DNA from: Escherichia phage phiWec179
Direction: 5' to 3' (one strand)
Sequence record: LC739533.1
Length of the DNA: 64,000 nucleotides
Shown: positions 1-64,000 of the stretch, one piece after another
How positions within the stretch are numbered: the stretch's first letter is position 1
Layout: every line of letters begins with the position of its first letter
The notes under the pieces: model-generated
What the model saw: only the letters and a program-made list of their open reading frames with translations
Database searches by the model: none
Told to the model about the DNA's origin: nothing
Made by a program: the position numbers and the translations under genes

Positions 1-118
1 ACCCTACAGAAGAGCTAAACACGTCTTCCATAACAAGGCCCGTCTCGTCTCCATTTTCAGCCCAAGATAACCAAGCCTGATAAAAATCTAAAAGTAATTT
101 ACTTGATGCAATCTTCAT
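1..118 (-). CDS. paralog family A protein, N-terminal part only (gene runs off window start)
   Basis: ATG at 118 after GGAGAG; N-term MKIASSKLLLDFYQAWLSWAENG matches family A FYxxWLxW motif. Confidence 0.45.
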   Translation of the reverse strand, partial: MKIASSKLLLDFYQAWLSWAENGDETGLVMEDVFSSSVG

Positions 119-120
119 GC

Positions 121-309
121 TCACTCTCCTACACTTTCTGGTGTGCCATCCCAAGCACCTAAGACTTCTTTCAGGTGTGCACGGGGTTCTTTAAAATACT
201 CCTCCATTTTATCCAGAAGATCGTCTGTGTTTGGGCTGTATCCCAACATCCCACGTAAAACTCTTTCTTCTTGCAAGACCAACCATCTATGATAGCTTCG
301 AATCATAAT
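121..309 (-). CDS. hypothetical protein
   Basis: GGAGG + ATG at 309 (MIRSYHRW); tiled minus-strand ORF. Confidence 0.35.
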   Translation of the reverse strand: MMIRSYHRWLVLQEERVLRGMLGYSPNTDDLLDKMEEYFKEPRAHLKEVLGAWDGTPESVGE

Positions 310-721
310 ATTCCTCCAAGAGTTTCTCAATTCTCTGAACGGTCTTAGTATCCCAATAAACCTTATTAAAGTCAAGTGTTCCATGTGCATTTCTTTTTGT
401 TTCGAAGTAATAACCACCTTCCCGCTCCAAGCGATCACGGATCACTTCTATAAGATGATCCTTACCTATCTGCGTCAAACAATAATCATACTCTCCTTTT
501 AAGAGATCTATAGAAGGTTGACGGTTATCTCCAACCTGGGAAATCTTCCAATTTACCAATGATCCTTGTATACCAACGTCTGTCTGCTTCACAGCGAAGC
601 CTTTGGCACCCCAGCTACCCAACGTTACCACTAACAGGGCTTCTCCCGTCAGAGAGCGATTAAGCGTGTCGCTTCGGGGTTCACTTAAAGTTGAAAACCA
701 TTTAAGAATCTTTTTAAACAT
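287..721 (-). CDS. hypothetical protein
   Basis: GAGGAG + ATG at 721 (MFKKILKWF); tiled ORF. Confidence 0.45.
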   Translation of the reverse strand: MFKKILKWFSTLSEPRSDTLNRSLTGEALLVVTLGSWGAKGFAVKQTDVGIQGSLVNWKISQVGDNRQPSIDLLKGEYDYCLTQIGKDHLIEVIRDRLEREGGYYFETKRNAHGTLDFNKVYWDTKTVQRIEKLLEEYYDSKLS

Positions 722-782
722 TATATGCTCCTCTCGTTCAACATGCACAAACAATAACACCCTCCAAAGAGGGTGTCAATGA

Positions 783-992
783 TTAATCGATCACAAAAAA
801 CGTAGCGTTCAAACGTCTGAATGTCGCAGGGCTATATCCATGATCACACTCTTCAATGAACTGATCTGTAGTCTGATCGTAACTATAATACTGATCATTT
901 TGGAAATGGAAGGACGCACAGAACAAATCATTTCCTACAGTCCACACTGCCACAAAATTCTTACCGAACGGATAACCTTCAGCTACTTTCAT
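783..992 (-). CDS. hypothetical protein
   Basis: AGGAGGG + ATG at 992; tiled ORF. Confidence 0.4.
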   Translation of the reverse strand: MKVAEGYPFGKNFVAVWTVGNDLFCASFHFQNDQYYSYDQTTDQFIEECDHGYSPATFRRLNATFFVID

Positions 993-1003
993 TCTCCCTC
1001 CTC

Positions 1004-1273
1004 TTACCAAGAAACATACATAGAATACACAAAATCATTGCAGTCTGTCGTAAACGTCGCACTGCAACCTTGAGATCTGAATTTATCACAAATCCCGCGT
1101 ACAATCGAAGCTTGTAGTTCTTTACCTTTCGGTAGACCTAAAGCTTTTACTGGGTTCTGAATCGTCGTGCTGTAGTAACCCCCTTCTGCTGCCGTTGTAA
1201 TGAGGATTTCTGCTCGTTTGATATATTCAAAGTTCACAGAGTCAGCCAAAGCGTGTAAAGAATATGCATCCAT
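1004..1273 (-). CDS. hypothetical protein
   Basis: GAGGAGG + ATG at 1273. Confidence 0.45.
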   Translation of the reverse strand: MDAYSLHALADSVNFEYIKRAEILITTAAEGGYYSTTIQNPVKALGLPKGKELQASIVRGICDKFRSQGCSATFTTDCNDFVYSMYVSW

Positions 1274-1283
1274 TATAACCTCC

Positions 1284-1619
1284 TCAAGAACGATCGAGTT
1301 TCATTAAAAATACAATCATAGCTGCACGCAGTGGTTTATCGTCTTCACGGGACGGTACACCTTCTGTCTTCGCAAGCCAACCGCGAGGAAAACCATCTTC
1401 CCCTGTTACAGGGCTGATACAAATCCTATGTTTTACTATGATAGCCCAAGCATCTGCTGGATCATTGCAGTAATCATACCAAGTGTAATTGCCGTTGCAG
1501 TCATTCCCCACTGATCGTCCATCTGCATTGTGCGGATAACCTAAAGGCTTGACACCGTGGACTGCTGCAAACACACGCTTGTTGATTTCAAAATCACTCA
1601 TTACTCCATATTCTGTCAT
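1284..1619 (-). CDS. hypothetical protein
   Basis: AAGGAG + ATG at 1619; 111 aa, no motif recognised. Confidence 0.45.
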   Translation of the reverse strand: MTEYGVMSDFEINKRVFAAVHGVKPLGYPHNADGRSVGNDCNGNYTWYDYCNDPADAWAIIVKHRICISPVTGEDGFPRGWLAKTEGVPSREDDKPLRAAMIVFLMKLDRS

Positions 1620-1945
1620 GCTTTCTCCTTATCTTTGGATACTGGAAGGATATTGATCATAACAACCCCATCATATCCGTAGGTATCGTTGATTGTAGTT
1701 TCAACTTCACGTATGTCGGCTAAAGATGGAGGCCAATCTGTGAATTGCACATCAATATTACCTGTCCCGATAAAATTACCTTCTTCTGGTCTGTAGTTGT
1801 ATACAAACACAGCATCGTAACGAAACTCCTTCTGTTTGTTACGCTTCTTAAAAGTGCGGTCTAAGGCATAGATGCTTCCTATGACACATACCGCTACAGC
1901 AACAACAACAATGTTAAAATAGAGTTCTTGTAAAATTGCGCTCAT
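1616..1945 (-). CDS. hypothetical membrane-anchored protein
   Basis: N-terminal hydrophobic segment IVVVAVAVCVIGSIYAL; tiled ORF. Confidence 0.45.
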   Translation of the reverse strand: MSAILQELYFNIVVVAVAVCVIGSIYALDRTFKKRNKQKEFRYDAVFVYNYRPEEGNFIGTGNIDVQFTDWPPSLADIREVETTINDTYGYDGVVMINILPVSKDKEKA

Positions 1946-1947
1946 TG

Positions 1948-2277
1948 TTATTTACCCCCTTTCAGTTTTGATTTAACCCATGCCAACCGTTCTTTGTTCA
2001 TATGTTGCGTGCCGTGCTCATAATCCTGCATATAAGCTAAGTCACCAAATGGGTACAAGGTGTCTTGGAAATCTTTGAAAAGCATCTCTGCAAATGCTTC
2101 GTTAACTTCGTCAATTTCTTTTAATGAAAACCCTTGTTCCAGTAACCAGTAAGACAAAGAGTCGCAAAGCCTAACAAGTGTGCTGAAAGGTTTGACATTC
2201 TCTCTTTTCGGAGCCACTTTAGCCCAGGCTAACCATGCCTTAAGAAATTGTTGGATAATCACTTCGTTCTTTGTCAT
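1948..2277 (-). CDS. paralog family A protein (divergent member)
   Basis: AGGAG + ATG at 2277; FLKAWLAWAK...LYPF...KERLAWVKSKL resembles family A. Confidence 0.45.
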   Translation of the reverse strand: MTKNEVIIQQFLKAWLAWAKVAPKRENVKPFSTLVRLCDSLSYWLLEQGFSLKEIDEVNEAFAEMLFKDFQDTLYPFGDLAYMQDYEHGTQHMNKERLAWVKSKLKGGK

Positions 2278-2285
2278 TTTAGCTC

Positions 2286-2960
2286 CTATTTGATGTTCAG
2301 TTTGTTGAGCAGACGTTGAACCGTATAAGGGTGCCATGTGGTACTGCCACGAACGGTTTCAATTTTCTCTTCAGTAAAGATCTCTGCAATTCGAGTCAGA
2401 GATGCTCCTGCTTTCCTCATTAACGTCACTTTATCACGAAGCTTCTCTGCATACAAGACACTTTTATCATTTTTTCGAGGTTGTTTGTAGTCTTGACGTG
2501 ATTCTTTATACTTAGGGGAAGCAGATCCTAAAAGAACTCCTTTGCTCTTAGCTACTGCCAAACCTTTTTTGATACGATCTGCCATACCGCGAACTTCCTG
2601 TTCGGCGAGAACAGATAAAAGCTGGATAACCATCTTATCCGCATCTGGCATAATGGCGATCTTAACGTCGATCATTTCCAGCAAGATTGCTACCGAGGCG
2701 TTGTTACGACCTAAACGGTCCACTTTAGCTACCAGGAGGGTTGCTCCGGTAGCTTTACACATCTCAACAGCCTTGACAAGTTCTTTACGTTGCTTCCAGT
2801 CACCTTTACCTGAATAGAATTCAGAAAACTCTCCGATCACTTCAGCCTCCGGCACAGACTCCAAGAAGTAACGGATATCGTTCTCCTGACTCTGCATACC
2901 ATACTGGGCTTCGCCTTTCTTCTGTTTGGACAAACGGCTGTAAACAACAAACTTTTTCAT
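2286..2960 (-). CDS. serine recombinase (resolvase/invertase family)
   Basis: GAGGAG + ATG; YSRLS catalytic Ser box, VAKVDRLGR, MxIQLLSVLAEQE, C-terminal HTH; alignable by eye to gamma-delta resolvase. Confidence 0.8.
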   Translation of the reverse strand: MKKFVVYSRLSKQKKGEAQYGMQSQENDIRYFLESVPEAEVIGEFSEFYSGKGDWKQRKELVKAVEMCKATGATLLVAKVDRLGRNNASVAILLEMIDVKIAIMPDADKMVIQLLSVLAEQEVRGMADRIKKGLAVAKSKGVLLGSASPKYKESRQDYKQPRKNDKSVLYAEKLRDKVTLMRKAGASLTRIAEIFTEEKIETVRGSTTWHPYTVQRLLNKLNIK

Positions 2961-2970
2961 GATCAACTCC

Positions 2971-3177
2971 TCAATCGTTATTAGGCTTCCATTTTACAAA
3001 CTTGAAGCAGTTATTGTCAAGGAATTTATTGGCATCTTTTTCCTGTTTCCAAACGGTGCATTGTTCTTTAAGGGCTATCTGTTCATTCTGCACATCTGAT
3101 ACCACATCAGCAAGGAGGATCAGAAATCCCAAAAAGACCAACATCAATAACAGATTAAAGAAAGTTTGAAAACTCAT
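2971..3177 (-). CDS. small membrane protein
   Basis: GGAGG + ATG at 3177; hydrophobic FNLLLMLVFLGFLILL. Confidence 0.4.
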   Translation of the reverse strand: MSFQTFFNLLLMLVFLGFLILLADVVSDVQNEQIALKEQCTVWKQEKDANKFLDNNCFKFVKWKPNND

Positions 3178-3428
3178 GCGTCCTCCCATTTGATCCACAG
3201 AATCATTTCTTCAACGTAAACCTCTTTACCTTTGTTATTGATGAAAGTGTATTCTATGAACTCCGCTGTATACTTTTTGTTGTATTGCTCCGCTGCTGGG
3301 ATCGGACACTTTGTCATACGTGTCTCAACCCATTGACGATGAATCGTTGCCTTGTTTTTGGGGTCAAACGGGTGTAAATAGTGTGGTTCCCCACCCTGAC
3401 TTTGCCCCATCTTATTTTTCTTTGCCAT
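3174..3428 (-). CDS. hypothetical protein
   Basis: GGAGG + ATG at 3428 (MAKKNKMGQ). Confidence 0.4.
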   Translation of the reverse strand: MAKKNKMGQSQGGEPHYLHPFDPKNKATIHRQWVETRMTKCPIPAAEQYNKKYTAEFIEYTFINNKGKEVYVEEMILWIKWEDA

Positions 3429-3756
3429 GCTGCACCTCCTCCAGACGGTCATACACCCAAGCAAGACGATCGAAGTTTTTGTGTTGGGTGCCGGACTTCT
3501 TCTCAATCCAATAACAAGGAATCCAACCTGACAGATCCCACTCGCCATCGAACGGATAGTTCCATTCTAAACCTTCCGCTTCAAACTGCTCTACCATTTC
3601 ATCAGAAAGGGAAATATACAAATCTTGGTCTTCCCCGCAATACACTTCCACTGCATGACACAAACCGCAAGCTTTGATGTTTTCGTGCGGATCTTGGCCC
3701 ATAGCCTGATCCAACCACCACTCATAAAACTCCAGTAAAGCTTCACTTGATCTCAT
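3412..3756 (-). CDS. paralog family A protein
   Basis: GGAGGGG + ATG at 3756; LLEFYEWWL...GLCHAV...EQF...YPF...WV motif. Confidence 0.5.
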   Translation of the reverse strand: MRSSEALLEFYEWWLDQAMGQDPHENIKACGLCHAVEVYCGEDQDLYISLSDEMVEQFEAEGLEWNYPFDGEWDLSGWIPCYWIEKKSGTQHKNFDRLAWVYDRLEEVQHGKEK

Positions 3757-4129
3757 TTTCTTCCCCTCCCCCTTTTCCAATAAGCGGCGAAGCCGCGATC
3801 ATCGACTTATAGACAACTTCGGCTGTTCGGGTTAGCCCCGTCCAGTCCTTCGCTGCCTCCAACATTTCTGGGGTAGGCTCTTTCGGGACCAAGACATACC
3901 CTTCTGGGACACACATCCCACTCTCTTTCTTTTCGGCTTCTTCCGACATAACTTGCCACACTCCATAGCTGCAATTCTCGAACAAACAATAGAGTTCAGA
4001 TCCTTCATCATCCACGACAATGAAACAGTTCTCATCTGCTACTTTGGCATTATAGATCCGACCTATGGTCAAATAGTCTCGGACATTAATAAACTTAGAG
4101 GCAAGAAACTTCACACGAATGTTTTTCAT
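3743..4129 (-). CDS. hypothetical protein
   Basis: tiled minus-strand ORF, 128 aa. Confidence 0.45.
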   Translation of the reverse strand: MKNIRVKFLASKFINVRDYLTIGRIYNAKVADENCFIVVDDEGSELYCLFENCSYGVWQVMSEEAEKKESGMCVPEGYVLVPKEPTPEMLEAAKDWTGLTRTAEVVYKSMIAASPLIGKGGGEENEIK

Positions 4130-4365
4130 TTCTTAAACTCCGAAAAGCAACCCAAAGAGATGACCCCGCCATTATAGACGATAGCAAACTGGCACCCTGT
4201 CTTTGTGTCTGTGATGATGTAATCTAAAGCCCCAGTCATGCCAGTTTGAACAAAGCGATCCTTGGTTACAACTTTTGAGTCCGAGAAGCCGTTAACTTTC
4301 GGCACAGTGTCTGCCATAACAGTAGGAGTCACCAGAAACAATGCGATCAGTAATGCCTTTTTCAT
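4126..4365 (-). CDS. small secreted protein
   Basis: GGAGGG + ATG; signal-peptide-like MKKALLIALFLVTPTVMA. Confidence 0.5.
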   Translation of the reverse strand: MKKALLIALFLVTPTVMADTVPKVNGFSDSKVVTKDRFVQTGMTGALDYIITDTKTGCQFAIVYNGGVISLGCFSEFKK

Positions 4366-4376
4366 AAACCCTCCAG

Positions 4377-4691
4377 TTAGCCTTGAAATGAATTGCGACG
4401 ACCAATACGGGCACAGCGATCACCTTCATAAGAGGTGAAATCCAGACTCACTCGGAAGCCAGGGTGGGTATCAGAGATCCCCACATTCTTCACCCACATC
4501 TCGAAACTGCCGATATGTAAGGTCATAATGTTTACATACCATTCCAGCGTCACTTCTGTGCCGTCTACGCCTGTGATGTAGAAATCACGAGCGAAATGGG
4601 TGTCGTGCTTCTGTTTCTGACGCTCATACTTAGCGATTGCACCTTTCTCAACAGCCGCTTTCAGGATCACTTCTAACTCTTCTATTTGCAT
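4377..4691 (-). CDS. hypothetical protein
   Basis: AAGGAGAGAGA + ATG (MQIEE...). Confidence 0.45.
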   Translation of the reverse strand: MQIEELEVILKAAVEKGAIAKYERQKQKHDTHFARDFYITGVDGTEVTLEWYVNIMTLHIGSFEMWVKNVGISDTHPGFRVSLDFTSYEGDRCARIGRRNSFQG

Positions 4692-4745
4692 GTTCTCTCT
4701 CCTTTATTGTTGATGCAACCACTATAATATGTCTGACACTCTCTG

Positions 4746-4961
4746 TCAAATGTTTTCTGCTTCCAGCACTACTCTTTGGATCTGCACGTCATCAATGTTT
4801 GCGAGACAATTCCCTAAAATAAGCCCTGCTCGGAAAGGGGCTTGGAACTTGGAGGAAGCCCCCACTCGAATAGAATACTCCACACCGCACATAACATAAT
4901 CTACACGGTACATATTCAAGCCCATGAACATGAGTTCTTCTTCCGACTCTTCGATTTGCAT
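4746..4961 (-). CDS. hypothetical protein
   Basis: AAGAGGAG + ATG (MQIEE...), same initiation module as 4377..4691. Confidence 0.4.
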   Translation of the reverse strand: MQIEESEEELMFMGLNMYRVDYVMCGVEYSIRVGASSKFQAPFRAGLILGNCLANIDDVQIQRVVLEAENI

Positions 4962-4973
4962 TTTTATCTCCTC

Positions 4974-5528
4974 TTAGTTCCAACTAATAATGATGTGTTT
5001 GATAACCCCAAAAACGCTATATTCCGCTGTTGTCAACGTTACATCTAAACCTTTTGCACGCAACATTGCGGCTACTACATTCACCCCTTCTTTCTGTTTA
5101 TCCATCTCTTCGTAAGAAGAAGGGCTGTTACACAAACCAAAACTCGAAGGTTCAAAATATTTTTGGAATTTTCCCTGTTCTGCATAATCTTCAATCTCCA
5201 GCAGAACACAGTCTACCATTTCAGTAAAATGGGAATTTGCTTGCAGTGCTTTACTACGTAGTTTATCACGTAAACTTCCCACAAACCCTTCCTGATCTTC
5301 TGTTTGCTCTACTTCACAGAAAGGATGAAGTTCAGCCCAGTCCCAAACGTCTCCCTCTAAAGCAAACGTTGTGTTGTAGTTGAAGAAGGTGCAACGTGGA
5401 AGTTCCCCGTTGAAAGAATCCTTCAGCAAAATGTATTTCTTACCATTTGCGTGGAAGAGTTCCCCTTTGATAACCTTGCCTTTCTGGATATCGCTGTCGG
5501 TGGAACGGGTGCAGATAAACTGTTTCAT
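4974..5528 (-). CDS. hypothetical protein
   Basis: GAGGAG + ATG at 5528; 184 aa. Confidence 0.5.
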   Translation of the reverse strand: MKQFICTRSTDSDIQKGKVIKGELFHANGKKYILLKDSFNGELPRCTFFNYNTTFALEGDVWDWAELHPFCEVEQTEDQEGFVGSLRDKLRSKALQANSHFTEMVDCVLLEIEDYAEQGKFQKYFEPSSFGLCNSPSSYEEMDKQKEGVNVVAAMLRAKGLDVTLTTAEYSVFGVIKHIIISWN

Positions 5529-5582
5529 GATTTTCTCCTCTCTGTTTCGATGAGATGATTATGACAAAGACAGATCCTTCTG

Positions 5583-5903
5583 TCAACCAATTATTTCTTC
5601 TGCTATACGTTCTTTTACCCAGTTCACACGATCCACATTCAAATGACAACGGCTTCTTTCCGCTTCTAAGGTGTACTTTCCAAAATTACTGTTGAAAGGC
5701 AACACCATAACCAAATCTTTGCGGTAGAACTGCTCATGCATTTCATCCAGTACAGGTTCGTATCGTTCGCTTTCCCCCATATCGTAAAAATCATAGAGGT
5801 TCGAGCACAAACCTGTGCAACGGGTGAACGGTTCACCTTCAGGAGCACCAGCTTCCAACCATGCCAAATACGTGCGGTAAAATGTTAATAGTTCTTCGCT
5901 CAT
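5583..5903 (-). CDS. paralog family A protein
   Basis: AAGGAGAG + ATG at 5903; LLTFYRTYLAWLEAGAP...GLCSNL...HEQF...LPFN...HLNVDRVNWVKERI. Confidence 0.55.
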   Translation of the reverse strand: MSEELLTFYRTYLAWLEAGAPEGEPFTRCTGLCSNLYDFYDMGESERYEPVLDEMHEQFYRKDLVMVLPFNSNFGKYTLEAERSRCHLNVDRVNWVKERIAEEIIG

Positions 5904-6112
5904 TTCCACTCTCCTTCATGATAGTAAACCTCAAAAGAATAGTAAGTGAACATGCTCATTGTAACACCTCCCATTTCTGGATCAACGGAAGTGTTGTTAT
6001 ACATGTCAACTACTGCCTGACCCGCTGCTTTGGCATGTGCTGCCGAATCACAGGCACAAACATCTTTCTCCCACGGAAACTTGCCATCATACTTAAGACG
6101 GACAATCCACAT
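5900..6112 (-). CDS. hypothetical protein
   Basis: tiled ORF, 70 aa. Confidence 0.4.
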   Translation of the reverse strand: MWIVRLKYDGKFPWEKDVCACDSAAHAKAAGQAVVDMYNNTSVDPEMGGVTMSMFTYYSFEVYYHEGEWK

Positions 6113-6114
6113 GA

Positions 6115-6342
6115 TTATTCCTCCATCTTAAACCATTGAGGGAATACTTTACGGAAGACACGAGTTGCTTCCAAAAGGAATTCCAATTCTTTTTCCCGAT
6201 CTGCGTTCCAACCGTGTACTTTAACATTGATCGCCAGTGCATCAGCGCGCTGACTCAATGCTTGGCAAATCGGATCGCGCAACACTACCGCATCATAAAA
6301 CTGACAAACAGCTTCAAGTTCATACCAATTATAAGCAGCCAT
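6115..6342 (-). CDS. hypothetical protein
   Basis: tiled ORF, 75 aa. Confidence 0.4.
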   Translation of the reverse strand: MAAYNWYELEAVCQFYDAVVLRDPICQALSQRADALAINVKVHGWNADREKELEFLLEATRVFRKVFPQWFKMEE

Positions 6343-6668
6343 TATTCATTCTCCTCTGCAATACGATCTTTAACCCAATTAATCCTGTCCACGTTCAGGT
6401 GACAGGCATCTGCATCTGACTCTAAAACATATGCATCGTAGTTCTCATTGAAAGGGAGTTCTTGACTCAACCCTTTATAGTGGAACTGTGCGTGCATCTC
6501 ATCTGACAAGGTTATTATAATGAGATTGAAGCCATCCCTGTGCACATAATCGAACAAGTTGGCACACAAACCCACACTTGGCAGAAACGGTCTGCCATAA
6601 GGAGCACCATTTTCAATCCATGCCAGATACTTTTTGTAAAACTTCATCAACTCTTCACTTGTTTTCAT
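6342..6668 (-). CDS. paralog family A protein
   Basis: GAGGTGG + ATG; LMKFYKKYLAWIENGAP...GLCANL...HAQF...LPFN...HLNVDRINWVKDRI. Confidence 0.55.
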   Translation of the reverse strand: MKTSEELMKFYKKYLAWIENGAPYGRPFLPSVGLCANLFDYVHRDGFNLIIITLSDEMHAQFHYKGLSQELPFNENYDAYVLESDADACHLNVDRINWVKDRIAEENE

Positions 6669-6906
6669 TTAGCCACCTCGTCAGTTTTTCTTGCTCTTTG
6701 TTTGCGCGTTCTAAGCTTCTAAACTTTAAACAAAGGGGAAGAGTATCCACACCCATGCACAAGCTTTTATCTAAGCTGTGCTCCCCAACCAACCAAAGAG
6801 AATATGTTTGAACATCTAACCCATAGTTTCTGTCTTTCCATAATCTCACCCCAAGAACATCAAAAGGCGCTTCCGCGACTAAAGAAAGAAACCGATCTTT
6901 ATTCAT
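6655..6906 (-). CDS. hypothetical protein
   Basis: tiled ORF, 83 aa. Confidence 0.4.
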   Translation of the reverse strand: MNKDRFLSLVAEAPFDVLGVRLWKDRNYGLDVQTYSLWLVGEHSLDKSLCMGVDTLPLCLKFRSLERANKEQEKLTRWLNENK

Positions 6907-6907
6907 G

Positions 6908-7252
6908 TTACACCACCTCTACCACATGAATGGACACATCGTCACGGTAGTATTTATCATCCCCGTAAATCTGGCCCAAACGTACACATGCGTCGTAGAT
7001 AGAAAGGGCTGGGATCTGATAAGTTTTAATACTGCCGTTATCTTTTGTATACCGGATCTCAAAAAGACGCATCACATCTTCAGCTACCACCTCAAAAGTG
7101 GCGCAGCCCATTCTCAACTCAATAACACAATCTGTTCCGTCATCACTATTGATCCAGTAGTAGTCCACATCCTCGTCTGTATTTGTCACAGGGTATTGCT
7201 TACCAACAGTGAAATATGGAACGGAAGATGATACGCACAAAAGTTTAGTCAT
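6908..7252 (-). CDS. hypothetical protein
   Basis: GGAG + ATG at 7252 (MTKLLCVSSS). Confidence 0.4.
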   Translation of the reverse strand: MTKLLCVSSSVPYFTVGKQYPVTNTDEDVDYYWINSDDGTDCVIELRMGCATFEVVAEDVMRLFEIRYTKDNGSIKTYQIPALSIYDACVRLGQIYGDDKYYRDDVSIHVVEVV

Positions 7253-7312
7253 TTTTCTCTCCTTATTGTCTTGATGTGGTAAGCATACCATACAGAAATC
7301 AGGTGTCAAGCT

Positions 7313-7513
7313 TTATCGACACAGATAGTTGTAACGATCTGCTTTATCCTCTGCTTCAGCAAAGTCAGCAATCAAGGAAGTTTTGAGTTCTTCCAACTCT
7401 TTCACCCAAGAGTCGTAATCGCTCTGTGTTTCCCCGATGGTTTGGAGAAAACAATCGTCGTAGCCAATAGACATGGCTAACTCGATAATACGTTCCAGTT
7501 TTTCTTCCATCAT
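7313..7513 (-). CDS. hypothetical protein
   Basis: tiled ORF, 66 aa, acidic. Confidence 0.4.
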   Translation of the reverse strand: MMEEKLERIIELAMSIGYDDCFLQTIGETQSDYDSWVKELEELKTSLIADFAEAEDKADRYNYLCR

Positions 7514-8034
7514 TTCTCTCCTTCTACAGATTCTTGTTTAATATGATAATAGGCACCCCGTGCCAGATACACTTCGTGTTCTACATCGCTGATCGGGAAC
7601 CCATCAGGATTGGAAAGTCCTTGCTCAATAGTGAGAATAAGGCTTCGCAAACTAAGAGCCAGCAATTCTATACGTGCTTCAAGCACACGGTTGTGTTTAC
7701 GAGAAATATCGTAGTTGCACTGTGCTTCCTTCCATTGTTCGGTGGCATGTTCCGCTACACGCAGAAGAACAGCTTTCTCCTGTTCAGCTTTAGATACTTC
7801 CCAGTTCACAGAAGTGTCAGCAGGAACAAGAATGAAAGGTTCTTCTTTCTCTCCCACAACAGACCAACGCCCCAGCTTACTATCTTTCAATGTATCCCAC
7901 GCATAGTCCCCATCGTCACAAGTAAATCGGAATACCTCTCCTTCCTTGGCCTCCCATTCAGCCTCGTAAGTTTTACCAGTGGTAACAAAGGAATGTTTAG
8001 AGAGACTACAGTAAACAGCGAATACCTTGCTCAT
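7510..8034 (-). CDS. hypothetical protein
   Basis: tiled ORF, 174 aa. Confidence 0.5.
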   Translation of the reverse strand: MSKVFAVYCSLSKHSFVTTGKTYEAEWEAKEGEVFRFTCDDGDYAWDTLKDSKLGRWSVVGEKEEPFILVPADTSVNWEVSKAEQEKAVLLRVAEHATEQWKEAQCNYDISRKHNRVLEARIELLALSLRSLILTIEQGLSNPDGFPISDVEHEVYLARGAYYHIKQESVEGEK

Positions 8035-8276
8035 TCTACCTCCTCATTAGAAATTACAGACAAAGAGAGCGTAGCAAAACCTACAGAGATTGCTCGCCCC
8101 TCATCAATAGCTTCGTTAATCATATAACTTACCAAACTGGTAGTAGCAAAATCACCATCTTCAGTAAGGCGAAACACTTCTTGATCCGGTTCGGTGATGA
8201 AAGGCAGAAGGTATTCTTTCTTTGTATCCAGGAAACGTACTACATGGAATAAACGGGTTTTATTTCCGTAAGACAT
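8031..8276 (-). CDS. hypothetical protein
   Basis: AAGGAG + ATG at 8276 (MSYGNKTRLF). Confidence 0.4.
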   Translation of the reverse strand: MSYGNKTRLFHVVRFLDTKKEYLLPFITEPDQEVFRLTEDGDFATTSLVSYMINEAIDEGRAISVGFATLSLSVISNEEVE

Positions 8277-8541
8277 TCTTTCTCTCCTTTGCTTTTGGAT
8301 ACTCCCAACCCTCTGGGAGATCTTCGTTAAGCATCCACTCAAAAGGCCAGCGACAATAGCTATGCCACTTTCCATCCAAGTAGAGGCAATCTTCATCTAC
8401 TGGTCCACAAGGATTGATAACTACAACACACCCTTTTGCTCGCCAATACTGAACTATTTCGGGGTAAAAACAAGAAACATCAGTCCACTCCCAAATACGT
8501 TCATCATTCAAACGATACGCTGCTGGTAATGTTTCTTTCAT
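8260..8541 (-). CDS. hypothetical protein
   Basis: tiled ORF, 93 aa, Trp/Cys-rich. Confidence 0.4.
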   Translation of the reverse strand: MKETLPAAYRLNDERIWEWTDVSCFYPEIVQYWRAKGCVVVINPCGPVDEDCLYLDGKWHSYCRWPFEWMLNEDLPEGWEYPKAKERKNVLRK

Positions 8542-8545
8542 CCGA

Positions 8546-8992
8546 TCAAACCTCTGTCAAAGAGAAACGCCAATCTTTACTACTACCCACACCAAGGAAG
8601 TAATAGTCTCCGGTACTAACGGAAATACGCCAAGCGGAAATCCAGTCAGGAATCTCTGGCTTATGGCTGTAGCCATAGCGATCACCACTTGAATCTGTTG
8701 CAATATAATTAACAAATTCAGGCACATCTAAAGTTTCACCTTGATACTCTACACGCTTGAAGCCATCTTCCACTTGTTCCTCCCCTTCTACCAGAAGGGC
8801 AAGAAGCTGAATGTGCGGACAAGTGAAATCTTGCCCTGGATAACGTGAACGGATATCTGTAAGCAGAGCGATCACCGCGTCTGCCAGATTTTGGTAATCT
8901 TCATACTTCACGAACGTCCCTTTTGTAGGATCATCCGAACACAAAAGCCAAGCGTCGTTCGGATTCACTCCATAATGTTTAACTTTAGACAT
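8546..8992 (-). CDS. hypothetical protein
   Basis: tiled ORF, 148 aa. Confidence 0.5.
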   Translation of the reverse strand: MSKVKHYGVNPNDAWLLCSDDPTKGTFVKYEDYQNLADAVIALLTDIRSRYPGQDFTCPHIQLLALLVEGEEQVEDGFKRVEYQGETLDVPEFVNYIATDSSGDRYGYSHKPEIPDWISAWRISVSTGDYYFLGVGSSKDWRFSLTEV

Positions 8993-9072
8993 ACACCCTC
9001 CTATTCGTACATTAAGAAGCCCAAAATAATAATCAGGGCAGCGAAAATAATAATCTCTATCATATCACATTC

Positions 9073-9285
9073 TCACTTATTCATAGAAGCAGGAAGAATC
9101 GAATGACACTTCCTGCACACTTTCACTTTAACAAGATTATCACTCCCTTCTGCGTAAATCAAAGCTTCTTTCAACTTATTCCCACACGAACAATACTCTG
9201 TTAGGTCCAGGGGAACATCAAAAAGCCCGTAATCGCTCTCATATTGTTTCTTACACAACGAAACCACTCTTGTAAAGTAAGACAT
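9073..9285 (-). CDS. hypothetical Cys-rich protein (possible zinc ribbon)
   Basis: CSCGNK ... CRKCHS cysteine pairs. Confidence 0.4.
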   Translation of the reverse strand: MSYFTRVVSLCKKQYESDYGLFDVPLDLTEYCSCGNKLKEALIYAEGSDNLVKVKVCRKCHSILPASMNK

Positions 9286-9288
9286 TTC

Positions 9289-9510
9289 TTATTCCTCGAT
9301 CACTTCTACATCCCAAGAGAAGAATACATAGTCACAACCTTCCCAAACATCATCCTCCAGGATCTCACAACCTTCCACTTTAGCCATCTCTTCTTGGGAA
9401 ACGAAGAATGTTTGCAGATCATCGCTGAAAAGGTGTGCTTCAACAACAAAAGGAAGCTGAACGTTCTCGAAACCTACATAGCCTGTAACATCAATAATCT
9501 TAATTTTCAT
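9289..9510 (-). CDS. hypothetical protein
   Basis: tiled ORF, 73 aa. Confidence 0.4.
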   Translation of the reverse strand: MKIKIIDVTGYVGFENVQLPFVVEAHLFSDDLQTFFVSQEEMAKVEGCEILEDDVWEGCDYVFFSWDVEVIEE

Positions 9511-9701
9511 GATGGTTCTCCTTTATAAAGTAAACCTCTTAGTTCGCATTCTGCCACCAATAGACGGTTGGCTTGATTGTCCATAGACACGTCTATCTCC
9601 ACACTCCAAGCATTAATATACACTTCGTTGATCTTTGCGTCAAGCATTTGTGCAACTAAAGCTACGGCTCCAGCATATTCAAGTTTGATCTCTATAATCA
9701 T
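9507..9701 (-). CDS. hypothetical protein
   Basis: tiled ORF, 64 aa. Confidence 0.4.
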   Translation of the reverse strand: MIIEIKLEYAGAVALVAQMLDAKINEVYINAWSVEIDVSMDNQANRLLVAECELRGLLYKGEPS

Positions 9702-9985
9702 TTAAGATGATCCCTTACCCATTGGATACGGACAGCATTGAGATGAGAACCATCTTCCTTGTATTCTTTCGCGTAATCATCCCAATCCTTATTGAACGGG
9801 AGTTCTGGGTCCAACCCCGCAGCTTCAAACTGTTTTGACATTTCATACAGCAAATCATCATCACAATAACCGAAGAAATAGAGATTAGTACATAAACCCC
9901 ATTCACGGCGGAAAGGATTACCGTCTGGCGCTCCCGCGTCCACCCAATCTGCGTAAGCTTGATAGAACTCTCGTAATGTTTTCAT
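9698..9985 (-). CDS. paralog family A protein
   Basis: AAGGGGTGG + ATG at 9985; LREFYQAYADWVDAGAP...GLCTNL...SKQF...LPFN...HLNAVRIQWVRDHL. Confidence 0.55.
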   Translation of the reverse strand: MKTLREFYQAYADWVDAGAPDGNPFRREWGLCTNLYFFGYCDDDLLYEMSKQFEAAGLDPELPFNKDWDDYAKEYKEDGSHLNAVRIQWVRDHLK

Positions 9986-10140
9986 AACCACCCCTTATCT
10001 TGATAACCTTTAGAAAACCCTTCTTCCCACTCTTGAAACTGTTCAGGATGTTTATTGGGATCGTAAGGATTGTGGCGGCAAAACATGCCGAATTTATAAC
10101 CCTGTGCGTAGCCTTTATCGAATGCGTTCTTACTCTCCAT
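9982..10140 (-). CDS. small protein with ribosome-modulation-factor-like motif (tentative)
   Basis: GGAGAG + ATG at 10140; 52 aa; stop overlaps next start (TTATGA); KGYAQGY..G...NPY......W..GF pattern resembles Rmf. Confidence 0.35.
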   Translation of the reverse strand: MESKNAFDKGYAQGYKFGMFCRHNPYDPNKHPEQFQEWEEGFSKGYQDKGWL

Positions 10141-10152
10141 TGTTCTCTCCTC

Positions 10153-10425
10153 TTATTCAACGTTCCAGAAAACACCCCGTTTATCTGTAATGTCTATACG
10201 ATACTCCTCCCACATCTTAGTTACAAGAGGTCTTTTCACATAACCGTGAAAATAAACTTCAGAATGCACCCCGTAAGCTGTGTAATTGTCAACAGTCCCT
10301 TCTACCTTGAAGATCACCATGTCTCCACCTAAAAATCTTTCAAAAACCAAGGTGAAACAGTCGAACTTAACAACGTCTCCCTCGAAGAGGGAGATATCTT
10401 TCACCTTACAGAAATGTCCGATCAT
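10153..10425 (-). CDS. hypothetical protein
   Basis: tiled ORF, 90 aa. Confidence 0.45.
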   Translation of the reverse strand: MIGHFCKVKDISLFEGDVVKFDCFTLVFERFLGGDMVIFKVEGTVDNYTAYGVHSEVYFHGYVKRPLVTKMWEEYRIDITDKRGVFWNVE

Positions 10426-10434
10426 TTTCTCTCC

Positions 10435-10626
10435 TTAATACACATCACCTACAAACCAGATTTCTGGATCGCCATACTGATCCTTCTCGTAAGATTTGTA
10501 GACACTACAGCAATATTTCAAAACACCGTCCACAAGGATTGTTGATCTTTCTTCTGGAATCTCTGTGATCTCCCCTTTGCGGGTTTCGAAGATGGTATCA
10601 CCCTTTTCAATTAGTCGGATTTTCAT
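10435..10626 (-). CDS. hypothetical protein
   Basis: tiled ORF, 63 aa. Confidence 0.4.
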   Translation of the reverse strand: MKIRLIEKGDTIFETRKGEITEIPEERSTILVDGVLKYCCSVYKSYEKDQYGDPEIWFVGDVY

Positions 10627-10627
10627 A

Positions 10628-10825
10628 TCATACCTCCCTCAATGCGATTAGTGCGTTCACCAGATTATCAACACCTTGAGCATCCAGGGCAATAACATCA
10701 AAGTTAAACCCTGTATCAGTTGGGACTTTACGTGTTATGGTGTAATAATCCTCTGCATGACGTTCAACATATGCGTATGGGTAACTGGTGTTCGGATCAT
10801 GTTTTACGCGAATAGATGTTTTCAT
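10628..10825 (-). CDS. hypothetical protein
   Basis: tiled ORF, 65 aa. Confidence 0.4.
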   Translation of the reverse strand: MKTSIRVKHDPNTSYPYAYVERHAEDYYTITRKVPTDTGFNFDVIALDAQGVDNLVNALIALREV

Positions 10826-11295
10826 GTTTTGTTCTCCTCTTTAGTTGCAACACGGAACTTATTAGCTTCTCTCACCTGGAACATGAAGTCTTTCTTCTTC
10901 ATAATCCCGATGGACATTTCATCCAGTTCTTCTGGATGGATCTGGAGATTACGGCGATCGGACAGGAACCAAGATTTCTCCCACCAGAAGCGTTGATCCT
11001 CCTCCTTGTGGTGCTTGTATTCCTCTTTTTCTTTTTCTGTGAGGATCTTGAAGCGATTCTTTCCTTCCCAACGCATTGCTGTGTTAAAAGGAATACCGTT
11101 ATCCCCATTATACACTGCGGAAGTAGGAAGGCAATAGCCAGTTTCTGCGTCGATCATTTGGTAGTGAAATTCACATTCCAGTTCAACGTACTCTAAATCC
11201 CCATAAAAATCACTGATCAAGAAAGCAATGTAAGTTTCACCATGTTCGGGAACAAATTCTTGCTTTGTCAACATCTCCAGTTTCAAACCTGCCAT
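10822..11295 (-). CDS. hypothetical protein
   Basis: tiled ORF, 157 aa. Confidence 0.5.
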   Translation of the reverse strand: MAGLKLEMLTKQEFVPEHGETYIAFLISDFYGDLEYVELECEFHYQMIDAETGYCLPTSAVYNGDNGIPFNTAMRWEGKNRFKILTEKEKEEYKHHKEEDQRFWWEKSWFLSDRRNLQIHPEELDEMSIGIMKKKDFMFQVREANKFRVATKEENKT

Positions 11296-11307
11296 TGCTT
11301 TCTCCTT

Positions 11308-11541
11308 TTAGTCGAACCAGTTATATTCAGAAGGGTAACGCGCATAGTTTGGCTTATACCCCAGCCTTTTCATCTTAACAGACATACGAGTGAAGCCAAA
11401 GGTTTTTTTGCCCTTAGACATAAACTTCTTCCCACTCTTCATTGGCTTCTTAGGGTCTTTGATCGCCTGGTTTAACGCTCGCGCAAGCCACAAAGTGTAT
11501 GCGCTCGGTGCTTGGTTAACTTTCATCTTGTTACCCTTCAT
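11308..11541 (-). CDS. hypothetical basic protein
   Basis: 77 aa, Lys-rich. Confidence 0.45.
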   Translation of the reverse strand: MKGNKMKVNQAPSAYTLWLARALNQAIKDPKKPMKSGKKFMSKGKKTFGFTRMSVKMKRLGYKPNYARYPSEYNWFD

Positions 11542-11552
11542 ACGATCTCCTC

Positions 11553-11765
11553 TTATAAAATTTCAAGTTCTTCGAGTGTTTCTTTCAGGGAAACTGGCAA
11601 ATCACACTCCACATCCAGCATCGAAACCAACCAAGAGGTGGCTTCGGCTAACTTCTGGTAATCATCATACAACACATAACCCCCTTCGTCAACCTCTACG
11701 ATGCAACGATAAGATGCAAAAGGGTTTTTGCTCATTTCTTCAATGTCATAACGTTCAACAACCAT
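11553..11765 (-). CDS. hypothetical protein
   Basis: ATG at 11765 (MVVERYD); shares YxDYQxLAxA segment with 8546..8992. Confidence 0.4.
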   Translation of the reverse strand: MVVERYDIEEMSKNPFASYRCIVEVDEGGYVLYDDYQKLAEATSWLVSMLDVECDLPVSLKETLEELEIL

Positions 11766-12067
11766 TATTTCACCTCTGACCAATCAACAGTAATACATTG
11801 ATAAGCTTGATGATTTATGTCCAATTCAATATAAACCACAAGCCCACGCTCGCGGAGTGCTGTTACCACCATATACATTAACTCGCGCTGTCTGGCGATC
11901 CCATCTTGGGAAAGAGGACGATTACAGAAGCCAAAATCAGAGGGCGTGAAATCCCGTTGGTAATTTCCCGCCCGTGCTTCTGAAAAACACGTCTCAATAA
12001 CCTCTTCAATAGGAAAACCGATGGAAGCTTCTTTGGCAATACTGCGTAACTGTTCGGTCAAATTCAT
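11765..12067 (-). CDS. hypothetical protein
   Basis: tiled ORF, 100 aa. Confidence 0.45.
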   Translation of the reverse strand: MNLTEQLRSIAKEASIGFPIEEVIETCFSEARAGNYQRDFTPSDFGFCNRPLSQDGIARQRELMYMVVTALRERGLVVYIELDINHQAYQCITVDWSEVK

Positions 12068-12132
12068 TTCATTTCTCCTCTCGTCTGTGTATGCAAAGAT
12101 TATCTACCAACGTGATCCTTATGTCAAGCTAT

Positions 12133-12645
12133 TTATTCAAAATAAACTTTAACTTGTGCCGTGCTGTAGCGATTGTAAATCTCGACCACGGCTTTAGCAT
12201 TATCTTCTTTATAGGATTCTGCCAGATCTTCCGCATCTCGGATATTTCCGGCAACACCTACGAGAACAAGATCCACCATTACAAGATATTTTTTATCTTC
12301 TGGACTCTCTTGAGAAGGCTCTTGCACTGGTTCTTCCTTTGGTTCTGGTGGCAAACCAACCTCTGCCTCAACATAAGAGTCAAACCAAGTGATATCGTTA
12401 AAATGCTTTAACTCGTGTTTGGACAGCAGCATACCACAATCAACGAAAGCACCTGCATCAGCTTCAAAGACATGCCCTTCAAATGTTTGGAACTTAACCA
12501 CATCCCCTTTTTCTGTTGTCTCCAACACCAGGAAGTGTTTTGGCCCCAGCAGATCTGAAATCTTTCGGTTCAGATTGACAGCTTCACGGAACGCATTGTA
12601 CTCTTTTGTATTTTTGAATTTATAAGAATGCCCTTGAATAAACAT
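12133..12645 (-). CDS. hypothetical protein (tandem paralog 1)
   Basis: 170 aa; same layout as 12658..13176 (N-domain, GLPP linker, C-terminal VEIY..STA). Confidence 0.5.
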   Translation of the reverse strand: MFIQGHSYKFKNTKEYNAFREAVNLNRKISDLLGPKHFLVLETTEKGDVVKFQTFEGHVFEADAGAFVDCGMLLSKHELKHFNDITWFDSYVEAEVGLPPEPKEEPVQEPSQESPEDKKYLVMVDLVLVGVAGNIRDAEDLAESYKEDNAKAVVEIYNRYSTAQVKVYFE

Positions 12646-12657
12646 AGTAGTCTCCTC

Positions 12658-13176
12658 TTAGTCAAATATCACATTACTTACGAGTTTCGCTGTGCTACGC
12701 AGAGTATAAATCTCCACAAGCTTCCCTGGACTCTCTTTCTTCGCTTTCGTGGCTCTTTCTTGTGCCTCTGAAAAAGATGATACAGTATGCACTACTACGT
12801 AGTCAACAATAACTGCAAACTTTTTAGGCACAATATCGGCATCAGGACGATCGTCGTGCGCAGAAACATCCTTACCTGGCTGTGGTGCCAGCGGCGGCAA
12901 GCCTGTCATTAACAGTGCACCTCCATCAAAGAAATATCCGATTTCATCGTGTGCAATAAGGAAGCGATCCATTTGAGCATCACCTACTCCCTGATCCCAG
13001 AACACTTTCCTATCTTCTACGAAGATGATAAGGGACAGGACATTCCCATGAACATCCGTGTTAACTGGTTGGAACCAGTGATCCCCAATCGCTTCAGCCA
13101 ATTGTTTAGAGATTGATTGAAACAACTCTTGGTACGTGCCTTGTCTGAAACGATATACATTATTTGTTTTAAACAT
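12658..13176 (-). CDS. hypothetical protein (tandem paralog 2)
   Basis: 172 aa; paralog of 12133..12645. Confidence 0.5.
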   Translation of the reverse strand: MFKTNNVYRFRQGTYQELFQSISKQLAEAIGDHWFQPVNTDVHGNVLSLIIFVEDRKVFWDQGVGDAQMDRFLIAHDEIGYFFDGGALLMTGLPPLAPQPGKDVSAHDDRPDADIVPKKFAVIVDYVVVHTVSSFSEAQERATKAKKESPGKLVEIYTLRSTAKLVSNVIFD

Positions 13177-13198
13177 TAGTGTCTCCTCTTGTATTAAA

Positions 13199-13657
13199 TT
13201 ATTGTTCTACTTCACGCAGCCACGCTAAAGCCTCTTCTGGGGATTTATCGAAGTCGTTGAGCAGTTCCTGCTCCAACTCCTCTTTCATTTCATTCAGCAC
13301 TTGTAGTTGACGTGCCTTTTTCCACAAGGCTACACGATAATCAACACCTTGTGGTGCTTCTTCTGCCACTTTTACATTACCTGTCGGGCAGCGAGGAAGA
13401 TAGTCTTCAATATCTTCCAAGGCACGGCGATAATTGGGGTCCATGTAGTTCACACGAACACGATTACATTCTAACAAAGTGGCACGGAACACTTCATAAC
13501 GTGTTTCGGATAGAATGTGTTTCACACAGACAGCACCAGTATCTTCTGAAATTACGCTATACACTTCCAGTAGGCTGGAGTTTCTCTTGACATAATCTGT
13601 AACGCATTGCACATATGCTCCCAATATTGTGGAAGCTCTCGCTGGTTTTTCGCTCAT
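13199..13657 (-). CDS. hypothetical protein
   Basis: tiled ORF, 152 aa. Confidence 0.5.
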   Translation of the reverse strand: MSEKPARASTILGAYVQCVTDYVKRNSSLLEVYSVISEDTGAVCVKHILSETRYEVFRATLLECNRVRVNYMDPNYRRALEDIEDYLPRCPTGNVKVAEEAPQGVDYRVALWKKARQLQVLNEMKEELEQELLNDFDKSPEEALAWLREVEQ

Positions 13658-13893
13658 TTTCTACCTCCCCATAATGCCACCATTTTATTAAAGATGGAAG
13701 CGCGTCGTGCACGAGATGCTAACATACGATTGGCTTCTTCGTAGCCATAGAACAAACGATCTGTCAATACCAACGCCAGTGTCTTCTCTTGCAGAGACTG
13801 GCAATTATGTTCAGGACGACAGTCGTGCCCTGCATCGAAGTACAGATTGTTCAGATAGTTGTTTGCTCTCTCATTCTGCTTTGCAGTGATCAC
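13654..13893 (-). CDS. hypothetical protein
   Basis: tiled ORF, 79 aa. Confidence 0.4.
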   Translation of the reverse strand: MITAKQNERANNYLNNLYFDAGHDCRPEHNCQSLQEKTLALVLTDRLFYGYEEANRMLASRARRASIFNKMVALWGGRK

Positions 13894-13902
13894 GATCCCT
13901 CC

Positions 13903-14133
13903 TTAATGAACAATTTCATATTCGTGAGGAAGGAAAACATAATCTTCCCCTTCACCTGCATCTTCTTCATCCCAGAAGAAACCTGGTATCTCAATCATCT
14001 TCGAAAAGCGCACATGCGCCAACCCACTATACCCTATCTGTGCATTCAGCACAACGGGTAACTCTGCACCAATCAGACCTACATACCCGCAAGCGGTTTC
14101 AATACGAATTTTCATACGTTTTATGTTATGCAT
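13903..14133 (-). CDS. hypothetical protein
   Basis: tiled ORF, 76 aa. Confidence 0.4.
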   Translation of the reverse strand: MHNIKRMKIRIETACGYVGLIGAELPVVLNAQIGYSGLAHVRFSKMIEIPGFFWDEEDAGEGEDYVFLPHEYEIVH

Positions 14134-14335
14134 CTTTCATATTCTCCACGAAGTGACGAGCAACAGGATTCCCGTAGAAATATTCATTGATGAAATCGAT
14201 CACACAGGTTTCACTGCCTGTCACAACGGACGGTGCGAAGTTTCGGAACTGCACGAGTACACGACTTGCGTTAGCAAGGGCGTTCACACGATCAGTATTA
14301 GCTAAATACAAGGATACAGTTTTCATATTCGACAT
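14126..14335 (-). CDS. hypothetical protein
   Basis: tiled ORF, 69 aa. Confidence 0.4.
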   Translation of the reverse strand: MSNMKTVSLYLANTDRVNALANASRVLVQFRNFAPSVVTGSETCVIDFINEYFYGNPVARHFVENMKDA

Positions 14336-14406
14336 TTCAATCTCCTCATTGGCTATCTGTTATGCGCGGTATTGCGCCTCTCATGCAAACAAGTATACAG
14401 ACATTT

Positions 14407-14775
14407 TTATTCAATGCAAGCATTATTTGCATCTTCGATGCGATCTTTCACCCATTGAAGACGTAACGTGTTGGTATGACACGCCAAGTCTATACACTCT
14501 GAAAGGTAATCCATGCAATCTGCATTGAACGGAAGATTGTAGTCCAGTTTTGCACATGTAAATTGTTTCCTCATTTCGTATTTCAAACTATCCAACAAAC
14601 GATCACGCCATCTTTTATCTTCTTCTCTAATTACCTCACCAACAAAATCATCTACATAATCTACCAGACAACCACACAAGCCACTCGTTGTGCGATTCAT
14701 TGCCGGATGGTTGGCAATCCATGCTTTATAGAATCGTATTAATGTTGCACTGCTCAACGGAATGTTACTTTTCAT
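14407..14775 (-). CDS. paralog family A protein
   Basis: AAGGAGG + ATG at 14775; LIRFYKAWI...GLCGCL...RKQF...LPFN...RLQWVKDRI. Confidence 0.5.
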   Translation of the reverse strand: MKSNIPLSSATLIRFYKAWIANHPAMNRTTSGLCGCLVDYVDDFVGEVIREEDKRWRDRLLDSLKYEMRKQFTCAKLDYNLPFNADCMDYLSECIDLACHTNTLRLQWVKDRIEDANNACIE

Positions 14776-15130
14776 TATTGCCTCCTTCACAATCCTGGAT
14801 ACGATCTTCTACCCATTGCACACGCAGTCGGTTGAGATGACATTTTCTGTTTTCACATTCTTCCTCGTAGTCGAAGAAGTTGGTATTGAAAGGTGTGGTT
14901 TTAGACAACCCTGCATACATAAACTGTACCAGCATTTCATCAGCTAAAGCTTCACGCATCTCCCAAAACTGATCCACATCGGCACCATGTATCGGACACA
15001 ATACGTCCCATGCAAAATTGCCTAAACATACGCACAAGCCATTCGCTGTGTTCACCAACTCACTACGGTGAGCCATCCAATTCTTATAGAACATCAGAAG
15101 AGTATCACTACTCAAGGGAATATTTTTCAT
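14765..15130 (-). CDS. paralog family A protein
   Basis: AAGGAG + ATG; LLMFYKNWM...GLCVCL...VQF...TPFN...HLNRLRVQWVEDRI. Confidence 0.55.
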   Translation of the reverse strand: MKNIPLSSDTLLMFYKNWMAHRSELVNTANGLCVCLGNFAWDVLCPIHGADVDQFWEMREALADEMLVQFMYAGLSKTTPFNTNFFDYEEECENRKCHLNRLRVQWVEDRIQDCEGGNNEK

Positions 15131-15131
15131 A

Positions 15132-15512
15132 TCAGGCTCCTTTACGATTATGGAAACAATCTTTCACTCGCTCTTGCACCCACTCTACACGAAGCTTGTT
15201 TTCATGCGCTCTGTTGTGGTTATGCTCTTGCACATAGTCTTCGTAGTTCACATTAAAGGGAACACTGACAGACAATCCTGCACAACGAAATTGTTTCTTC
15301 ATTTCTTTTAATGTCGCATCACTTAGGGCACAAAGCTGATTTGCCTGTTCCTCACTGAAGTTACTGTCCCACATCTCATCCCAGATAAAACTATCCAAGC
15401 ATACACATAACCCATGCCTTGTGCGCTCTTTAGTATGATGATCAGCAAGCCAACTTTCATAGAAAGCTAACAACACCGGACTACTCAACGGAACATTTTT
15501 ACTCTCTTGCAT
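15132..15512 (-). CDS. paralog family A protein
   Basis: AGGAG + ATG at 15512; LLAFYESWL...GLCVCL...KKQF...VPFN...RVEWVQERV. Confidence 0.5.
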   Translation of the reverse strand: MQESKNVPLSSPVLLAFYESWLADHHTKERTRHGLCVCLDSFIWDEMWDSNFSEEQANQLCALSDATLKEMKKQFRCAGLSVSVPFNVNYEDYVQEHNHNRAHENKLRVEWVQERVKDCFHNRKGA

Positions 15513-15873
15513 GATAATCTCCTCTCTTGGTTTCATGACAAACATCCTAATTCTCAACGAGGAACATCTTACGATCAATCCTCGGCAATTACAATTCATT
15601 TATCATCGCTTTTCCCTATCAATTATTCTATATATACCTGTTATTTTTGACACCCCCTTTGGTCAAATATTAATCGGCAAAATATCTGGGGGTACTCTAT
15701 AAAATGATGCCCCCTGTTCCTGCAATTTATCGAGGAGAATATCATTCGACTATCATCGGCAAAGAGACAGAAAAGCCTTTGGTAGCAAGGATTTATGGCG
15801 AGTACGTCAGGACTGCTTAACGCGAATTTTTCGGCCCCTCCACTTCTGCGAGCCGGAATCCTCAAATATCAAT

Positions 15874-15892
15874 GAGAATAATTATCATTATC
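15874..15892. promoter_or_regulatory. Fur-box-like 19-bp site GAGAATAATTATCATTATC
   Basis: 16 of 19 matches to GATAATGATAATCATTATC by eye; half-site TGAGAAT shared with 30352..30465. Confidence 0.3.
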
Positions 15893-16055
15893 ATTCGTAT
15901 TCAATAACTTAGGCGATCTTTTCCCCTGCTATAAGGTCGGGCCTAACTTAACCATCACTTTTCAAACAATCCTTTATCAATCAACTACTTAACAACCTAA
16001 ACATATGATTACTACGGTGTAAAGGTGCCGCCCATAACAGACTACCTATAAAATA

Positions 16056-16075
16056 GATGAGAATGATTATTATTC
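16056..16075. promoter_or_regulatory. second operator-like site (GATGAGAATGATTATTATTC)
   Basis: same half-site family; preceded by CTATAAAAT as at 15687. Confidence 0.25.
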
Positions 16076-16269
16076 AGACAATTCTTACAACAAATCGACC
16101 AACAAATCAAGAATTTTCTTATTTTTATTCACGTTTAAGAGAACGTGCTCAACATTCCGCTACGCGTAACGGTTCGCCCCCAAAAGATTAGCCTTTGCTT
16201 TCCTGTATATTTATACACTATGTGCAAGGTGTCGCTACACGCTCGCCTTGCCCCGCATAATCCTTCACT

Positions 16270-16498
16270 GTGCTAATGATTTCATAGTGCAACAATAACA
16301 CTTATTATTATATTACGCTTAATTATTCTTACATACAATGCTAATAATAAGCCAGCGTAATTAGTGTAAGCGTAATACGCTTGCAATAATTGCAAGCTAC
16401 ATAATCACAAGAAATAACCATCACCGATGGTTATGATTGTGGGGGTGTAGTTGGCTTATTATTAGCTCGCTACGTGTCCGGCGTAGCGTGCTAATGAT
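16270..16498. repeat. nested repeat/palindrome element
   Basis: direct repeat GTGCTAATGAT at 16270 and 16488; 14-bp inverted repeat GCTAATAATAAGCC (16340-16353 / 16453-16466); perfect palindromes GCTTGCAATAATTGCAAGC (16379-16397) and ATAACCATCaccGATGGTTAT (16414-16434). Confidence 0.6.
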
Positions 16499-16577
16499 GA
16501 CTCTATGAATGATTCATTTTGCAATTATTACAGTCTTCACTATTTCGGCAATAGTTATTATTTTAATGGTTTCATTT

Positions 16578-16737
16578 GTTATCGTTAGTTAGTTGGTTGT
16601 TTTGTCGTGTTATCGTTATCTTGCTTAGTATTCATCATGGTTTGATTGTTTGTCGTTATCAATCATCTTTCTATTATTCCTTTGATTATGATTAGTTTGC
16701 TTATTGTTTTAAGTCGTTAGTTGGTTAGTTGTTGCGA
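16578..16737. repeat. iteron-like direct repeats
   Basis: TCGTTAGTT(AGTT)GGTT at 16581 and 16713; GTTATCGTTA / TGTCGTTATC recurring in T-rich ORF-free DNA. Confidence 0.45.
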
Positions 16738-17011
16738 ACTGTTATCAACATTATAGTTATGCACTTATATTGCATAGATACGCAAGGGTAGATGATAATG
16801 GTTATCATTGCACTGGAAAGGAAGAAAACAGCCTTTTTCGGTTGTTTGTTGTTGGTTGTTGATCGATTTTAACCGCTCTAAATAGCTCTCTAATAGCCTG
16901 TTGCCCTGGGGTGTATGGTTATTCGTTTAATGGTTGATTAGCTCGATACCGCGATCTATTCAGTTTTGTTCTGTGTCGGTTTTTCATAGGCGGAATCTAT
17001 CAACATTGTTC

Positions 17012-17052
17012 GGGCAAAAAGAAAGGGCGCTTTGTGCGCCCTTGTTTTGTTG
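17012..17052 (-). terminator. rho-independent terminator closing the minus-strand small-gene array
   Basis: hairpin AAGGGCGCtttgtGCGCCCTT flanked by T-runs on both strands, just past stop of 17057..17476. Confidence 0.6.
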
Positions 17053-17056
17053 TCAA

Positions 17057-17476
17057 TTATAACGCTTCATAGATTGAGTAGATCCGGTTTGCCAGGTCAT
17101 TACGAAAGCGGAATTTTTCATCACGTTTAATCATCAGATCCTTAAAACCGCATTCTTTCAAGGCTTCATTAACTTTACTGCGGCATACTTTCATATTGTC
17201 CTGCGCGTCACCAATAAACTTATTGCTATGATGCATTGTTTTGATCTCTTCCTCCAGGACCAGGGCAACTACACGGATCGGATCAAGCTGATACGCGGTA
17301 ACATCCATGCGGCATTGTAAACGGCTTTTAACATCGTTTACCGGATACACTGCAACCTCTTCCCCGTCAACGTTCACAATAACCAGCTTACCATCAATTT
17401 CGAAGCCTTTCGCGGCGCTACCGTGGCAAAAAGCGTTATCGAAGGAGTAAGCCGGATTATTTGATTTAATGTTCAT
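17057..17476 (-). CDS. hypothetical protein
   Basis: ATG at 17476; 139 aa. Confidence 0.5.
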   Translation of the reverse strand: MNIKSNNPAYSFDNAFCHGSAAKGFEIDGKLVIVNVDGEEVAVYPVNDVKSRLQCRMDVTAYQLDPIRVVALVLEEEIKTMHHSNKFIGDAQDNMKVCRSKVNEALKECGFKDLMIKRDEKFRFRNDLANRIYSIYEAL

Positions 17477-17521
17477 GTTGTTGTCCTTTGTTTCGTTTCG
17501 TTGTTTGCTGCCAGTGAGTTA

Positions 17522-17550
17522 AATATAATATAACGCCGATCCCCTGTCAA
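17522..17550 (-). promoter_or_regulatory. sigma70-like promoter
   Basis: minus strand TTGACA-N17-TATATT upstream of 17057..17476. Confidence 0.45.
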
Positions 17551-17585
17551 TAGGCGATAGCGCATTATTTACATTTCTTTACGTT

Positions 17586-17608
17586 AAAGGGCGCTTAGTG
17601 CGCCCCTT
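17586..17608 (-). terminator. intergenic hairpin (terminator-like)
   Basis: AAGGGCGCttagtGCGCCCCTT after stop of 17617..17985. Confidence 0.4.
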
Positions 17609-17616
17609 GTACAATC

Positions 17617-17985
17617 TTACTTTGTGCTGTTGTAAACGTTATCGCGTTCAACCATCAGGGCAAGGCGGATCAGTTGATCAGTTGTATCGCGTAAGCTGTC
17701 AGGCCATGTTTTATTGTTCCAGCTATCTAAATTTGATTGAATATAGGTTTCAATGGCTTGATCCATATTGTCGAACAAGTTTTCCTCCAAGCTCTCGGCT
17801 GTTTCACACTGGAAAGCATCAGCGACACTATTAATCAATAAGCAAGCCAGTAAATCAGCGTTGCGCCAATTTTTACGGATAGTTTCATCTGTCAGATAAC
17901 CAACGAGATTAACCTTTGCGCCAGTGGTGGACGTTGCGATCACTTCTTGCGCTTTTTCAACTGCTTTAATTGCTGATTTGCTCAT
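17617..17985 (-). CDS. hypothetical protein
   Basis: AAAGAGGAAAAG + ATG; 122 aa. Confidence 0.5.
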   Translation of the reverse strand: MSKSAIKAVEKAQEVIATSTTGAKVNLVGYLTDETIRKNWRNADLLACLLINSVADAFQCETAESLEENLFDNMDQAIETYIQSNLDSWNNKTWPDSLRDTTDQLIRLALMVERDNVYNSTK

Positions 17986-18063
17986 CTTCTTTTCCTCTTT
18001 GTGGGCTTGCTGTATTGCTTGCCCTACGCAATAACTATAAGTTAACAGGGTGTATAAAGCAAG

Positions 18064-18297
18064 CTATTTTTTATAAAATTTTTCTGCTGTGATATTCTTC
18101 CCTGTAGGCTTAACCGCTTGCAAGATCTTATCATGTGCCGAACGTCCAAAGGAATAAGATCCGTAAACGGTAAACCAATAATCCCCGTTCGGTTGAACGG
18201 TTACGGCGGCGTATGGTGTGCCTTTTTCATTATCACCAATAAAGTGTGAAACATTGCCGTTAACGTTCGGTTTAGTGCTTTTAATTTGTTCGATCAT
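18064..18297 (-). CDS. hypothetical protein
   Basis: AGGAG + ATG; preceded by cassette 18314..18374. Confidence 0.5.
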   Translation of the reverse strand: MIEQIKSTKPNVNGNVSHFIGDNEKGTPYAAVTVQPNGDYWFTVYGSYSFGRSAHDKILQAVKPTGKNITAEKFYKK

Positions 18298-18313
18298 GAT
18301 GTGACTCCTAAAT

Positions 18314-18374
18314 CAGGCGGGAAACATTCCCGCCCTACGTGATAAATAATAATATAAGGGTGATCCGGTGTCAA
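18314..18374 (-). promoter_or_regulatory. promoter + 5'UTR stem-loop cassette (PeSL-like)
   Basis: minus strand TTGACA-N17-TATTAT, hairpin CGGGAAACATTCCCG, SD, ATG. Confidence 0.55.
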
Positions 18375-18515
18375 TAGGTAGAATTGTAAAGATTTGATAG
18401 TTTATCTCTTTGATGTTTTGTTGTTTGATAGGTGTTAGCTATCAATATATAGCGGGGTCGTCCGGTGATTACCTCCCCCGTTGCCAGTGCCGCCCGTTCA
18501 GTAAGCATAACAAAA

Positions 18516-18545
18516 AACAGGACAAAAACAAGCCCTGTTTTGTAA
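18516..18545 (-). terminator. rho-independent terminator
   Basis: minus strand AACAGGgcttgtttttgtCCTGTT followed by TTTTTTG after stop of 18549..18752. Confidence 0.5.
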
Positions 18546-18548
18546 AGA

Positions 18549-18752
18549 TTAGATGATCTGCATATCCTCCACGATAATTTCTAATTTCCAAACAAGATGA
18601 TCTAAGCTCCCTGATAAAAATGATTCCGATACATAACCGCCATCGGACACCGTAGCAAGGATCTCGCCATTTGCTTGCTCTTTGATTTGAACATCCAGGC
18701 GGTTAGCCTTTGCTTTGTTCAGGACGGCGATCAAGCGGTTAGCTGTAGTCAT
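18549..18752 (-). CDS. hypothetical protein
   Basis: 67 aa; cassette upstream. Confidence 0.45.
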   Translation of the reverse strand: MTTANRLIAVLNKAKANRLDVQIKEQANGEILATVSDGGYVSESFLSGSLDHLVWKLEIIVEDMQII

Positions 18753-18770
18753 GGTGTTTTCCTTCCAGTC

Positions 18771-18830
18771 GTGAGCGGCACCATTGCCGCCCTACGTGAT
18801 ACATCTTACACTATCAGATACATTGTGCAA
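18771..18830 (-). promoter_or_regulatory. promoter + 5'UTR stem-loop cassette (PeSL-like)
   Basis: minus strand TTGCAC-N17-TAAGAT GTATCACGTAGG + hairpin GCGGCAATGGTGCCGC. Confidence 0.6.
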
Positions 18831-18836
18831 GCTATT

Positions 18837-19028
18837 TTAGATCTCGTCACCTATATAATCAGATCTGTTTTTCTCTGTCATACGCTTAAGCAATTCTTGC
18901 ATATGGCTTATAGCTTGCAATGTGTCTTCTTCCAGGCTTGAATCGAGATAATCAGGATCATTCTTTACCTTGCTATGGTTGTGATACCGCAACGCTGCTA
19001 ATACCTTTCTAACTTGTTCTGCATTCAT
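18837..19028 (-). CDS. hypothetical protein
   Basis: AAGGAG + ATG; 63 aa. Confidence 0.45.
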   Translation of the reverse strand: MNAEQVRKVLAALRYHNHSKVKNDPDYLDSSLEEDTLQAISHMQELLKRMTEKNRSDYIGDEI

Positions 19029-19171
19029 TTTTATTACTCCTTAAAACCAGGTGCCAACCGTTTCCAATAAGTCACTGACTACCAGAACAACATTGATTAG
19101 CACATATTTAATCAGGAAGGGGATTAGCGCCAGCGTCGCTACTATGATCCCCATTATGATGATTATTTTTC

Positions 19172-19462
19172 TCATGGTTGGCGGTTTACGTGGGCTTTAC
19201 CGTTTACGGTCATCGGTATGGCCTCAAGGTCTGGATCTTCCTTAAGGTCGCGTGCAAGCTCACCGCACCGGATACCCTCGAATCCGTGGTATTCTGTTTC
19301 CCCGTCCTTAAAAGTTTTAGCGGCAAGGCATAGGCGATAATTAACACCGATCCGGTTTACTGCGTTGATATCGGTTAACGTGATCGATTCCGGCAAATCG
19401 TTAGCCATTACAGGCGCGTTAATACCAACAACCAGGGCAACTACTGCGATCATCTTTTTCAT
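19172..19462 (-). CDS. small secreted protein
   Basis: signal-peptide-like MKKMIAVVALVVGINAPVMA. Confidence 0.5.
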   Translation of the reverse strand: MKKMIAVVALVVGINAPVMANDLPESITLTDINAVNRIGVNYRLCLAAKTFKDGETEYHGFEGIRCGELARDLKEDPDLEAIPMTVNGKAHVNRQP

Positions 19463-19491
19463 GTGTCTATCCTCTTCCTATTGCGTTTAAT

Positions 19492-19508
19492 GGGGGCGTT
19501 GCCGCCCC
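19492..19508 (-). promoter_or_regulatory. 5'UTR GC hairpin (no clear promoter)
   Basis: GGGGCGttgcCGCCCC upstream of 19172..19462. Confidence 0.4.
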
Positions 19509-19517
19509 GCTTATGGT

Positions 19518-19754
19518 TTATTGCTTGATGTTATGATGAAAGTTATTTTCTTCAACGGCTTTTAAAATAAAAGCCGTGATCGCTTTCGTGTCTACTTGTT
19601 CGAACGTATCAGAATAGCACCAATAATAATCATCCCCTACTTTCGGCGGGTAAACCTGGACAAGGAGATCCCCACCATGTTGATCTATAAGCTCAACATG
19701 TAAGCCGGATGATTCAGCGGTTTTAACGGCGTTTAATACTGTTGCAATACTCAT
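19518..19754 (-). CDS. hypothetical protein
   Basis: 78 aa. Confidence 0.45.
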   Translation of the reverse strand: MSIATVLNAVKTAESSGLHVELIDQHGGDLLVQVYPPKVGDDYYWCYSDTFEQVDTKAITAFILKAVEENNFHHNIKQ

Positions 19755-19773
19755 AATCTTTTCCTTTCTGATG

Positions 19774-19789
19774 TGGGGCGTTGCCGCCC
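19774..19789 (-). promoter_or_regulatory. 5'UTR GC hairpin (no promoter)
   Basis: GGGGCGttgcCGCCCC between 19799..20098 and 19518..19754. Confidence 0.4.
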
Positions 19790-19798
19790 CTTTGTTGA

Positions 19799-20098
19799 TT
19801 AGATCGCTGTTTCCAGTAGTTCGGCTAACGTCTTACCGCCTGATAGTTGGTCTAATGTTTGCTCTTCTGGCAAGAAATTAGCTGATATTAAACCGACTTG
19901 ATTCCCTTTGTGCCAGTTAGCCTGGCGGGTGATTCCATCCTTTAAGGATTTTACCGCCATTGTGCAACCGTCGCCAAATGATTCATTTTTATGGTCCATC
20001 ACTTCATAAGCGCCCAGCTTGCTGCTGTTAGGCACCATTAACGCGAATACATCACCAACAACCAGTTTTTCTACGGTAACAATAGCGATAGTTTCCAT
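19799..20098 (-). CDS. hypothetical protein
   Basis: 99 aa; cassette upstream. Confidence 0.5.
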   Translation of the reverse strand: METIAIVTVEKLVVGDVFALMVPNSSKLGAYEVMDHKNESFGDGCTMAVKSLKDGITRQANWHKGNQVGLISANFLPEEQTLDQLSGGKTLAELLETAI

Positions 20099-20116
20099 TT
20101 TGTTTTCCTCATTATC

Positions 20117-20173
20117 GGCGGCACCATTGCCGCCCTACGTGGTAAATATTATCACACTGGCGATCTGTGTCAA
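20117..20173 (-). promoter_or_regulatory. promoter + 5'UTR stem-loop cassette (PeSL-like)
   Basis: TTGACA-N17-TAATAT TTACCACGTAGG + hairpin GGCGGCAATGGTGCCGCC. Confidence 0.6.
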
Positions 20174-20179
20174 TACTTT

Positions 20180-20566
20180 TTATTCAATATAAATCAAATT
20201 ATCTTCACCAATGTAAGCCGACACGTCCGGCATGAATTTAGCGGCATTTGTTAGGCGGTTGGCTGTGTTAGTTGTGTATATTTCAGGGCGATCCCAAAAT
20301 CCTACGCCGTGACCGTTACGGGTAAAATGTAAATCATTGCCGATCTGGTTGGCTGTAGCGCCGTCGCTCATTGCCTCAGAGATAGCGGCAAGATTAGCAT
20401 TAATAAAGGCTGTTACATCTTGGGCGATTCGTTCATCCGCACCAGGAGAAAAATCATAATCGCCTAAGTTATCAATAAAATCACCTTCGTGATCCCTGGC
20501 TGATTCAGCAAAAATAAAAGCCTCTTTATAACCGTTGATGATTTCAATAATGATTTCTGTTTTCAT
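20180..20566 (-). CDS. hypothetical protein
   Basis: 128 aa. Confidence 0.5.
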   Translation of the reverse strand: MKTEIIIEIINGYKEAFIFAESARDHEGDFIDNLGDYDFSPGADERIAQDVTAFINANLAAISEAMSDGATANQIGNDLHFTRNGHGVGFWDRPEIYTTNTANRLTNAAKFMPDVSAYIGEDNLIYIE

Positions 20567-20787
20567 GCTGTACGCTCGACAATAATAATAGTTTGCGGGA
20601 TCTCGTTTTCTACTACTAACAAGGCTTTTTTCTGTGTGATAGATATTTTAACACGTTGTAAAGTAGCGGTAAAGTCTTTCATTTCGTTATGCGCCGACTT
20701 GCTGCAATGCCAGATCTCAGGCTTACCGACTTGTAAGCCGCGTAAAAATTCTGTTTTGCCTGTTTTGTTCGTGATCATCTGTTTCAC
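20563..20787 (-). CDS. hypothetical protein
   Basis: 74 aa. Confidence 0.45.
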   Translation of the reverse strand: MKQMITNKTGKTEFLRGLQVGKPEIWHCSKSAHNEMKDFTATLQRVKISITQKKALLVVENEIPQTIIIVERTA

Positions 20788-20788
20788 C

Positions 20789-20893
20789 TTAACCGATACC
20801 GTGGGAAGATAGGATCATATTAGCCATAGTTGCAACCACTCCAACCGATAACGCCAGGCCAACCACTGCAACCGTGAAAATTTTCTCTAACAT
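20789..20893 (-). CDS. small hydrophobic peptide (34 aa)
   Basis: GAGGG + ATG directly after cassette; MLEKIFTVAVVGLALSVGVVATMANMILSSHGIG; below ORF-track cutoff. Confidence 0.3.
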   Translation of the reverse strand: MLEKIFTVAVVGLALSVGVVATMANMILSSHGIG

Positions 20894-20911
20894 GATGCTA
20901 CCCTCATTAAT

Positions 20912-20974
20912 GGGCGTTGCCTTATTGCCCCGCCCTACAAGATGAATACTACGCGCTTATTTTGCTGTTGTCAA
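20912..20974 (-). promoter_or_regulatory. promoter + 5'UTR stem-loop cassette (PeSL-like, divergent)
   Basis: TTGACA-N17-TAGTAT + GC hairpin. Confidence 0.45.
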
Positions 20975-21139
20975 CAACGGGCGAAAAAACTTTTTGATCT
21001 GGCTTGCTGTTAGGCGCATATCTGCTTTGAGCGTTGCCAGGCGATAAGCTTTACCCTTAACCAGTTTATGGTGTCCGGTGCCGTTGCCGATGATAACATC
21101 AATTTCACACAATACGCGGGAAGCATCAATCTTTTTCAT
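20957..21139 (-). CDS. hypothetical protein
   Basis: 60 aa. Confidence 0.4.
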   Translation of the reverse strand: MKKIDASRVLCEIDVIIGNGTGHHKLVKGKAYRLATLKADMRLTASQIKKFFRPLLTTAK

Positions 21140-21159
21140 GTTGTTACCTTTCGTGTTAT

Positions 21160-21215
21160 GGGGCGCTTGTCGCCCCCTGTCTGATAAAGATAATCCCTTT
21201 CGGGATATCTGTCAA
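21160..21215 (-). promoter_or_regulatory. promoter + 5'UTR stem-loop cassette (PeSL-like)
   Basis: TTGACA-N17-TATCTT + hairpin GGGGCGACAAGCGCCCC. Confidence 0.5.
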
Positions 21216-21221
21216 CTATTT

Positions 21222-21407
21222 TTATTGTACGGTGTGGCGATCGCTGTATTCAGCGTAAAACTCACATCCATCGTCACGGCTATCAAGTTTAACGATGTAC
21301 CCGCTATTCCAACGTTCAACTGATACTACCGGATAATACTTCCCGTTAAGGATATTTTTCACCAGGTCGCCTTTTACCAGTTCTTTCGTTTTCTTATAAG
21401 TAGTCAT
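21222..21407 (-). CDS. hypothetical protein
   Basis: GAGAAAACATC + ATG at 21407 (MTTYKK). Confidence 0.45.
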   Translation of the reverse strand: MTTYKKTKELVKGDLVKNILNGKYYPVVSVERWNSGYIVKLDSRDDGCEFYAEYSDRHTVQ

Positions 21408-21427
21408 GATGTTTTCTCTTCTGTTTT

Positions 21428-21488
21428 GCGGTGGACCGTTCCGCCGCCCTATGTGGTAAACTATACGCGCCAACGTTCCAGGCGTCAA
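21428..21488 (-). promoter_or_regulatory. promoter + 5'UTR stem-loop cassette (PeSL-like)
   Basis: TTGACG-N17-TATAGT TTACCACATAGG + hairpin GCGGCGGAACGGTCCACCGC. Confidence 0.55.
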
Positions 21489-21606
21489 GCATATTTTTAA
21501 AATTATTTTCTACAACGTAAAACGCCCCAGCATAAGCCAGGGCGCACTAATTAAATCAGGTAGGGGGATTGCATTGCCTTACACCTTTTAGGCTGTTAGC
21601 TGGCGA

Positions 21607-21834
21607 TTAATAGCGTAGGATGTTTACACGCTCATCCCGCCCCAAGATATCCTCATATCTGTTTCCCCTTCCTTCGTACCAGATGATCACGGTATGAGGA
21701 TCAAACGGATTGTTTTCGATAGCCGTTACCTTGCAGAAGTCATAAGACGGGAACGGATAAACGCCAACCTGTAAACGCGCCCGATCTCCTGGGCGAATGG
21801 TAGCGGCACGATCTGCAATGATATTGTTATACAT
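21607..21834 (-). CDS. hypothetical protein
   Basis: 75 aa. Confidence 0.45.
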   Translation of the reverse strand: MYNNIIADRAATIRPGDRARLQVGVYPFPSYDFCKVTAIENNPFDPHTVIIWYEGRGNRYEDILGRDERVNILRY

Positions 21835-21958
21835 GGTGCACCCCCTTAATATTTTTCTTTTTCTTTGCTTCCGTTCGTCTAAGGTTACGGCTTGACTTGT
21901 TACGCAAGGCGCTCAAATCATCATAACCTTTAAAAGGTTGCATATTGTTCGGATTCAT
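21827..21958 (-). CDS. small basic protein (start uncertain)
   Basis: AAGGGG + ATG at 21958; Lys/Arg-rich C-terminus. Confidence 0.3.
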   Translation of the reverse strand: MNPNNMQPFKGYDDLSALRNKSSRNLRRTEAKKKKNIKGVHHV

Positions 21959-21968
21959 GCTACGCCCC

Positions 21969-22247
21969 TTAACGGTTATAGATATTGTGGATAGTGATAA
22001 AGGCGCTACGGTCATAAGCTGCCAAATCGGGATTGATCCAAGTGTTATCTAATAGTGTTTCAAGGATAATAGACTCATCATGAATAGCATCATAGAAATC
22101 AGGGTTAATAATGGTGTCAATGTCGCTTTCTGTTAACTCTACATTCAGCTTGCAAACCGCTTGCAAATCGGCTTCACGCTTCCAATCTTGCAGATTAGTA
22201 GTCAGAATGTTGGTGATCTCTTCGGTAGATAATTTGGTGATGGTCAT
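21969..22247 (-). CDS. hypothetical protein
   Basis: 92 aa; cassette upstream. Confidence 0.5.
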   Translation of the reverse strand: MTITKLSTEEITNILTTNLQDWKREADLQAVCKLNVELTESDIDTIINPDFYDAIHDESIILETLLDNTWINPDLAAYDRSAFITIHNIYNR

Positions 22248-22265
22248 GATATTTTCTCTCTGTTA

Positions 22266-22323
22266 GGCGGGGCGCTTGTCGCCCCTATGTGATACATCTT
22301 ATCAGGTTGATTCAGCTTGTCAA
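22266..22323 (-). promoter_or_regulatory. promoter + 5'UTR stem-loop cassette (PeSL-like)
   Basis: TTGACA-N17-TAAGAT GTATCACATAGG + hairpin GGCGACAAGCGCCCCGCC. Confidence 0.6.
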
Positions 22324-22329
22324 TACTTT

Positions 22330-22536
22330 TTAACGTGTCGCGTAAATAATATTACTTGCCGGACTACTGCAAACCAGGTTAAGCGGCTTGCTGTTATATT
22401 GCATCTTGTCGGCTTGTTTGCTTGCTGCGATGATTCCATCTATTACACGTTGCAAACTAACCTTTACCGCCTTTTTTGCCAACCGTTGACGCTTTACCAG
22501 TGCCTGGATCTTTTTCTTGTCTGCGTTGCTTAACAT
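22330..22536 (-). CDS. hypothetical protein
   Basis: 68 aa. Confidence 0.45.
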   Translation of the reverse strand: MLSNADKKKIQALVKRQRLAKKAVKVSLQRVIDGIIAASKQADKMQYNSKPLNLVCSSPASNIIYATR

Positions 22537-22545
22537 GGTGCGCCC

Positions 22546-22725
22546 TTACTTGTTAGCCGGATTGTATGCCAGGATCGCGCCGCTTGCTTTCACGCTTTCA
22601 TCTTCATAGTTGCGCAGATCGTTTTCTGTAAGATTGAGCGCGATCACTTCCTCGATCTCAATGCCAGTGGCAAGGGCGATCTCTTTAATGATGTTTGATG
22701 ATCTGATAACGTTTACTGTTTTCAT
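22546..22725 (-). CDS. hypothetical protein
   Basis: AAGGTG + ATG at 22725 (MKTVNVIRSS). Confidence 0.4.
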   Translation of the reverse strand: MKTVNVIRSSNIIKEIALATGIEIEEVIALNLTENDLRNYEDESVKASGAILAYNPANK

Positions 22726-22735
22726 GGTGTGCACC

Positions 22736-22855
22736 TTATAAGATGATTGATAAGATAGTGATAACGAAAGCGATAACACCAACGGCGATCGTAGTCTTAC
22801 GCCCTTCGGATACTGCCGGATTCTCTACCGTGTATTCTACTGTGTATTTGTTCAT
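22736..22855 (-). CDS. small membrane peptide (39 aa)
   Basis: GAGAGGATAACACA + ATG; hydrophobic C-terminus IAVGVIAFVITILSIIL; below ORF-track cutoff. Confidence 0.3.
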   Translation of the reverse strand: MNKYTVEYTVENPAVSEGRKTTIAVGVIAFVITILSIIL

Positions 22856-22878
22856 TGTGTTATCCTCTCGCTTGCTTT

Positions 22879-22935
22879 GAGAACTATTCCCGCCGCCCTA
22901 TGAATTAAATATACACTATCCCAAAATGATTGCAA
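22879..22935 (-). promoter_or_regulatory. promoter + 5'UTR structured cassette (divergent)
   Basis: TTGCAA-N17-ATATTT AATTCATAGGGCGGCGGG. Confidence 0.4.
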
Positions 22936-22954
22936 GCCTTTTTCTAAATTATTT

Positions 22955-23239
22955 TTATGCAGTAAACAGACCATCATTTACAACGGCGGCGATGATCTCC
23001 CGTGCCATTGATTCAGGGAACGGGGCGCTATAGTCCTGGCTTGTCTCGTCGCTGTCTGTTACCCAATGATAAGCCAACGAGTAAAAGCCTTTACTCCCTG
23101 TTTTCAGTGAAACGATGATCACTCGGTTAAGTCCATCGGTAAACGTTGCCGTTAATGTGTTATCATCTTGCGTCATGTTGGACAAGTAAGCGGCATCATT
23201 AACCAGGGAAAACAGTAGCACCGTGTTAGCTTTAACCAT
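22955..23239 (-). CDS. hypothetical protein
   Basis: GAGGAT + ATG at 23239 (MVKANTVLLF). Confidence 0.45.
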   Translation of the reverse strand: MVKANTVLLFSLVNDAAYLSNMTQDDNTLTATFTDGLNRVIIVSLKTGSKGFYSLAYHWVTDSDETSQDYSAPFPESMAREIIAAVVNDGLFTA

Positions 23240-23258
23240 GATTTGATCCTCAAACGGG

Positions 23259-23310
23259 CGCGGCACCATTGCCGCCCTACGTAATACACTTTACCTTATT
23301 TCTTCCAAAA
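23259..23310 (-). promoter_or_regulatory. promoter + 5'UTR stem-loop cassette (PeSL-like)
   Basis: TAAAGT -10, GTATTACGTAGG + hairpin GCGGCAATGGTGCCGC; -35 weak, overlaps upstream gene end. Confidence 0.45.
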
Positions 23311-23496
23311 AGCAAGTTTATTTGCAATTGGTGACAAATAACGTTTACCCGCGTAAAACAGTACAGCGACACTAACCACGGCGGCGATCTCATGCATAGC
23401 CGACGGGAAACGAGTATCATAATAAGATCCAATAATAGCAATAGCGGCAACGGCTGCAACGTCGATAATGATTTTTTCTTGTTTTGCGGTGATCAT
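23296..23496 (-). CDS. small membrane protein
   Basis: hydrophobic VAAVAAIAIIGSYY and VVSVAVLFYAG. Confidence 0.45.
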   Translation of the reverse strand: MITAKQEKIIIDVAAVAAIAIIGSYYDTRFPSAMHEIAAVVSVAVLFYAGKRYLSPIANKLAFWKK

Positions 23497-23516
23497 AATA
23501 TTTACCTTTTTGTATG

Positions 23517-23578
23517 GTGGGGGGAACTATTCCCCGCCCTGATGTAATACAGTTTAACAGATCCGGTTATAGTGTCAA
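23517..23578 (-). promoter_or_regulatory. promoter + 5'UTR stem-loop cassette (PeSL-like)
   Basis: TTGACA-N17-TAAACT GTATTACATCAGGGCGG + hairpin GGGAATAGTTCCCC. Confidence 0.55.
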
Positions 23579-23584
23579 CCACTT

Positions 23585-23770
23585 TTAAAGATATTTTATA
23601 CTGATAACATTTTCCGGTTTAACCTGGTTGTGATAAGCATCAATGTAAATCAAACCATCGTTAGAAACGCCCAGGATCACGCCTTGCGCAATAAAACCGT
23701 ATCGGTCGCGGTAACGTGCCGCCACTTTGTTCGCTGCGTTGTAGGCTGTTTTAATCTCGTTTAAGGTCAT
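23585..23770 (-). CDS. hypothetical protein
   Basis: 61 aa. Confidence 0.45.
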   Translation of the reverse strand: MTLNEIKTAYNAANKVAARYRDRYGFIAQGVILGVSNDGLIYIDAYHNQVKPENVISIKYL

Positions 23771-23797
23771 GTGCTGTTATCCTCTCGTTAGATATAA

Positions 23798-23828
23798 GAA
23801 AGGGCGCTATTTGCGCCCTTGATTTGTT
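23798..23828 (-). terminator. intergenic hairpin (terminator/attenuator-like)
   Basis: AAGGGCGCtatttGCGCCCTT, same motif family as 17023 and 17588. Confidence 0.4.
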
Positions 23829-23975
23829 TTAGTCTTCCAGGTCCATCCATGCACGTTTCTCGGTGCGGTCGCGCTTAGTTTTGTTGCGCTTGTCGCCCTT
23901 GCGGATCACTTCTTCATTCCACGCTGCGCGTGTTTTAGAAGATTGGATTTTTTCGGCGCGATTAGATGTATTCAT
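23829..23975 (-). CDS. small basic protein (48 aa)
   Basis: GAGGAAACATC + ATG after cassette; MNTSNRAEKIQSSKTRAAW...; below ORF-track cutoff. Confidence 0.35.
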   Translation of the reverse strand: MNTSNRAEKIQSSKTRAAWNEEVIRKGDKRNKTKRDRTEKRAWMDLED

Positions 23976-23995
23976 GATGTTTCCTCTTTTTAGTT

Positions 23996-24056
23996 GTGAG
24001 CGGCACCATTGCCGCCCTACGTGTTTTAATTTACTTTATTGTTTGATGCCTGTCAA
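23996..24056 (-). promoter_or_regulatory. promoter + 5'UTR stem-loop cassette (PeSL-like)
   Basis: TTGACA-N17-TAAATT + hairpin GCGGCAATGGTGCCGC. Confidence 0.55.
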
Positions 24057-24073
24057 CTACTTTTAAAAACTTT

Positions 24074-24427
24074 TTATTCGTGGGAAAGTGTAAGGATCAC
24101 ACCTGCAATATATAACCAATAGTTTTCCCTTTCTTTCTGGATCTTGTTTTCGCTACTACGCTCGTTAATGTACCCCCAGGATGTTAACAACCGATCTACT
24201 TCCCAATACTCGAAAGCTATATTAATATTTGACGGTAAACCTTGTAACCATGATGCTATTGCTCTGATAATGTTATGATCGTAACGTTTTTGATTATCGG
24301 TGTACCAATATTCAGATTTAAAACAGCGCATCAATTCCGCGATCTTCTCTTTCTCTTCTGTGATGCCATACTCGCTATAATCAATTGAGGCCAGAATATA
24401 AAGTTTAATTGCATTTTGTGCTTTCAT
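24074..24427 (-). CDS. hypothetical protein
   Basis: 117 aa; cassette upstream. Confidence 0.5.
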   Translation of the reverse strand: MKAQNAIKLYILASIDYSEYGITEEKEKIAELMRCFKSEYWYTDNQKRYDHNIIRAIASWLQGLPSNINIAFEYWEVDRLLTSWGYINERSSENKIQKERENYWLYIAGVILTLSHE

Positions 24428-24444
24428 GGTGTCTCTCTTCTGTT

Positions 24445-24504
24445 GTGAGCGGCACCATTGCCGCCCTATGTGTTACATCTTACCGGATTTTTAAAACTTG
24501 TCAA
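24445..24504 (-). promoter_or_regulatory. promoter + 5'UTR stem-loop cassette (PeSL-like)
   Basis: TTGACA-N17-TAAGAT GTAACACATAGG + hairpin GCGGCAATGGTGCCGC. Confidence 0.6.
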
Positions 24505-24726
24505 TCATTTTTCTACTATCATTTGATAACCTGTTTCAAGGTTAGTAAACACCGTGATCCCGTCCTGGCGTTCACTCATAAGCAAGCAAGGCGCTAACAT
24601 CCTTCCTACTTCCTTGCACTCGTTATAAGCGGCGGTAATGTCTCCCGCTGCTTTGTCTTCTGTGGTGAATGTATCGTTTACGTAAACTTTACCAGCGACA
24701 ACGGCGACAATAGCAAAAGTGATCAT
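24505..24726 (-). CDS. hypothetical protein
   Basis: GAGGAAAACATC + ATG at 24726 (MITFAIVAV). Confidence 0.45.
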   Translation of the reverse strand: MITFAIVAVVAGKVYVNDTFTTEDKAAGDITAAYNECKEVGRMLAPCLLMSERQDGITVFTNLETGYQMIVEK

Positions 24727-24804
24727 GATGTTTTCCTCTTTGTGTTTTTCGTTTTGATTAGTTGATAATACAGCAATTCGCAGATTAGTCTTTAGCAATT
24801 CATG

Positions 24805-25023
24805 CTATTTACTCACAACAGTATCGAAAACAAATTTTTCTTTGTTGTCGAAGCTAACATATCCGATTCGACCACGCAAGCCGCCAGTAGTGCCGTATTC
24901 GTAACCATCAAGGCCTTTAACCTTCCAATCCGTACCCATTAAAACCGCATTATATTTCTGACCAACTACAAACGCGCCACCAGTTGATTCAATGCAAACA
25001 ACTTTAATTTTACGGATTGCCAT
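24805..25023 (-). CDS. hypothetical protein
   Basis: 72 aa. Confidence 0.45.
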   Translation of the reverse strand: MAIRKIKVVCIESTGGAFVVGQKYNAVLMGTDWKVKGLDGYEYGTTGGLRGRIGYVSFDNKEKFVFDTVVSK

Positions 25024-25101
25024 TTTCTTTCTCTCTTTGTGGTGATTGGTTTCTCTTCTCTATAGCGCCCATTATAAGGCGCTATAACGAAAAGTCAACG
25101 A

Positions 25102-25269
25102 TTATTTTTTACGGCTTAAGGTGCCCAAGTTATCAGCGTGACGCAGACCAGGGAAGATCCAAGCGCCGGATTCATCTTTTACAGGTGCCTTAACACTTGC
25201 GCCCAGGTTGGCGGCGTTAACTTTACGTGCTACGTTGCGAGCGGCTTCACGGGTAGTAAAAGTAATCAT
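25102..25269 (-). CDS. small protein (55 aa)
   Basis: GAGGAAAACATC + ATG (MITFTTREAARNV...), same initiation module as 24505..24726; below ORF-track cutoff. Confidence 0.35.
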   Translation of the reverse strand: MITFTTREAARNVARKVNAANLGASVKAPVKDESGAWIFPGLRHADNLGTLSRKK

Positions 25270-25293
25270 GATGTTTTCCTCTTCTCTTTGTTA

Positions 25294-25355
25294 GGCGGTG
25301 GACCATTCCGCCGCCTTGATGTAATACAGTTTACTCTATTTTTATTTCTTTGCAA
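25294..25355 (-). promoter_or_regulatory. promoter + 5'UTR stem-loop cassette (PeSL-like)
   Basis: TTGCAA-N17-TAAACT GTATTACATCAAGG + hairpin CGGCGGAATGGTCCACCGCC. Confidence 0.55.
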
Positions 25356-25500
25356 CTACTTTTATATTTTCTTTCTTTGCCTCTTCCACCTGGTCCGCCC
25401 ACTGCTTACCCCACGTTTGAGCGTTATAGTGATATTGACAAAGAGCAACACCACGTTTTAAACCAGCGATAGACTTTTTACCACATTGACAAGTTTTCAT
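25345..25500 (-). CDS. small Cys-containing protein (51 aa, tentative)
   Basis: ATG at 25500 (MKTCQCGKKS...); weak SD; 3' end overlaps cassette. Confidence 0.25.
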
Positions 25501-25511
25501 TTTGTGATCCC

Positions 25512-25724
25512 TTAGTTGATGATAGTCAGTGTAAAATTATAATCACCATTCTTATATAACACCATATTACCGAAGGTGCCGACTCGACGCATATCCATAC
25601 GGATACCTATAACATCTTTAACGTCTTTAATGTTTTTAACGCCCGTGATATCTTTATTAAAATATTCCTCGTCTGAAAATAAAACTTGACTTGCATTTTT
25701 TAACAGTGTGCGGATATTAGCCAT
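25512..25724 (-). CDS. hypothetical protein
   Basis: 70 aa; cassette upstream. Confidence 0.45.
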   Translation of the reverse strand: MANIRTLLKNASQVLFSDEEYFNKDITGVKNIKDVKDVIGIRMDMRRVGTFGNMVLYKNGDYNFTLTIIN

Positions 25725-25745
25725 CGTGATAATCTCTCTTCTGTT

Positions 25746-25805
25746 GTGAGCGGCACCATTGCCGCCCTACGTAATACAGTTTACTCTTTTTCTTTCCGGT
25801 GTCAA
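25746..25805 (-). promoter_or_regulatory. promoter + 5'UTR stem-loop cassette (PeSL-like)
   Basis: TTGACA-N17-TAAACT GTATTACGTAGG + hairpin GCGGCAATGGTGCCGC. Confidence 0.6.
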
Positions 25806-25813
25806 CAATCTTT

Positions 25814-26041
25814 TTAGATTAATTCGTCCAGGCATAACAGGCGATCAACGTTGAGATCGGTCAGGCTGATGGTTGGCACCTGATAAGATTCGATGTACTC
25901 GACGCTTGCATATTCCCCAAAGTTAGCAATAGCCCACTTATTCAAGATCTCACATACATCATTAATCTTTTTGTTTGTTACAACTGCAATAACCTGGGAA
26001 GTGCCAACGGTGCCGGATACGCGAACAATATTGATAGCCAT
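25814..26041 (-). CDS. hypothetical protein
   Basis: 75 aa; cassette upstream. Confidence 0.45.
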   Translation of the reverse strand: MAINIVRVSGTVGTSQVIAVVTNKKINDVCEILNKWAIANFGEYASVEYIESYQVPTISLTDLNVDRLLCLDELI

Positions 26042-26061
26042 GATTTTTCTCTCTTCTGTTA

Positions 26062-26119
26062 GGCGGGGCGCTTGTCGCCCCTATGTGATACATCTTACAC
26101 TAATTTAAAACTTTGTCAA
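26062..26119 (-). promoter_or_regulatory. promoter + 5'UTR stem-loop cassette (PeSL-like)
   Basis: TTGACA-N17-TAAGAT GTATCACATAGG + hairpin GGCGACAAGCGCCCCGCC. Confidence 0.6.
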
Positions 26120-26214
26120 ATTATTTTCTATTTCTTCCGTAATAGCCCAATTTATGATCTAAGCTAAAACGTTTTGTGAGATAGGTCGAACGATGTTTCA
26201 TTTTTATGTCTCCT

Positions 26215-26454
26215 TTACATTCCAACCATAGCGGCGCGGATCGCGGTAGTGCTATACTTGAAACCGTCTGGAGTTTTATCTTGTCCAGTCTGTTCCAGAA
26301 AGAGCATCATATCACGCGCCGCATCGTTACGGTTAGAATTATAACTAATAAATTCTTTCGCGGTGCGGTATAATGATTCATCGTTATTAATCCAAAGGCT
26401 TACATTCCAATGAGTTTTGTTTTTGTGACCTAAGAACATTTTTGATTTAGCCAT
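26215..26454 (-). CDS. hypothetical protein
   Basis: 79 aa; cassette upstream. Confidence 0.45.
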   Translation of the reverse strand: MAKSKMFLGHKNKTHWNVSLWINNDESLYRTAKEFISYNSNRNDAARDMMLFLEQTGQDKTPDGFKYSTTAIRAAMVGM

Positions 26455-26475
26455 GATGTTAATCTCTTTTTCAGT

Positions 26476-26537
26476 GAGGCGGGAACTATTCCCGCGCCCT
26501 ATGTAATACAGTTTACTCTTTTTATTCGTGCTGTCAA
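26476..26537 (-). promoter_or_regulatory. promoter + 5'UTR stem-loop cassette (PeSL-like)
   Basis: TTGACA-N17-TAAACT GTATTACATAGG + hairpin CGGGAATAGTTCCCGCC. Confidence 0.55.
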
Positions 26538-26543
26538 TGCTTT

Positions 26544-26897
26544 TTATAAATCTTTTTTACGTTTTACATCGCTTGCATGACTGTATACAGCGATCCCATT
26601 ATCACGACAAAAACGGGTAAGGTATGATCCGCGTGAAAACTCTTTCCCTTCCAGGTCAACAACCTTGCTAAATTCTTCCAGGGCAACGGTATCAAAATGA
26701 TCACCATAACCATATTGAAACGGCACGTTAACAACTTCAATCAATTTACCGCCGATCTCAACGTCCACGCTTAAAGAAAAATATGTGTTACCGTAGGACT
26801 GTTGAAACCAGCGACGGGCGCTAATGTGAACGGCTTCAATCTCACCAATTTTAAATTGAGTGTTACCCAGGATCGCAACGTTGATATTTTTAGCCAT
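26544..26897 (-). CDS. hypothetical protein
   Basis: 117 aa; cassette upstream. Confidence 0.5.
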   Translation of the reverse strand: MAKNINVAILGNTQFKIGEIEAVHISARRWFQQSYGNTYFSLSVDVEIGGKLIEVVNVPFQYGYGDHFDTVALEEFSKVVDLEGKEFSRGSYLTRFCRDNGIAVYSHASDVKRKKDL

Positions 26898-26920
26898 GAT
26901 TTTTTCTCTCTTTTTGGTTA

Positions 26921-26974
26921 GTGGGAAGTGTTCCCGATAAAAGTTATTATGCTTATACTATCGTTTTTTGTCAA
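26921..26974 (-). promoter_or_regulatory. promoter + 5'UTR stem-loop cassette (divergent)
   Basis: TTGACA-N18-ATAATA + hairpin GGGAACACTTCCC. Confidence 0.45.
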
Positions 26975-26993
26975 TAGTATAAGACTAAAACTT

Positions 26994-27173
26994 TTAACGA
27001 TAATCATCGTAGGCTTTATTAACCTGGCGAATATAACATTCGAAAGCGAGATCAATAGAATCATATTCCCGCACATAATCCCCGTAAGAAACTACATACA
27101 CACCTTTTTGATCCTCAAACGTCATGATGATAGAATCCAGGCCGATGATTTCAGTTTTAGCGATGATAGTCAT
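26994..27173 (-). CDS. small protein (59 aa)
   Basis: ATG at 27173 after cassette (MTIIAKTEIIGLD...); below ORF-track cutoff. Confidence 0.35.
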   Translation of the reverse strand: MTIIAKTEIIGLDSIIMTFEDQKGVYVVSYGDYVREYDSIDLAFECYIRQVNKAYDDYR

Positions 27174-27194
27174 AATAATAACCTTTTTATTGTT

Positions 27195-27251
27195 GGCGGC
27201 ACCATTGCCGCCCTACGTGATAAACTATACCAGAATTTTAAACAGTGTCAA
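27195..27251 (-). promoter_or_regulatory. promoter + 5'UTR stem-loop cassette (PeSL-like)
   Basis: TTGACA-N17-TATAGT TTATCACGTAGG + hairpin GGCGGCAATGGTGCCGCC. Confidence 0.6.
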
Positions 27252-27261
27252 ACGTTTTTTC

Positions 27262-27507
27262 TTAGTTTGCGAAATATGGCGCGGCGGCTGATGCCGTTAA
27301 TCTCCAAGTGATTTGGCTATCGATCAAGTATTCTTCATTCTTGATCCGCACGGTATCAATCGAGAAGTTACTGAAAGGCTTGCTCTTGATTTTACGAACA
27401 ACCGTTACACGACGGTTATTTTTCATCTCTTTTAACTGAATCCAGGCGTAACCTTTTTCATTGACAAATATTTCATTGTGATTGGTGATAGATGATAAGT
27501 GTTTCAT
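27262..27507 (-). CDS. hypothetical protein
   Basis: 81 aa; cassette upstream. Confidence 0.45.
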   Translation of the reverse strand: MKHLSSITNHNEIFVNEKGYAWIQLKEMKNNRRVTVVRKIKSKPFSNFSIDTVRIKNEEYLIDSQITWRLTASAAAPYFAN

Positions 27508-27528
27508 GATTTTTCTCTCTTCTGTTTT

Positions 27529-27590
27529 GAGCGGTGGACCATTCCGCCGCCCTATGTGTTACATCTTACTACTTTTTTAAACATTGTCAA
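27529..27590 (-). promoter_or_regulatory. promoter + 5'UTR stem-loop cassette (PeSL-like)
   Basis: TTGACA-N17-TAAGAT GTAACACATAGG + hairpin GGCGGCGGAATGGTCCACCGC. Confidence 0.6.
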
Positions 27591-27598
27591 GGATATTT

Positions 27599-27880
27599 TT
27601 AACTATATGATCCACATCGTTCGCAGTAGTGATCATCGTCGTCATCTGCTACCTGGCTGATAAAATGATCTACCTTTGCTTTCAAATTATTATAATTGCT
27701 TTCTACTTCCTGTAGTCGTCGTTGGTAGTATTCCAGGGCTTGCACATAGGCCATTTGTTCGGTTTTAGCTTGCATAGCTAAATTCATGCCACGCGTTTCA
27801 TCGTATAACCAATAACCATCATTACATTCACTAATAGATAGTGTAGGGCTTAGTTTTTCGTGACGGATAACCTTGCTCAT
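27599..27880 (-). CDS. hypothetical protein
   Basis: 93 aa; C-terminal CERCGS. Confidence 0.45.
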   Translation of the reverse strand: MSKVIRHEKLSPTLSISECNDGYWLYDETRGMNLAMQAKTEQMAYVQALEYYQRRLQEVESNYNNLKAKVDHFISQVADDDDDHYCERCGSYS

Positions 27881-27890
27881 AGTGTGCCCC

Positions 27891-28001
27891 TTACTTCAAA
27901 ATGATTGTTGTGATAACTGCTACGGTGATCCAGAATGGAACAACTAAGATAATAGCGTTAATCGTTCCAACTGTCAAACTATTTTCTTTCTTGATCATCA
28001 T
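27891..28001 (-). CDS. small membrane peptide (36 aa)
   Basis: AAGGAAAAC + ATGATG; hydrophobic GTINAIILVVPFWITVAVITTIILK. Confidence 0.35.
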   Translation of the reverse strand: MMIKKENSLTVGTINAIILVVPFWITVAVITTIILK

Positions 28002-28008
28002 GTTTTCC

Positions 28009-28092
28009 TTACAGTGTCCAAAGAATGATTTCAAGTGCAGCACGGAAACCAGGAATAAAATTGATTGCAAAAAACAGGGAAGTAGTAAACAT
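28009..28092 (-). CDS. tiny hydrophobic peptide (27 aa, tentative)
   Basis: AAAGGA + ATG right after cassette; MFTTSLFFAINFIPGFRAALEIILWTL. Confidence 0.25.
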   Translation of the reverse strand: MFTTSLFFAINFIPGFRAALEIILWTL

Positions 28093-28110
28093 TTTTCTAT
28101 CCTTTCAGTT

Positions 28111-28170
28111 GTGAGCGGCACCATTGCCGCCTGATGAGTTAACTATAAGGGATCACGTTTTACCTGTCAA
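28111..28170 (-). promoter_or_regulatory. promoter + 5'UTR stem-loop cassette (PeSL-like)
   Basis: TTGACA-N17-TATAGT TAACTCATCAGG + hairpin CGGCAATGGTGCCG. Confidence 0.55.
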
Positions 28171-28724
28171 CCTAAATCATCAAAATAAAGATAATTTTTT
28201 TCGGCTTCTTTCTTCTCTTCCTGTGATGCCTCAAAGACTGGGAGAAAGTGATCAAAGGCGACGCACTCAACCGCTTGATCGTCTTCCTCTTCCTGGTCTT
28301 CCTCCTGGGCTATGGCTGCAATTTTGGCTAATTTCCTTTCAGCCTGGATCAGCTTACCATCTAAAACGCTTTTAGCGGTGCTGTACGCCGTCCAAGTGAT
28401 GCGCTTACTTTCCAGCGCGGCATCAAGCGCCGCTATCTTGCTGGGGTATTCATCCAGGACACGAAAAGCCGGATCTACCTTGTACAGCGGATTATCTTTC
28501 GCGCCGTCGCTATCATCTGCGGCGCTTGCAATGTCAGCGTTACCATTCGCCAGCCAACCAGGGCGATCGCTGCGTGTTTTGGTATTCCCATGACTACGCG
28601 CCGATCTGTTGCCTACTTGCTCGCCACTATAGCCAGGAGCATGATCGATCATGTCGTCCGGTATAATGCGCGGATCATTAACGTCATGTTTTACCCAGGA
28701 CTGGATCACATATTCGCGCCCCAT
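28167..28724 (-). CDS. hypothetical acidic protein
   Basis: 185 aa; higher GC than neighbours; EEDQEEEDDQ tract. Confidence 0.5.
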   Translation of the reverse strand: MGREYVIQSWVKHDVNDPRIIPDDMIDHAPGYSGEQVGNRSARSHGNTKTRSDRPGWLANGNADIASAADDSDGAKDNPLYKVDPAFRVLDEYPSKIAALDAALESKRITWTAYSTAKSVLDGKLIQAERKLAKIAAIAQEEDQEEEDDQAVECVAFDHFLPVFEASQEEKKEAEKNYLYFDDLG

Positions 28725-28984
28725 TATACACCCCTTTTAACAATCATTTCACACACAAGAAATAAGCTGGCGGAATCACGGCAAGGATAGAAAGATGTAC
28801 GATAATCTCTCACCCCTGCTTTTATGATCTCCGTGGTTTTACCTGATAGCACATTGTAAATAGTGTAACTTGTCGGACTGTTTTTATATACCTTGCCAGG
28901 GTAGATCATAACATAACGAGCAAGGTTATAAAATTCCTCGTTACGAAAGGCTATGATCTTCCCGCATACCTTAAGAAAGTGCAC
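28724..28984 (-). CDS. hypothetical protein
   Basis: 86 aa. Confidence 0.45.
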   Translation of the reverse strand: MHFLKVCGKIIAFRNEEFYNLARYVMIYPGKVYKNSPTSYTIYNVLSGKTTEIIKAGVRDYRTSFYPCRDSASLFLVCEMIVKRGV

Positions 28985-28994
28985 GTTAGCCCCC

Positions 28995-29267
28995 TTACAG
29001 CAAAAAGTTTACTTGTCTTGCTGTTAATGTAGTATCAACCATTTTCGGGCTTTTATAATTGACAAAACGCGCGGTTTTTTCAATAGCGAAGCCGAGATAA
29101 TCTTGTTTGTTGAAATTACATTCTTTCTTAAATGTTTCCCGTGCAATGGCGATCGCTGCGTCCAGGGATAAACGCCCGTCAATATTGATATTTGCGAAAG
29201 ATCCGCCACCGCTCATAGGTTTACCAGTGGTGCCCGTTACGATCATTGTTGCGCTATATGATGCCAT
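28995..29267 (-). CDS. hypothetical protein
   Basis: AGAGATTATCATC + ATG at 29267 (MASYSATMIV). Confidence 0.45.
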   Translation of the reverse strand: MASYSATMIVTGTTGKPMSGGGSFANINIDGRLSLDAAIAIARETFKKECNFNKQDYLGFAIEKTARFVNYKSPKMVDTTLTARQVNFLL

Positions 29268-29287
29268 GATGATAATCTCTCTTAGTT

Positions 29288-29351
29288 GTGAGCGGTGGAC
29301 CATTCCGCCGCTCTACGTGATACATCTTATCAGGTTGTTGCCTGTTGTCAA
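29288..29351 (-). promoter_or_regulatory. promoter + 5'UTR stem-loop cassette (PeSL-like)
   Basis: TTGACA-N17-TAAGAT GTATCACGTAGAG + hairpin CGGCGGAATGGTCCACCGC. Confidence 0.6.
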
Positions 29352-29357
29352 TACTTT

Positions 29358-29555
29358 TTATTCAAGCCCTACGATATGTAAGACACGGCGATTAGCAATA
29401 GCGTGCTGGTCTTCTGTTATAACGCCCATTTCTACCAGTGAATCAAGAAAGGAAAGCACCGTGATATATTCGTCATCGGGTACACTCATTTCATTAGTAC
29501 CGTTTACCACTACGTTGATTTGTCCTGCTTTCGCTACAATGTGCAATGTTGCCAT
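29358..29555 (-). CDS. hypothetical protein
   Basis: 65 aa; long GC-rich leader upstream. Confidence 0.45.
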   Translation of the reverse strand: MATLHIVAKAGQINVVVNGTNEMSVPDDEYITVLSFLDSLVEMGVITEDQHAIANRRVLHIVGLE

Positions 29556-29829
29556 GATCTTAACTCCAGGTGATGAATGATGTTTTTTGTTGGTTGACGG
29601 TGGATTATGGAGATCCTCACCTTTGCCCGTCCTGCATTGCGCCCTCCTGTTGTTTATTGTCGTTGTGCCTCGCCCCCCTCGACAAGATTAATACTACGCT
29701 ACCAGGTGCGGAACGTCAACGACTTTTTCAATCTTTTTTATTTTCTTTTTGCTTGCTATATATAAAGGAAAGGGCTATCATCTTTCTACCGCGCCAACCA
29801 GGGCGCACAACAGAAGAAAGGGCGACACC

Positions 29830-30096
29830 ATGACAACTACTACATTACACCTTATGCACTCGTTAGGCTGGCAAGGCGGCACGGTCCACCAGGTAGCAAG
29901 CGCAACGGGCTTAAAGGTTGAAACAGTTCTCAACCTGGGCGATCATAAAGTGGAAGAGATAGACCATTTTGATCCGTTCGCTGATGGTTATCTCTGGGCT
30001 TGCAGTGGCGGCGGGGAAAGCAAGATACCGCCAGCCGCGCGGGGCGATATGCATTTTTGGTTAGGTGTTCTCTCCTGGCAAGAAAACAAAAAATAA
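29830..30096 (+). CDS. hypothetical protein in GC-rich island (tentative)
   Basis: ATG at 29830 (MTTTTLHLMHSLGWQGG...); only plus-strand ORF between two minus-strand arrays; overlapping ORFs in other frames. Confidence 0.3.
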   Translation: MTTTTLHLMHSLGWQGGTVHQVASATGLKVETVLNLGDHKVEEIDHFDPFADGYLWACSGGGESKIPPAARGDMHFWLGVLSWQENKK

Positions 30097-30098
30097 TC

Positions 30099-30127
30099 TT
30101 GACAAGCCCAGGGATCGGGCTTATACT
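30099..30127 (+). promoter_or_regulatory. sigma70-like promoter before a GC-rich structured segment
   Basis: TTGACA-N17-TATACT, then about 110 nt GC-rich sequence with no convincing ORF. Confidence 0.4.
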
Positions 30128-30351
30128 GTTTTACATACAGAAGAGGAAGCGCCACCCCACGGCGTAAAGGCGGGGCTAACATACCAGGGGCACTGGTTGG
30201 AAGGTCGATCGCCGGGAGGCTGGGCGCTATATATTTGTAAAGAAATGTAAAGATAAAATAATCGCTTGCTTTCCTGGCTGGATCTGTTATTCTTATTACA
30301 TGGCGAGGGGACACGGGAGCGCGAGACAATCACCGGACCTGCCCGTCATTC

Positions 30352-30465
30352 TGCAAATGAGAAAAATTCTCATTTGCAAATAAGACTCATTCGCATTTAA
30401 TAATTGAATGAGAATCATTCTCATTCTCATTCGTATTTCGATTTTAAGTGAGAATAATTCTCATT
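30352..30465. promoter_or_regulatory. three operator-like palindromes sharing half-site AATGAGAA
   Basis: TGCAAATGAGAAaaaTTCTCATTTGCA (30352-30378, perfect 12-3-12); AATGAGAATcATTCTCATT (30407-30425); TGAGAATaATTCTCA (about 30449-30463). Confidence 0.5.
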
Positions 30466-30476
30466 TCGGTAATTTT

Positions 30477-30680
30477 CACGTAAACTTTAGAATTTGCTTT
30501 TCAACTTTCACTTTTGTAAAAGCAAAAAAACTTTAAATACCTGGTGCGCGCGACTTTTTAAAAAATTTTTCTCGGTTTTTTGCTTTGAAATCTGGCCCAC
30601 CAATTTGAGATAGTGTACGTAAACTTTAGAATTTGGTTTTGGATTCTCACTTTTGTAAACTCGTAAAAAGTTTAAATAAT
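30477..30680. repeat. imperfect ~64-bp direct repeat (two copies)
   Basis: ACGTAAACTTTAGAATTTG..CACTTTTGTAAA..TTTAAATA at 30477-30539 and 30616-30680. Confidence 0.5.
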
Positions 30681-30805
30681 TGTAGGGATTTTGAGATAGT
30701 TTGCTTGTAAGGTTTGAGATAATCCTTCCCGAAGATGTTACGCAGCCTACAGCCTACCTGAATGCTCGTCTAACGAGATTAACTCTAAAAGATGAGTGTT
30801 GGTGT

Positions 30806-30846
30806 AGCTAAAGAGAAAAGGCTCTCTACGGTGTTGTAGGAGCCTT
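30806..30846 (-). terminator. rho-independent-like terminator after NADAR gene
   Basis: minus strand hairpin AAGGCTC..GAGCCTT followed by TTCTCTTT, about 70 nt past stop of 30917..31444. Confidence 0.4.
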
Positions 30847-30916
30847 ATTTCTGTGGCACAAAGTTGACGTATTCTTTTTAAAAACGAATTTTTTCAAAAT
30901 ATCACGAATATCGCCT

Positions 30917-31444
30917 TTATGGTATTTTGGCTGGGAACAGGATTTTAATCAGATTGTTGTGGTATTGTCCTAAAAGATTCTGCCCTTTCCAGTTGGCAGG
31001 ATTAAGCACCCCTGGTTCGTACATACCCATTCCAATTCCGTAAACCTTATCATAAGGACTCGCCTCAACGAACGTTTTGAATTGGTACAGTCGCAAGTCA
31101 GAATAAAGATCAGGGTTCTGTGTATACTTCAAGCATAAGCCTCGCATTACGATACGCTCTCGGTACTCTTCCCACATGTCATTATTAAAACCAGACACCG
31201 CTCGACCCATGCGCTTGTAGTATGCCTGTCCCTTCTCGTCGTCACGCTTCATTGAGTGATCAAGGATAGCTGCTGCGATTACCTGATCCTTGAACAGCAA
31301 AGCCTTACGCCACATCATGTATTGCTCTACACAACAGAAAGTTTCATTGTACCCTGGTTCCGTCTCTGTGAATGGTGCAATGTACCAATTGCTAAACACA
31401 TCTTTATGTGAAAAGAAGAATACATATTCATTAGTTATTCGCAT
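30917..31444 (-). CDS. NADAR (YbiA-like) family protein
   Basis: FFFSHKDVFSNW...ETFCCVEQYMMWRKALLFKD...MWEEYRERIVMRGL..KYTQNPDL...FVEASPYDKVYGIGMG...NWKGQNLLGQ matches NADAR signature. Confidence 0.8.
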   Translation of the reverse strand: MRITNEYVFFFSHKDVFSNWYIAPFTETEPGYNETFCCVEQYMMWRKALLFKDQVIAAAILDHSMKRDDEKGQAYYKRMGRAVSGFNNDMWEEYRERIVMRGLCLKYTQNPDLYSDLRLYQFKTFVEASPYDKVYGIGMGMYEPGVLNPANWKGQNLLGQYHNNLIKILFPAKIP

Positions 31445-31619
31445 TTTTCATGCCTCTTAAGACTTCAGCTTGCCCGTCTTGAAAAGCTTTCATCAGAACT
31501 ATCTTAAGATTGACTTCCAAGCGTTCTTCATCCTCTTTATAACAATCCAACACTGCCTTAAGTTCATCATAGTGGTTCAGAATAGGTTTAAAGATTTCAT
31601 GATCTGCTAAACGTGCCAT
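31431..31619 (-). CDS. hypothetical protein
   Basis: AAAGGAGAAACT + ATG at 31619 (MARLADHEIF). Confidence 0.4.
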   Translation of the reverse strand: MARLADHEIFKPILNHYDELKAVLDCYKEDEERLEVNLKIVLMKAFQDGQAEVLRGMKNANN

Positions 31620-31632
31620 AGTTTCTCCTTTG

Positions 31633-31998
31633 TTAGTCCATCCACCAGTAGCCATAAACTGCGTCTGCGTCGATGAGTTTGTGTTTGTTGTTCCGCATGT
31701 AGTCTAAGATAAGTAGACGTTTATTGTATCTGGAGAGATTATGACCCTCTTTTCCGCCATAGTCAAAATATTTTGCAAGACTTTTACACTCAAACAAAAT
31801 CAGTTCGGGAGTTTCTTCACATTGGTCTGTCTGGTACACTTGACGGATGATCATGTATACGTCATCGTCTTCCGCTAAGTGCTCTACTGGTCCACACCCA
31901 GCAGGAATAAATTCATAGTCCCATCGAATCAGATGTTTCTCTACTGCTTCAAAGAAATCCATTTTTTCGCTACGCATGATCTGAACATCAATTAACAT
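31633..31998 (-). CDS. hypothetical protein
   Basis: 121 aa. Confidence 0.5.
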   Translation of the reverse strand: MLIDVQIMRSEKMDFFEAVEKHLIRWDYEFIPAGCGPVEHLAEDDDVYMIIRQVYQTDQCEETPELILFECKSLAKYFDYGGKEGHNLSRYNKRLLILDYMRNNKHKLIDADAVYGYWWMD

Positions 31999-33004
31999 AA
32001 TTTTCCTCCTGTCTCATTATTCCACCTGCTTGGTTGATAGCACTTAAGACAACAGCCAAATCCTCACGCAGGAAGGTTTCACTATGACCGTCTTTCATGT
32101 GCAACGCTTCCACACAGCCGATAGACGGTAGGATCTGATCAGTCTTAGATTTTAGCTTACTCTCTAACGCCCTGCAAGCCTGGTAGGACGGCAGATCAAA
32201 CAATGCTACACGTTGCATAAAGTAGTTATTATTTGCATTCTGAATCTTCAAACGTATATCACTATCCTTTGCAATCCCCAGCTTGAAAGCTCCCGTATCT
32301 TCTCCATACTCATCAAGGATAACGTTGATGTAAAATTCTTGCTGTGATCTGCCTTTACATTCAGAACAACCATTCCCACTTAGATACTTATTAGGTGTTA
32401 TCGTTTGTTCTCCGTGCTCACTACATAAATATTTAAACTTAGACATGGTTCCCACCTTACCAACGAACCCTATAAACTGGTCCCCTCGTTCCTGGCAAGC
32501 TTCAGTCATACGGAAAATCCATTGCGCAGGAGTGTAACGATGGTTTTTAGAACAACGGCAAGCAAGCAGCCCATCTCTAAGACTGCTCCTCGTTACTTCA
32601 AACCTACCGTTACACACGCCAGCCTTTACATATTCGTCATGAGAACATACGGAACACTTAACTATCCAATAAGCCGCCCATCCTTTACTATCTAATCTAT
32701 CACTACGATAATACTCACGCGGAACGTTATCAGGACACGCTTTGTTAAAGGTTGTGATATGGATTGAATCATCAATTAAACATGTTTGCCTTATTGCTTC
32801 CACCCTACAACCTTTACAACCACTTCCTATTTTAGCATTATCTATAGAAGTTGTTCTCCATTCCCCATGTATAGAACATTCACAGGTTAGTTTAGTGCGT
32901 GCCCCCTTCCATTCACCATGCCACCCCGTAATGGTCCACGGTTTATCCTGGTAAGCTTGTTCTATTTCTTCCTGATATTCCTCCCAACTTTTAGCCCTCA
33001 TCAT
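31988..33004 (-). CDS. zinc-ribbon repeat + T5orf172 (GIY-YIG-like) domain protein, homing-endonuclease-like
   Basis: repeated C..C...G.GC..C zinc-ribbon units; C-terminal FKLGIAKDSDIRLK...HMKDGHSETF; paralog of 36572..37525. Confidence 0.5.
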   Translation of the reverse strand: MMRAKSWEEYQEEIEQAYQDKPWTITGWHGEWKGARTKLTCECSIHGEWRTTSIDNAKIGSGCKGCRVEAIRQTCLIDDSIHITTFNKACPDNVPREYYRSDRLDSKGWAAYWIVKCSVCSHDEYVKAGVCNGRFEVTRSSLRDGLLACRCSKNHRYTPAQWIFRMTEACQERGDQFIGFVGKVGTMSKFKYLCSEHGEQTITPNKYLSGNGCSECKGRSQQEFYINVILDEYGEDTGAFKLGIAKDSDIRLKIQNANNNYFMQRVALFDLPSYQACRALESKLKSKTDQILPSIGCVEALHMKDGHSETFLREDLAVVLSAINQAGGIMRQEENYVN

Positions 33005-33041
33005 CCCCCCTACAACAAATGCCCCTTGCGGGGCATCTTTA

Positions 33042-34181
33042 TTAGAACACGCTACTTAAGGTTGCAGATCGTGTAGTGGTTGGTTCCAGAACCACACGGA
33101 ACGTATCCCCAGGTTTATCGCTCACTACTACAATCTTACCACCTTCGATCAGGTCACACTTCAAACCTTCGGCAGTAGCTTTCAGGTCGATGCGTGGATC
33201 GCCATCATCATCCAGGATAACGTAGCTGCTATCTTCGAGAGGCTCCAGTTCTTCGTCTTTCACGGCTTCCAGGTAGATGTTCAGTTCACATGCACCAGAC
33301 AAGAACTTGGTAGGAGTGAACTCATGCCAGTTGTTGACCCAGTTAGGCTTGATAGCTTTACCGTTGACAACAATAGAGCTAATCGTCCAGCGTGCATCGT
33401 TACCCAGAGAGATACCCATCATCTCCAGACAGGTCTTGAACGTCATTTTCGGATAGAAGTTTAACTCTTCTACGATCCCTTGAATAACATCGAAAGACAG
33501 TTCAGTGCTAACATCCCACAAACGTTGGAAGCTTTCAACATGTTTGCGATTCTTCAGATTCTTGTCCAGGTAGTCCAGCATAGTTTCAATAGACAGTTTG
33601 TCGTAGTTGAAGCTATAGAAGATACGGCTCGGACGGTTGACGAAGTATTCCGAGATGTATCCGCTGTTCTTTGTCAGCATGAACAGTTTGTTACCGCTAC
33701 CTGTGCCATCCAGCAGAGTCAGCAGTGCTTCCTGATCTTCCTTCTTGGAATACACTTTGTCGAACTCATCGAACAGTACTACTGCGCGTTCAGAGATCTT
33801 ACTCATGAACTCCAGGAAATTGGCATCAGAATATGGCTGCGTTACCAGAATAGTTGGGATTCCCAGGTCTTCCGCTTCCAACAGAGTGTTACTGATCAGT
33901 TTTGCCAGCATTGTCTTGCCACTGCCTTTTGTACCCGACAACAGGACACCTGTGTTCTTACCTTCTTTACTACGACGAGCGAAGGTACGGATAACGTGGG
34001 CTGCACGTTCTTTGGTTTCCCCGTACAGGCGATCAGGAATCGTGAACTTATCAGCGCGACTAAGAGAATAGTTACCATGTGGATCACAATTGACAGTCCA
34101 AACGCCAGCGGGGAGTTTATCAACCTCTACACCAAAATCTTTATTAACAATTGCAACATCCCCATAAACTGTGTATTTCAT
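33042..34181 (-). CDS. P-loop NTPase (AAA+-like ATPase)
   Basis: Walker A GTKGSGKT, Walker B VVLFDEFD; 379 aa. Confidence 0.6.
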   Translation of the reverse strand: MKYTVYGDVAIVNKDFGVEVDKLPAGVWTVNCDPHGNYSLSRADKFTIPDRLYGETKERAAHVIRTFARRSKEGKNTGVLLSGTKGSGKTMLAKLISNTLLEAEDLGIPTILVTQPYSDANFLEFMSKISERAVVLFDEFDKVYSKKEDQEALLTLLDGTGSGNKLFMLTKNSGYISEYFVNRPSRIFYSFNYDKLSIETMLDYLDKNLKNRKHVESFQRLWDVSTELSFDVIQGIVEELNFYPKMTFKTCLEMMGISLGNDARWTISSIVVNGKAIKPNWVNNWHEFTPTKFLSGACELNIYLEAVKDEELEPLEDSSYVILDDDGDPRIDLKATAEGLKCDLIEGGKIVVVSDKPGDTFRVVLEPTTTRSATLSSVF

Positions 34182-34249
34182 TTACTTTCTCCTCTTCTGT
34201 TGGAATAGACGTATTATCTCTTGTCTAATACGTCTTGTCAATACTTGTT

Positions 34250-34609
34250 TTAGATCCCTTCGCCTTTAGTGATGATAGCTTCCATCACCACAGCTTTCTT
34301 CTTACGTTGAACATCTTGACGGATCAGGAGGCTACCACCTTGATCATCCTTATACTGCTTCATGATGATGAAGTTGTTGCCACACACAGCGCCGATAGCC
34401 ACGTATGGGCGATTAGAATTATCCACATCCGCAGATGGGGTTACATCCGTGCAAGTAAAGAACTTGCCATCAGGATCAGTATAAGCAAAGTGGCCTTTAG
34501 CAGTTACTGCAACTTCTCCGGTGCTTGTGGACTGTGCAGCCACAAACGGTGCAGCAGATGCTACGAAACTTGCAGACAGCAGGGCTACAGCTAAAATAAT
34601 CTTTTTCAT
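34250..34609 (-). CDS. secreted protein
   Basis: signal-peptide-like MKKIILAVALLSASFVASA. Confidence 0.5.
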   Translation of the reverse strand: MKKIILAVALLSASFVASAAPFVAAQSTSTGEVAVTAKGHFAYTDPDGKFFTCTDVTPSADVDNSNRPYVAIGAVCGNNFIIMKQYKDDQGGSLLIRQDVQRKKKAVVMEAIITKGEGI

Positions 34610-34619
34610 GGTGATCTCC

Positions 34620-34781
34620 TCTTATTCCAACAACATACACAATGCAGCTACAACCAAGAACAGAGTAGCCACGCTTAAAGCGATAAACATTCCTAATTGA
34701 GAATGAAATTCGCCTATGATAGGTGCAGACAACGCACTTAGCAAACAACCTGTCAAACTTGCTTTGATAATAAGATCTAAC
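34620..34781 (-). CDS. small membrane protein (53 aa)
   Basis: AGGAGG + ATG; two hydrophobic segments; below ORF-track cutoff. Confidence 0.35.
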
Positions 34782-34791
34782 ATATTACCTC

Positions 34792-35043
34792 CTACAATTC
34801 CACAATAGTTTTATCTAAGTGGTGTGCCTCAACTTGAGATAAGGTTAGCACTTCAACCAAACCTCTGTCAATACCTAATTTGATCACTTGCAAATAATCA
34901 CCGAAAAGATCAGAGATTTCAATCTGGTGTTCAGTAACCACCACGACCTCGTTACCCTTGGTATACTCTCTCCAGATTCGTCCACACTTATAAATGAAAT
35001 CTTTCTGGTCTTCACTGATCATCTTAGGCTTAACGCTTAACAT
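34792..35043 (-). CDS. hypothetical protein
   Basis: 83 aa. Confidence 0.45.
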   Translation of the reverse strand: MLSVKPKMISEDQKDFIYKCGRIWREYTKGNEVVVVTEHQIEISDLFGDYLQVIKLGIDRGLVEVLTLSQVEAHHLDKTIVEL

Positions 35044-35411
35044 TACATACTCCCGTAGTCTGGTTCAATATGGTGTTTACGACAAATAGCATCCCAACGT
35101 TCACTACCGAAACCCCGTCCGTGTAGTGCATCGTATGCGAAATGTTCTGCCAACCACAATACTACACCATCTGGTTCAGTGTCAAGCGGAATTCGAAATT
35201 CTCGATCATAACGCATACGGAGAACAAACTCATTACCGTCTTCCAGGAGATGCATGTGACTTTTCGCTCGTGATGCCAAGTCAAAGAAAGGTGCCTCGTC
35301 TTTCCAAACCTGGCGCTCAACCTCAATACCGTGATCAACTACCAGGGTAGCAATCACATCTTTCATTTCTTTACTAAACATATTCCCTCCTAATAATGTT
35401 TTAAAGTCCAC
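35043..35411 (-). CDS. hypothetical protein
   Basis: 122 aa. Confidence 0.5.
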   Translation of the reverse strand: MDFKTLLGGNMFSKEMKDVIATLVVDHGIEVERQVWKDEAPFFDLASRAKSHMHLLEDGNEFVLRMRYDREFRIPLDTEPDGVVLWLAEHFAYDALHGRGFGSERWDAICRKHHIEPDYGSM

Positions 35412-35635
35412 TCAATACCTGACGGGTAACTGCCTCGACAAATCTTACCATCGGAATGCCAGTTAATGCTATCAGGGAAAGTATGATTTAGTGTTTTTTC
35501 ATGAGGAAGCCATTCTGTAGGCTTCTCTCCACCATTGATCCATACAAAACCTTCGTCTTCCAGTAAACCTAAAGCAAACTCCATCTCTTCTGCATCGTGA
35601 ACCGTTACTTTCTGACCTTTCTGTAATTTAATCAT
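35390..35635 (-). CDS. hypothetical protein
   Basis: 81 aa. Confidence 0.45.
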   Translation of the reverse strand: MIKLQKGQKVTVHDAEEMEFALGLLEDEGFVWINGGEKPTEWLPHEKTLNHTFPDSINWHSDGKICRGSYPSGIEWTLKHY

Positions 35636-35644
35636 ATTACCCCC

Positions 35645-35830
35645 TTAACCAATTAGTTGGACTGCCTTGCAGATGTAAATCCAAACAGGACTAAGCATAA
35701 GTGCTACAATACTGGGGTAAATCCCTTTTGGCTCTATCTCAATTATTGATAAGATTAAGGTGACAGCACTGATAAACATATAAGCTCCCAAGAAAGCCAG
35801 CGTCAAGAATTCAGACATAATTAGCTCCAC
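35645..35830 (-). CDS. small membrane protein
   Basis: hydrophobic FLTLAFLGAYMFISAVTLILSI. Confidence 0.4.
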   Translation of the reverse strand: MELIMSEFLTLAFLGAYMFISAVTLILSIIEIEPKGIYPSIVALMLSPVWIYICKAVQLIG

Positions 35831-36153
35831 AAGTTATGAAAATATTCAGCAAACAGGCAACGACCTTCGATTTTATCCGTTTTGGTCATAACGGATTCAG
35901 GTTTAAAACCTTCAATCATTTGATCAATAATGGATAACCACTCCACTGTAGCTTCCCGCTCCTGCTCTTCTGTTAGTTTACGGTAATCTGACACATATTT
36001 AGCCCAAATCTTAGATGGGATAAGGATATCCCCTCGTTCCACAATACGTGCCTTGAACGCGTACAGTCCAGCACAGATAATCGCGGAGAACGTATCATCC
36101 AGGTCTTGCAGATCTTCTACGCCAAATTGTAATTCATCATGGATAATTTTCAT
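35821..36153 (-). CDS. hypothetical protein
   Basis: 110 aa. Confidence 0.5.
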   Translation of the reverse strand: MKIIHDELQFGVEDLQDLDDTFSAIICAGLYAFKARIVERGDILIPSKIWAKYVSDYRKLTEEQEREATVEWLSIIDQMIEGFKPESVMTKTDKIEGRCLFAEYFHNLWS

Positions 36154-36437
36154 TTTGTTTCTCCCCGCTCTGCGTCTAATTTCAATAAGAAGGCTGCATA
36201 CTCTTCCGAACCTTTGTGTAAGAACATACGATAAGAACTCACCAGTTTCTTCGTTGTTGTATAACGCTCCATTCCGCCGACAACCCCTGTACCGAGAGTG
36301 TAGAGAACAACACCTTCAACCCCAACATGGGTTACGACTTCAACCATGTCCGTGTTATCCCAGTGATATTTAGGGGATACAATAAGATCGCCAACTGCTA
36401 ATTTGATGTTTGCCGCTTCGTCTTGTGAATAGTACAT
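36150..36437 (-). CDS. hypothetical protein
   Basis: GAGAGGAGAACAAA + ATG; first gene of leftward unit. Confidence 0.5.
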   Translation of the reverse strand: MYYSQDEAANIKLAVGDLIVSPKYHWDNTDMVEVVTHVGVEGVVLYTLGTGVVGGMERYTTTKKLVSSYRMFLHKGSEEYAAFLLKLDAERGETK

Positions 36438-36482
36438 TTTGTTCTCCTCTCACATTAGGACACGTTTTGTGTCGATGGGTGT

Positions 36483-36511
36483 AGATTACGTGAGCACAAA
36501 GGGGTTGTCAA
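36483..36511 (-). promoter_or_regulatory. sigma70-like promoter (leftward)
   Basis: minus strand TTGACA-N17-TAATCT, back-to-back with rightward promoter. Confidence 0.45.
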
Positions 36512-36516
36512 CTACT

Positions 36517-36545
36517 TATTGACAAAAATTTCTAAACGTTGTAAA
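36517..36545 (+). promoter_or_regulatory. sigma70-like promoter (rightward)
   Basis: TTGACA-N17-TAAATT, 27 nt before AAGGAGG + ATG of 36572. Confidence 0.5.
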
Positions 36546-36571
36546 TTAAAAACATCTACAAAGGAGGAAAC

Positions 36572-37525
36572 ATGAAATACGAAGATTTTAAACAAATAGT
36601 TAAAGACGATGTGGTATTTGAGAACTTACAGGAAGGTTGTGAAGTCTTAGGTTGGACAGAAAGAGATAGAAACTTTGCAAAAATATACGTAATACGTTGT
36701 AGTGTTTGTGCCAAAGACCCCGAAATGTATGGAGATGGTCTTTTTACAGCTACAAAAGGGCGTTTAGTGAAAGGTCAGAAATGTTGCGCGTGCGCTGTAT
36801 CCTTTAAATACAGTCAAAACCAACACCTAATTCTGCTAAACAGGCATTTAAGTGTCGCAGGGTACAGCATAGTTTCTATTGGTGCTTGGGAGTGTTCTAA
36901 GACGAGAATAGAGTTTAGTTGTGAGAATGGACACACGAAGAACAGAACCCTGGCTCAAGCAAAGGTAGTAGAACCTTGTAAACAGTGTCTTGAAGAAGGC
37001 TGTACAAAACACAAACAAGATGAGGCAGAGGCAAAAATTATGAAGATAATAGAAGATAAATGTTTACCTTATGTATTTGTAGGGTGGGATACTTCTTACA
37101 AGAATGTAACTTCAAAATTCAACCTCATCTGTTCGGATCACGGTTTAAAAACAATAAGATACGCTTGTTTCCTAAATGGTCATTTTTGTAACGAGTGTTC
37201 TGGTAGAAATTGCCTAAGTCTTTATTTATTAGGAGTTTATGATAGAGACTTGTTGGTAGGTTTAAAATTTGGCATCTCTCAGAGTCCAGTAAGAAGGGTT
37301 CAACAGTTAAATAAAAGGAACTTATTTAAATGTAAAATACTACAGATTTGGACTTTTACATCACATGATCAAGCTGTACGGATGGAAACATTATTAAAGA
37401 ACACATTGCGAACTGGAATATTTACTAAAAGAGAGATGAAAGATGGTCATACAGAAACCACAGAAGTTACTAATTTAGAAACCATAATGGACCTTATGAC
37501 CTCATCTCATGGATTGGTTAGTTAA
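36572..37525 (+). CDS. zinc-ribbon repeat + T5orf172 (GIY-YIG-like) domain protein, homing-endonuclease-like
   Basis: CSVCAKDP..CCAC, CKQCLEEGC, CNECSG cysteine pairs; C-terminal LKFGISQSPVRRVQQL...EMKDGHTETTEV. Confidence 0.5.
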   Translation: MKYEDFKQIVKDDVVFENLQEGCEVLGWTERDRNFAKIYVIRCSVCAKDPEMYGDGLFTATKGRLVKGQKCCACAVSFKYSQNQHLILLNRHLSVAGYSIVSIGAWECSKTRIEFSCENGHTKNRTLAQAKVVEPCKQCLEEGCTKHKQDEAEAKIMKIIEDKCLPYVFVGWDTSYKNVTSKFNLICSDHGLKTIRYACFLNGHFCNECSGRNCLSLYLLGVYDRDLLVGLKFGISQSPVRRVQQLNKRNLFKCKILQIWTFTSHDQAVRMETLLKNTLRTGIFTKREMKDGHTETTEVTNLETIMDLMTSSHGLVS

Positions 37526-37820
37526 CAAAAACCTTAACATTTCCGATGTTCTTGCTGACTTCTTGTGAGAACATTGAAAGTACCTTGTCAAGCAGTTTTA
37601 CTAATTCATTTGTAATTTGTTCCTCTGAACGAGAAGAAGTAAGTACCTTACTCTCACCAACGATGTGCATCACCTTGATAGGAGCATTCAGGATAACATT
37701 GTGCTTTTCATCTTCTTCGAAAGATGCTAACCACTTCTCATTATTCCCGTGCAAAGCCACGATAACACCAAAACCGTTAATAGTTTGTGAAATGTTCTTA
37801 GTTGCTAATGTAATGTTCAT
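37518..37820 (-). CDS. hypothetical protein (lone minus-strand gene)
   Basis: AGAGAGG + ATG; own promoter TTGACC-N16-TACAAT at 37849..37876. Confidence 0.45.
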   Translation of the reverse strand: MNITLATKNISQTINGFGVIVALHGNNEKWLASFEEDEKHNVILNAPIKVMHIVGESKVLTSSRSEEQITNELVKLLDKVLSMFSQEVSKNIGNVKVFVN

Positions 37821-37848
37821 TGTTCACCTCTCTTAATAATGTAGGGCT

Positions 37849-37876
37849 ATTGTACACTAAAAATATTTCAGGTCAA
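37849..37876 (-). promoter_or_regulatory. sigma70-like promoter
   Basis: minus strand TTGACC-N16-TACAAT. Confidence 0.4.
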
Positions 37877-37879
37877 GTG

Positions 37880-37907
37880 TTGACAAGCTTTTTGGTTCTG
37901 TTATGAT
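37880..37907 (+). promoter_or_regulatory. sigma70-like promoter
   Basis: TTGACA-N16-TATGAT upstream of 37938. Confidence 0.45.
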
Positions 37908-37937
37908 TAGCTCATACTAAATGAGAGGAGAAAACAA

Positions 37938-38375
37938 ATGCAAAACATCAAACTGACTTGGACCGAAGCTAAAGAAGCAATGAAGGAAGGTAGACGTGTT
38001 AAACACGAGTATTTCTGTGGTGGGGAATGGTTTGAGATGCAATATGGTGTTATTCTGGACGAACATGGTTATAATATGACTGATTGGTATCGTGACGAAG
38101 CTTGGCAGGATGATGGTTGGTCTGTGGTTGAGAAAGAAGGTAATGAGGAAGAAGGACTGTTGTCTAATGTAGAGCGCGAAATGCGGGAAACAAAGGTGCC
38201 CGAACTGGACTACCATCACCTGGAACTTCTTGTGGCAGCATCTTTCGCTACTGGAGATACAATGTGGCAAACTCCGGTGTCCCGTGTCGATAACCAAAAT
38301 AAACCGTCTGCCCGTAATCACAAGCTTTACAAAGGTAAAGGTCATAACAAACTGAAGAAAGGAAAGAAGAAATGA
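37938..38375 (+). CDS. hypothetical protein
   Basis: GAGAGGAG + ATG; 145 aa, Lys-rich C-terminus. Confidence 0.5.
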   Translation: MQNIKLTWTEAKEAMKEGRRVKHEYFCGGEWFEMQYGVILDEHGYNMTDWYRDEAWQDDGWSVVEKEGNEEEGLLSNVEREMRETKVPELDYHHLELLVAASFATGDTMWQTPVSRVDNQNKPSARNHKLYKGKGHNKLKKGKKK

Positions 38376-38518
38376 TCTACAAAAACAAGTTCACTGGTTG
38401 TCTACGTAAGTTTGTCGATAAAAAAGGTTATGTTTCGCTTGACAACGGGACTACATGGGTGCAGAATGGGACTTCAGAACAATTGATCAAGGCTCTGCCT
38501 TACTACGAGGAGGTTTAA
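38372..38518 (+). CDS. small protein (48 aa)
   Basis: ATGA overlap with upstream stop; stop overlaps next ATG; below ORF-track cutoff. Confidence 0.35.
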   Translation: MIYKNKFTGCLRKFVDKKGYVSLDNGTTWVQNGTSEQLIKALPYYEEV

Positions 38519-38842
38519 ATGTCCAACAATCTGTTTAGCGTGTCAATCGCACCGCGTGTTAATATTCGCTGTCAGTTTGTTACCTTGCCAGGCGTGACAC
38601 ACATTACTTTAGAGTATGATCCTCGTTCACGAGAGAACCCAATTACAGGCAAGATTGATTCAGCCTACGGCGACTTCCTAATGGATCACCAAGCGATCTT
38701 ATGTTGTGTGCAACGCTTACAGGCAGGGTCTTTATACATCTTTAAGAAGTCTGTGTTCCAAGAGATTGCTCAAGCAGTTGAAAGCGGTATGGAGACTCTT
38801 AACGCTATGATTGAAGCAGCCAACAAGAAGGAGGTTTTATGA
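38519..38842 (+). CDS. hypothetical protein
   Basis: 107 aa; translationally coupled chain. Confidence 0.5.
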   Translation: MSNNLFSVSIAPRVNIRCQFVTLPGVTHITLEYDPRSRENPITGKIDSAYGDFLMDHQAILCCVQRLQAGSLYIFKKSVFQEIAQAVESGMETLNAMIEAANKKEVL

Positions 38843-39096
38843 CACTCTATCACGTAACCACTGAAGGCGATACCGAAGGTCGTACTACAAAAGACTTAGG
38901 GTATGTTGAAGCAGATTCGCCTGAACATGCAATCAAGTATCTGCACTCTATAGGGAAGTATGCAGGGTATAAATATGACATTCAAGAAGTTGAAGTCAAC
39001 CCTGTACAAGTGGCAACACCTATGGTAGAGTTGCAGTATCTTAAAGCCAAGGTTACACCTGGGCCTTTGGGCGGTTATAAGGGAGAGGTAAAATGA
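38839..39096 (+). CDS. hypothetical protein
   Basis: 85 aa; ATGA overlap. Confidence 0.5.
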   Translation: MTLYHVTTEGDTEGRTTKDLGYVEADSPEHAIKYLHSIGKYAGYKYDIQEVEVNPVQVATPMVELQYLKAKVTPGPLGGYKGEVK

Positions 39097-39302
39097 GCGG
39101 TTGGATTAAGGTATCTGGCACCGAAGATGTTCCTGTAGGAGAGTGGCTTGTCATCATGGCAGACGGCAAGAAGGGCTTCTGTGAGGTGCACAAAGCCGCA
39201 AAAGGGACAATAGCAGTCATTAACCGTTTATTTTACTTTGACTGTGAACCTGTAATAGCGTATCATGCATTACCAACTTATGAAGAGGAGACTAACAAAT
39301 GA
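39093..39302 (+). CDS. hypothetical protein
   Basis: 69 aa; ATGA overlap. Confidence 0.45.
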   Translation: MSGWIKVSGTEDVPVGEWLVIMADGKKGFCEVHKAAKGTIAVINRLFYFDCEPVIAYHALPTYEEETNK

Positions 39303-39595
39303 GCCTTACCACTATGCACAAAACACTGCTCAAACTATTTAACAATCAACGTAATCTTTTGATCGAAGATTTCCGTAGCTTTAAACGTAACAAGGTCAAT
39401 CGTGCCTACATGCCTCATTCAGCCTTTGATGCCACGTTAAAAGAGTTTCGTAACCGTATCTCTGAAATGGATGCTTACATCCGTGGCACAAAGCTTGCAC
39501 GCACAGTAACTATCCAAACAGGATTGTTGCACTTTTATGATGGAACTACCGGATCGATCTACAATCCAGACAGCATAGAGAATTATTTAAAATAG
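39299..39595 (+). CDS. hypothetical protein
   Basis: 98 aa; ATGA overlap. Confidence 0.5.
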   Translation: MSLTTMHKTLLKLFNNQRNLLIEDFRSFKRNKVNRAYMPHSAFDATLKEFRNRISEMDAYIRGTKLARTVTIQTGLLHFYDGTTGSIYNPDSIENYLK

Positions 39596-39604
39596 TTGTT
39601 GACT

Positions 39605-39690
39605 TTGATATACGAAGTATGCTACCCTACCCACGAAGTGCCGAGCGGGAGCGAGGTATAAGTGTTACCCTCCCGTTAGGGTAGAGGGTA
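39605..39690. other. GC-rich palindromic element between operons
   Basis: CTACCCTACCC ... GTTACCCTCCCGTTAGGGTAGAGGGTAG inverted repeats, followed by direct repeats TATCGTTAGAT x2. Confidence 0.35.
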
Positions 39691-39797
39691 GTAATTATAG
39701 TTTCTATCGTTAGATTGTTCGAAGAACAGAAACTTAGATCTTGTTCTTATCGTTAGATGATCGTAAGATCAAGAACATAATATAGAGGAGATAAAGA

Positions 39798-40334
39798 ATG
39801 AAATTGTTAGACTATGCGATGGTTATGGATCTTAGTGTGCTTCGTGACGATGCTCAATACATGACACAGAACCAGGATGGCACCTTAAACCTGTATTCTG
39901 CCTATCCACGTAATCATGGTCCAGTTACAACTTACGGTTGGGGTGATAGCAACTTCCTGGATTACTACCCAGCACCACGTAGCCTGGAAACTGCTGAAGA
40001 TTGGTTCCACTCTATTATCAACTTGCAAGCAATCCGTGACTACCAAGAGAGTGGGTCAGATAGCAACCTGGCAAATACATTGGGAACGTTGAATACCATC
40101 TCTTACAAAGAGAAGCCGCCTAAGCTTTACTTCCTGCGGGATATTCCAGAAGGCACTTTCTTTGTCTATGGCGGTGCTGACGCTTCTGGTGAGCCTCCTA
40201 TCTGGCAGAAAGTAGATGGCGGTTTAGCAGTTATGTTTGATACAGGGATCACTTCTCCGCAAGATACTTTCTCTCAAGATCGTGTGTGGAAAATCTTGAA
40301 AGCGCATCTGACTGTTAGCCCAATCCGAGAATAA
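39798..40334 (+). CDS. hypothetical protein
   Basis: AGAGGAG + ATG; 178 aa. Confidence 0.5.
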   Translation: MKLLDYAMVMDLSVLRDDAQYMTQNQDGTLNLYSAYPRNHGPVTTYGWGDSNFLDYYPAPRSLETAEDWFHSIINLQAIRDYQESGSDSNLANTLGTLNTISYKEKPPKLYFLRDIPEGTFFVYGGADASGEPPIWQKVDGGLAVMFDTGITSPQDTFSQDRVWKILKAHLTVSPIRE

Positions 40335-40412
40335 TCCTAATCTGCAAATAAGTCTTGATCACGAGGTTGTATTCTGATAGAATGCAATCTCACTAAACAA
40401 AAGGAGATTTAA

Positions 40413-40610
40413 ATGGCTACGAAGAAACAAAAAATGAAGTGTCTGTCACTGACTCAACTGGGGCATAGTTCTGGTTGTGTGACGATCGGAAAAACCTACT
40501 CCACCACTTTGAATAAAGAGAACAACAGCTTTACATTCAAAGATGACAATGGTAACATGCAAGTGGGGATTTACCCTGAGTGTGCATTCGGTACTTGGGA
40601 AAAAGTTTAA
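40413..40610 (+). CDS. hypothetical protein
   Basis: AAGGAG + ATG; 65 aa. Confidence 0.45.
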   Translation: MATKKQKMKCLSLTQLGHSSGCVTIGKTYSTTLNKENNSFTFKDDNGNMQVGIYPECAFGTWEKV

Positions 40611-40629
40611 TTAACTGATCGGAGGGAGT

Positions 40630-40803
40630 ATGCAAGACAAGAAAAACAATGTTCGTTATGCTTTGTACGGACGTATGGGCGTAGACTGCGAATGGAGACT
40701 TCTGTTACAGCGTATTCCCTCTTATCAAGAAGCTATGACGAAGAGAGAACATTATAAGAAGACGTGGAGACACGTTGTTTGCAAACATTACGAGGAGGCA
40801 TAA
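40630..40803 (+). CDS. small protein (57 aa)
   Basis: GGAGGGAGT + ATG; stop TAA overlaps next ATG (TAATG); below ORF-track cutoff. Confidence 0.35.
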   Translation: MQDKKNNVRYALYGRMGVDCEWRLLLQRIPSYQEAMTKREHYKKTWRHVVCKHYEEA

Positions 40804-41111
40804 TGAGCACATTATCAACAGCAGTCAAGTTCCACCAGGATTATGAAGAAGCTGTCAAAGATGCTGACAATCCTTCCTCATTAGTGTTTGAGGATCGTAC
40901 AGGTTTGAAGTGGGTTAAATCTTTCGATGAGATCTATTTCTGGTATCCGCAGGGAGCCACAAGCAATAGTTCTCTGTATAGCTACGAACTGGAATACCGT
41001 GGCCCTGTAGACGAAGATGAAAACTTTATCATGTATTTCGTAAATAATGGTTGCGGTGAAACGTTTAATGTTGTATTCTCTAAAGCAGATGAGTCTGACG
41101 AGGAGGTGTAA
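40803..41111 (+). CDS. hypothetical protein (tandem paralog 1)
   Basis: GAGGAGG + ATG at 40803; FIMYFVNNGCGETFNVVF shared with next gene. Confidence 0.5.
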   Translation: MSTLSTAVKFHQDYEEAVKDADNPSSLVFEDRTGLKWVKSFDEIYFWYPQGATSNSSLYSYELEYRGPVDEDENFIMYFVNNGCGETFNVVFSKADESDEEV

Positions 41112-41416
41112 TGCAGTACAATACGACTTTAAGTTTGGCAGTTGCAGCCCACATGCTGTACAATGATTCTGTGAAGGATGAGTTGTCGCCTGTGAGTTTA
41201 GCTTTCTATCTGATAGAAAGGGATTGGATGTTCTCTGGTGAGGACGAAATCTACTACGTAAATTCGCGCGGTTTTATTGAAAGTTTTGAACTTGAACATC
41301 GCGCACCGACAGCAGAAGATGATCGTTTTATTATGTTCTGTGTAAATGATGGTTACGGAGAGGTATATGACGTAGTATTCTTCAAAAACCGACAGAAGAC
41401 TGAAGAGGAATTCTAA
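41111..41416 (+). CDS. hypothetical protein (tandem paralog 2)
   Basis: FIMFCVNDGYGEVYDVVFF; paralog of 40803..41111. Confidence 0.5.
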   Translation: MQYNTTLSLAVAAHMLYNDSVKDELSPVSLAFYLIERDWMFSGEDEIYYVNSRGFIESFELEHRAPTAEDDRFIMFCVNDGYGEVYDVVFFKNRQKTEEEF

Positions 41417-41779
41417 ATGAAAAAGCTACTTTGTGTCCTGATGTTGATGATTGCCACCAATGCTACAGCCGCCCGTGACGGTTTCAAGATTGGGGTGGAA
41501 GGTAGCCAATTCTTCACTTGGTACGGTGGTGAAGCTGTCTACCAGGTGGATGATAAAAAGTATAACTGTAAGTTTGATCGTATAGATCGTGGAGTAGATA
41601 ATTGGGGCGACGCTTATAAAGCAACAGGTTTTTATTGCACCAAAGAAATCTACATTACGGTCAAAGAACCACAAGACAACAGAAAGGTGTTGTTTATTGT
41701 GATAAACCCTGCTAAATTTGAAGAACGTAAAGCTTACTATGCAGATATGTTCATTGAATACAAAAAGGAGGAAAAATGA
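41417..41779 (+). CDS. secreted protein
   Basis: signal-peptide-like MKKLLCVLMLMIATNATAA. Confidence 0.5.
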   Translation: MKKLLCVLMLMIATNATAARDGFKIGVEGSQFFTWYGGEAVYQVDDKKYNCKFDRIDRGVDNWGDAYKATGFYCTKEIYITVKEPQDNRKVLFIVINPAKFEERKAYYADMFIEYKKEEK

Positions 41780-42138
41780 GAGAAACAATCGTAGATGTTG
41801 TTATTAATGGACAACGTTATGTACCTGTTATAGAGAAAGCTGAACCAGACGCTTTAGATGTTGTCTTTGAAGATGATGATCTTGGCACTGTTACTGTGCG
41901 TGAATATTTCAGACGACTACTCTCTACACTTTGGGAAGAAGAAGACAGTTTTAGTGGAAAACGACCTTTTGGTAACTCTTGCTGGCAGTTCGATTTGATT
42001 ATCGGTTTGATCGATGCTGGCTACCTGGAGGGTAAAGTTTATCGTGACGAAGATGGAGGTATAGAAGATACCGACTATGATCGTGAAGAAGCAGATAAAC
42101 TCATTCAAGGTCTAATTTCACGTATGTGTTTGGGGTAA
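41776..42138 (+). CDS. hypothetical protein
   Basis: AAGGAGG + ATG; 120 aa. Confidence 0.5.
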   Translation: MRETIVDVVINGQRYVPVIEKAEPDALDVVFEDDDLGTVTVREYFRRLLSTLWEEEDSFSGKRPFGNSCWQFDLIIGLIDAGYLEGKVYRDEDGGIEDTDYDREEADKLIQGLISRMCLG

Positions 42139-42139
42139 T

Positions 42140-42508
42140 ATGAAAGTCTTGAACTTCTACCATTTAGGTAAAGTTGTTCCCGACACTGCAATATACATTG
42201 GACGCGCGATGCCCCACTTCGGGTTGAAAGCGTCAAAGTTTGCCAACCCGTTCAAACTGAAAGAGGATGAACCAAGAGGTGCTACCATTCAAAGATACAA
42301 AGAGTGGTTGTGGGATCAGATCCGTTCTGGTAAGATAACTCTTGAAGATTTGTTGGAGTTGGAAGGTAAAGATGTAGTCTGCTTTTGCTCGCCCCAGAAA
42401 TGTCATGGAGATGTGCTCGTTGCAGCCGTGGCATGGGCGCGAAGGGAATACGATAGACGTAATCCACCGTTTACGGATGGGTATTGGAACTGGGAGGAAA
42501 ATCTATGA
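42140..42508 (+). CDS. DUF4326-like protein (tentative)
   Basis: IYIGR...FANPF...Y..WL...GKDVVCFCSPQKCHGDVL pattern recalled for DUF4326. Confidence 0.4.
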   Translation: MKVLNFYHLGKVVPDTAIYIGRAMPHFGLKASKFANPFKLKEDEPRGATIQRYKEWLWDQIRSGKITLEDLLELEGKDVVCFCSPQKCHGDVLVAAVAWARREYDRRNPPFTDGYWNWEENL

Positions 42509-42858
42509 AGAATATTATTGCGGTGGATGTATTTGGTGCAAGCGTCTTGCAAGACAAGCAAGCTATGCTGTACCACTATGAAGAAGATAAGCTTACGTAC
42601 ATTTATGTCGGGTCAGAAAAGTATCGTATCTTTGATTTGGCTTTGTTGAAAGAGGGTGATCTCCCTTTAACAGAGAAGCTATATGGCTTCAAATTCAGAC
42701 GAGATGTAAAGCTTGATGGGAAGATTGCAGTGATTCAAGTTGACGCGTATTATATCATTACCTTTGTCACCCCTGTGTTCAGCGATCTGAACGGAGAAGG
42801 TGCTATTAATGATGTGATCGTCCTGAAAGTAGGTAATGCATTGCACGATGTGAAATAA
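42505..42858 (+). CDS. hypothetical protein
   Basis: GGAGG + ATG at 42505 (MKNIIAVDVF). Confidence 0.45.
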   Translation: MKNIIAVDVFGASVLQDKQAMLYHYEEDKLTYIYVGSEKYRIFDLALLKEGDLPLTEKLYGFKFRRDVKLDGKIAVIQVDAYYIITFVTPVFSDLNGEGAINDVIVLKVGNALHDVK

Positions 42859-42869
42859 CAGGAGGTAGT

Positions 42870-43379
42870 ATGTTCTTTGACGTAGATTCCTTATTCGTTG
42901 CCACTGCTGGACAATCTGCGGTTAACGCAGAGTTTGAAGAAAGGGAGGCGTGGATTGATGCTCATAACTATGATCCTACAAACCTAAACTGGTGCTGTAT
43001 GGATATCAAAGGTATGAGCAGGGATAGTGCGTTTAGGGCATACTACGCTGTATATACTCTTGACAATCTTTATCAGTATTTTGTATTCCGTAATATGATT
43101 GTCAACCTTAATCTTGCTGGGAGACTAAAGAACAAAAAAGAGTTTACTTTAGGGCACTACATACCGTTCAAAAAAGGTGGTGAACATTTTCCTTCCAACT
43201 GGACAGTGCAAATAAGAGTTGAAAATAACAACGCAGGTGATACAATACCAAAAGTCAAAACAAAATGGTCATGGGAGAAACAGGAACGTTATATACGTTC
43301 CCATCTCCCACCAAACCTGAGAGAGCCGTATGCGAGTCGGGCCTTTCATTTAATGAATATTGTCAAGAGTTTTTACTAA
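42870..43379 (+). CDS. hypothetical protein
   Basis: AGGAGG + ATG; 169 aa. Confidence 0.5.
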   Translation: MFFDVDSLFVATAGQSAVNAEFEEREAWIDAHNYDPTNLNWCCMDIKGMSRDSAFRAYYAVYTLDNLYQYFVFRNMIVNLNLAGRLKNKKEFTLGHYIPFKKGGEHFPSNWTVQIRVENNNAGDTIPKVKTKWSWEKQERYIRSHLPPNLREPYASRAFHLMNIVKSFY

Positions 43380-43389
43380 GGAGGATTTA

Positions 43390-52785: not shown

Positions 52786-53760
52786 ATGCAACTTGGTTTT
52801 CCAATCATTGATGTAGTGGTGTTGGTAGGTATTCTTGTTCTGTCGATCTGTGTTGACTTTTTTGGTCATCGTGAAAACAAGGAGATCTCTTTCAAATCCG
52901 CTGTGGCTTGGTCAGTATTCTGGATTGGTGTGTCTTTAGCCTACTACGGTTTTGTATACTTCCAGCACGGCGCAGCTTTTGCAAACTTATTCTTGAGTGG
53001 ATATGTGTTAGAGAAGTCGCTCTCGGTAGATAACTTGGTAGTGTTTGTAGCAGTGTTCTCCAGTTTCGGGATTAAGAGCACACACTTACAACACAAAATT
53101 CTACTCTGGGGTATTGCAGGTGCGATTGTCTTCCGAGGTGTGTTTGTAGCAGCAGGGACTTATCTGCTAAGTTTGGGTTGGTTTGTTAATATCATCTTCG
53201 GTGCTGTTATCCTGTTCTGTGCTTTTAAAATGGTAATGGCTGGCGGTGATGATGAAGAAGTGGATTACTCTAAACATTGGGCGACACGCTTTGTACGTAA
53301 ACTATTCCCAGTATCGGATCAGATGGATGGCGAGAAGTTCTTCACAATTAAGAATGGTGTTCGTGTAGCAACTCCGGCTCTGGTTTGTGTGTTCGTGATG
53401 GAAATGGTGGATGTGATCTTTGCAGTAGACTCGGTTCCGGCTGTAATTGCAGTGACACAAGAACCACTGCTTGTATTCTCTTCGATGCTCTGTGCAATCT
53501 TAGGCTTACGTGCTCTGTTCTTTGTTCTTAGTGTGGCCCTGAAGTATCTGGTTCACCTGGAAAAAGCAGTTATCGCAGTCCTGGTGTTTGTTGGTGTGAA
53601 ACTGATGTATCACCCGTTTGCAGAAACGCTGCACGCAAAAGTGAGCTTCCTGCCAGCGCATATTGACCCGACGATCAGCATGTATATCGTGCTTGGTACT
53701 CTGACCCTGGGCGTGATTGCAAGTTTCATCTTCCCTGAAAAAGAAGAAGCTACCGCTTAA
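52786..53760 (+). CDS. terC: TerC-family integral membrane protein
   Basis: multiple TM helices; two TerC-type motifs EKSLSVDNLVVF and AVDSVPAVIAV. Confidence 0.7.
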   Translation: MQLGFPIIDVVVLVGILVLSICVDFFGHRENKEISFKSAVAWSVFWIGVSLAYYGFVYFQHGAAFANLFLSGYVLEKSLSVDNLVVFVAVFSSFGIKSTHLQHKILLWGIAGAIVFRGVFVAAGTYLLSLGWFVNIIFGAVILFCAFKMVMAGGDDEEVDYSKHWATRFVRKLFPVSDQMDGEKFFTIKNGVRVATPALVCVFVMEMVDVIFAVDSVPAVIAVTQEPLLVFSSMLCAILGLRALFFVLSVALKYLVHLEKAVIAVLVFVGVKLMYHPFAETLHAKVSFLPAHIDPTISMYIVLGTLTLGVIASFIFPEKEEATA

Positions 53761-53767
53761 TACCAAT

Positions 53768-53792
53768 GAACCTCCTTCGGGAGGTTTCTTAC
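53768..53792 (+). terminator. hairpin terminator after TerC-family gene
   Basis: GAACCTCCttcgGGAGGTTTCTT. Confidence 0.5.
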
Positions 53793-53808
53793 TAACATAG
53801 GAGGAATT

Positions 53809-54159
53809 ATGTCTGTATATTTTGACGATGTTCAGGAATATGTTTGGTGTCTTTCTGGCACAATCTCGGAAGTAGAAGCTGCGATTCAAGAGGTTTTTCC
53901 TTACGCTTATGTAGAAGTTAAACAGGCACCTCCTATGGATCTTCCCCCTAATGTGGAAGCTTGTTGTGGTTCCGGCGAGGGTACAGTCATCCCAGTTCTG
54001 CGTTACGAACTACAAGCAGCAAGTGCAAATGTCGATGATATTATTACAGAAATTAAGGCGTATGGTTTCTGGACCTCTCCTTACGCTAAATGGGATAACT
54101 CTGACACTTGGGATTTATTCTTCTGGGATAATGAGACAGATGACGAGGTATTTCTGTAA
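53809..54159 (+). CDS. hypothetical protein
   Basis: AGGAGG + ATG; 116 aa. Confidence 0.5.
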   Translation: MSVYFDDVQEYVWCLSGTISEVEAAIQEVFPYAYVEVKQAPPMDLPPNVEACCGSGEGTVIPVLRYELQAASANVDDIITEIKAYGFWTSPYAKWDNSDTWDLFFWDNETDDEVFL

Positions 54160-54401
54160 TGAAAGTTGTTTGGGTTGTGTTTGAAAATATTTGTTTTGCA
54201 ATAGGTTTGTTCGTCATACTTTTTGTGTTGACAAACGTGATCAATGGTAGTAAAGTATCCCTATACAAAGACGGGGAGCAGATTTACTGCTTCTCTGGAG
54301 ATTTCAAACACACCTGTGTTAATATGCAGAAAGAAGAAACTCCACACCAGAAGTCAAGAGAAGATTTTGATTGGTGGTCACTACTTAATAACTTAAGATG
54401 A
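54159..54401 (+). CDS. small membrane protein
   Basis: N-terminal TM VFENICFAIGLFVILFVL. Confidence 0.45.
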   Translation: MKVVWVVFENICFAIGLFVILFVLTNVINGSKVSLYKDGEQIYCFSGDFKHTCVNMQKEETPHQKSREDFDWWSLLNNLR

Positions 54402-54410
54402 GGAGAAAAT

Positions 54411-55280
54411 ATGAAAAATATTCAGCCATTACCTGTAGTTGGGGATTTGTATTTCTTATCTGGTACGGGTTATTCCCCAGAAGCATTAGAAGTTAACAAG
54501 AACGTCTTCCGAGTGAAAGAAATAAGAGAAGAATGTAATGAAATTGTTTTCGAAGGTATTACTAATGGAGTTCTTCAGTATGCAGAGATGCGTAGCTGCT
54601 TCCAGCAACCTTTCCGCCCGTTGGCAGACGAGTATAAGATTGCGGTAAATATTGATGATCTTAAAAAAGAACCAGGGTTCGAAGCGTTCTCTACTTTTAT
54701 GGAAGATACGTATGTGGATGTAAAGAGATCTAACCTTTTCGCGGGGGATAATTTCCCTCACTTTGTGTCAGAGAAAAGTGATGGTTTTTCCGACTACGTG
54801 GATGCTGTAAACTATGATGTTTCTGAATTGACAGGAGAGCAGGATTATCTTCTGCTGTCTCCTAAAGATTTCATGCGCGTAATGTATGCCGTAGCCGAAC
54901 AGAAAAAGAAGAAAGAAAAGCTTGTAGCCAAAAAAGTTAAAAAGGTTAAAGGTAAACGTGCCAAAGGTGTTCCAGAACGTAAGCGCACCGTAAATAAGGC
55001 GACAGTCTTCTTTACCAGCGGTGAGCAATATACGATCAAAGGTTTTAAAGAAGTGGGTTACACTGCTGGCGGAAACCTTCTGTTCTTCACAGTTGCAGAA
55101 GAAGGAGAAACTTTTATCCGTTTTTCCAATATGTGGGAAATGTCTGTAGAAGATATTAAAAGTGTTGTTGTTTTAGGTGTACATAAGAGTTTCATTATTA
55201 ATCAAATCTCTGATTTCAGTGCACACTTGACAGCACCAGATTTCGAAACTACCACAACAAGCTTTAACTTCAAGGTGTAA
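54411..55280 (+). CDS. hypothetical protein
   Basis: GAGGAG + ATG; 289 aa; Lys-rich internal tract. Confidence 0.5.
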   Translation: MKNIQPLPVVGDLYFLSGTGYSPEALEVNKNVFRVKEIREECNEIVFEGITNGVLQYAEMRSCFQQPFRPLADEYKIAVNIDDLKKEPGFEAFSTFMEDTYVDVKRSNLFAGDNFPHFVSEKSDGFSDYVDAVNYDVSELTGEQDYLLLSPKDFMRVMYAVAEQKKKKEKLVAKKVKKVKGKRAKGVPERKRTVNKATVFFTSGEQYTIKGFKEVGYTAGGNLLFFTVAEEGETFIRFSNMWEMSVEDIKSVVVLGVHKSFIINQISDFSAHLTAPDFETTTTSFNFKV

Positions 55281-55283
55281 TGC

Positions 55284-55874
55284 ATGAATACCGAGAGAGA
55301 TTTAAAACTCTTGTGGTGGGAAGTGATGCAGGAGATCAAGGAGGATTTCCCTGTTTACTACAACATGCTACGTGAAGCTGGATATACGGCTTGCGTTAGG
55401 AACAAAGTGAATAACTCTTTCGGTTGGTGCAACTACCGAGAAAAGATTGTTGTTGTGAATTGGCACTTGCATAAAAACTCCACAAGGGATATGATAGTGG
55501 ACACAATGAAGCATGAGATTGCTCATGCGATCGACGGTTGTATGGGTAAGTTCAGTCGTCATGGACCACACTGGCAAAAGCTGGCAGCAGAGTTGGGAGC
55601 CAATCCTAAAGCTACTTCCAAAGAACCGTTAAACCATGAGTACAAATATGTTCTTGTTTTGGTGGACAGATTTGCCACAAGATGTGTTAGAGGGTATAAT
55701 CGTAAACCTAACCGTATGACTCCAGGGAAACAACCACATATTTGGTTGAAGAGTGATAAAGAGGGGACAGAAGGAAAAATATGGTTGTATAAATGGGAAG
55801 ATTGGGTTAAAGTAGCTAAAGAATATGGTGTTTCACCTTACACAAGAGAAATAGAAGAGGAGAATGAAGAATGA
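55284..55874 (+). CDS. SprT-like zinc metalloprotease domain protein
   Basis: HExxH in MKHEIAHAID; N-terminal SFGWCNYREKIVVVNWHL typical of SprT. Confidence 0.55.
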   Translation: MNTERDLKLLWWEVMQEIKEDFPVYYNMLREAGYTACVRNKVNNSFGWCNYREKIVVVNWHLHKNSTRDMIVDTMKHEIAHAIDGCMGKFSRHGPHWQKLAAELGANPKATSKEPLNHEYKYVLVLVDRFATRCVRGYNRKPNRMTPGKQPHIWLKSDKEGTEGKIWLYKWEDWVKVAKEYGVSPYTREIEEENEE

Positions 55875-56983
55875 CAAGTCCATTTTTGAAAGCGGCAACT
55901 GGTGGTCAAAAGAAATCTGAAACGAGTGTACTGACTGCTACTACAGATGCAAGCAAGTCCGTGTTCGCTCCGAGTGTCCTGGATGCAAGTCCAGTGTATG
56001 CTCCAGCAGCGCCAAAAGCTGTGCCTACCTTGCCAACAATGTCTCGTAAAGAGATTGAAGAAGTGGGTGCAGAAGCAGGTTTAACTCTCCGCACGCTGAA
56101 TGCCGAAGTGTTAAAGCACCAACGTAGCAATCAAGGCGATGAAATGAGCCAACGCCTTACCGCGCTGATTAAACAAGCCAAACAGCTTGATCCTGCTTCT
56201 ATCAAGCAGAGCAAAGGTGTAGGCAAACTTATCAAGAAACTGATGGGTATGAAGGAAGATCTGTTCGGGGAATTCGATAATGTGAACAACCGTATCGAAG
56301 AACTCGTTAAGAATCTTCAGATGGATATTCGTAAAGAAGAAGATTCTCTGGTGTACCTGGAGAAGCTGCACCAGGCGATCGGACAGTACGCCGCAAGCCT
56401 GAATCGTGATATGGAATTACTCACAGCAGCTTATGAGCAAGAACTGGCTAACTTTGAAGCTACGCCAGAAGATGACGTAGAAGCCCGTCAACGCGTCCGT
56501 GACACGCTTGATCTTCTGGAGATACGTATTGCTGACTTGAAGGCATTACGCTTGCTGTGCGTGCAAATGGGTCCGCGTGTATTGGGTATGCAGAAAGTAT
56601 CTGCCAGCCTCATGCGTTCTGCTCGTAATATTGTGAACAATGTGATTCCTGCTTACTCGGCAAACTTCTCGATGTATATTGAAAGTCTGCGCCAGAAGAA
56701 AGCAGCAGAAACACAGAACAACGTTCTGGACGAGTTCAACCTGGCAATCAAACTGGGTAGCGATCTTGCCACACAGAACCAGATCGAAGCAGCAGCACTG
56801 GCTAACCGCCAAGTGTTGGATATCGAAACTCTGCGTCACGATCAGGAGAACTTGGTTAAGATGTTGGAAGAAACTAACCGCATCAATACGGAAGCCCGTG
56901 CTGCCCGTGTTGATTACATCAATGAAGTTCAATCTCTCGAAGATGGGATGGTTGACGCTGTTAAGAAGGGGTTGGGTAAATGA
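55871..56983 (+). CDS. TelA-like (toxic anion resistance family) protein, tentative
   Basis: 370 aa, predicted long helices/coiled coil; size and Ter context fit TelA; no single diagnostic motif verified. Confidence 0.45.
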   Translation: MTSPFLKAATGGQKKSETSVLTATTDASKSVFAPSVLDASPVYAPAAPKAVPTLPTMSRKEIEEVGAEAGLTLRTLNAEVLKHQRSNQGDEMSQRLTALIKQAKQLDPASIKQSKGVGKLIKKLMGMKEDLFGEFDNVNNRIEELVKNLQMDIRKEEDSLVYLEKLHQAIGQYAASLNRDMELLTAAYEQELANFEATPEDDVEARQRVRDTLDLLEIRIADLKALRLLCVQMGPRVLGMQKVSASLMRSARNIVNNVIPAYSANFSMYIESLRQKKAAETQNNVLDEFNLAIKLGSDLATQNQIEAAALANRQVLDIETLRHDQENLVKMLEETNRINTEARAARVDYINEVQSLEDGMVDAVKKGLGK

Positions 56984-57186
56984 GAATCCGTGTATACATG
57001 CTTGACGAACAAGCTGGAGAAATAGGTGTTCGTTATGATGAAGAGAAACGCTTTGCCCCAATGACCCAGCTACAAACTCCAGATATTTTTGCAGCTTGTC
57101 GTGACGGATATATCTATGAAGGTTGTCGCAACTTTGGCAGATTTAAAGTTATTTCTGATGTGGAATTTAACGAGGAGGAAGAATGA
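56980..57186 (+). CDS. hypothetical protein
   Basis: 68 aa; ATGA overlap. Confidence 0.45.
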   Translation: MRIRVYMLDEQAGEIGVRYDEEKRFAPMTQLQTPDIFAACRDGYIYEGCRNFGRFKVISDVEFNEEEE

Positions 57187-57353
57187 AAACATTGCGTGTG
57201 AACATCGAAACTACCTGGCGAGATTTCGAGGTTGTTGATATTGAGATTGAAGACGATATGTCTCAAGAAGATATCGAAGATCTTGCAAAAGAAACATTTC
57301 AGGACTATTGTAATTACGGGTTCCATATTTTAGGGGAGGAAGAAGATGTTTAA
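57183..57353 (+). CDS. small acidic protein (56 aa)
   Basis: GAGGAGG + ATG; stop overlaps next ATG; below ORF-track cutoff. Confidence 0.4.
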   Translation: MKTLRVNIETTWRDFEVVDIEIEDDMSQEDIEDLAKETFQDYCNYGFHILGEEEDV

Positions 57354-57744
57354 ACACACAAACGTAAACTTGAAATTAACAGTAACAGATCCGACTCTTT
57401 TCATCAATCTTACAAGCGGGGAAGTTTATGAAGTTATCACAGACGAGGATGGTTCTTGCTTCCTTAAAGGTTATTATCTCTGTGAATCTGATGAGTTGGT
57501 ATCTATTATCACCTTGGGAGAATACGAAGAACCAGGCTTCCGTGTGGAGGTTGTTAAGAATCCCGATATTATCCAGTTGACTCGCCAAGAACTGATCACA
57601 ATCATGGAAGACGCTTTTATTGATGGATGGAAGACTCAAAACTATGATTGGAGTGGCCCAGAAGACTTCCTGCGTCTTCATAAAGAGTATGACGATTCCA
57701 GCGAAACTACTATTGCCATTGATAGTATTAAGGCTGGTGTGTAA
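57346..57744 (+). CDS. hypothetical protein
   Basis: 132 aa. Confidence 0.5.
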   Translation: MFKHTNVNLKLTVTDPTLFINLTSGEVYEVITDEDGSCFLKGYYLCESDELVSIITLGEYEEPGFRVEVVKNPDIIQLTRQELITIMEDAFIDGWKTQNYDWSGPEDFLRLHKEYDDSSETTIAIDSIKAGV

Positions 57745-57762
57745 TGAAAAGTGTTGACAACA

Positions 57763-57812
57763 ATCTCCATAAGATGGATAATACCTCCATCGAAAAAACG
57801 GGAGGAGATAAG
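57763..57812 (+). promoter_or_regulatory. promoter + leader hairpin
   Basis: TTGACA-N17-TAATAC, CCTCCatcgaaaaaacGGGAGG, then ATG 57814. Confidence 0.4.
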
Positions 57813-57813
57813 A

Positions 57814-58086
57814 ATGTTTGATTTTAAAATAAAGGATTCAAAACCCCAAGATGTAGCAGTTCGTTTCGAAGAGTTGGGGATTGGTGAAACTTTCATGTAT
57901 TATTCAGCATATGAAGAAAATGGTTTGGATACATTTGCAAACTTAGTATTCCTTAAAAGCGGCGGCGCGACTGCTGTTTGTTTGAATAGTTCATCAAGAG
58001 GGAGTGTCCATACCGTATCCCCAGATGTGCCGATGGTTGCAGTTCGTTTAGTAGTTACTGATATTACACTTACAGAGGAGAAATAA
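57814..58086 (+). CDS. small protein, paralog B1 (pairs with vWA gene)
   Basis: ATG at 57814 (MFDFKIKDSKPQ); paralog of 59108..59389. Confidence 0.45.
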   Translation: MFDFKIKDSKPQDVAVRFEELGIGETFMYYSAYEENGLDTFANLVFLKSGGATAVCLNSSSRGSVHTVSPDVPMVAVRLVVTDITLTEEK

Positions 58087-58087
58087 T

Positions 58088-58888
58088 ATGTCCAATAAAA
58101 TTAGCCTGAAGAAACGCCAAGACACCCTGACCATTTCACTGAAGAAAAAGAAAATTGTCAACGAAGATCAAAAGATCGTTCTGCGTGTTGCAAGCGCACT
58201 GGATATCTCCGGCAGCATGTCCAGCCTGTATCGTAACGGTACTGTAAGTGAGTTTGTTGGTAAGCTGCTTCCGTTTGGTATGCTGTTCGATGATAACGCG
58301 CAGATCGATATGTGGGCTTTCAACAATAGCTCTCGTGAAATCACTCCAGCAACTGCTGATGTGTATGATGATTACGTTGGTAAATGCATTAATGGTCGTG
58401 TAACAGTCCAGGGTGGCACAAGCTATGCACCTGTTATGCAGGATATTTACGATTCCTACTTCGGTAGCACCACTAAATATGAAACTGTAGAAACCCCTGT
58501 AACCAAAGAAGTTCCTAAGAAAGGTTTCTTCAACCGTTTACTGGGTAAAACCGAAACTGTAGAAGCTATTGTAGAAAAAACTGTAGCCGTTGCTGTGCCT
58601 GGTGTAGACGTTACTCCGGCAGTTGTGTTCTTCCAGACAGATGGAGAGAACGATGATCCGAGCCGTGTACTCTCCGTACTGGAAAAGAACAAGGGTAAAC
58701 CTATTTACTGGTTCATGGTGGGTGTTGGTAGTGCTCGTTTCTCTTTCCTGAAAGATTTGGCTGAAGCTTACGACAACGTAGCATTCATTGGTCTGAACGA
58801 TCTTTCCTTGACAGACGAGCAGCTTTACGATAAACTCTTGTCTGAAGAGTTCGGTGAGTGGGTTGAAAAGGTTGGTGCTAAGAAATGA
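58088..58888 (+). CDS. vWA-domain protein with TerD-like N-terminus (TerY/TerF-like)
   Basis: N-terminal KISLKK..ISLKKK; MIDAS DISGSM, GGTSYAP, QTDGEND. Confidence 0.65.
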   Translation: MSNKISLKKRQDTLTISLKKKKIVNEDQKIVLRVASALDISGSMSSLYRNGTVSEFVGKLLPFGMLFDDNAQIDMWAFNNSSREITPATADVYDDYVGKCINGRVTVQGGTSYAPVMQDIYDSYFGSTTKYETVETPVTKEVPKKGFFNRLLGKTETVEAIVEKTVAVAVPGVDVTPAVVFFQTDGENDDPSRVLSVLEKNKGKPIYWFMVGVGSARFSFLKDLAEAYDNVAFIGLNDLSLTDEQLYDKLLSEEFGEWVEKVGAKK

Positions 58889-59127
58889 TCGACACGCTGA
58901 TCTCTCAAACGGTGTTGCAAGTGATGCGTGAGAGAGAAGCTTTCATCATGAAGGGTCTTAAAGATTATTTTGGGACTCTTTCTTTGGAAGAACTCAAACT
59001 ACGCGTTGAGATCCATGCGTATCCTTCTTATGAAGAATGGATTGACAAAGCAAATAAAGCTGTTATAATGCGTATCAACAAACCAGAAATCACGACAGGA
59101 GGACAAGATGTTAAATTTCGCCATTAA
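58885..59127 (+). CDS. hypothetical protein
   Basis: 80 aa; ATGA overlap. Confidence 0.45.
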   Translation: MIDTLISQTVLQVMREREAFIMKGLKDYFGTLSLEELKLRVEIHAYPSYEEWIDKANKAVIMRINKPEITTGGQDVKFRH

Positions 59128-59389
59128 GAAAGATAGCAAACCAAAGATTCAGACTTGTCGCATTGCAAATCTTACACATGGTGATTTGTTTGTTCTGAAA
59201 AGTGCCTACGACGAAGACGGTCTTGATCCAGAAGCAGTCGTCGTTTATATGGTGTTGCGGCGAGATGAAGACACCAAGCACCCATACAATGCGGTAGAGA
59301 TGAATTACAATGCAATGTTGTGCTCAATACACTATACGGCAGAGTTGGTGCAGGTAGAGTTAACAGTTAACGAAATTAAACTTAAATAA
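59108..59389 (+). CDS. small protein, paralog B2 (pairs with TerD gene)
   Basis: AGGAGG + ATG (MLNFAIKKDSKPK); paralog of 57814..58086. Confidence 0.45.
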   Translation: MLNFAIKKDSKPKIQTCRIANLTHGDLFVLKSAYDEDGLDPEAVVVYMVLRRDEDTKHPYNAVEMNYNAMLCSIHYTAELVQVELTVNEIKLK

Positions 59390-59404
59390 TAGAGGAGACA
59401 CATA

Positions 59405-60007
59405 ATGAGCGATAAAATTTCCCTGAAAAAAGGTTCCACCGAGAAGATTTCCCTGAAGAAAGTTGCTCCGGCACTGAAAGAACTGCGTCTGGAGTTCTCC
59501 TGGAAATCAAACTCTAAACTGGATCTGGATGTAAGCGCACTTGTATGCCGACACAACGCCTCTGGCAACCCTGAAATGCTGTCTGCACGTCATCTGGTTT
59601 GTTATGCTAACAAGTTTGATCCAGAACGTTCTGTATTCGCAGGTGATGATGTTCGTGACGGTACTGGTCAAATGGAACAAATCGATGTAACCTTGGCTAA
59701 GATCTCCGATAAAGCCGAAGAGATTGCTTTTGTCCTAACTATTGATGATGAAACGGGTCAGAAACGTCTGGGTCACGCTACTGAAGGTATGCTGAAGATC
59801 TTTGATGCCGAGCGTAACGTTGAGATCCTGGACTTCGACTTCTTGGCTCCTGAAGTGGCTGGTAATACCATCTGCCACGTAGCTTCCCTGGTTCGTGAAG
59901 ACGGTGAATGGAAACTGAAAGCTTACGGTGTTGGTAAAGCAGGTATGGATATCTGTGATGTGGTTATGGCCTTCGGTGGTCAGAAAGAATGGTACGATTG
60001 CCCGTAA
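59405..60007 (+). CDS. terD: TerD-family (tellurium resistance / Ca-binding) protein
   Basis: alignable by eye over full length to canonical TerD: N-terminal ISLKKG..ISLKK, LDLDVSAL, GDDVRDGTGQMEQIDV, IAFVLTIDD, GEWKLKAYGVG. Confidence 0.9.
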   Translation: MSDKISLKKGSTEKISLKKVAPALKELRLEFSWKSNSKLDLDVSALVCRHNASGNPEMLSARHLVCYANKFDPERSVFAGDDVRDGTGQMEQIDVTLAKISDKAEEIAFVLTIDDETGQKRLGHATEGMLKIFDAERNVEILDFDFLAPEVAGNTICHVASLVREDGEWKLKAYGVGKAGMDICDVVMAFGGQKEWYDCP

Positions 60008-60027
60008 GATTTAACTGAAATGTTGTT

Positions 60028-60043
60028 GGGGGAGAAATCCCCC
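60028..60043 (+). terminator. hairpin after TerD gene
   Basis: GGGGGAgaaaTCCCCC, 20 nt past stop. Confidence 0.4.
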
Positions 60044-60044
60044 A

Positions 60045-60073
60045 TTGCAAAAACGCCTCTCATGTGTTATACT
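60045..60073 (+). promoter_or_regulatory. sigma70-like promoter
   Basis: TTGCAA-N17-TATACT upstream of 60105. Confidence 0.45.
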
Positions 60074-60104
60074 GGTAGTTCATTCACCCAAAAGGAGGCA
60101 AAAT

Positions 60105-60626
60105 TTGCTGATAAAAAACTTTGTAACAGTTGCGTTACTATCCTTAACTGCTTTTACATTTACACCTGTCACGGCAACCGCCGAAGCTGCAAACGTAAAG
60201 ACTGCTAAAGTAGTTCACAAATGTGCAAAGCAAGATACTAAAGAAAATCTCTTGGCTTGTGCAATTTACGCTGAAAGTCGTAATCAGGGTAAACGTGGGA
60301 TGTATGCTGTAGGTAATGTAGTATTGAACAGGAAAGGTGATGATTACTTCCCTGATAATATTAAAGATATTCTCTTCCAACGAGGACAATTCTCTTACAG
60401 GAAGAAGTTTAACGTTACCGAAGCAGAGCGATGGAAAGAAGCTAAAGCTATCGCAAAACGACTTATATACCTGGATACACACTTCCCTACACTTAGAGAA
60501 GCCCAGGACATGACAAAAGGTGCGACATTTTTTAAGAAAGTAAAAACCCGTGCACACTGGACAAAAGATATGGTCTTAGTGTATCGTTATAAAGAACATC
60601 AGTTCTACCTACCGACAAGGAGCTAA
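60105..60626 (+). CDS. SleB-like cell wall hydrolase with signal peptide
   Basis: AAGGAGG + TTG start; signal-like FVTVALLSLTAFTFTPVTATAEA; LACAIYAESRNQGKRGMYAVGNVVLNRKGDDYFP...QRGQFSY. Confidence 0.7.
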   Translation: MLIKNFVTVALLSLTAFTFTPVTATAEAANVKTAKVVHKCAKQDTKENLLACAIYAESRNQGKRGMYAVGNVVLNRKGDDYFPDNIKDILFQRGQFSYRKKFNVTEAERWKEAKAIAKRLIYLDTHFPTLREAQDMTKGATFFKKVKTRAHWTKDMVLVYRYKEHQFYLPTRS

Positions 60627-60627
60627 T

Positions 60628-60912
60628 ATGCGAGAAGATAATACTGTTGTTGTTGCGAGCTATCTCGTTATCGGTTTAACCGAAGAAGATGTGTACTACA
60701 TTCGTAAAGGTTTGGAAGCTTACGCTACCCTCTTCATGGAAGACGAAAGCGATGTTGATAAATATTCCGTGGAGTTGATCAACGACAGTATTTATCCTTG
60801 CATAGCTCTTAAAGTAGATGCTGTTCTGTGGGAGCGTTTTGCAAGAAGTCACGATGCTATTGAATCTTCAATGGTTATGACACAAAACAACATTTTGGGG
60901 GTGATTCACTAA
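60628..60912 (+). CDS. hypothetical protein
   Basis: AAGGAG + ATG; 94 aa. Confidence 0.45.
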   Translation: MREDNTVVVASYLVIGLTEEDVYYIRKGLEAYATLFMEDESDVDKYSVELINDSIYPCIALKVDAVLWERFARSHDAIESSMVMTQNNILGVIH

Positions 60913-61142
60913 TGGCAGATATCATTGAGGTAAACTTCCGTACTCGGAAGAAAGTAGAGAAATATACAATATTGAAAAGTGTTTGCGTTGTTTGTTTCAA
61001 TAGTGTAATCTACGATTCAAGAAAGGGCGAAGACGGTAATGAGCCGTATATCGAACTGTCAAAGGGCAACGGTAGTTGCATTTGTAAAGCTTGTGCTGTT
61101 CAGATTAAGGGGGTTGTTGATGAAAACGAATGGGATAAATAA
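60912..61142 (+). CDS. hypothetical Cys-rich protein
   Basis: CVVCFNS ... CICKAC cysteine pairs. Confidence 0.4.
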   Translation: MADIIEVNFRTRKKVEKYTILKSVCVVCFNSVIYDSRKGEDGNEPYIELSKGNGSCICKACAVQIKGVVDENEWDK

Positions 61143-61314
61143 TACAGGGGAACTTTCTCTTGAGAACGTAACAAACGACAAACTGATTAAAATGCGAGAT
61201 GTAGCTTTGGATCATCTCCAAGACTCCTTCAAGGAATATATGGAAGCACGGGATCGTGTGCTTGAGATTCGTCAAGCAATGGTTAAACGCGGAATGGTGG
61301 TGGATTCTAAATAA
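61120..61314 (+). CDS. hypothetical protein
   Basis: AAGGGGG + ATG at 61120 (MKTNGINNTG). Confidence 0.4.
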   Translation: MKTNGINNTGELSLENVTNDKLIKMRDVALDHLQDSFKEYMEARDRVLEIRQAMVKRGMVVDSK

Positions 61315-61323
61315 GGGGTCAGT

Positions 61324-61887
61324 ATGATTTATTATATTACCCCCTATCTAAGTGGAGATATCGGCAAAGCAATTAACGATGCTATTGCCGTTCTTCACGA
61401 AGATAGTTGGGTCTGTTTACGTGATATCGATACCATGTTCTTACTGCCAGACCAACCTTCTATGTTGGAAGATTTGGTAGCAACCAATCCACCGTTTGAT
61501 GTGATCGGTGCGTCTTGTAATCGTTTAGGTAGTGGTTATCAACTTCTCGGTGGAAAGATTGATGATGATCCTAACATTCTGAACCATATTTCTCATGCCA
61601 AAGTTGCTCGTGATTACTATGGTGATGAAATTGAAGAAGTCCCACAAGGCACTCCCTTAGCAGGTTTCTTTCTATTGTTCAGGAAATCATTATGGAAGGA
61701 GATCCCTTTTGAAGAACGTACCATCCAGTTCGATATAATCTTCTCAAACACTTTACATGAACGAGGAAAAAGGTTAGGATTGATGCGTGGGATGTATCTC
61801 TTCCATATTTACCGTTTAGGTCAAAAAGATCCTCAACGGGCAATATCACACCTTATGCATTGTCATGATCACCGGAAAACTATTTAG
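61324..61887 (+). CDS. hypothetical protein
   Basis: AAGGGG + ATG; 187 aa. Confidence 0.5.
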   Translation: MIYYITPYLSGDIGKAINDAIAVLHEDSWVCLRDIDTMFLLPDQPSMLEDLVATNPPFDVIGASCNRLGSGYQLLGGKIDDDPNILNHISHAKVARDYYGDEIEEVPQGTPLAGFFLLFRKSLWKEIPFEERTIQFDIIFSNTLHERGKRLGLMRGMYLFHIYRLGQKDPQRAISHLMHCHDHRKTI

Positions 61888-61895
61888 GGGGAAAG

Positions 61896-62579
61896 ATGGA
61901 AAATATTAAAATTGGGGTTGGCGTTATCACTGTAGGTGTTCGTCCACTTAAAGATTACATGGTTGCACCTGGTGTAGACTTCAAAGTGTTTCACGATCCC
62001 GATCGTAAAGGTGTAGCTTATGCTCGCAACCAATTAATGAAACAGTTCTACGATGAAGGTTTTGACTACTGGTTCATTTTTGACGATGATTGCTATCCGG
62101 TTAAACGTGGCTGGGAAGAATACTTCGTTAACCAGGCTGTCGAGAATGGTTGGGACTTCTTCGGTATGCCAGAATACTTCAAAGATACTGTGATAGGTTG
62201 TTCTGGAGAAGTAGTCTTCTGGGAATTGGCTATGTGTCAGTTTGCAATGTATTCTCGTGCAACTGTTGAGACGATGGGTTATTTCCGTCCTTATACACAC
62301 GGATATGGTTTCGAAGATGCAGAATGGACTAATCGTCTGAAAGCTTCAGGTTTGAATAAAGGACTCCAGGGCGTACCTTGTCCGATGCGCATTATGGCGT
62401 ACATTCACCCCGACGATGTTTTCGGTGATAACCCTTTACCTTTTGCTAATCTGACAAAAGAAGAGAAAGAATCAGCAATCGGGATCAATTGGGAAGAATA
62501 CAAACTGTCTTTGGAGGATATTAATAATGGCAAAACACACATCTCTTTTGAAGAGGCTGAAGGATATGGCGTTAAATAA
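61896..62579 (+). CDS. GT-A-fold glycosyltransferase-like protein
   Basis: N-terminal IGVGVITVG, DxD-type FIFDDDCYP, downstream GYGFEDAEWTNRL. Confidence 0.5.
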   Translation: MENIKIGVGVITVGVRPLKDYMVAPGVDFKVFHDPDRKGVAYARNQLMKQFYDEGFDYWFIFDDDCYPVKRGWEEYFVNQAVENGWDFFGMPEYFKDTVIGCSGEVVFWELAMCQFAMYSRATVETMGYFRPYTHGYGFEDAEWTNRLKASGLNKGLQGVPCPMRIMAYIHPDDVFGDNPLPFANLTKEEKESAIGINWEEYKLSLEDINNGKTHISFEEAEGYGVK

Positions 62580-63513
62580 GAAACCAACCCTACTGTGTGA
62601 CAACAAATTCAACAGTGGTTGTGATTACCATCGCATTGTCATGCCATTTTCTAACACAGAGATCAAGCCACGTACTGATGTACTGGTCTTTAACCGCATC
62701 TTCTCGAAGGGTGCTGATGAAGTAGCCAAACTTAAGCGCCAAGGTGTTAAGATTGTTGTAGATTTGGATGATTTCTATCAATTGAATCCAGAACACTACC
62801 TGGCGCATCTGTACGCGCCAAACACCCGCACAATCGTGGAAATGGTTAAAATAGCAGATATTGTCATTGTCACAACCGAATACCTGGCGTACAAAGTTCG
62901 TCACTTAAACTCTAACGTTGTTGTGATCCGAAATGCTCTACCGTTTGATGATGGTCAATTCACTCTCTCGAATGATCGTACTTCGGGTACGCCTATCATT
63001 TGGGCTGGAGGTGCGAGTCATGAACCGGATTTACGTTTGCTTTCAAACACTTTTGATGATAGTTTATTGTCTATCGCAGGGTATGAAGCGAGCAGCACAG
63101 TGACAGGGCAAGAGTGGGTTAAGATCCGCCGTAGTTTGCCTAATGCGCAGTATAAACCTGCTGTAGATTCTTTGAATCATTATATGTCTGCATACGATGG
63201 TCATGCTATGGCTGTAGCTCCGTTAGTAGATAACGACTTCAACCATTGCAAGAGCAACCTGAAAGTATTAGAAGCTGGTGCTAAAGGCATTCCAATCGTT
63301 TGTTCTAAGGTATTACCTTACTACAACCCGATCGATGCCCGTGCAGTAACCTTCGCAGATAGCAAAGCAGAGTGGCACTATGAAGTTGTAAAACTACTTC
63401 GTAATCCAAACTACCGCGAAGATCGTGGACTGTTCTTGGCTGAACATGTTCGTACTCACTACAACTTGAAGGATGCAAACGAATTGCGTCGTCAAGTGAT
63501 CGAAAGTCTGTAG
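62566..63513 (+). CDS. glycosyltransferase-like protein (tandem paralog 1; start uncertain)
   Basis: start at 62566 chosen by alignment to paralog N-terminus (alternative 62527); CDYHRIVMPF, DLDDFYQ, NALPFDDGQFTLSNDRTSGTPIIWAGGASHEPDL. Confidence 0.45.
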   Translation: MALNKKPTLLCDNKFNSGCDYHRIVMPFSNTEIKPRTDVLVFNRIFSKGADEVAKLKRQGVKIVVDLDDFYQLNPEHYLAHLYAPNTRTIVEMVKIADIVIVTTEYLAYKVRHLNSNVVVIRNALPFDDGQFTLSNDRTSGTPIIWAGGASHEPDLRLLSNTFDDSLLSIAGYEASSTVTGQEWVKIRRSLPNAQYKPAVDSLNHYMSAYDGHAMAVAPLVDNDFNHCKSNLKVLEAGAKGIPIVCSKVLPYYNPIDARAVTFADSKAEWHYEVVKLLRNPNYREDRGLFLAEHVRTHYNLKDANELRRQVIESL

Positions 63514-63519
63514 GTGTTT

Positions 63520-64000
63520 ATGGGACAAATTATTCTTGACAATCGTGGTGGAAAAGAATATAGTGTCTGTGATTATCACCGAGTAATGCTGCCTTACACA
63601 AGGCAGTTCTCGGCCCAACCGTCACAGAACGTATATGTCTTTAACGGTGTCCCTACGAAAGGGAAACAAGGCTTCATAGCCCTTAAGAGCATGGGCTTTA
63701 AGATGGTAATGGATTTGGATGACTCTTTAAACATTCCCCAAGGCCATATGCTGGAAGACATTTTTGATGCAGGTATTCGAGAAGACTTGCAATGGTTCCT
63801 CGAACGCAGTGATCTTGTAACGACAACAACCCCTGCTCTCCAGGTGGAATTGTCCCAGTACAATCCTAACGTGCATATTATCCCAAATGGTTTACCGTTT
63901 GACGAGGATCAGTTTACGTTAACTCGTGATCGCTACTCCAAGTCCCCTGTAGTTTGGGCTGGAAGTGAAACACACAAGCAAGACCTGGCTCTACTACCGA
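63520..64000 (+). CDS. glycosyltransferase-like protein (tandem paralog 2; 3' end beyond window)
   Basis: AGGTG + ATG; CDYHRVMLPY, DLDDSLN, NGLPFDEDQFTLTRDRYSKSPVVWAGSETHKQDL. Confidence 0.45.
   Translation, partial: MGQIILDNRGGKEYSVCDYHRVMLPYTRQFSAQPSQNVYVFNGVPTKGKQGFIALKSMGFKMVMDLDDSLNIPQGHMLEDIFDAGIREDLQWFLERSDLVTTTTPALQVELSQYNPNVHIIPNGLPFDEDQFTLTRDRYSKSPVVWAGSETHKQDLALLP

Follow-up and report, generated by a model that had tools for sequence, protein, structure and literature searches.

Two adjacent genes in a variable slot of Stephanstirmvirinae phages that probably encode diverged GoF-family proteins

Two adjacent genes of an Escherichia phage, termed here A and B, probably encode old and diverged members of the GoF/Frd.2/MotB.1 family, which lie side by side in a variable slot of the genome, consist of recombining modules and may act in RNA metabolism. 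GoF has been defined genetically for decades and is functionally unexplained. The genetic definition of goF is an effect on mRNA level or an interaction with Rho-dependent phenotypes, and Kim et al. in 2025 described GoF (ComC-alpha), Frd.2 and MotB.1 as an 'LSm-like fold' family of Tevenvirinae early proteins (PMC12152347). Proteins of this family are abundant, early and non-essential; their N-terminal domain is predicted to be an SH3/LSm-like barrel of five strands (a bent, antiparallel beta-sheet) and to be followed by a flexible linker and by C-terminal domains that vary; their kinship was first found by deep profile searches (PMC12152347).

The finding itself does not reveal a new mechanism. 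It does, however, widen a family described only in Tevenvirinae in 2025 to phi92/phAPEC8-like phages, the host phage of A and B being a Stephanstirmvirinae myovirus rather than a member of the Tevenvirinae, and it adds a new arrangement, in which the genes form a copy-number-variable tandem array and carry a conserved C-terminal module of their own.

The gene pair and its modules

The window, that is, the whole stretch of 64,000 nucleotides from Escherichia phage phiWec179 (LC739533.1) that was analysed, is 100% identical to the records of Escherichia phages phiWec181 and phiWec186 (LC739534/5), which are ~154 kb myoviruses of the subfamily Stephanstirmvirinae; a genus "Wecvirus" has recently been proposed (PMC12695924). 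Gene A occupies positions 12133..12645 and gene B positions 12658..13176, both on the minus strand; both are open reading frames, encoding proteins of 170 aa (BDU12379) and 172 aa (BDU12380), respectively, which are labelled hypothetical proteins in GenBank (LC739534) and which are described here as two-module, GoF-like proteins. The genes are separated by 12 nt, and each is preceded by an identical and strong Shine-Dalgarno site, read from the sequence as AAGAGGAGAC: that of B lies at 13181..13190(-) and that of A at 12650..12659(-), where it overlaps the TAA stop codon of B. The 65-nt gap 3' of A holds a candidate sigma-70-like promoter at 12099..12127(-) (TTGACA-17-GATAAT, 11/12 in a consensus scan), which would be that of the next transcription unit and would mark the end of the A/B unit.

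The first-pass annotation had taken the two genes for a tandem paralog pair and had named pairwise alignment as the check; both ORFs lie where it had placed them, and the paralogy is borne out over their full length. BLASTP aligns residues 1-165 of both proteins over 178 columns with 24% identity, 44.3 bits and a composition-adjusted E-value of 7e-11, well above chance, and when 400 ORFs of the window are searched all against all, the match between the two keeps an E-value of 1.4e-8. The notion that this similarity is fortuitous or compositional, or that the ORFs are not real genes, is so improbable as to be already refuted: the low identity aside, nothing of substance speaks for it, whereas the full-length score is adjusted for composition, A and B match the same PHROG profiles, both have strong ribosome-binding sites and GenBank annotations, and comparison with their orthologs in phage PsgM04F gives dN/dS ratios of 0.30 (A) and 0.20 (B). 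Purifying selection acts on both genes, and their dN is two to three times that of the flanking genes. Among the ORFs of at least 45 aa within the window, an HMM search detected no third N- or C-module (best other E=0.056).

The layout proposed in the same annotation--an N-terminal domain, a Pro/Glu-rich linker around GLPP and a C-terminal VEIY..STA stretch--is real in A and in B. In A, the N-module comprises residues 1-90 (12376..12645(-)), detected by the N-module HMM and described here as a GoF-NTD-like predicted beta-barrel with helices; the linker, residues 91-116 (12298..12375(-)), is acidic (pI 4.05), Pro/Glu-rich and disordered (pLDDT ~35) and includes ...EVGLPPEPKEEPVQEP...; and the C-module, residues 117-170 (12136..12297(-)), is a predicted beta-beta-alpha-beta unit with the motif K..VEIY, which is acidic (pI 4.75), is found by the C-module HMM, has a pLDDT of 72-83 and ends in VVEIYNRYSTAQ. 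In B, the N-module comprises residues 1-88 (12913..13176(-); N-module HMM E=2e-35); the Pro-rich, disordered linker (pLDDT 27-45), which includes ...TGLPPLAPQPGKD..., comprises residues 89-116 (12829..12912(-)); and the C-module, residues 117-172 (12661..12828(-)), has the same predicted beta-beta-alpha-beta order and K..VEIY motif, is likewise found by the C-module HMM, is basic (pI 9.5), has a pLDDT of 62-79 and ends in LVEIYTLRSTAK. Across the family, an N-module of ~88 residues, in which the invariant alignment positions are all hydrophobic or glycine, is joined by a linker of ~27 residues to a C-module of ~54 residues with the signature A...K.......VE[IV]Y and with invariant positions A142, K146, V154, E155 and Y157 (A numbering). 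Overall, the family proteins are all acidic (pI 4.4-5.5).

Structure prediction of both copies, also named as a check at the time, gave two folded modules and a disordered linker in each protein. The AlphaFold2 models, computed from a 17-sequence family alignment, have mean pLDDT values of 62 for A and 52 for B, which correspond to moderate to low confidence, and the C-module is their best-predicted part. The model of A places five to six short strands plus helices within residues 7-90 (strands at 7-10, 38-43, 49-54, 59-62, 72-74 and 87-90; N-module pLDDT ~70), and that of B is poorer. A Foldseek search with these models found no significant match in the PDB, the best being FeoA (E=0.39), and significant matches to predicted structures of family members from T4-like phages, which would support a common fold and add to the evidence for the GoF link. 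Given the moderate to low pLDDT and the lack of a significant PDB match, the SH3/LSm-like fold is here a prediction only, and the resemblance to FeoA and other SH3-like barrels, or to Hfq/LSm proteins, is one of fold class, without sequence similarity and without a metal- or RNA-binding motif.

Several other candidate resemblances were set aside. Foldseek matches of ~40 columns to a maize RIP, the phiKZ baseplate and de novo designs probably reflect a generic likeness of the beta-beta-alpha-beta C-module, and the only PDB sequence match of the family profile, to the MurF C-terminus (E=0.019-0.026, profile positions 1-50), is attributed to chance, being without structural or contextual support. 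A reading of the C-module as a HicB/UPF0150-like or YegP-like beta-beta-beta-alpha unit, considered on the basis of sequence patterns, was dropped, as it was supported by no tool result. In Pfam nothing scored above the curated cut-offs for the full proteins or for the isolated C-modules; sub-threshold matches were to DUF7336 (E=0.0013) and MoaE (E=0.034) for the C-modules of relatives and to DUF5071 for a neighbouring gene.

Relationship to GoF

The assignment of A and B to the GoF family is based on profiles and on intermediate sequences. A matches phrog_3710 with E=3e-16, residues 1-170 aligning to positions 4-191 of the 193 in the profile, and phrog_622 with E=2e-8; B matches phrog_3710 with E=1e-11 (only its N part being aligned), phrog_622 with E=1.5e-4 and phrog_5804 across its full length; and both have weaker N-terminal matches to PHROGs labelled "goF mRNA metabolism modulator". 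T4 GoF is itself a member of phrog_622 (E=5e-38), as is Frd.2, and GoF also matches phrog_3710 (8e-12) through its N-terminal ~115 residues. An analogous chain is obtained with BLASTP, which links A to phi92 gp003 (5e-18) and gp003 to GoF (6e-6, 31% identity over 87 aa), and which matches the first N-module of the 261-aa protein of phage vB_Ec-G1 to GoF with 2e-7. An N-module HMM built from Stephanstirmvirinae sequences only, that is, without any T4 sequences, detects GoF residues 5-89 with E=4e-8 (4e-9 when only the three T4 proteins are searched), Frd.2 with 1e-3 and MotB.1 with 3e-3.

Direct comparison is weaker: with BLASTP neither A nor B matches T4 GoF significantly (E=8.6 and 0.24, respectively), even if both align in register. 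The N-module of A aligns in register with GoF residues 5-88, and hhalign aligns the N-module with GoF over 80 in-register columns with E=5e-4 and a probability of 32%. Hence the GoF link depends upon profiles and intermediates rather than upon pairwise similarity. At sequence level, the N-module of ~88 residues and the T4 GoF N-terminal domain are homologous, and the positions that A and B conserve (F, Y.F, F, G...F and F) are in register with GoF 5-89. The resemblance extends to the general plan and setting: like GoF as well as Frd.2 and MotB.1, A and B combine a predicted N-terminal beta-barrel, a flexible acidic linker and a small C-terminal domain, and are small, acidic proteins encoded amid small non-structural genes with several paralogs per genome. 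Unlike GoF, they do not conserve the D25 suppressor site, which is Ala in A and Ile in B; at the position equivalent to GoF G84, B has Gly and A has Lys.

The C-module, in contrast, is undetectable in the T4 proteins: its HMM finds no match in GoF, Frd.2 or MotB.1, the module occurs among PHROGs only inside phrog_3710 (the isolated C-modules of A and B both matching profile positions 139-191, with E=1e-4 and E=0.011, respectively), and no Pfam or PDB sequence match to it was found. An exhaustive HMMER search with the full-length profile, covering 1.84 billion protein representatives, retrieved only 20 clusters at E<=1e-3, nearly all of them of 145-172 aa. The family is present in 120 phage genome records, essentially all of which are Stephanstirmvirinae; one exception is the Straboviridae phage Serratia 92A1, which encodes a 167-aa protein with a clear N-module and with a C-terminus that is similar in pattern, yet that the C-module HMM does not detect. 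The VE[IV]Y C-module, having been detected only there, thus appears limited to a narrow Stephanstirmvirinae family. Word-indexed protein searches retrieved close relatives only, and proteins of the A-type lineage were found only in PsgM04F, in the Wec phages and on a few contigs from metagenomes.

Closest in architecture to A and B are phi92 gp003, the phAPEC8 proteins gp0024/gp0025 and PHROG 3710, with which they share family, N+C architecture and a syntenic slot, although their overall identity to the phi92 and phAPEC8 proteins is only 21-33%. PHROG-based annotation already gives the relatives in vB_Ec-G1 and Eryne the label 'goF mRNA metabolism modulator'. The first-pass annotation made no mention of a relationship to T4 GoF.

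The variable slot, the origin of the pair and the exchange of modules

The genes lie between two conserved anchors, in the arm of small genes of this phi92/phAPEC8-like myovirus. The upstream anchor (13199..13657(-), 152 aa, phrog_14944) is the ortholog of phi92 gp001, to which it is 56% identical, and is 56-71% identical to its Phapecoctavirus orthologs; the downstream anchor (11765..12067(-), 100 aa, phrog_15686) is the ortholog of phi92 gp005, with 39% identity to it and 65-66% to the Phapecoctavirus orthologs. Between these boundaries, related phages carry one to three family genes of differing composition. The phi92 slot, ~1 kb from the left terminal repeat, contains a single family gene (gp003), as opposed to the tandem A and B of phiWec181 and PsgM04F, and the Phapecoctaviruses contain other combinations: phAPEC8 encodes a 145-aa protein (an N-module plus an unrelated tail) and a 149-aa protein (N+C); WPEC4 encodes proteins of 145, 151 and 151 aa; and vB_Ec-G1 encodes proteins of 145 aa, 261 aa (N-N-C) and 152 aa. 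A scan of IMG/VR for the locus returned three loci. Unlike the related genes of T4, which are scattered, these paralogs are thus arranged in tandem in one variable slot.

This bears upon the further claim of the first-pass annotation, namely that the pair arose by local duplication and divergence, of which the paralogy stands and a simple, recent event in this genome does not. A tandem duplication that took place recently in this genome, with the two copies then diverging rapidly, might be suggested as the origin of A and B by their adjacency on the same strand, their similar length and three-part layout, their near-identical ribosome-binding site and start regions, the GLPP in both linkers, and C-modules (36% identical in A and B; 42% in P0004 and B) that resemble each other slightly more than do most other pairs of C-modules. 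Their N-modules, by contrast, are only 25% identical, about as far apart as each of them is from that of T4 GoF (23-24%). Each gene is closer to a relative in another phage than to its neighbour: in neighbour-joining trees the N-module of B clusters with the 152-aa type of G1 and WPEC4 and with P0018 (bootstrap 77-84), that of A groups with P0019 (bootstrap 96), and A and B are sisters in neither the N- nor the C-module trees. The sole DNA repeat common to the two genes is the 21-nt ribosome-binding site and start region (direct repeat D1), which includes both Shine-Dalgarno sites, and the gene bodies retain no residual similarity. On these grounds, together with the variable contents of the slot, a recent duplication is very improbable and is largely refuted. 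Because multi-copy arrays occupy the same slot across the subfamily, the underlying duplication or duplications would predate this genome, and the pair is best read as part of an old, subfamily-wide multigene array that turns over as genes are gained, lost and recombined.

Evidence for recombination comes from three sources. First, the phAPEC8 149-aa protein shares 94.6% identity with the 152-aa gene of G1 over residues 1-90 and 96.6% with the C-module of that phage's 261-aa gene over residues 91-149, whereas the cross-comparisons give only 25-37%; this protein is an unambiguous chimera joined at the linker, the junction being QEEP. Second, synonymous divergence between phiWec181 and PsgM04F, a close relative, alternates along the pair: it is 0.38-0.44 in the N-module and linker of B, 0.02-0.03 in the C-module of B and the N-module of A, and 0.40 in the C-module of A. 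Correspondingly, nucleotide identity to PsgM04F switches sharply at ~12827, which is the linker/C-module boundary of B, and shifts across 12347-12228, that is, within the linker and early C-module of A. Third, in the C-module tree B falls outside the well-supported pair formed by the G1 152-aa protein and P0018, which are the partners of its N-module. A further apparent fusion, P0017, occurs on a short metagenome contig. From this perspective the slot would evolve as genes are gained and lost and as recombination, with junctions in or beside the linkers, re-pairs N- and C-modules. Since, however, phiWec181 and PsgM04F form a mosaic throughout the arm, its pieces being a few hundred bases long, the position of the junctions at linker boundaries could partly be coincidence, and an enrichment of breakpoints in linkers is, across a handful of genomes, suggested rather than proven.

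The same variability underlies the main functional rival, in which the slot serves counter-defence or host range as a cassette: on a common N-barrel scaffold, fast-changing surfaces and C-modules would neutralise or evade variable host factors, for instance defence systems or nucleases, and changes in copy number and swapping of modules would reflect an arms race. This alternative fits the family assignment and differs in the function proposed. It would account for slot proteins that are 21-40% identical between phiWec181 and the Phapecoctaviruses where flanking proteins are 56-71% identical, for the variation in gene number (1-3), for the chimeras and mosaic exchange, and for the opposite charges of the A and B C-modules, and it agrees with GoF-family genes being non-essential in the laboratory yet abundant (PMC12152347). 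Against it, PADLOC matched no defence model to A or B at E<=1; a literature search on goF and defence returned the 2025 family paper only and no paper tying GoF-family proteins to defence; the dN/dS of 0.2-0.3 points to short-term selection that is purifying, not diversifying; and many small phage genes in such arms turn over similarly without a known defence role. On balance such a role is unlikely, and old GoF-family membership with a role in RNA metabolism is preferred. A related and likewise doubtful idea is that the slot serves as a 'polymorphic effector' cassette, in which a GoF-like barrel is re-paired with alternative C-modules, the low-complexity Pro/Glu linker acting as the exchange joint; if so, then each phage lineage would carry its own set of early host-takeover or counter-defence specificities, of which A and B, with their oppositely charged C-modules, would be two.

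Expression and possible function

The strong and identical Shine-Dalgarno sites, the 12-nt spacing and the location of the slot ~1 kb from the phi92 genome end suggest that A and B would be efficiently translated from one polycistronic early transcript; judging from position and gene style only, both are probably early and abundant. As every conserved position of the N-module is hydrophobic or glycine, the proteins would be non-enzymatic binding proteins rather than enzymes. By analogy with GoF genetics, that is, with the suppression of rho alleles and the stabilisation of mRNA by GoF D25Y, their most likely role would be to modulate the RNA metabolism of the host or the fate of mRNA, acting on the host RNA-metabolism machinery or on RNA during takeover. 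Wild-type GoF and MotB.1, however, did not stabilise a reporter RNA, only GoF D25Y having done so (PMC12152347), and the case for an RNA-related role is weakened by this lack of a demonstrated wild-type activity, by the non-conservation of D25 and by the acidity of the family proteins, which does not favour general RNA binding.

A more specific proposal is that the N-modules form LSm rings and bind RNA directly as Hfq-like RNA chaperones. The description of the family N-terminal domain as LSm-like and the stabilisation of an mRNA by GoF(D25Y) (PMC12152347) are consistent with this; it is nonetheless distinctly improbable, inasmuch as neither GoF nor MotB.1 was modelled confidently as a homodimer or hexamer by AlphaFold3 and wild-type GoF was without strong RNA effect (PMC12152347), A and B are acidic, and the conserved N-module positions, being hydrophobic or glycine, form no conserved basic patch. 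Moreover, the nearest (non-significant) PDB neighbour is FeoA, which has an SH3-like protein-interaction fold, rather than Hfq; there was no match to the Pfam LSM or Hfq families, nor was Hfq among the PDB fold or sequence matches.

For the favoured reading--diverged GoF-family proteins that modulate host RNA metabolism--the basic C-module of B and the acidic one of A would imply that the two copies have different partners or specificities. With the natural domain-swap variants in the slot (N-N-C, N+tail and N/C chimeras), what each of the two modules does could be told apart, and the few conserved polar residues Lys146, Glu155 and Tyr157 (A numbering) are candidates for mutagenesis.

A second tandem pair on the plus strand, which the first-pass annotation had cited as the same phenomenon, is likewise evident: the proteins encoded by the ORFs at 40803-41108(+) and 41111-41413(+) share 43% identity (E=2e-20), and each is a member of phrog_7812.

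Paralogous genes beyond A and B

Paralogy is pervasive in the small-gene arm, and the family assigned to phrog_2510 is much bigger than the pair formed by the tandem, two-module GoF-like genes A and B. It has at least eight members in the window (100-155 aa), all on the minus strand and dispersed over the arm that holds A and B, namely 1948-2337, 3412-3780, 5583-5909, 6342-6668, 9698-9991, 14407-14790, 14765-15130 and 15132-15599; three members lie in tandem a short way upstream of A/B. Identity between pairs of these paralogs is 26-54%, with a best E-value of 8e-39, and in phage phi92 the family is related to gp006 and, over its N-terminal portion, gp010 ('conserved hypothetical').

The first-pass annotation had also claimed a second tandem paralog pair, on the plus strand, and this is confirmed: the products of 40764-41111 (+) and 41111-41416 (+), the stop codon of the former overlapping the start of the latter, are 43% identical (E=2e-20) and share phrog_7812. 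Still more paralog pairs occur inside the window with E-values from 1e-7 to 2e-12: 13903-14133 and 9289-9510; the 100-aa anchor gene downstream of A (11765-12067) and an ORF of 184 aa (4974-5528), the similarity lying in the C-terminal half of the latter; 36572-37525 (+; 317 aa) and 31988-33004 (-; 338 aa), which lie on opposite strands; and 57751-58086 and 59108-59389.

A tail module and an apparent metagenomic fusion

In the small ORF at 11553-11783 (-), the last ~48 residues (…MLDVECDLPVSLKETLEELEIL) correspond to the tail of a GoF-like protein of 145 aa in phages phAPEC8, G1 and WPEC4 (E=2e-8 to positions 98-145 of phrog_22975). Phapecoctaviruses thus have this tail module attached to a GoF N-module, and in the window it follows another N-terminus and lies across the 100-aa anchor gene from the A/B slot.

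The small ORF at 13903-14133 (-) resembles the first ~50 residues (MHN[IM]KRMKIRIE...) of P0017, a 141-aa protein from a 1301-nt ENA metagenome contig, which then continues in frame with the second half of an N-module and the C-module of the 261-aa Phapecoctavirus type. Either a deletion produced the P0017 chimera naturally, or it is an artefact of the assembly.

Relatives and their host labels

Over the A/B region, PsgM04F ('Pseudomonas phage', OR584014) is 93% identical to phiWec181, and gp003 of E. coli phage phi92 is 100% identical in several 'Campylobacter' phages (MG0656xx records), which the Wecvirus paper (PMC12695924) places with Justusliebigvirus; the host labels on both sets of records look doubtful. 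PsgM04F differs from phiWec181 by an indel of about 190 nt at window position ~13661, where the 152-aa gene adjoins the 79-aa gene and PsgM04F carries an extra 63-aa gene (3148-3339 of its locus L004). This insertion is a further case of the arm gaining or losing a small gene.

The region from ~15600 to 17550

About 1.5 kb (~15600-17060) lacks annotated CDSs in the GenBank record, and at ~16 kb the GC skew changes from about -0.22 to roughly -0.02. The stretch closes with a hairpin terminator (17023-17043) that is GC-rich and bidirectional; next comes a sigma-70-like promoter close to the consensus (17550-17522, -). Past the stretch there are dozens of very small genes, encoding 40-130 aa, with gaps of ~70-200 nt between them.

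Follow-up and report, generated by a model that had tools for sequence, protein, structure and literature searches.

What is a stretch of some 1.5 kb without a conserved gene doing in the genome of Escherichia phage phiWec179? The window that we analyzed, 64,000 nucleotides of sequence record LC739533.1, belongs to a Phapecoctavirus-like myovirus of roughly 150 kb, and the gap in it runs from 15515 to 17056, its start being placed at about 15515 because the gene on the left starts at 15514. The region has the lowest GC content in its neighborhood (0.36 vs. about 0.42), and GC skew breaks locally here. Palindromes, inverted repeats, and short repeated words are more abundant in it than expected by chance: there are 20 inverted 8-mers between 16260 and 16500 where 4.0 are expected, and 20 repeated 8-mers between 16558 and 16860 where 4.3 are expected, a count that none of 300 dinucleotide-preserving shuffles reached in either case. 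A sequence-only reading had singled out the region on these grounds and had offered a replication origin, a packaging or regulatory hub, or small RNA genes as candidates. All of the sequence features that it named are real and lie where it had placed them, among them T-rich repeated units (16558-16746), and it was right to see no tRNA-like cloverleaf, as ARAGORN found no tRNA or tmRNA in the window. However, its term "iteron-like" did not hold for units that are short words in a compositionally skewed block, where Tandem Repeats Finder gives only micro-repeats of 6-11 bp in 2-3 copies and no true tandem iterons. The terminal repeat described below was not recognized in it.

That reading had also reported no open reading frame (ORF) of 60 aa or more. 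Two mechanical ORFs do overlap the left part of the gap, one of 63 aa (15511-15702, + strand) and one of 74 aa (15641-15865, − strand, TTG start), but neither is conserved, neither is annotated in phiWec181 (98% identical), and the indels between relatives in this part are not multiples of three; both were rejected as hidden protein genes. We also rejected the sole long frame of the T-rich block, which changes by non-synonymous substitutions, and a 33-aa ORF that has a good ribosome-binding site in phAPEC8 and Mt1B1 but lacks its start codon and meets an early stop here and in Schickermooser. No conserved protein gene filling the region was found. The flanking proteins have no Pfam domains, and no terminase gene lies within the 64-kb window.

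Homology to relatives shows, at the level of sequence, that the gap corresponds to the physical genome terminus of a myovirus with a short direct terminal repeat (DTR), here in joined (concatemer-junction) form. The parts of this terminus are as follows, with a slash marking the repeat edge:

15818..16149, unstranded: DTR of 332 bp, a single copy in this joined, concatemer-like representation
15813..15821, + strand: left DTR edge motif CTGCT/TAAC, the repeat starting at T15818
16145..16153, + strand: right DTR edge motif GTGCT/CAAC, the repeat ending at T16149
16150..16339, unstranded: variable spacer between the DTR and a folded element, 190 to 340 nt by lineage

Exact terminal duplications of 329 and 328 bp in the records of Schickermooser and Mt1B1_P17 map onto 15818-16149, and the annotated 343-bp DTRs of phi92 and UAB_1 have the same edges and align with it. 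The DTR of Schickermooser has been reported as 328 bp (PMC6563267) and that of BME3, read-based and called by PhageTerm, as 342 bp (PMC12210895), and DTRs are stated to be general for Stephanstirmvirinae (PMC12695924). The repeats of all five phages are homologous, share the same edges, and form a class of 328-343 bp; their records and papers report the repeat only, and the shared edge motif, boxes, and folded element that we describe here are not described there. DTR edges agree within 1 nt across independent laboratories and two genera, one isolate genome (L023) begins exactly at the CAAC of the right edge, and one metagenome contig begins 28 nt inside the left edge. The edges of the relatives, together with these genome and contig starts, indicate fixed, sequence-defined (non-permuted) ends. 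Because the window holds a single copy, as a collapsed or joined assembly would, the termini of phiWec179 itself rest on homology, by which its virion DNA is predicted to end at 15818 and 16149 and to carry the 332 bp at both ends of the packaged genome. The packaged orientation would be the reverse complement of the window, with the left end running from 16149 downward into small early genes and the right end comprising the gene at 17476-17057 and a terminator, followed by some 870 bp of conserved non-coding sequence up to the DTR. The suggestion of a packaging or regulatory hub is thus supported, since the region contains the DTR by homology to four relatives.

Both DTR edges share the word GTGCT/YAAC in one register, and four lineages conserve it; at the left edge, GTGCT/TAACGCG is kept in Phapecoctavirus, Justusliebigvirus, and Citrobacter Tr1. 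Exact GTGCTYAAC occurs in the 64-kb window at 16145-16153 only, and we consider it a candidate terminase cut site. Versions with one mismatch are not enriched and occur elsewhere in the window, so the motif alone cannot specify cutting. The two edge motifs point the same way, and a staggered-nick model therefore needs opposite strands to be nicked at like-oriented sites.

Unlike the DTR interior and the left side, which are mosaic among relatives, the right-end region is 86-97% conserved within the genus and partly conserved across genera at 70-85%, and it appears to be under selection. Its spacer holds the palindrome CCGCTACGCGTAACGG (16157-16172), the conserved TTCGCCCCCAAAA, and the first GCTAATGAT word (16272-16280). 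At the far side of the region are two further features:

16913..17006, unstranded: deeply conserved block GGTATGGTTATTCG...TTGATTAGCTCGATACCGCGATCTATTCA..., identity 83% with Justusliebigvirus and 77% with the Klebsiella phage
17023..17043, − strand: intrinsic terminator of the last right-end gene (17057-17476, − strand), which looks bidirectional here

The block has weak hairpins and little covariation. The terminator is annotated in phAPEC8 and Schickermooser, and its + strand U-tract is lost in Justusliebigvirus.

Next to the spacer lies the most structured part of the region:

16340..16488, + strand: multi-helix structured element of about 150 nt, 190 bp inside the right genome end (RNAalifold consensus)
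16340-16354 / 16452-16466: helix P1, a perfect 15-nt inverted repeat
16357-16393: helix P2, a long hairpin that includes the "perfect palindrome" at 16380-16398
16396-16402 / 16445-16451: helix P1b
16414-16434: helix P3, a hairpin with an extension at 16405-16410 / 16437-16442
16468-16488: helix P4, a hairpin
16489..16498, + strand: second TGCTAATGAT word, directly 3' of P4

Here the sequence-only reading had seen a 14-bp inverted repeat flanked by a direct repeat, GTGCTAATGAT, and two perfect palindromes. The direct repeat is present at 16270 and 16488, although the inverted repeat is actually 15 nt long, and the palindromes (GCTTGCAATAATTGCAAGC at 16380-16398 and ATAACCATCaccGATGGTTAT at 16414-16434) exist, not as separate features but as helices of one larger fold. 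Among 16 distinct sequences, the fold is 99.9% paired, with 12 compensatory pairs; among 27, 99.7% of pair cells are paired and compensatory double changes occur at 15 of 53 pairs, whereas none of 500 shuffles of the 27-sequence set reached any of these measures and slid controls gave 24-52%. The alignment contains 129 G.U cells, at 12 pairs, and no A.C cell, which means that only the + strand folds; two G.U pairs are invariant, and a third, present in 25 of the 27 sequences, is nearly so. Folding energy is −75.9 kcal/mol on the + strand (z-score −8.8) and −58.3 on the − strand, a difference of 17.6 kcal/mol. This strand specificity fits RNA and single-stranded DNA alike. A covariance-model scan, which had been proposed as a check, found nothing in the window that reaches an Rfam gathering score, and its sub-threshold matches were at chance level only, whereas our own model of the fold finds one copy in the window, at 204.7 bits, and 11 more in metagenomes and IMG/VR. 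An exact-pattern scan of IMG/VR returned few loci, and about half of 23 metagenome pattern matches are due to chance according to the covariance model. For phAPEC8-, phi92-, and rV5-like phages, the literature search for an analysis or transcriptome of the region yielded statements on DTRs and an unexplained "non-coding" box in rV5. The 150-base element beside the genome end is a previously undescribed, strongly conserved fold of one strand.

The rV5 box (PMC3606486) lies downstream of a 91%-identical homolog of the flanking gene, and its box motifs carry CAAATATC, which is also found in phiWec179. A P1/P2/P4-like fold in the same orientation scores 21.7 bits there (E 4e-5) and is a weak analog, with 124 nt inserted where P1b and P3 would be. 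The rV5 region differs in being 2.6 kb long, in lying between convergent operons, and in having an array of ACTGTTyAC iterons that is absent in phiWec179.

Several helices are near-perfect palindromes with minimal loops of 3-4 nt, and the outer 10 bp of P1 are an invariant word, GCTAATAAT, that is also present unpaired nearby. Palindromes and inverted repeats of this kind could be double-stranded sites for dimeric proteins only, with covariation arising as half-sites track a changing specificity. We disfavor this explanation as highly improbable. Half-site drift would give mismatches of all types on both strands, but each of the 12 variable mismatch positions shows G.T on the + strand, A.C never occurs, and transversion-type mismatches amount to five isolated cells (2 C.U, 2 A.G, 1 G.A), seen in two or three sequences. 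Further, the middle bases of the "perfect palindrome," which are not palindromic, covary with a third, upstream segment (AU/UA/GC and UA/CG), and P1 pairs across 97-120 nt with covariation that extends beyond the shared word.

Repeated words surround the fold on both sides. Four GCTAATRAT words (16272 on the + strand, 16340 on the +, 16458 on the −, and 16490 on the +) occur in the region and none elsewhere in the window, and additional copies flank the element in Klebsiella and Citrobacter phages. Downstream lies a block of biased composition:

16540..16870, + strand: C-depleted T/G-rich block with the words GTTATCGTTA, TCGTTAGTTGGTT, GTTAGTTG (twice), and GGTTGTT (three times)

The C content of the + strand is 3-13% in all four lineages, even where there is no sequence identity. 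These features could mean that the region is or contains a replication origin, with words and boxes as initiator sites, the AT-rich C-depleted block as unwinding element, and the + strand fold as a single-strand initiation signal, a primosome-loading signal, or an RNA-primer domain. The low GC content and the skew break would fit, as would the strand-specific hairpin clusters, which are typical of ssi and SSO signals, and in rV5 about nine ACTGTTyAC iterons stand beside the fold and a skew change is reported (PMC3606486), although the rV5 authors explain that change by transcription orientation. The element weakly resembles the Rfam family ARRPOF, a plasmid replication region motif, at 18 bits (E 0.13), far below the threshold of 127 bits. 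We nonetheless consider an origin unlikely. DnaA boxes (TTWTNCACA) number 6 in the window against 8.75 expected, with none between 15500 and 17100, and the GCTAATRAT words are 9 bp long and dispersed, not tandem iterons. No initiator gene was recognized next to the region, and no plasmid relatives of the element or region, including plasmid origins, were found. As a candidate origin, a second non-coding region at 30.0-30.9 kb is at least as good. The earlier suggestion of an origin therefore found no positive support.

More serious, if still tentative, is the possibility that the element is a non-coding RNA gene, or the structured part of a longer non-coding + strand transcript that reads from the DTR side towards 17043, and that it acts in trans or co-transcriptionally (in regulation, anti-defense, or replication priming), with its position beside the DTR incidental or related to early expression of the end that enters first. 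Strong covariation over five helices with long-range pairing, the G.U cells without A.C counterparts, and the folding z-score all speak for RNA, and so does the C-poor + strand downstream, as for an untranslated transcript escaping Rho. Several lineages have weak −10-like sites (TATATT/TATTAT) 21-32 nt upstream of P1, the site at 17023-17043 is terminator-like on the + strand in Phapecoctavirus, and a + strand operon reads into the region in rV5. However, a conserved sigma-70 promoter upstream of the fold was not found (promoter-like sites number 9 vs. 6.8 expected), a terminator after P4 is absent, and the + strand U-tract at 17043 does not persist in Justusliebigvirus. The annotators of phAPEC8 and rV5 searched for promoters and placed none here, and we found no Rfam relative of the element and no transcriptome data for the region in the literature. 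Small RNA genes, as proposed in the earlier reading, are thus plausible in view of the covarying strand-specific fold, but a conserved promoter or terminator was not found.

Three boxes, two of them within the DTR, are further putative signals:

15871..15897, unstranded: box 1, AATGAGAATAATTATCATTATCATTCG, a Fur-box-like hexamer array preceded by the conserved CAAATATC
16055..16075, unstranded: box 2, GATGAGAATGATTATTATTC, whose Justusliebigvirus version, TGATAATGATTATCA, is an exact Fur 7-1-7 core of 15 nt
16758..16810, unstranded: inverted repeat TATGCA-N7-TGCATA (16758-16776) followed by box 3, GATGATAATGGTTATCATTG (16790-16810)

We take GATAATGATAATCATTATC to be the Fur consensus and TGATAATnATTATCA its 7-1-7 core, as in the established literature. 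The reverse complement of box 1 matches the consensus at 17 of 19 positions, and the core with up to two mismatches occurs at eight sites in the window where 0.6 are expected, four of the eight being in the region. With up to one mismatch, all matches to the central palindrome fall within the two non-coding regions. Box 1 is kept in Phapecoctavirus, Justusliebigvirus, and Klebsiella phi1_175008 and is gapped in Citrobacter Tr1; the module of inverted repeat and box 3 is kept in Justusliebigvirus, where the box is duplicated, and in the Klebsiella phage, and Tr1 has box-3-like sites with a less clear inverted repeat. Weak promoter-like sites overlap this module on both strands, such that box 3 overlaps one on the minus strand and follows one on the plus strand; boxes 1 and 2 showed no clear promoters. 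All three boxes are Fur-box-like sequences and putative operators. Box copies at 30.4 kb favor GAGAAT/ATTCTC half-sites, which makes a phage protein an alternative binder to Fur. A BLAST search with box 1 for Fur-regulated promoters in E. coli genomes was uninformative (E-values 2-8).

We assign a probability of roughly 0.55 to a joint reading in which a DTR terminus, terminase recognition and cutting, a folded single strand, and protein-binding words work together. The terminase would recognize the conserved right-end region, and the right end would be packaged first if, by analogy with T7 and lambda cosB, the early-gene end enters the cell first. Cutting would take place inside GTGCT/YAAC at both DTR edges, and the lone DTR copy of the concatemer would then be duplicated by fill-in or strand-displacement synthesis. 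The element at 16340-16488 would act as a folded single strand of + polarity, either as + strand DNA exposed in end processing or replication or as a + strand transcript, and in either form it could serve as a recognition or priming signal for the end step. The GCTAATRAT words and Fur-box-like sites may be protein-binding sites that organize the region, as IHF and R sites do in cosB, with host Fur or a phage protein as the binder. For a DNA-level role we counted the position of the element next to the physical end, the failure to find a conserved promoter or terminator, the near-perfect palindromic hairpins with short loops, the confinement of the GCTAATRAT array to the region, and the presence in rV5 of an iteron array and a similar fold at the same place. 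Against a DNA signal we counted the multi-branch fold with three near-invariant G.U pairs, which is more typical of RNA, and the C-depletion of the + strand, which suits a Rho-resistant untranslated + transcript. The element probably helps to package or copy the genome ends, most likely by acting in cis at the right end, where it would take part in packaging or end processing; as the acting form, RNA and single-stranded DNA are about evenly placed, with RNA slightly ahead. It is quite unlikely, in our estimate, that the fold is a dedicated RNA at the end of a terminase-type tailed phage that acts on the DNA ends, as a packaging or end-processing cofactor or as a replication primer domain, with its expression or end state possibly coupled to host iron via the Fur sites of the DTR; such an RNA would be a new phage class shared by Stephanstirmvirinae and, in diverged form, Vequintavirinae.

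The joint reading can be set beside known systems. The T7 concatemer junction has a short DTR that is single-copy in concatemers, non-coding repeat-rich flanks, a cluster of inverted repeats some 200 bp in from the right end, and early genes on the left, details that are reportedly due to Dunn and Studier in 1983 and to Chung, Son, and Hinkle in 1990. phiWec179 resembles it in having an exact terminal repeat of a few hundred bp, flanking non-coding repeats, inverted repeats about 200 bp in, and early genes on the left, but it is a myovirus of about 150 kb, shares no sequence similarity with T7, and has a covarying multi-helix fold on one strand, not a simple palindrome. No phage RNA polymerase is known for it, so the pause signal for T7 RNA polymerase has no counterpart here; nor, to our knowledge, is an identical cut motif at both edges a described feature of T7.

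In T5, the injection-stop region or "repeat region 3" is a conserved untranslated region of 1.2-1.6 kb at the terminal-repeat boundary (10.1101/866236). phiWec179 likewise has a long conserved untranslated stretch bordering its terminal repeat, with nested and inverted repeats as well as palindromes. However, T5 has a 10-kb repeat, eight DnaA boxes in pairs, and a two-step DNA transfer dependent on A1 and A2, whereas the phiWec179 region has a 332-bp repeat, Fur-like boxes in place of DnaA boxes, and a location at the opposite (right) end. Lambda cosB, with terminase small-subunit R sites and an IHF site next to the cut site, offers a further analogy: phiWec179 may likewise have short candidate binding words in mixed orientation, and a site for a host DNA-bending factor, beside the cleavage site on the side packaged first. 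The phiWec179 ends differ from those of lambda in being direct repeats, not cohesive, the fold is strand-specific, and the sites are putative ones read from sequence.

Of structured nucleic acids, the phi29 pRNA is similar in being an element of about 120-170 nt by a linear genome end, with 5' and 3' ends in a long helix that leads to a three-way junction, two hairpin arms, and an extra 3' hairpin. It shares no sequence similarity with the element, which is known here as DNA sequence and belongs to a terminase-type, not a protein-primed, phage. A pRNA-type ring was rejected, since by inspection the P2 and P3 loops (UAA/UCAUU/CAU and ACC/GGU/AGG) are neither complementary nor covarying. The G4 origin, ssi, ssoA, and ARRPOF are comparable as strand- or orientation-specific, heavily paired signals of 100-200 nt that act as DNA, but ssi and SSO signals belong to rolling-circle or single-stranded DNA replicons, and the phiWec179 element matches none of these families.

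Of the E. coli, Klebsiella, and Salmonella phages isolated for therapy, Stephanstirmvirinae and Vequintavirinae are among the most frequent, yet their genome records begin at arbitrary points, and in them this region is either empty or annotated with tiny spurious ORFs. Knowing the physical ends and a conserved candidate cut motif provides a rule for orienting and annotating such genomes. As an example of a strand-specific structure that is proven by covariation and located next to the genome end of a double-stranded DNA phage, the folded element is unusually clean. Acting as DNA, it would represent a new kind of signal for packaging or end replication; acting as RNA, it would define a new class of phage RNA. 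Fur-like operators in the terminal repeat would, if true, tie the genome ends of a lytic phage to host iron sensing, a connection that has so far not been described.

One further conserved feature lies on the other side of the DTR:

15598..15670, − strand: conserved leader block of the leftward early operon, 84-88% identical to Justusliebigvirus within variable surroundings

We infer a putative leader function for this block, which contains the only promoter-like site facing the leftward early genes (GTGTCA-17-TAGAAT, 15653 to 15625).

The window comes from a large lytic myovirus of Phapecoctavirus type (Stephanstirmvirinae), and its stretch 15500-17100 is 98.3% identical in Escherichia phage phiWec181 and 80-90% identical in phAPEC8, Schickermooser, ESCO5, Mt1B1_P17, and about 120 more records. 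The ORF-free stretch noted in the sequence-only reading is a real gap (~15515-17056), flanked on both sides by genes on the minus strand, although two mechanical ORFs (63 and 74 aa) reach into its left part. We rejected both as genes: they have no annotation in the near-identical relative phiWec181, and the frame is not conserved. Early/metabolic functions elsewhere in the window include NrdD, a UvrD-like helicase, and TelA; no terminase was found in the 64 kb.

The terminus of this subfamily is already known. Direct terminal repeats (DTRs) are given as a general feature of the Stephanstirmvirinae (PMC12695924), with a short repeat of 328 bp described for Schickermooser (PMC6563267) and one of 342 bp identified by PhageTerm in BME3 (PMC12210895). 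Record starts or stops of many deposited relatives fall inside the gap. In the Schickermooser record the opening 329 bp recur unchanged as the closing 329 bp, and Mt1B1_P17 has the same arrangement with 328 bp and matching boundaries; a right terminal repeat of 343 bp is annotated in phi92 and UAB_1. Since the repeats of these four phages align onto 15818-16149 (332 bp), we take the gap to be the physical genome end, with the two termini joined and the repeat present once. The region passes tests for a short-DTR terminus by way of homology, which supports the packaging hub that had been proposed as one candidate. An isolate genome in IMG/VR starts exactly one base past the right DTR edge, and a metagenome contig starts 28 nt inside the left one. 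The packaged orientation is the reverse complement of the window: a leader of ~300 bp and then small early genes make up the left end, and the right end consists, in order, of the last gene (17476-17057), a terminator (17043-17023), ~870 bp of non-coding DNA, and the repeat.

Motifs at the repeat edges, and boxes resembling Fur operators in and beside the repeat, are as follows:

15813-15821, left edge motif, CTGCT|TAAC
16145-16153, right edge motif, GTGCT|CAAC
15871-97, box 1, AATGAGAATAATTATCATTATCATTCG, in the conserved skeleton of the repeat
16055-75, box 2, GATGAGAATGATTATTATTC, in the conserved skeleton of the repeat
16790-16810, box 3, in the right-end unique region, after a TATGCA-N7-TGCATA inverted repeat

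The two edge motifs share register and orientation. The motif is present at both DTR edges in Phapecoctavirus and Citrobacter Tr1, takes the forms GTGCT|TAAC and AGGCT|CAAC in Justusliebigvirus, and is kept at the right edge in the Klebsiella phage. Because the exact 9-mer occurs once in the 64-kb window and one-mismatch versions are not enriched there, this candidate terminase cleavage motif could act only in context. As far as the searched literature and databases show, an edge motif common to both repeat ends is new, as are the Fur-like boxes. Four phages (tuntematon 796, UP17 700, WPEC1 383, and Citrobacter Tr1 2228) carry GTGCTCAACAT, the right-edge motif, a second time 58-67 bp inward of the right DTR edge, where it is preceded by an inverted TAAGAGAAG copy; the window and Schickermooser are without this second copy and look like deletions between the two GTGCTCAACAT copies.

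The repeat interior is a mosaic among phages, yet it retains a skeleton that includes boxes 1 and 2, and box 3 with its preceding inverted repeat is conserved in Phapecoctavirus, Justusliebigvirus, and the Klebsiella phage. All three are predicted sites that match the published consensus of the E. coli Fur operator. The Fur 7-1-7 core with <=2 mismatches occurs eight times in the window (0.6 expected), box 1 agrees with the 19-bp consensus at 17 positions, and box 2 of Justusliebigvirus matches the core exactly. Every match to the central palindrome AATGATnATCATT with <=1 mismatch falls in the gap or in a second non-coding region at 30.4 kb, where the copies are perfect palindromes of TGAGAATnATTCTCA; the putative binder may thus be Fur or, alternatively, a phage protein.

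The sequence features named in the sequence-only reading are all present at the gap: the direct repeat pair GTGCTAATGAT (16270 and 16488), an inverted repeat that is perfect over 15 nt (16340-54 / 16452-66), two perfect palindromes (16380-98 and 16414-34), and T-rich repeated words, though the units it called iteron-like are not tandem iterons. Over-representation is ~5-fold both for inverted repeats (16260-16500) and for repeated 8-mers (16558-16860), a level reached by 0 of 300 dinucleotide-preserving shuffles in either case. The gap lacks tRNAs, as had been stated, and matches no Rfam family. A replication origin, also proposed, gained no support: DnaA- and iteron-type origin tests failed, the gap has no DnaA boxes, and no plasmid relatives of the region were found. 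The region likewise failed the test for a T5-type DnaA-box array. The original observation is confirmed and its interpretation in part supported.

Conservation within the gap is deepest at 16340-16530, where identity is 75-85% even in Justusliebigvirus, Klebsiella, and Citrobacter phages. The RNAalifold consensus of a 19-sequence alignment contains five helices, which form a structured element on the + strand at 16340-16488:

P1, + strand, closing helix of the element, 15 bp
P2, + strand, long hairpin
P1b, + strand, prolongs P1 past a three-way junction
P3, + strand, hairpin with an extension
P4, + strand, 3' hairpin

Of the two palindromes, ATAACCATCaccGATGGTTAT corresponds to P3, while GCTTGCAATAATTGCAAGC does not form a hairpin by itself; the 3' half of GCTTGCAATAATTGCAAGC is paired to sequence upstream, and its variable central bases covary with that upstream segment (AU/UA/GC and UA/CG). 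Pairing holds in 99.9% of cells over 16 distinct sequences and 12 pairs are compensatory, against 23-51% of cells paired for slid partners. A covariance model built from the element alignment hit the window exactly once (204.7 bits) and recovered 11 more genuine copies in metagenome and IMG/VR loci, after rejection of chance pattern matches. Widening the set to 27 distinct sequences leaves 99.7% of cells paired; 15 pairs then show double changes, a single position has as many as four pair types, and 0 shuffles reach any of these measures. The fold is specific to the + strand. G.U occupies 129 cells, spread over 12 pair positions, and A.C occupies 0; the minus strand would give 90.6% of cells paired; and the + strand folds into the consensus shape at -75.9 kcal/mol (z -8.8), compared with -58.3 kcal/mol for the minus strand. 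Strand asymmetry together with three-segment covariation excludes mere double-stranded half-sites. This covariation-proven, strand-specific element is the foremost new item as far as the searched literature and databases show.

The gene on the right flank (17057-17476) has ~90% identity in rV5-type Vequintavirinae. Downstream of its homologue in rV5 (NC_011041, ~104014-106617) is a 2.6-kb ORF-free stretch, which the genome paper labels only "non-coding" while noting a skew change there (PMC3606486). This stretch holds box motifs adjoining CAAATATC, ~nine ACTGTTyAC iterons, and a weak but significant covariance-model match (21.7 bits, E 4e-5), a diverged version of the element with P1-, P2-, and P4-like helices oriented as in the window.

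We put the probability that the element acts as RNA at roughly 45%. The elaborate long-range fold argues for this, as do two invariant G.U pairs and a third kept in 25 of the 27 sequences. Further, C makes up just 3-13% of the + strand 3' of the element, a depletion found in every lineage including those in which the sequence itself is no longer alike, and this would let an untranslated transcript evade Rho. A small RNA, another of the initial candidates, is possible. On the other side, the searches gave no conserved promoter and no enrichment of promoter-like sites, P4 is not followed by a terminator, and a distal + strand terminator is not conserved. These points favor a single-stranded DNA signal, which we regard as nearly as likely. 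It would also suit the position of the element, 190 bp from the physical DNA end and within a cis-acting region, its near-perfect palindromic hairpins with 3-4-nt loops, the iteron array beside the rV5 analogue, and an array of words typical of DNA-binding proteins. The word GCTAATRAT has four copies, the sole ones in the window, at 16272, 16340 (the P1 5' strand), 16458 (minus; the P1 3' strand), and 16490, and further copies flank the element in other genera. Some other role is unlikely. The literature search found no transcriptome data for these phages. The remainder of the right-end region has only weak hairpins; a block there, TTGATTAGCTCGATACCGCGATCTATTCA (16913-17006), is among the best-conserved non-coding sequences over three genera (77-83%), and no structure or motif could be assigned to it.

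Homology establishes the ends and the repeat, and for what happens there we infer a most likely mechanism. The early-gene (left) end would enter the cell first and so be packaged last; packaging would then start at the right end, where the conserved non-coding region lies. Terminase would recognize this region and cut within GTGCT|YAAC at both repeat edges, and the repeat would be duplicated via fill-in or strand-displacement synthesis. The folded + strand element may serve as a single-stranded signal in this end-processing/duplication step, with the boxes and words as binding sites for architectural or recognition proteins. Lambda cosB and the concatemer junction of T7 are the closest described systems. 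In its description, the untranslated injection-stop region of T5 is also close (10.1101/866236). A test for phi29-type pRNA loop pairing failed.

Several small ORFs occur around the terminus. The 74-aa ORF (TTG start, 15641-15865, minus strand) spans the left DTR edge, where relatives differ by frame-breaking indels. In phAPEC8 and Mt1B1_P17, a 33-aa hydrophobic ORF (window ~16826-16925) has a GTG start and a perfect AGGAGGT ribosome-binding site; neither the window nor Schickermooser has this start, and a TAG breaks the frame in both. The ORF is a micro-gene that the phage can do without or else a product of chance. Automated annotation of PsgM04F, Citrobacter Tr1, WPEC1, and one further relative places many tiny "hypothetical protein" ORFs in the terminus (30-80 aa, both strands), which are not kept between relatives. 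Records labeled as Campylobacter phages (B15, A145, A147, and others), Pseudomonas PsgM04F, and Acinetobacter ABPW7 are close kin of these E. coli phages, with 85-91% DNA identity here and 98% amino-acid identity in the flanking gene; their host labels look doubtful, suggesting possible contamination or mis-assignment.

The second non-coding region covers about 29560-30916. Sequence around a ~80-nt GC-rich core in it (CGCCACCCCACGGCGTAAAGGCGGGGCTAACATACCAGGG...CTGGTTGGAAGGTCGATCGCCGG) matched 405 phage records, and the core is almost invariant in a six-sequence alignment of Stephanstirmvirinae and four Vequintavirinae lineages (an unassigned E. coli phage, Mydovirus, Seunavirus, and Certrevirus), followed in 6/6 by the same Fur-like box as in the terminal repeat. 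A strong sigma-70-like promoter (TTGACA-17-TATACT, 30100-30128) is predicted to drive it. Annotators disagree on ORFs and strand at the core, which matches no Rfam family and may represent a broadly conserved non-coding RNA or a leader with a regulatory role; 30008-30470, the region containing it, is a candidate origin or regulatory hub. Downstream of the 30.4-kb box cluster lie a ~60-nt direct repeat (cgtaaactttagaatttg...cacttttgtaaa...tttaaata; 30479-30540 and 30619-30680) and three TTTGAGATA words (30606, 30692, and 30714).

Follow-up and report, generated by a model that had tools for sequence, protein, structure and literature searches.

Fur boxes are textbook elements, and several described systems come close to the locus analyzed here. 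Temperate phages carry Fur-controlled cargo, as in the case of stx1. At the ftnA gene, Fur acts at a distance against H-NS silencing, and at lambda cos, IHF is a host protein that acts at a phage DNA end. Another Fur-controlled cargo, sitABCD, is found on lambdoid prophages (PMC6969025), and this was the only case that turned up when the literature was searched for Fur boxes in virulent phages; we found no report of Fur boxes as conserved features of virulent-phage genome ends. For real Fur operators, clusters of overlapping sites in a 6-bp (or 3-bp) register have been described (PMC2189734).

The injection stop of phage T5 has been unexplained since the 1980s and was still described as "poorly understood" in 2026. 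Davison gave 9618 as the calculated shear point of the T5 first-step transfer and discussed the stop region in terms of DnaA boxes and a possible A1/A2 cleavage of palindromes, with Fur absent from that discussion. In the papers of 2023–2026, the T5 stop signal still consists of unexplained repeats and palindromes, and neither Davison nor these recent papers call the repeats Fur boxes.

Fur-box sites in and near the terminal repeat

We analyzed a stretch of 64,000 nucleotides of Escherichia phage phiWec179 (LC739533.1), referred to below as the window. The window is Phapecoctavirus DNA. Its positions 15600-17100 are 98% identical to Escherichia phage phiWec181 and match 126 phage records, mostly of the genus Phapecoctavirus (Stephanstirmvirinae; ~150-kb myoviruses). 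The nearest complete genome is that of phiWec181 (154.5 kb), in whose record positions 21569-85568 correspond to the window. The same record carries at 1-3127 a dTDP-rhamnose block (rfbA-, rfbC- and rfbD-like genes, with a partial dTDP-glucose dehydratase at the record start), which is an unusual cargo for this phage group. The features on the left-hand side of the window are as follows.

15818-16149, no strand: direct terminal repeat (DTR), 332 bp, ends placed by homology
15871-15901, no strand: Fur-box array 1, made up of three 19-mers that overlap with a 6-bp offset (23.1, 20.3 and 11.9 bits)
16056-16074, no strand: Fur box 2, 17.0 bits (19.4-21.6 bits in relatives)
16791-16809, no strand: Fur box 3, 19.4 bits, ~640 bp to the inside of the right-end DTR copy
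17057-29555, minus strand: small-gene array, occupying the greater part of the 14.6 kb that separate the internal Fur array from the right genome end

In window orientation, the DTR begins with TAACGCGAATTTT and finishes with GTTTAAGAGAACGTGCT. For the relative Schickermooser, a 328-bp terminal repeat was reported by Korf et al. 2019 (PMC6563267). In the record of this phage, MK373788, bases 1-329 are 100% identical to bases 150866-151194, and at least 11 GenBank records start or end at the DTR point or within ~50 nt of it, several of them with both repeat copies. The plus direction of the virion is the minus strand of the window; therefore, the left physical end of the genome is 16149 and the right physical end is 15818. 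From the left physical end, the genes at 15599 and below are read inward. The right genome end starts on its inner side with the internal Fur array, and the small-gene array (29555 to 17057), a 900-bp noncoding stretch and, outermost, the DTR come after it.

Two of the Fur-box sites are located inside the DTR, array 1 (19-mers starting at 15871, 15877 and 15883) beginning 53 bp from the right physical end and box 2 lying 75 bp from the left physical end. The box 1 19-mer, AATGAGAATAATTATCATT, was identical in all eight Phapecoctavirus genomes scanned, and so was box 3, GATGATAATGGTTATCATT (8/8). Between clades, box 1 is shifted by 4-6 bp against its flanks, which matches the expectation for hexamer-built Fur arrays. 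Across nine aligned genomes, invariant columns made up 95% of box 2 (18/19), 74% of array 1 and 83-85% of the DTR edges, compared with 45-48% of the DTR DNA between the boxes. In other words, the DTR boxes are kept while the intervening DTR DNA drifts. A search of IMG/VR for related loci returned three, two of which were not alignable.

Several other elements were noticed in this part of the window. The centre of the DTR (15978-15990) has an IHF-consensus-like sequence, AATCAACTACTTA, for which the aligned sequence of the phAPEC8 clade is TATCAATGGTTTG. The 900-bp noncoding stretch adjoining the DTR is filled by a T-rich run of GTTATCGTTA-type repeats, and nested inverted repeats occupy 16290-16760, with perfect 15-nt arms at 16340-16354 and 16452-16466 and another pair at 16382-16395 and 16519-16532.

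To score the sites, we derived a Fur matrix by unseeded palindromic expectation-maximisation, with 40 random starts, from 11 Fur-regulated intergenic regions of E. coli K-12 (fepA-fes, fepD-entS, fepB-entC, feoA, ryhB, fecA, fecI, fhuA, cirA, exbB and tonB). The procedure converged on AATGATAATCATTATCATT, in which the base that distinguishes TGAGAAT from TGATAAT is a G with a frequency of 19%. The best E. coli sites score 10.0-21.6 bits (leave-one-out median 16.7, maximum 20.5), and the E. coli half-sites include ATTCTCA in ryhB, fhuA, exbB and feoA and TGAGAAT in fecI.

By this E. coli matrix, the phage sites score 15.8-23.2 bits. The sites at 15871-15889 (23.1 bits) and 30407-30425 (23.0 bits) are above all 11 E. 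coli training sites, and the others in the window start at 15877 (20.3), 16791 (19.4), 30447 (17.4), 16056 (17.0), 30356 (16.9), 30413 (16.8) and 30379 (16.1). All nine window sites of at least 16 bits fall within 15871-16809 or 30356-30465, the next best scoring 13.0 bits. Similarly, in the whole 154.5-kb phiWec181 genome, 9/9 sites of at least 16 bits are located in two noncoding regions, and the best scores elsewhere are 15.1 and 14.9. In 84 kb of E. coli DNA, the matrix reached 16 bits only at known Fur promoters, and a scan of phage T1 gave nothing above 13.3 bits.

A first-pass annotation of this DNA had singled out GAGAATAATTATCATTATC at 15874-15892 and GATGAGAATGATTATTATTC at 16056-16075 as Fur-box-like, and both strings do lie at these positions. 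The 16/19 identities that it counted between the former and the 19-bp Fur consensus are correct for the plus strand, and the minus strand gives even 17/19; consensus matches with three or fewer mismatches are expected only 0.05 times from window shuffles. The TGAGAAT half-site, which it described as shared with the internal region, is real and forms part of a 7-1-7 repeat, TGAGAATnATT(A/C)T(C/T)A, found at 15873, 16058, 30358, 30409 and 30449. An additional 7-1-7-type sequence, TGATAATGGTTATCA at 16793, had been overlooked. The claim of a shared tail needs correction, as the two places have TCATTCGTATT in common, whereas the literal ATTCTCATTCG occurs only at 30423 and the left region has ATTATCATTCG. 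Overall, 28 of 31 nt are identical between 15871-15901 and 30407-30437. The term "Fur-box-like" itself is strongly supported, with window sites of up to 23.1 bits against an E. coli maximum of 21.6.

Could these sites be chance matches in AT-rich noncoding DNA? The two regions are indeed 61-64% A+T. However, when the matrix was run against shuffled DNA, the check that the first-pass annotation had proposed, nine sites of at least 16 bits stood against 0.04 expected per window from dinucleotide shuffles (0.003 for the left noncoding region and 0.001 for the DTR). The observed site counts were reached by 0 of 200-1000 shuffles, the local set comprising 1000 dinucleotide shuffles, and the 19-mers are identical across genomes with diverged flanks. 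Chance matching is refuted by the shuffles together with this cross-genome identity, and we give it practically no weight.

The overlap in 6-bp register described for real operators is present in the phage at 15871/15877/15883 and 30407/30413. An overlap with the -35/-10 elements or the start of a regulated promoter was found at one site only, box 3, which overlaps a weak minus-strand promoter-like site (16819-16792). The promoter scan found no promoter-like sites over boxes 1 and 2, and the first leftward promoter is at 15653-15625, with the DTR boxes standing hundreds of bp upstream of it without overlap. Promoter overlap is a typical and not a strictly defining feature, and many accepted Fur sites have no such geometry. 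By E. coli's own standard, the flagged sequences are, at the level of sequence, shown to be Fur boxes.

For the GAGAAT..ATTCTC core, an RcsB/RcsAB box was also considered, which is a 14-bp element, TN(G/A)GAN4TC(T/C)NA, with a 4-nt centre. The 7-1-7 arrangement of the phage sites leaves a 5-nt centre between GA and TC, and their flanks extend the Fur palindrome to 19-21 bp. The RcsB box was rejected because the spacing differs.

The internal array, the small-gene array and the T5 stop region

The second group of sites lies on the far side of the small-gene array, where the following features were found.

30356-30465, no strand: internal Fur-box array, boxes starting at 30356 (16.9), 30379 (16.1), 30407 (23.0), 30413 (16.8) and 30447 (17.4 bits)
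30266-30293, plus strand: extended -10 promoter (TTGCTT-13-TGtTATTCT), predicted
30478-30539 and 30617-30678 (region 30478-30721), plus strand: two 62-nt direct repeats, downstream of the Fur array
30605, 30691 and 30714, plus strand: three TTGAGATA motifs, downstream of the Fur array

The internal array is located in unique DNA, 14.6 kb (~9.4%) from the right physical end and 57-166 nt downstream of the predicted conserved promoter, and its box at 30413 overlaps that at 30407 in the 6-bp register. The promoter elements CTTG + TGnTA.T.T are invariant in Phapecoctavirus, Justusliebigvirus (phi92), Vequintavirus (FFH2) and Seunavirus (PVP-SE1), and a G-rich leader of ~55 nt (30300-30355) on the 3' side of the promoter is kept in the same four genera. 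All four have Fur boxes of 17-24 bits at the corresponding place; the array is conserved in anhysbys and phAPEC8, with scores of up to 24.0 bits, and is likewise kept in phi92, FFH2 and PVP-SE1. In these last three phages (about 2700-3050 of their loci), three iteron-like repeats follow the boxes and differ between genera. By analogy, the order of promoter, AT-rich boxes and iterons resembles a transcription-activated replication origin.

The promoter and leader together (30266-30355) extend over four genera and two subfamilies, and in PVP-SE1 an indel interrupts the reading frame. The predicted transcript from the 30266-30293 promoter contains no ORF and matches no Rfam family; it may serve for priming or be an undescribed small RNA. 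The two noncoding regions as a whole also gave no Rfam match and no tRNAs. Pfam and PHROGs assigned no function to the ORFs adjoining the array, including the 88-aa ORF at 29830-30096. Directly 3' of this ORF, in the segment 30099-30250, a sigma-70 promoter close to consensus (TTGACA-17-TATACT) has a G+C-rich hairpin in its spacer, and its product of ~120 nt contains no ORF and belongs to no known family. The minus strand at 30917-31444, just within the boundary of the internal noncoding region, encodes a protein with a NADAR domain (Pfam E = 1e-33).

One stretch of the array, 30405-30433, was flagged as terminator-like, with an 11-bp stem followed by a T-rich tail, and it lies downstream of the conserved promoter, as would be expected if the sites were RNA hairpins or intrinsic terminators instead of protein-binding DNA. 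However, the stems are AU-rich, with three G-C pairs, and the DTR sites have no upstream promoter. Furthermore, the DTR sites are imperfect palindromes of which each half is a good Fur half-site (TGAGAAT / ATTATCA, ATTATTA); therefore, it is the sequence that is conserved and not the pairing. An RNA function of this kind is very improbable.

The first-pass annotation had noted that related sites stand at both ends of the small-gene array, which is literally true (15871-16809 and 30356-30465), and had proposed from this bracketing a coordinated, possibly iron-responsive control of the array. This proposal was not supported. No Fur-matrix hit above 11.8 bits was found within 17057-29555 or in the upstream promoter region 29556-29720, and iron control of the small-gene array is unsupported because its own promoters are without a Fur box. 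The terminator of the array is at 17023-17043, and the left Fur sites lie ~1 kb beyond it, inside the DTR. At the other end, a plus-strand gene and a near-consensus plus-strand promoter stand between the internal Fur array and the small-gene array, and the 30266-30293 promoter points away from the latter. The two places are linked by the architecture of the genome ends and not by the control of an operon.

Relative to both of its flanks, the small-gene array shows a far weaker GC skew and a more strongly negative AT skew, though the coding strand is the same, and it looks like a compositionally distinct module. GC skew was uninformative as to a replication origin, as it changes at the borders of the small-gene array and its sign flips only near 36-37 kb.

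When the internal array was used as a blastn query, it matched T5-like phages, where the matching DNA is noncoding and lies at the inner end of the terminal repeat. The matching T5 sequences are annotated as "direct repeat C copies 1-4" and "palindromes E-I" (9468-9637) of Repeat Region 3. This cluster adjoins major nick 1 (9661), and after the cluster comes "direct repeat A", GTTGAGATAA, with TTGAGATA as its core. When the first 50 kb of T5 were scored, sites of at least 16 bits occurred only at 9473-9636 (n = 5; 19.2, 24.0, 16.0, 19.4 and 18.6 bits). The "direct repeat C" palindromes are the best Fur boxes of these 50 kb, which makes a role of Fur in the stop testable. A lone Fur-like site of 15.9 bits lies at 231-249 of T5, 231 bp from the left end and inside dmp, and echoes the DTR boxes of Phapecoctavirus.

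The two regions are alike in having 4-5 consensus-level Fur boxes within ~110-165 bp, in the position of the cluster, 8-10% from one genome end and bounding small early genes, and in the TTGAGATA repeats that come after the boxes in identical order and orientation. On the other hand, the T5 cluster is inside a 10.1-kb terminal repeat, whereas here the DTR measures 332 bp and the array is in unique DNA. T5 also has paired DnaA boxes, nine copies of direct repeat D, a nick site and A1/A2, none of which is present here. No DnaA box with one or no mismatch was found in 29550-30920 (a single 1-mismatch box is at 16742), the eight paired DnaA boxes as defined by Davison (inverted repeats IRD'/IRC') do not occur at the internal array, and direct repeat D is absent from its vicinity. 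By its definition, the T5 stop-signal family does not include this region; only the Fur-box and TTGAGATA components are common to both.

Could the array nevertheless mark the end of a first-transferred segment, with Fur and iron taking part in the pausing or resumption of genome entry? The shared layout would agree with this, the T5 boxes at 9473-9636 are at the shear point of 9618 and next to nick 1, and the mechanism of the stop was still called unknown in 2026. Sensitivity to daunorubicin is common to the Vequintavirinae and T5-like phages. However, T1 is also sensitive and has no Fur box; therefore, the daunorubicin correlation does not generalise, and we rejected a link between this sensitivity and the Fur boxes. 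Against an entry boundary also stand the missing DnaA-box pairs, direct repeat D and A1/A2 and a DTR of 332 bp where T5 has 10 kb. Moreover, no staged entry has been reported for these myoviruses, and it is hard to see how a protein of the cytoplasm could halt entry. We consider an entry boundary unlikely.

A broader form of the idea would see the Fur-box arrays as the conserved core of a boundary element in T5-like siphoviruses and rV5/phAPEC8/phi92-like myoviruses, with iron-loaded Fur sitting on the incoming DNA, both at the array and close to the DNA ends. Fur would then be the host part of the injection stop in T5, and in the myoviruses it would serve a comparable staged entry or a switch from early to middle development. 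This, too, is unlikely in our estimation; if it were true, host iron status would gate the progress of infection.

A host factor or a phage factor

The exact palindrome AATGAGAATNATTCTCATT is present in bacterial genomes of many phyla. Among 150 ORFs that start beside it, Pfam identified Fe-binding SBP (9), FUR (8), TonB Plug (8), FeoA (6), ECF sigma (6) and ZnuA (4), and the ORFs flanking AATGAGAATNATTCTCATT bear the signature of a Fur regulon. The same palindrome occurs in more than 120 IMG/VR viral contigs of 21-58% GC, a spread more readily accounted for by a conserved host protein than by one of phage origin. In these contigs, the palindrome does not lie beside iron genes; most of the adjoining ORFs have no known function, and the others include two small terminases, a portal, DUF5681, ClpP and Tad2. 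One group of viral contigs has TAAAATCGGCGCCnCAAATGAGAAT as a recurring context, in which a -10 box immediately precedes the Fur box. Among the viral-contig palindromes, several lie within ~30 nt of a contig end, and these distances are unusable, the locus flanks having been cut unevenly.

E. coli Fur was compared by tblastn with 50,697 phage records, and neither the Phapecoctavirus nor the T5-like ones yielded a homologue. A comparison of the 280 ORFs in the first 50 kb of T5 with the complete phiWec181 genome gave four enzyme-type matches (a Ser/Thr phosphatase, NrdB, a cell-wall hydrolase and a phosphoesterase), as well as one further match of 25 residues to an ORF annotated without a function. 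The T5 pre-early ORFs, A1 and A2 included, have no relative in phiWec181, and the factor common to the two phage groups is for this reason most simply a host one.

These observations bear on the possibility that the boxes are sites for a phage protein, such as a terminase subunit, an end-binding protein or an early regulator, and that the likeness to Fur is incidental or a form of mimicry. The distances of 53-75 bp between the boxes and the DTR cleavage points would suit such a protein, a few viral contigs have the palindrome beside small-terminase, portal or DUF5681 genes, and the 88-aa ORF without an assigned function adjoins the internal array. Nevertheless, an incidental likeness would mean that sequences scoring above all host Fur operators arose by coincidence, in more than one copy and in phage families without relationship to each other. 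No pre-early protein is common to T5 and this phage, no Fur-like phage protein was found, and the GC range of the viral contigs fits a universally conserved host factor. A phage-protein site is therefore improbable.

If Fur is the ligand, the boxes could also serve as a sponge that titrates Fur off host promoters during replication and thereby promotes iron uptake for ribonucleotide reductase. The genome would offer ~9-12 very high-scoring boxes, both DTR copies counted; derepression of the Fur regulon by multicopy Fur boxes is the principle of the Fur titration assay (PMC2189734), and the phage encodes NrdAB. A sponge, however, has no need of fixed positions, and the boxes are kept at exact places, at the DNA ends and after the promoter, in four genera. 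T5 degrades host DNA within minutes and yet keeps the cluster, and derepression of the host would be pointless there for that reason. We think a sponge has a small chance of being correct, if a slightly better one than an entry boundary or a phage-protein site.

The account that we favor and regard as probable, judging from sequence evidence, is that host Fur boxes are kept at the DTR, that is, at the genome ends, and in the internal array, and that Fur blocks formed there couple early development to host iron. Occupancy by Fur in vivo is what we infer, and the consequences of occupancy are conjecture. In an iron-replete cell, metal-loaded Fur dimers would bind side by side on the overlapping 6-bp registers and form stable protein–DNA blocks on the infecting genome. 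At the internal array, such a block would stop transcripts from the conserved promoter and would set the inner limit of the terminal segment of early genes; at the genome ends, Fur would occupy both DTR copies. Under iron starvation, the sites would be left vacant. In this way, the early development of the phage would be coupled to the iron status of the host, a plausible rationale being the dependence of the phage on the iron-requiring NrdAB reductase, which it encodes itself (nrdA/nrdB). The classical geometry of Fur control speaks against this account, as the DTR boxes overlap no promoter found in the scan and the internal array is downstream of its promoter and not over it. T5 also plates on fur mutants, and Fur is therefore unlikely to be essential for T5. 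The sites near the DNA ends could instead be for packaging or end processing.

If Fur does bind, large virulent coliphages would read the host iron state directly on the incoming DNA, and this would be relevant to phage therapy in iron-restricted infection sites. With more than 120 viral contigs carrying the exact palindrome beside non-iron genes, the use of Fur by phages may therefore be widespread.

Comparison with known Fur and genome-end systems

The phage sites share with the E. coli Fur operators (ryhB, fecI, fhuA, exbB and feoA) the 19-bp palindrome AATGA(T/G)AATnATT(A/C)TCATT and the overlapping sites in 6-bp register, and their scores are equal or higher. They differ in being located on a virulent genome, away from iron genes, with two boxes in the DTR without a promoter and the internal array 3' of a promoter.

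The Fur-controlled cargo of temperate phages resembles the present case in that a host Fur box is found on phage DNA. There, however, a single box lies over the promoter of an iron-related cargo, whereas here the boxes form arrays in noncoding landmarks of virulent phages. At ftnA, the likeness is one of distance and would hold by analogy, as Fur boxes stand hundreds of bp upstream of the promoter without overlapping it, just as the DTR boxes stand with respect to the promoter at 15653-15625.

IHF at lambda cos and the DnaA boxes of the T5 stop region are further analogies, in each of which an abundant host DNA-binding protein has a fixed place near the genome ends. Unlike IHF and DnaA, the candidate protein in the present case is a metal sensor; therefore, its occupancy of the phage DNA would depend on host iron.

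Follow-up and report, generated by a model that had tools for sequence, protein, structure and literature searches.

A repeated promoter and 5'-UTR hairpin cassette in the terminal small-gene array of a phAPEC8-like Escherichia coli phage

About half of the genes in a minus-strand array of small ORFs of Escherichia phage phiWec179 are each preceded by a copy of one standard cassette and, on balance, we favor the view that this cassette is a portable early-expression unit which doubles as a recombination module. The window analyzed here (LC739533.1; 64,000 nucleotides in all) is from a phAPEC8-like E. coli myophage of the Stephanstirmvirinae, and its array is 97% identical throughout to that of phiWec181. 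Each cassette is about 90 bp long and consists, in this order, of a stop codon with an A-tract, TTGACA, a spacer of 16-17 bp, TAnnnT, a box (AYCAC-R-TAGGGCGG), a GC hairpin of 7-10 bp, a roughly 20-nt purine-rich leader and the ATG (Table 1). A first-pass annotation had placed the repeated module at 17057-29555 on the minus strand, where a regular-expression scan, direct reading and a covariance model all find it. At least 22 copies had been assigned to the array; the window does hold 22, of which 21 with box and hairpin lie in the array (scan and reading) and the last lies outside it, ahead of a gene whose membrane protein product looks TerC-like by eye. To have the cassette precede almost every gene was an overstatement, since 21 of about 42 array genes carry it and a further five are preceded by promoter modules of other kinds; where neither is present, neighboring genes meet at compact stop/SD/start junctions of the TAAGGGGCACACCATG type.

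The clustering of the cassette is well beyond expectation. With at most one mismatch allowed, the box ACRTAGGGCGG has 13 occurrences where 0.64 would be expected, every one of them on the minus strand and inside the array, and sigma-70-like sites scoring at least 10/12 number 21 on the sense strand and two on the antisense strand, against 2.6 ± 1.6 expected from Markov simulations. A covariance model built from eight cassette copies matches 18 array copies and the copy outside the array (at 52736, plus strand), and it returned no cassette from the remaining 91.5 kb of the closest genome. Among the 159 model matches in 11 phages, TAnnnT lies directly 5' in 95% and is accompanied by a -35 element at 16-17 bp in 88%, and the eighth nucleotide past the -10 element is a purine in 154 (81 G, 73 A). 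The spacer had been given as 17 bp, which is true of some copies; most in the window have 16 bp, as do those of the relatives (101 versus 39). The layout is common to phi92 (about 16 copies) and FV3 (Vequintavirinae), with different hairpin sequences.

The genes behind the cassettes are mutually unrelated, as judged by BLASTP and PHROGs. No pair of array ORFs fell below 1e-3 in BLASTP comparisons, 28 of 30 array proteins tested had no match in Pfam, and 10 of 10 fall in 10 different function-unknown PHROGs families. The MITF start that several genes were thought to share is found in two (24726 and 25269; families D9 and D10), the proteins being otherwise unrelated. The array forms the last 13 kb or so of the genome and is transcribed toward the genome end, which was located from the 329-bp terminal repeat of Schickermooser and from phi92, whose right terminal repeat ends at the equivalent of 15818. 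Promoters of other kinds also occur in the array, and the same phage has hairpin-less promoters at 7309, 4749, 3020 and 779, which counts against the reading favored here. The leader of the first array promoter holds a 6-codon mini-ORF, ATGCAGGACGGGCAAAGGTGA, and the leader of the two promoter-less modules stands behind a full promoter at site 17536 of phi92.

Table 1. Features of the array and its surroundings in window coordinates; array cassettes are named after the start of their -35 element.
Feature	Coordinates	Strand	Description
Array of small ORFs	17057..29555	minus	about 42 ORFs of 27-185 aa (median 71 aa), 12.5 kb, all open
First array promoter	29556..29730	minus	TTGACG-17-TAGTAT; leader of about 130 nt, no box or hairpin; conserved in phi92
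Cassette c29351	29265..29361	minus	TTGACA-16-TAAGAT, box, hairpin GAGCGGCGGAATGGTCCACCGCTC, leader, ATG of 102-aa gene
Cassette c28170	28090..28180	minus	degenerate box, hairpin GGCGGCAATGGTGCCGCT; drives 27-aa hydrophobic ORF
Cassette c27590	27505..27600	minus	
Cassette c27251	27171..27261	minus	
Promoter module without box	26895..26985	minus	different hairpin, GGGAACACTTCCC
Cassette c26537	26452..26547	minus	hairpin GGGCGCGGGAATAGTTCCCGCCTC
Cassette c26119	26039..26129	minus	hairpin GGGGCGACAAGCGCCCC
Cassette c25805	25722..25815	minus	query in distribution searches
Cassette c25354	25267..25364	minus	-35 TTGCAA; precedes MITF... gene
Promoter module	25021..25108	minus	TTGACT-16-TATAAT; no box, no hairpin; end point of gene-unit indel
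Cassette c24504	24425..24514	minus	
Cassette c24056	23973..24066	minus	
Intrinsic-terminator-like hairpin	23800..23820	minus	T-tract
Cassette c23578	23494..23588	minus	
Cassette c23316	23237..23326	minus	weak -35 TTGCTT
Cassette c22933	22853..22943	minus	box intact, 3' arm of hairpin decayed
Cassette c22323	22245..22333	minus	
Intrinsic-terminator-like hairpin	21522-21545		T-tract
Cassette c21488	21405..21498	minus	
Cassette c21215	21137..21225	minus	degenerate box, hairpin GGGGCGACAAGCGCCCC
Cassette c20974	20891..20984	minus	hairpin GGGCGGGGCAATAAGGCAACGCCC
Cassette c20173	20096..20183	minus	chimera; crossover inside GTAGGGCGGCAATGGTGCCGC (three-way alignment)
Two hairpin and leader modules without promoter	19463..19800	minus	GGGGCGGCAACGCCCC at 19493-19508 and 19775-19790; flank 78-aa gene
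Cassette c18830	18750..18840	minus	-35 TTGCAC
Intrinsic-terminator-like hairpin	18514-18541		T-tract
Cassette c18374	18295..18384	minus	
Cassette c18062	17983..18072	minus	hairpin GGGCAAGCAATACAGCAAGCCC
Promoter module	17477..17560	minus	TTGACA-17-TATATT; no hairpin; precedes last array gene
Intrinsic-terminator-like hairpin	17023-17043		T-tract
Terminal repeat equivalent	15818..16149	none	short direct repeat, physical genome end; from mapping of Schickermooser and phi92 repeats (PMC6563267)
Sole non-array cassette	52698..52788	plus	-35 start 52708; 5' of gene for 324-aa multi-pass membrane protein

The position of the hairpin within the cassette is fixed. In 22 of 22 window copies it starts 10-12 nt past the -10 element, which corresponds to about +3/+4 of the predicted transcript, and at such a site it must be transcribed from its own promoter. 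Folding forms the hairpin in 21 of the 22 copies, the decayed c22933 being the exception, with a mean energy of about -13 kcal/mol and a leader that is predicted to be unpaired. The first-pass annotation mentions compensatory hairpin variants, and the two arms do co-vary across 41 variants; distinct hairpin sequences number 41-48. Swapping arms between variants shifts the mean MFE from -12.4 to -9.0 ± 0.36 (z = -9.7; 0/300 permutations), 94.5% of the cells in the model alignment are paired versus 88.5% in shuffles (0/500), and double-change cells number 41 versus 13 expected, although these permutation statistics overstate independence because the hairpin copies are related to one another. At pair 7, 47 sequences have CG and 30 have GC. 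Of 81 variants, 64 are more stable as sense than as antisense RNA (p = 1e-6). Against the reading favored here, hairpins of type B contain a C.A mismatch, equivalent to a G.U pair on the antisense strand (with a plus-strand match at 27531).

A literature search on this phage group turned up neither mapped 5' ends nor measurements of RNA half-life or expression, and the mechanism that we propose is built on the anatomy of the cassette. Each copy, which begins at the stop codon of the preceding gene, would provide an A-tract together with a sigma-70 promoter close to consensus that could be read by unmodified host RNA polymerase, and the promoter consensus suggests that expression is early. The most likely transcription start is the conserved purine 8 nt past the -10 element, so that the mRNA would have about three free nucleotides at its 5' end, then directly the G+C hairpin and, past it, an unstructured leader, a weak SD and the AUG. 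The hairpin is most likely a 5'-terminal protective stem-loop which would slow the decay that RppH and RNase E start from the 5' end, and it would also free the ribosome-binding region from the influence of upstream read-through RNA; the short ORFan messages would then be uniformly expressed. Finally, homologous recombination between about 20 near-identical cassettes in direct orientation would delete, duplicate or exchange units of gene and cassette, which would render the array hyperplastic and allow exchange between phage lineages.

A purely structural stabilizer would not need conservation as strong as that of the single-stranded box AYCACRUAG and of the recurrent loop AAUGGU/AAUAGU, which hints at a sequence-specific partner. 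There is accordingly some chance, if a small one, that box and hairpin together are an RNA site at which a phage or host protein acts jointly on the early messages, be it in a shut-off like that by RegA/RegB of T4, through a translational repressor or endonuclease, or in the processing of read-through RNA. Such a site would fit both the conservation of the box AYCACRTAGGGCGG in sequence and the confinement of the element to one co-regulated block and one other gene. However, there are at least 17 different loops and several stem families, the box may be conserved for the sake of the promoter, since it overlaps the predicted start site, and no candidate protein was identified, the array proteins having no known domains.

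Somewhat less likely again is that the hairpin is an attenuator or terminator, as in the PeSL of T4-type phages, and limits upstream read-through or keeps expression of its gene low until it is relieved by a phage factor. A PeSL stem-loop inserted between a promoter and lacZ reduced expression like a strong terminator (PMC2839356), the cassette hairpins are stable and G+C-rich, and insulation would be useful given tandem strong promoters every 300-600 bp or so. Yet the hairpin, fixed at +3/+4 behind its promoter, would terminate its own transcript, and the sense strand gave a terminator-like call at none of the cassette hairpins, each followed by CACAACAGAAGAGAGA. No U-tract was found on the sense strand at the cassette hairpins, whereas the array has four separate U-tract terminators, all at sites where the Schickermooser record annotates terminators. 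Because the cassette hairpin has no U-tract, a terminator role is unlikely, and we regard it as a 5'-UTR element.

The second function that we propose for the cassette, that of a recombination module, draws on comparisons with relatives. Shuffling of genes via cassettes had been suggested before, and the gene order of the relatives is indeed not identical: whole units of gene and cassette have been gained and lost recurrently with respect to the window, replacements occur as well, and chimeric cassettes mark crossovers inside box/hairpin or -10/box. Thus, c20173 is a chimera of both cassettes flanking gene _00286 in Schickermooser, and the unit with the 78-aa gene is absent from ETEC-TG and KKP_3264, with the junction within the hairpin. 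Shared array segments reach 88-90% identity to phages with only about 79% identity in their core genes. Cassettes make up 19% of the array and contain 59 of the 144 BLAST end points (p = 7.5e-10); about half of the breakpoints are at non-cassette junctions, and gene-boundary breakpoints are also expected from selection for intact genes.

It is improbable that the hairpin itself is a DNA-level recombination signal, that is, a single strand folded like an integron attC site, or a cruciform, for a recombination enzyme, with the RNA hairpin as a by-product. One crossover falls inside box/hairpin, the unit indel is also bounded by promoter-less hairpins (19508/19771), sequence varies while structure stays, as in attC, and T4-type phages have PeSL mini-circles (PMC2839356), but further crossovers lie in -10/box or at SD junctions, so exchange tracks the longest stretch of shared identity and not the hairpin itself. 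A DNA signal would also leave the fixed promoter distance and the more favorable sense RNA unexplained, and no recombinase is known nearby. Least probable of all is that the box-and-hairpin 20-mer is a phage-specific promoter or DNA operator. The phAPEC8 record (JX561091) does label ATAGGGCGGCAATGGTGCCG a promoter and an inverted repeat at a promoter is in the usual operator place, but PHIRE reports over-represented 20-mers only, not promoter activity, the 20-mer always lies at a fixed distance from a complete sigma-70 promoter, its repeat varies in sequence with complementarity kept, where a protein-DNA site would keep its sequence, and stability differs between the two strands.

The array cassettes form a PeSL-like system in a different phage group and with a different layout. 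The PeSL of the T4-type phages RB49/phi1, PST and nt-1 (Arbiol et al., 2010, PMC2839356; Comeau et al., 2014, PMC4122927) is a composite intergenic unit with identical parts, namely a 5' stop codon in an A/T-rich stretch, a sigma-70 consensus promoter, a stable G+C stem-loop, an SD and a start codon (PMC2839356). Its copies are likewise clustered in an ORFan-rich hyperplastic region, where recombination between copies leads to insertion, deletion and replacement of ORFans. The PeSL match drawn by the first-pass annotation holds in these respects and fails in others: the phage belongs to the Stephanstirmvirinae, not the T4-type phages, and the array stem-loop occupies one fixed 5'-UTR site, is preceded by a conserved box, has no U-tract and is located at the genome terminus, whereas T4 PeSL stem-loops, for which a terminator/attenuator function was demonstrated, occur at five variable places in or around the promoter (PMC2839356).

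The phAPEC8 record (JX561091; Tsonos et al., 2012) covers the same element, with -35 to -10 annotated as "host dependent promoter (MEME)" and the 20-mer, wrongly, as "putative promoter determined with PHIRE", that is, as a second promoter, and makes no mention of a hairpin, a 5'-UTR position or a role in gene shuffling. Integron attC sites are similar in bounding arrays of small ORFs with imperfect inverted repeats better conserved in structure than in sequence and in gain and loss by whole units; integron cassettes, however, are promoter-less and need the IntI integrase, whereas the array units carry their own promoters and their exchange looks like ordinary homologous recombination. The host-takeover module of Bacillus phage SPO1, reportedly described by Stewart et al. 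in 1998 in the terminal redundancy, also combines about two dozen very small function-unknown genes, located at one end of the genome, with numerous strong early promoters of host type, but it lies inside a 13-kb terminal repeat, while the array adjoins a repeat of only about 330 bp, and we know of no conserved 5'-UTR hairpin described for it. Finally, stem-loops at the 5' ends of E. coli mRNAs, for example in the ompA 5' UTR, which Emory, Bouvet and Belasco reportedly found in 1992 to be stabilizing, share with the cassette a stable hairpin a few nucleotides from the 5' end, which is a predicted end in the cassette, and then an open ribosome-binding region. Unlike in ompA, the hairpin of the array, with its presumed stabilizing effect, is a standard part that is repeated about 20 times before unrelated genes.

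The minus-strand block of about 42 small ORFs at 17057-29555 (the array) contains a repeated module of promoter, hairpin and Shine-Dalgarno (SD) sequence, as the first-pass annotation had described, and both a reading of the strand and a regular-expression scan recover it. Twenty-one copies with box and hairpin lie within 17983-29361 (-), so that 21 of 22 copies are located within 12.5 kb; of the claim that the array holds at least 22, the repetition stands, and the 22nd copy is a single cassette outside the array, at 52698-52788 (+). Each cassette begins at the stop codon of the preceding gene, in an A/T-rich stretch 5' of its -35 element, and ends with the SD and start codon. The -35 is exactly TTGACA in 16 of the 21 copies, with TAnnnT 16-17 bp further on; the 17-bp spacer once taken as general occurs in some copies, but 16 bp is commoner. 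The alignment consensus reads ATAAAAAnnnTTGACA, 16-17 nt, GTAAnAT and then GTATCACATAGGGCGGnCAATGGTnCCnCnCACAACAGAAAAGAnAAnATCATG, and this consensus has ATAAAAAnnnTTGACA at its 5' end and AGAAAAGAnAAnATCATG at its 3' end. In every copy the hairpin starts 10-12 nt past the -10 and has 7-10 pairs, and it is followed by a purine-rich leader of 17-23 nt that is predicted to be unpaired.

The longer box ACRTAGGGCGG served as the decisive pattern: its 13 occurrences, where 0.64 are expected, are all located inside the array and on the minus strand. The loose pattern TAGGGCGG was not informative, as it gave 30 matches with one mismatch allowed when 20 were expected. In the sense orientation there are 21 strong promoter-like sites, compared with 2 in the antisense orientation (2.6 +/- 1.6 in simulations). 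A covariance model built from eight copies of the type-A hairpin family, with the structure specified by hand, recovered 18 array copies together with the plus-strand copy, and found no match in the remaining 91.5 kb of the phiWec181 genome. Of the 159 hits that the model gave across the window and ten related arrays, 95% show TAnnnT immediately 5' and 88% an additional -35 at 16-17 bp. In 154 of the 159, a purine (G or A) occupies the eighth position after the -10, as would be expected of a transcription start; a start predicted there would leave about 3 unpaired nucleotides before the stem.

Because the array comprises some 42 ORFs, only about half of them have a cassette, rather than almost every gene as first thought, and only two genes, not several, share the initial codons MITF. 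Five further array genes have other promoter modules, and compact stop/SD/start junctions of the type TAAGGGGCACACCATG connect the remaining ones. Besides the cassette, a repeated junction TAAGG(G/T)G..CAC(C/T)ATG is present, in which stop, SD and start take up 13-17 nt. The genes between cassettes are mutually unrelated; a Pfam domain was absent from 28 of the 30 array proteins tested, and no known function was found for array proteins. The first array gene has a leader of about 130 nt at 29556-29690 (-), kept in phage phi92, with a 6-codon mini-ORF (GGAGG..ATGCAGGACGGGCAAAGGTGA) that may encode a leader peptide.

Several features outside the cassettes were also recorded (see the table). The 21-bp palindromes look like an operator or iteron set, and their core TGAGAATCATTCTCA is one symmetric change apart from TGATAATnATTATCA, the 7-1-7 reading of the Fur box. 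For the GC-rich stretch at 30134-30345, past the promoter-like site that follows the 89-aa gene, a structured RNA was rejected (fold z = -0.16, insignificant), and a search for tRNA genes found none. One of the consensus promoters without a hairpin, at 7309 (-), has kept the box TACCACAT.

Coordinates of features in and around the array and elsewhere in the window
Feature	Position	Strand	Remarks
Gene of the plus-strand cassette	52786-53760	+	324-aa multi-pass membrane protein, TerC-like by eye
TAAGG(G/T)G..CAC(C/T)ATG junctions	28997, 27893, 22738, 21971, 21848, 20791, 25514	-	
21-bp palindrome AAATGAGAAnnATTCTCATTT, four copies 23-40 bp apart	30355-30466	+	1.3-kb non-coding region upstream of the array
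Direct repeat of 62 nt, copies 84% identical	30478-30539 and 30617-30678		1.3-kb non-coding region upstream of the array
89-aa gene (MTTTTLHLMHSLGWQGG...)	29830-30096	+	Divergent from the array
Strong promoter-like site TTGACA-17-TATACT	30099	+	Right after the 89-aa gene
Other consensus promoters with short AAGGAGAGA leader, without hairpin	7309, 4749, 3020, 779	-	

The hairpin folds in 21 of the 22 copies, with energies of -8 to -16 kcal/mol, and 41-48 distinct hairpin sequences occur among the hits. The two arms co-vary: at one position of the stem, 47 sequences have CG and 30 have GC, and after the swapping of 3' arms among variants the mean folding energy was weaker, at -9.0 +/- 0.36 instead of -12.4 kcal/mol (z = -9.7). 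In the model-fitted alignment, 94.5% of cells are paired against 88.5% in shuffles (0 of 500), and 41 cells carry double changes against 13 expected; these covariation numbers are indicative and should not be read as probabilities, because the copies are related and the structure was used in fitting the alignment. From the 5' UTRs as aligned by MAFFT, RNAalifold returned no structure since hairpin lengths differ and MAFFT misaligns the 3' arms, and it was replaced by the hand-specified model and the alignment-free arm-swap test. Over 16000-31000, no Rfam 15 family matched beyond two hits at the level of chance (E = 0.1 and 0.29). E. coli genomes contain no counterpart of the cassette, which therefore does not derive from a host repeat.

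The 12.6-kb array region matched 299 phage records, only 2 of them with coverage of at least 80%, and every matched gene in the relatives' records is annotated as hypothetical. Escherichia phage phiWec181 matches best (97.4% identity over 97% of the region), followed by members of Phapecoctavirus such as Schickermooser (89% identity over 76% of the region); the genomes closest to the window belong to Phapecoctavirus, Justusliebigvirus and Vequintavirus. Phage phi92 has about 16 cassette-like units, and the Vequintavirus FV3 has several at the same position with quite different stems. Homology places the 329-bp direct terminal repeat that Schickermooser carries at window 15818-16149, and the right terminal repeat of phi92 ends at the position equivalent to 15818; in the phi92 record, genes 225-248 correspond to the array, and 1.1 kb of non-coding DNA separates them from that annotated repeat. 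From this mapping, the array makes up the final ~13 kb of the virion chromosome, with transcription running toward the end. A physical genome terminus thus lies within the window (15818-16149), and about 1.5 kb around it is without an annotated gene in the phiWec181 record. Phage records labelled Campylobacter, Pseudomonas or Acinetobacter (e.g., MG065650, OR584014, OP562383) also match this coliphage group, with array segments ~89-93% and the cassette ~98% identical; core identity is 96% for PsgM04F and only 79% for B15, and the host labels of these records look doubtful.

Gene swapping between related phages, as had been envisaged, was found in the form of unit gains and losses, replacements and chimeric cassettes, and the recurrent differences among relatives comprise exactly one or a few gene-plus-cassette units. 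When the array was compared by BLAST with ten related arrays, 59 of 144 internal end points fell inside cassettes, which make up 19% of the sequence (p = 7.5e-10). The other end points lie mostly at gene junctions, and most of those outside cassettes coincide with TAAGG(G/T)G..CAC(C/T)ATG sites. Three junctions could be resolved to the nucleotide level (cassettes are named by the window position of their -35). First, c20173 combines the promoter half of one Schickermooser cassette with the leader half of the next, with the crossover inside GTAGGGCGGCAATGGTGCCGC, and a 63-aa gene is absent from the window at this junction. Second, a single cassette of ESCO25 joins window c26537 and c25354 within GAGTAAACTGTATTACAT, between which the window is 1.1 kb longer. 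The third is a phAPEC8 cassette in which c27590 and c26119 are combined as a finer mosaic. The core (window 38000-50600) is ~79% identical to a typical Phapecoctavirus and the shared array segments (17000-29600) are 88-90% identical; similarity is thus higher in the variable array, which points to exchange between lineages.

We propose that the cassette is a portable early-expression unit whose hairpin would protect the mRNA 5' end and insulate the ribosome site, and whose repetition would drive the gain, loss and exchange of genes as modules. Sequence comparison supports the promoter and recombination parts of this proposal well, and the stabilising role we infer from the position of the hairpin and from general knowledge of mRNA decay in E. 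coli. Stem-loops of the 5'-terminal stabilising class are set within about 4 unpaired nt of the mRNA 5' end and prolong mRNA half-life in dependence on RNase E and RppH; the corresponding distance predicted here is about 3 nt. The conservation of box and loop would allow for a specific binding partner, and the box and hairpin could be the RNA target of a regulator. With a lambda operator half-site (TATCAC), a DnaA box or Chi the box shares only 5-6 nt, as does TTGCTT at some -35 positions with the T4 MotA box, and these resemblances were set aside; RNase III processing was rejected, since stems of 7-10 bp are too short for it. Alternatively, and less probably, the hairpin could be a DNA recombination signal. 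One crossover does lie in the hairpin; the variants fold better as sense than as antisense RNA in 64 of 81 cases, which favours a role at the RNA level, although type-B stems (another hairpin family) contain a C.A mismatch on the sense strand that would pair in the antisense. A wider reading, which we regard as improbable, would make the box and hairpin a dedicated cis-signal for a putative phage-encoded factor, which as RNA would turn ~20 host-takeover genes off or on together and as folded single-stranded DNA would serve an integron-like capture and shuffling of small genes between lineages; that crossover, the conservation of the box and AAUGGU loop beyond structural need, and the greater likeness between lineages of array segments than of core genes are compatible with it.

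A further alternative, which we regard as unlikely, is that the repeat is a promoter or operator of the PHIRE type. In the phAPEC8 record (JX561091), the -35 to -10 segment is labelled a host promoter, and the 20-mer ATAGGGCGGCAATGGTGCCG carries the label "putative promoter determined with PHIRE", so the repeat was noticed in 2012 but read as a promoter; the better sense-strand folding speaks for an RNA-level function instead. In the open literature we found no paper with the motif or describing the cassette, only the generic promoter list of the rV5 paper and the PeSL papers (on promoter-early stem-loop cassettes). The hairpin could also be an attenuator, which we think unlikely; the lack of a U-tract on the sense strand and a position downstream of the cassette's own promoter argue against termination. 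With no U-tract after any cassette hairpin, these hairpins do not fit the intrinsic (Rho-independent) terminator class, and of the terminator-like calls on the sense strand (21545, 23820, 17043, 18541 and 21206), none is a cassette hairpin. The T-tract hairpins at 21545, 23820, 18541 and 17043 look like real terminators, and terminators are annotated at the sites corresponding to those four in the Schickermooser record.

The proposed cassette system would explain why the genome varies most in its terminal region, and would correct the "PHIRE promoter" of database annotation to a predicted transcribed hairpin. As a naturally standardised expression part (promoter, 5' hairpin and open leader) before ~20 unrelated genes, the cassette offers a test bed for the effects of 5' hairpins on mRNA life and translation, as well as a handle by which to find and express candidate host-takeover or anti-defence genes.

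The earlier match to PeSL cassettes of T4-type phages holds for composition, location and evolutionary consequence, with differences in phage group, stem-loop position, terminator features and the box. The phages that carry the cassette here are not T4-like myoviruses, and BLAST with the cassette matched no T4-like record. Stem-loops of T4 PeSL occupy five variable positions in and around the promoter and were shown to terminate transcription (Arbiol et al., 2010; PMC2839356), whereas the hairpin described here sits at a single fixed place, is predicted to be transcribed and is without a U-tract; the conserved box that precedes it also sets it apart. Integron attC cassettes consist of a promoter-less ORF with an attC site that an adjacent IntI integrase recognises, unlike the present units, each of which has its own promoter. 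Shared with PeSL are a sigma-70 consensus promoter, a stop codon in an A/T-rich stretch, a stable stem-loop, and SD and start, as well as concentration in a hyperplastic ORFan region and recombination between copies that yields indels and replacements between close relatives (Arbiol et al., 2010; PMC2839356; Comeau et al., 2014). PeSL cassettes of T4-type phages also form encapsidated mini-circles. The PeSL idea, in which repeated cassettes express orphan genes and supply homology for their shuffling, would reach beyond T4-type phages to a second large group of coliphages, the phAPEC8-, phi92- and rV5-like phages, which are widely used in therapy collections.
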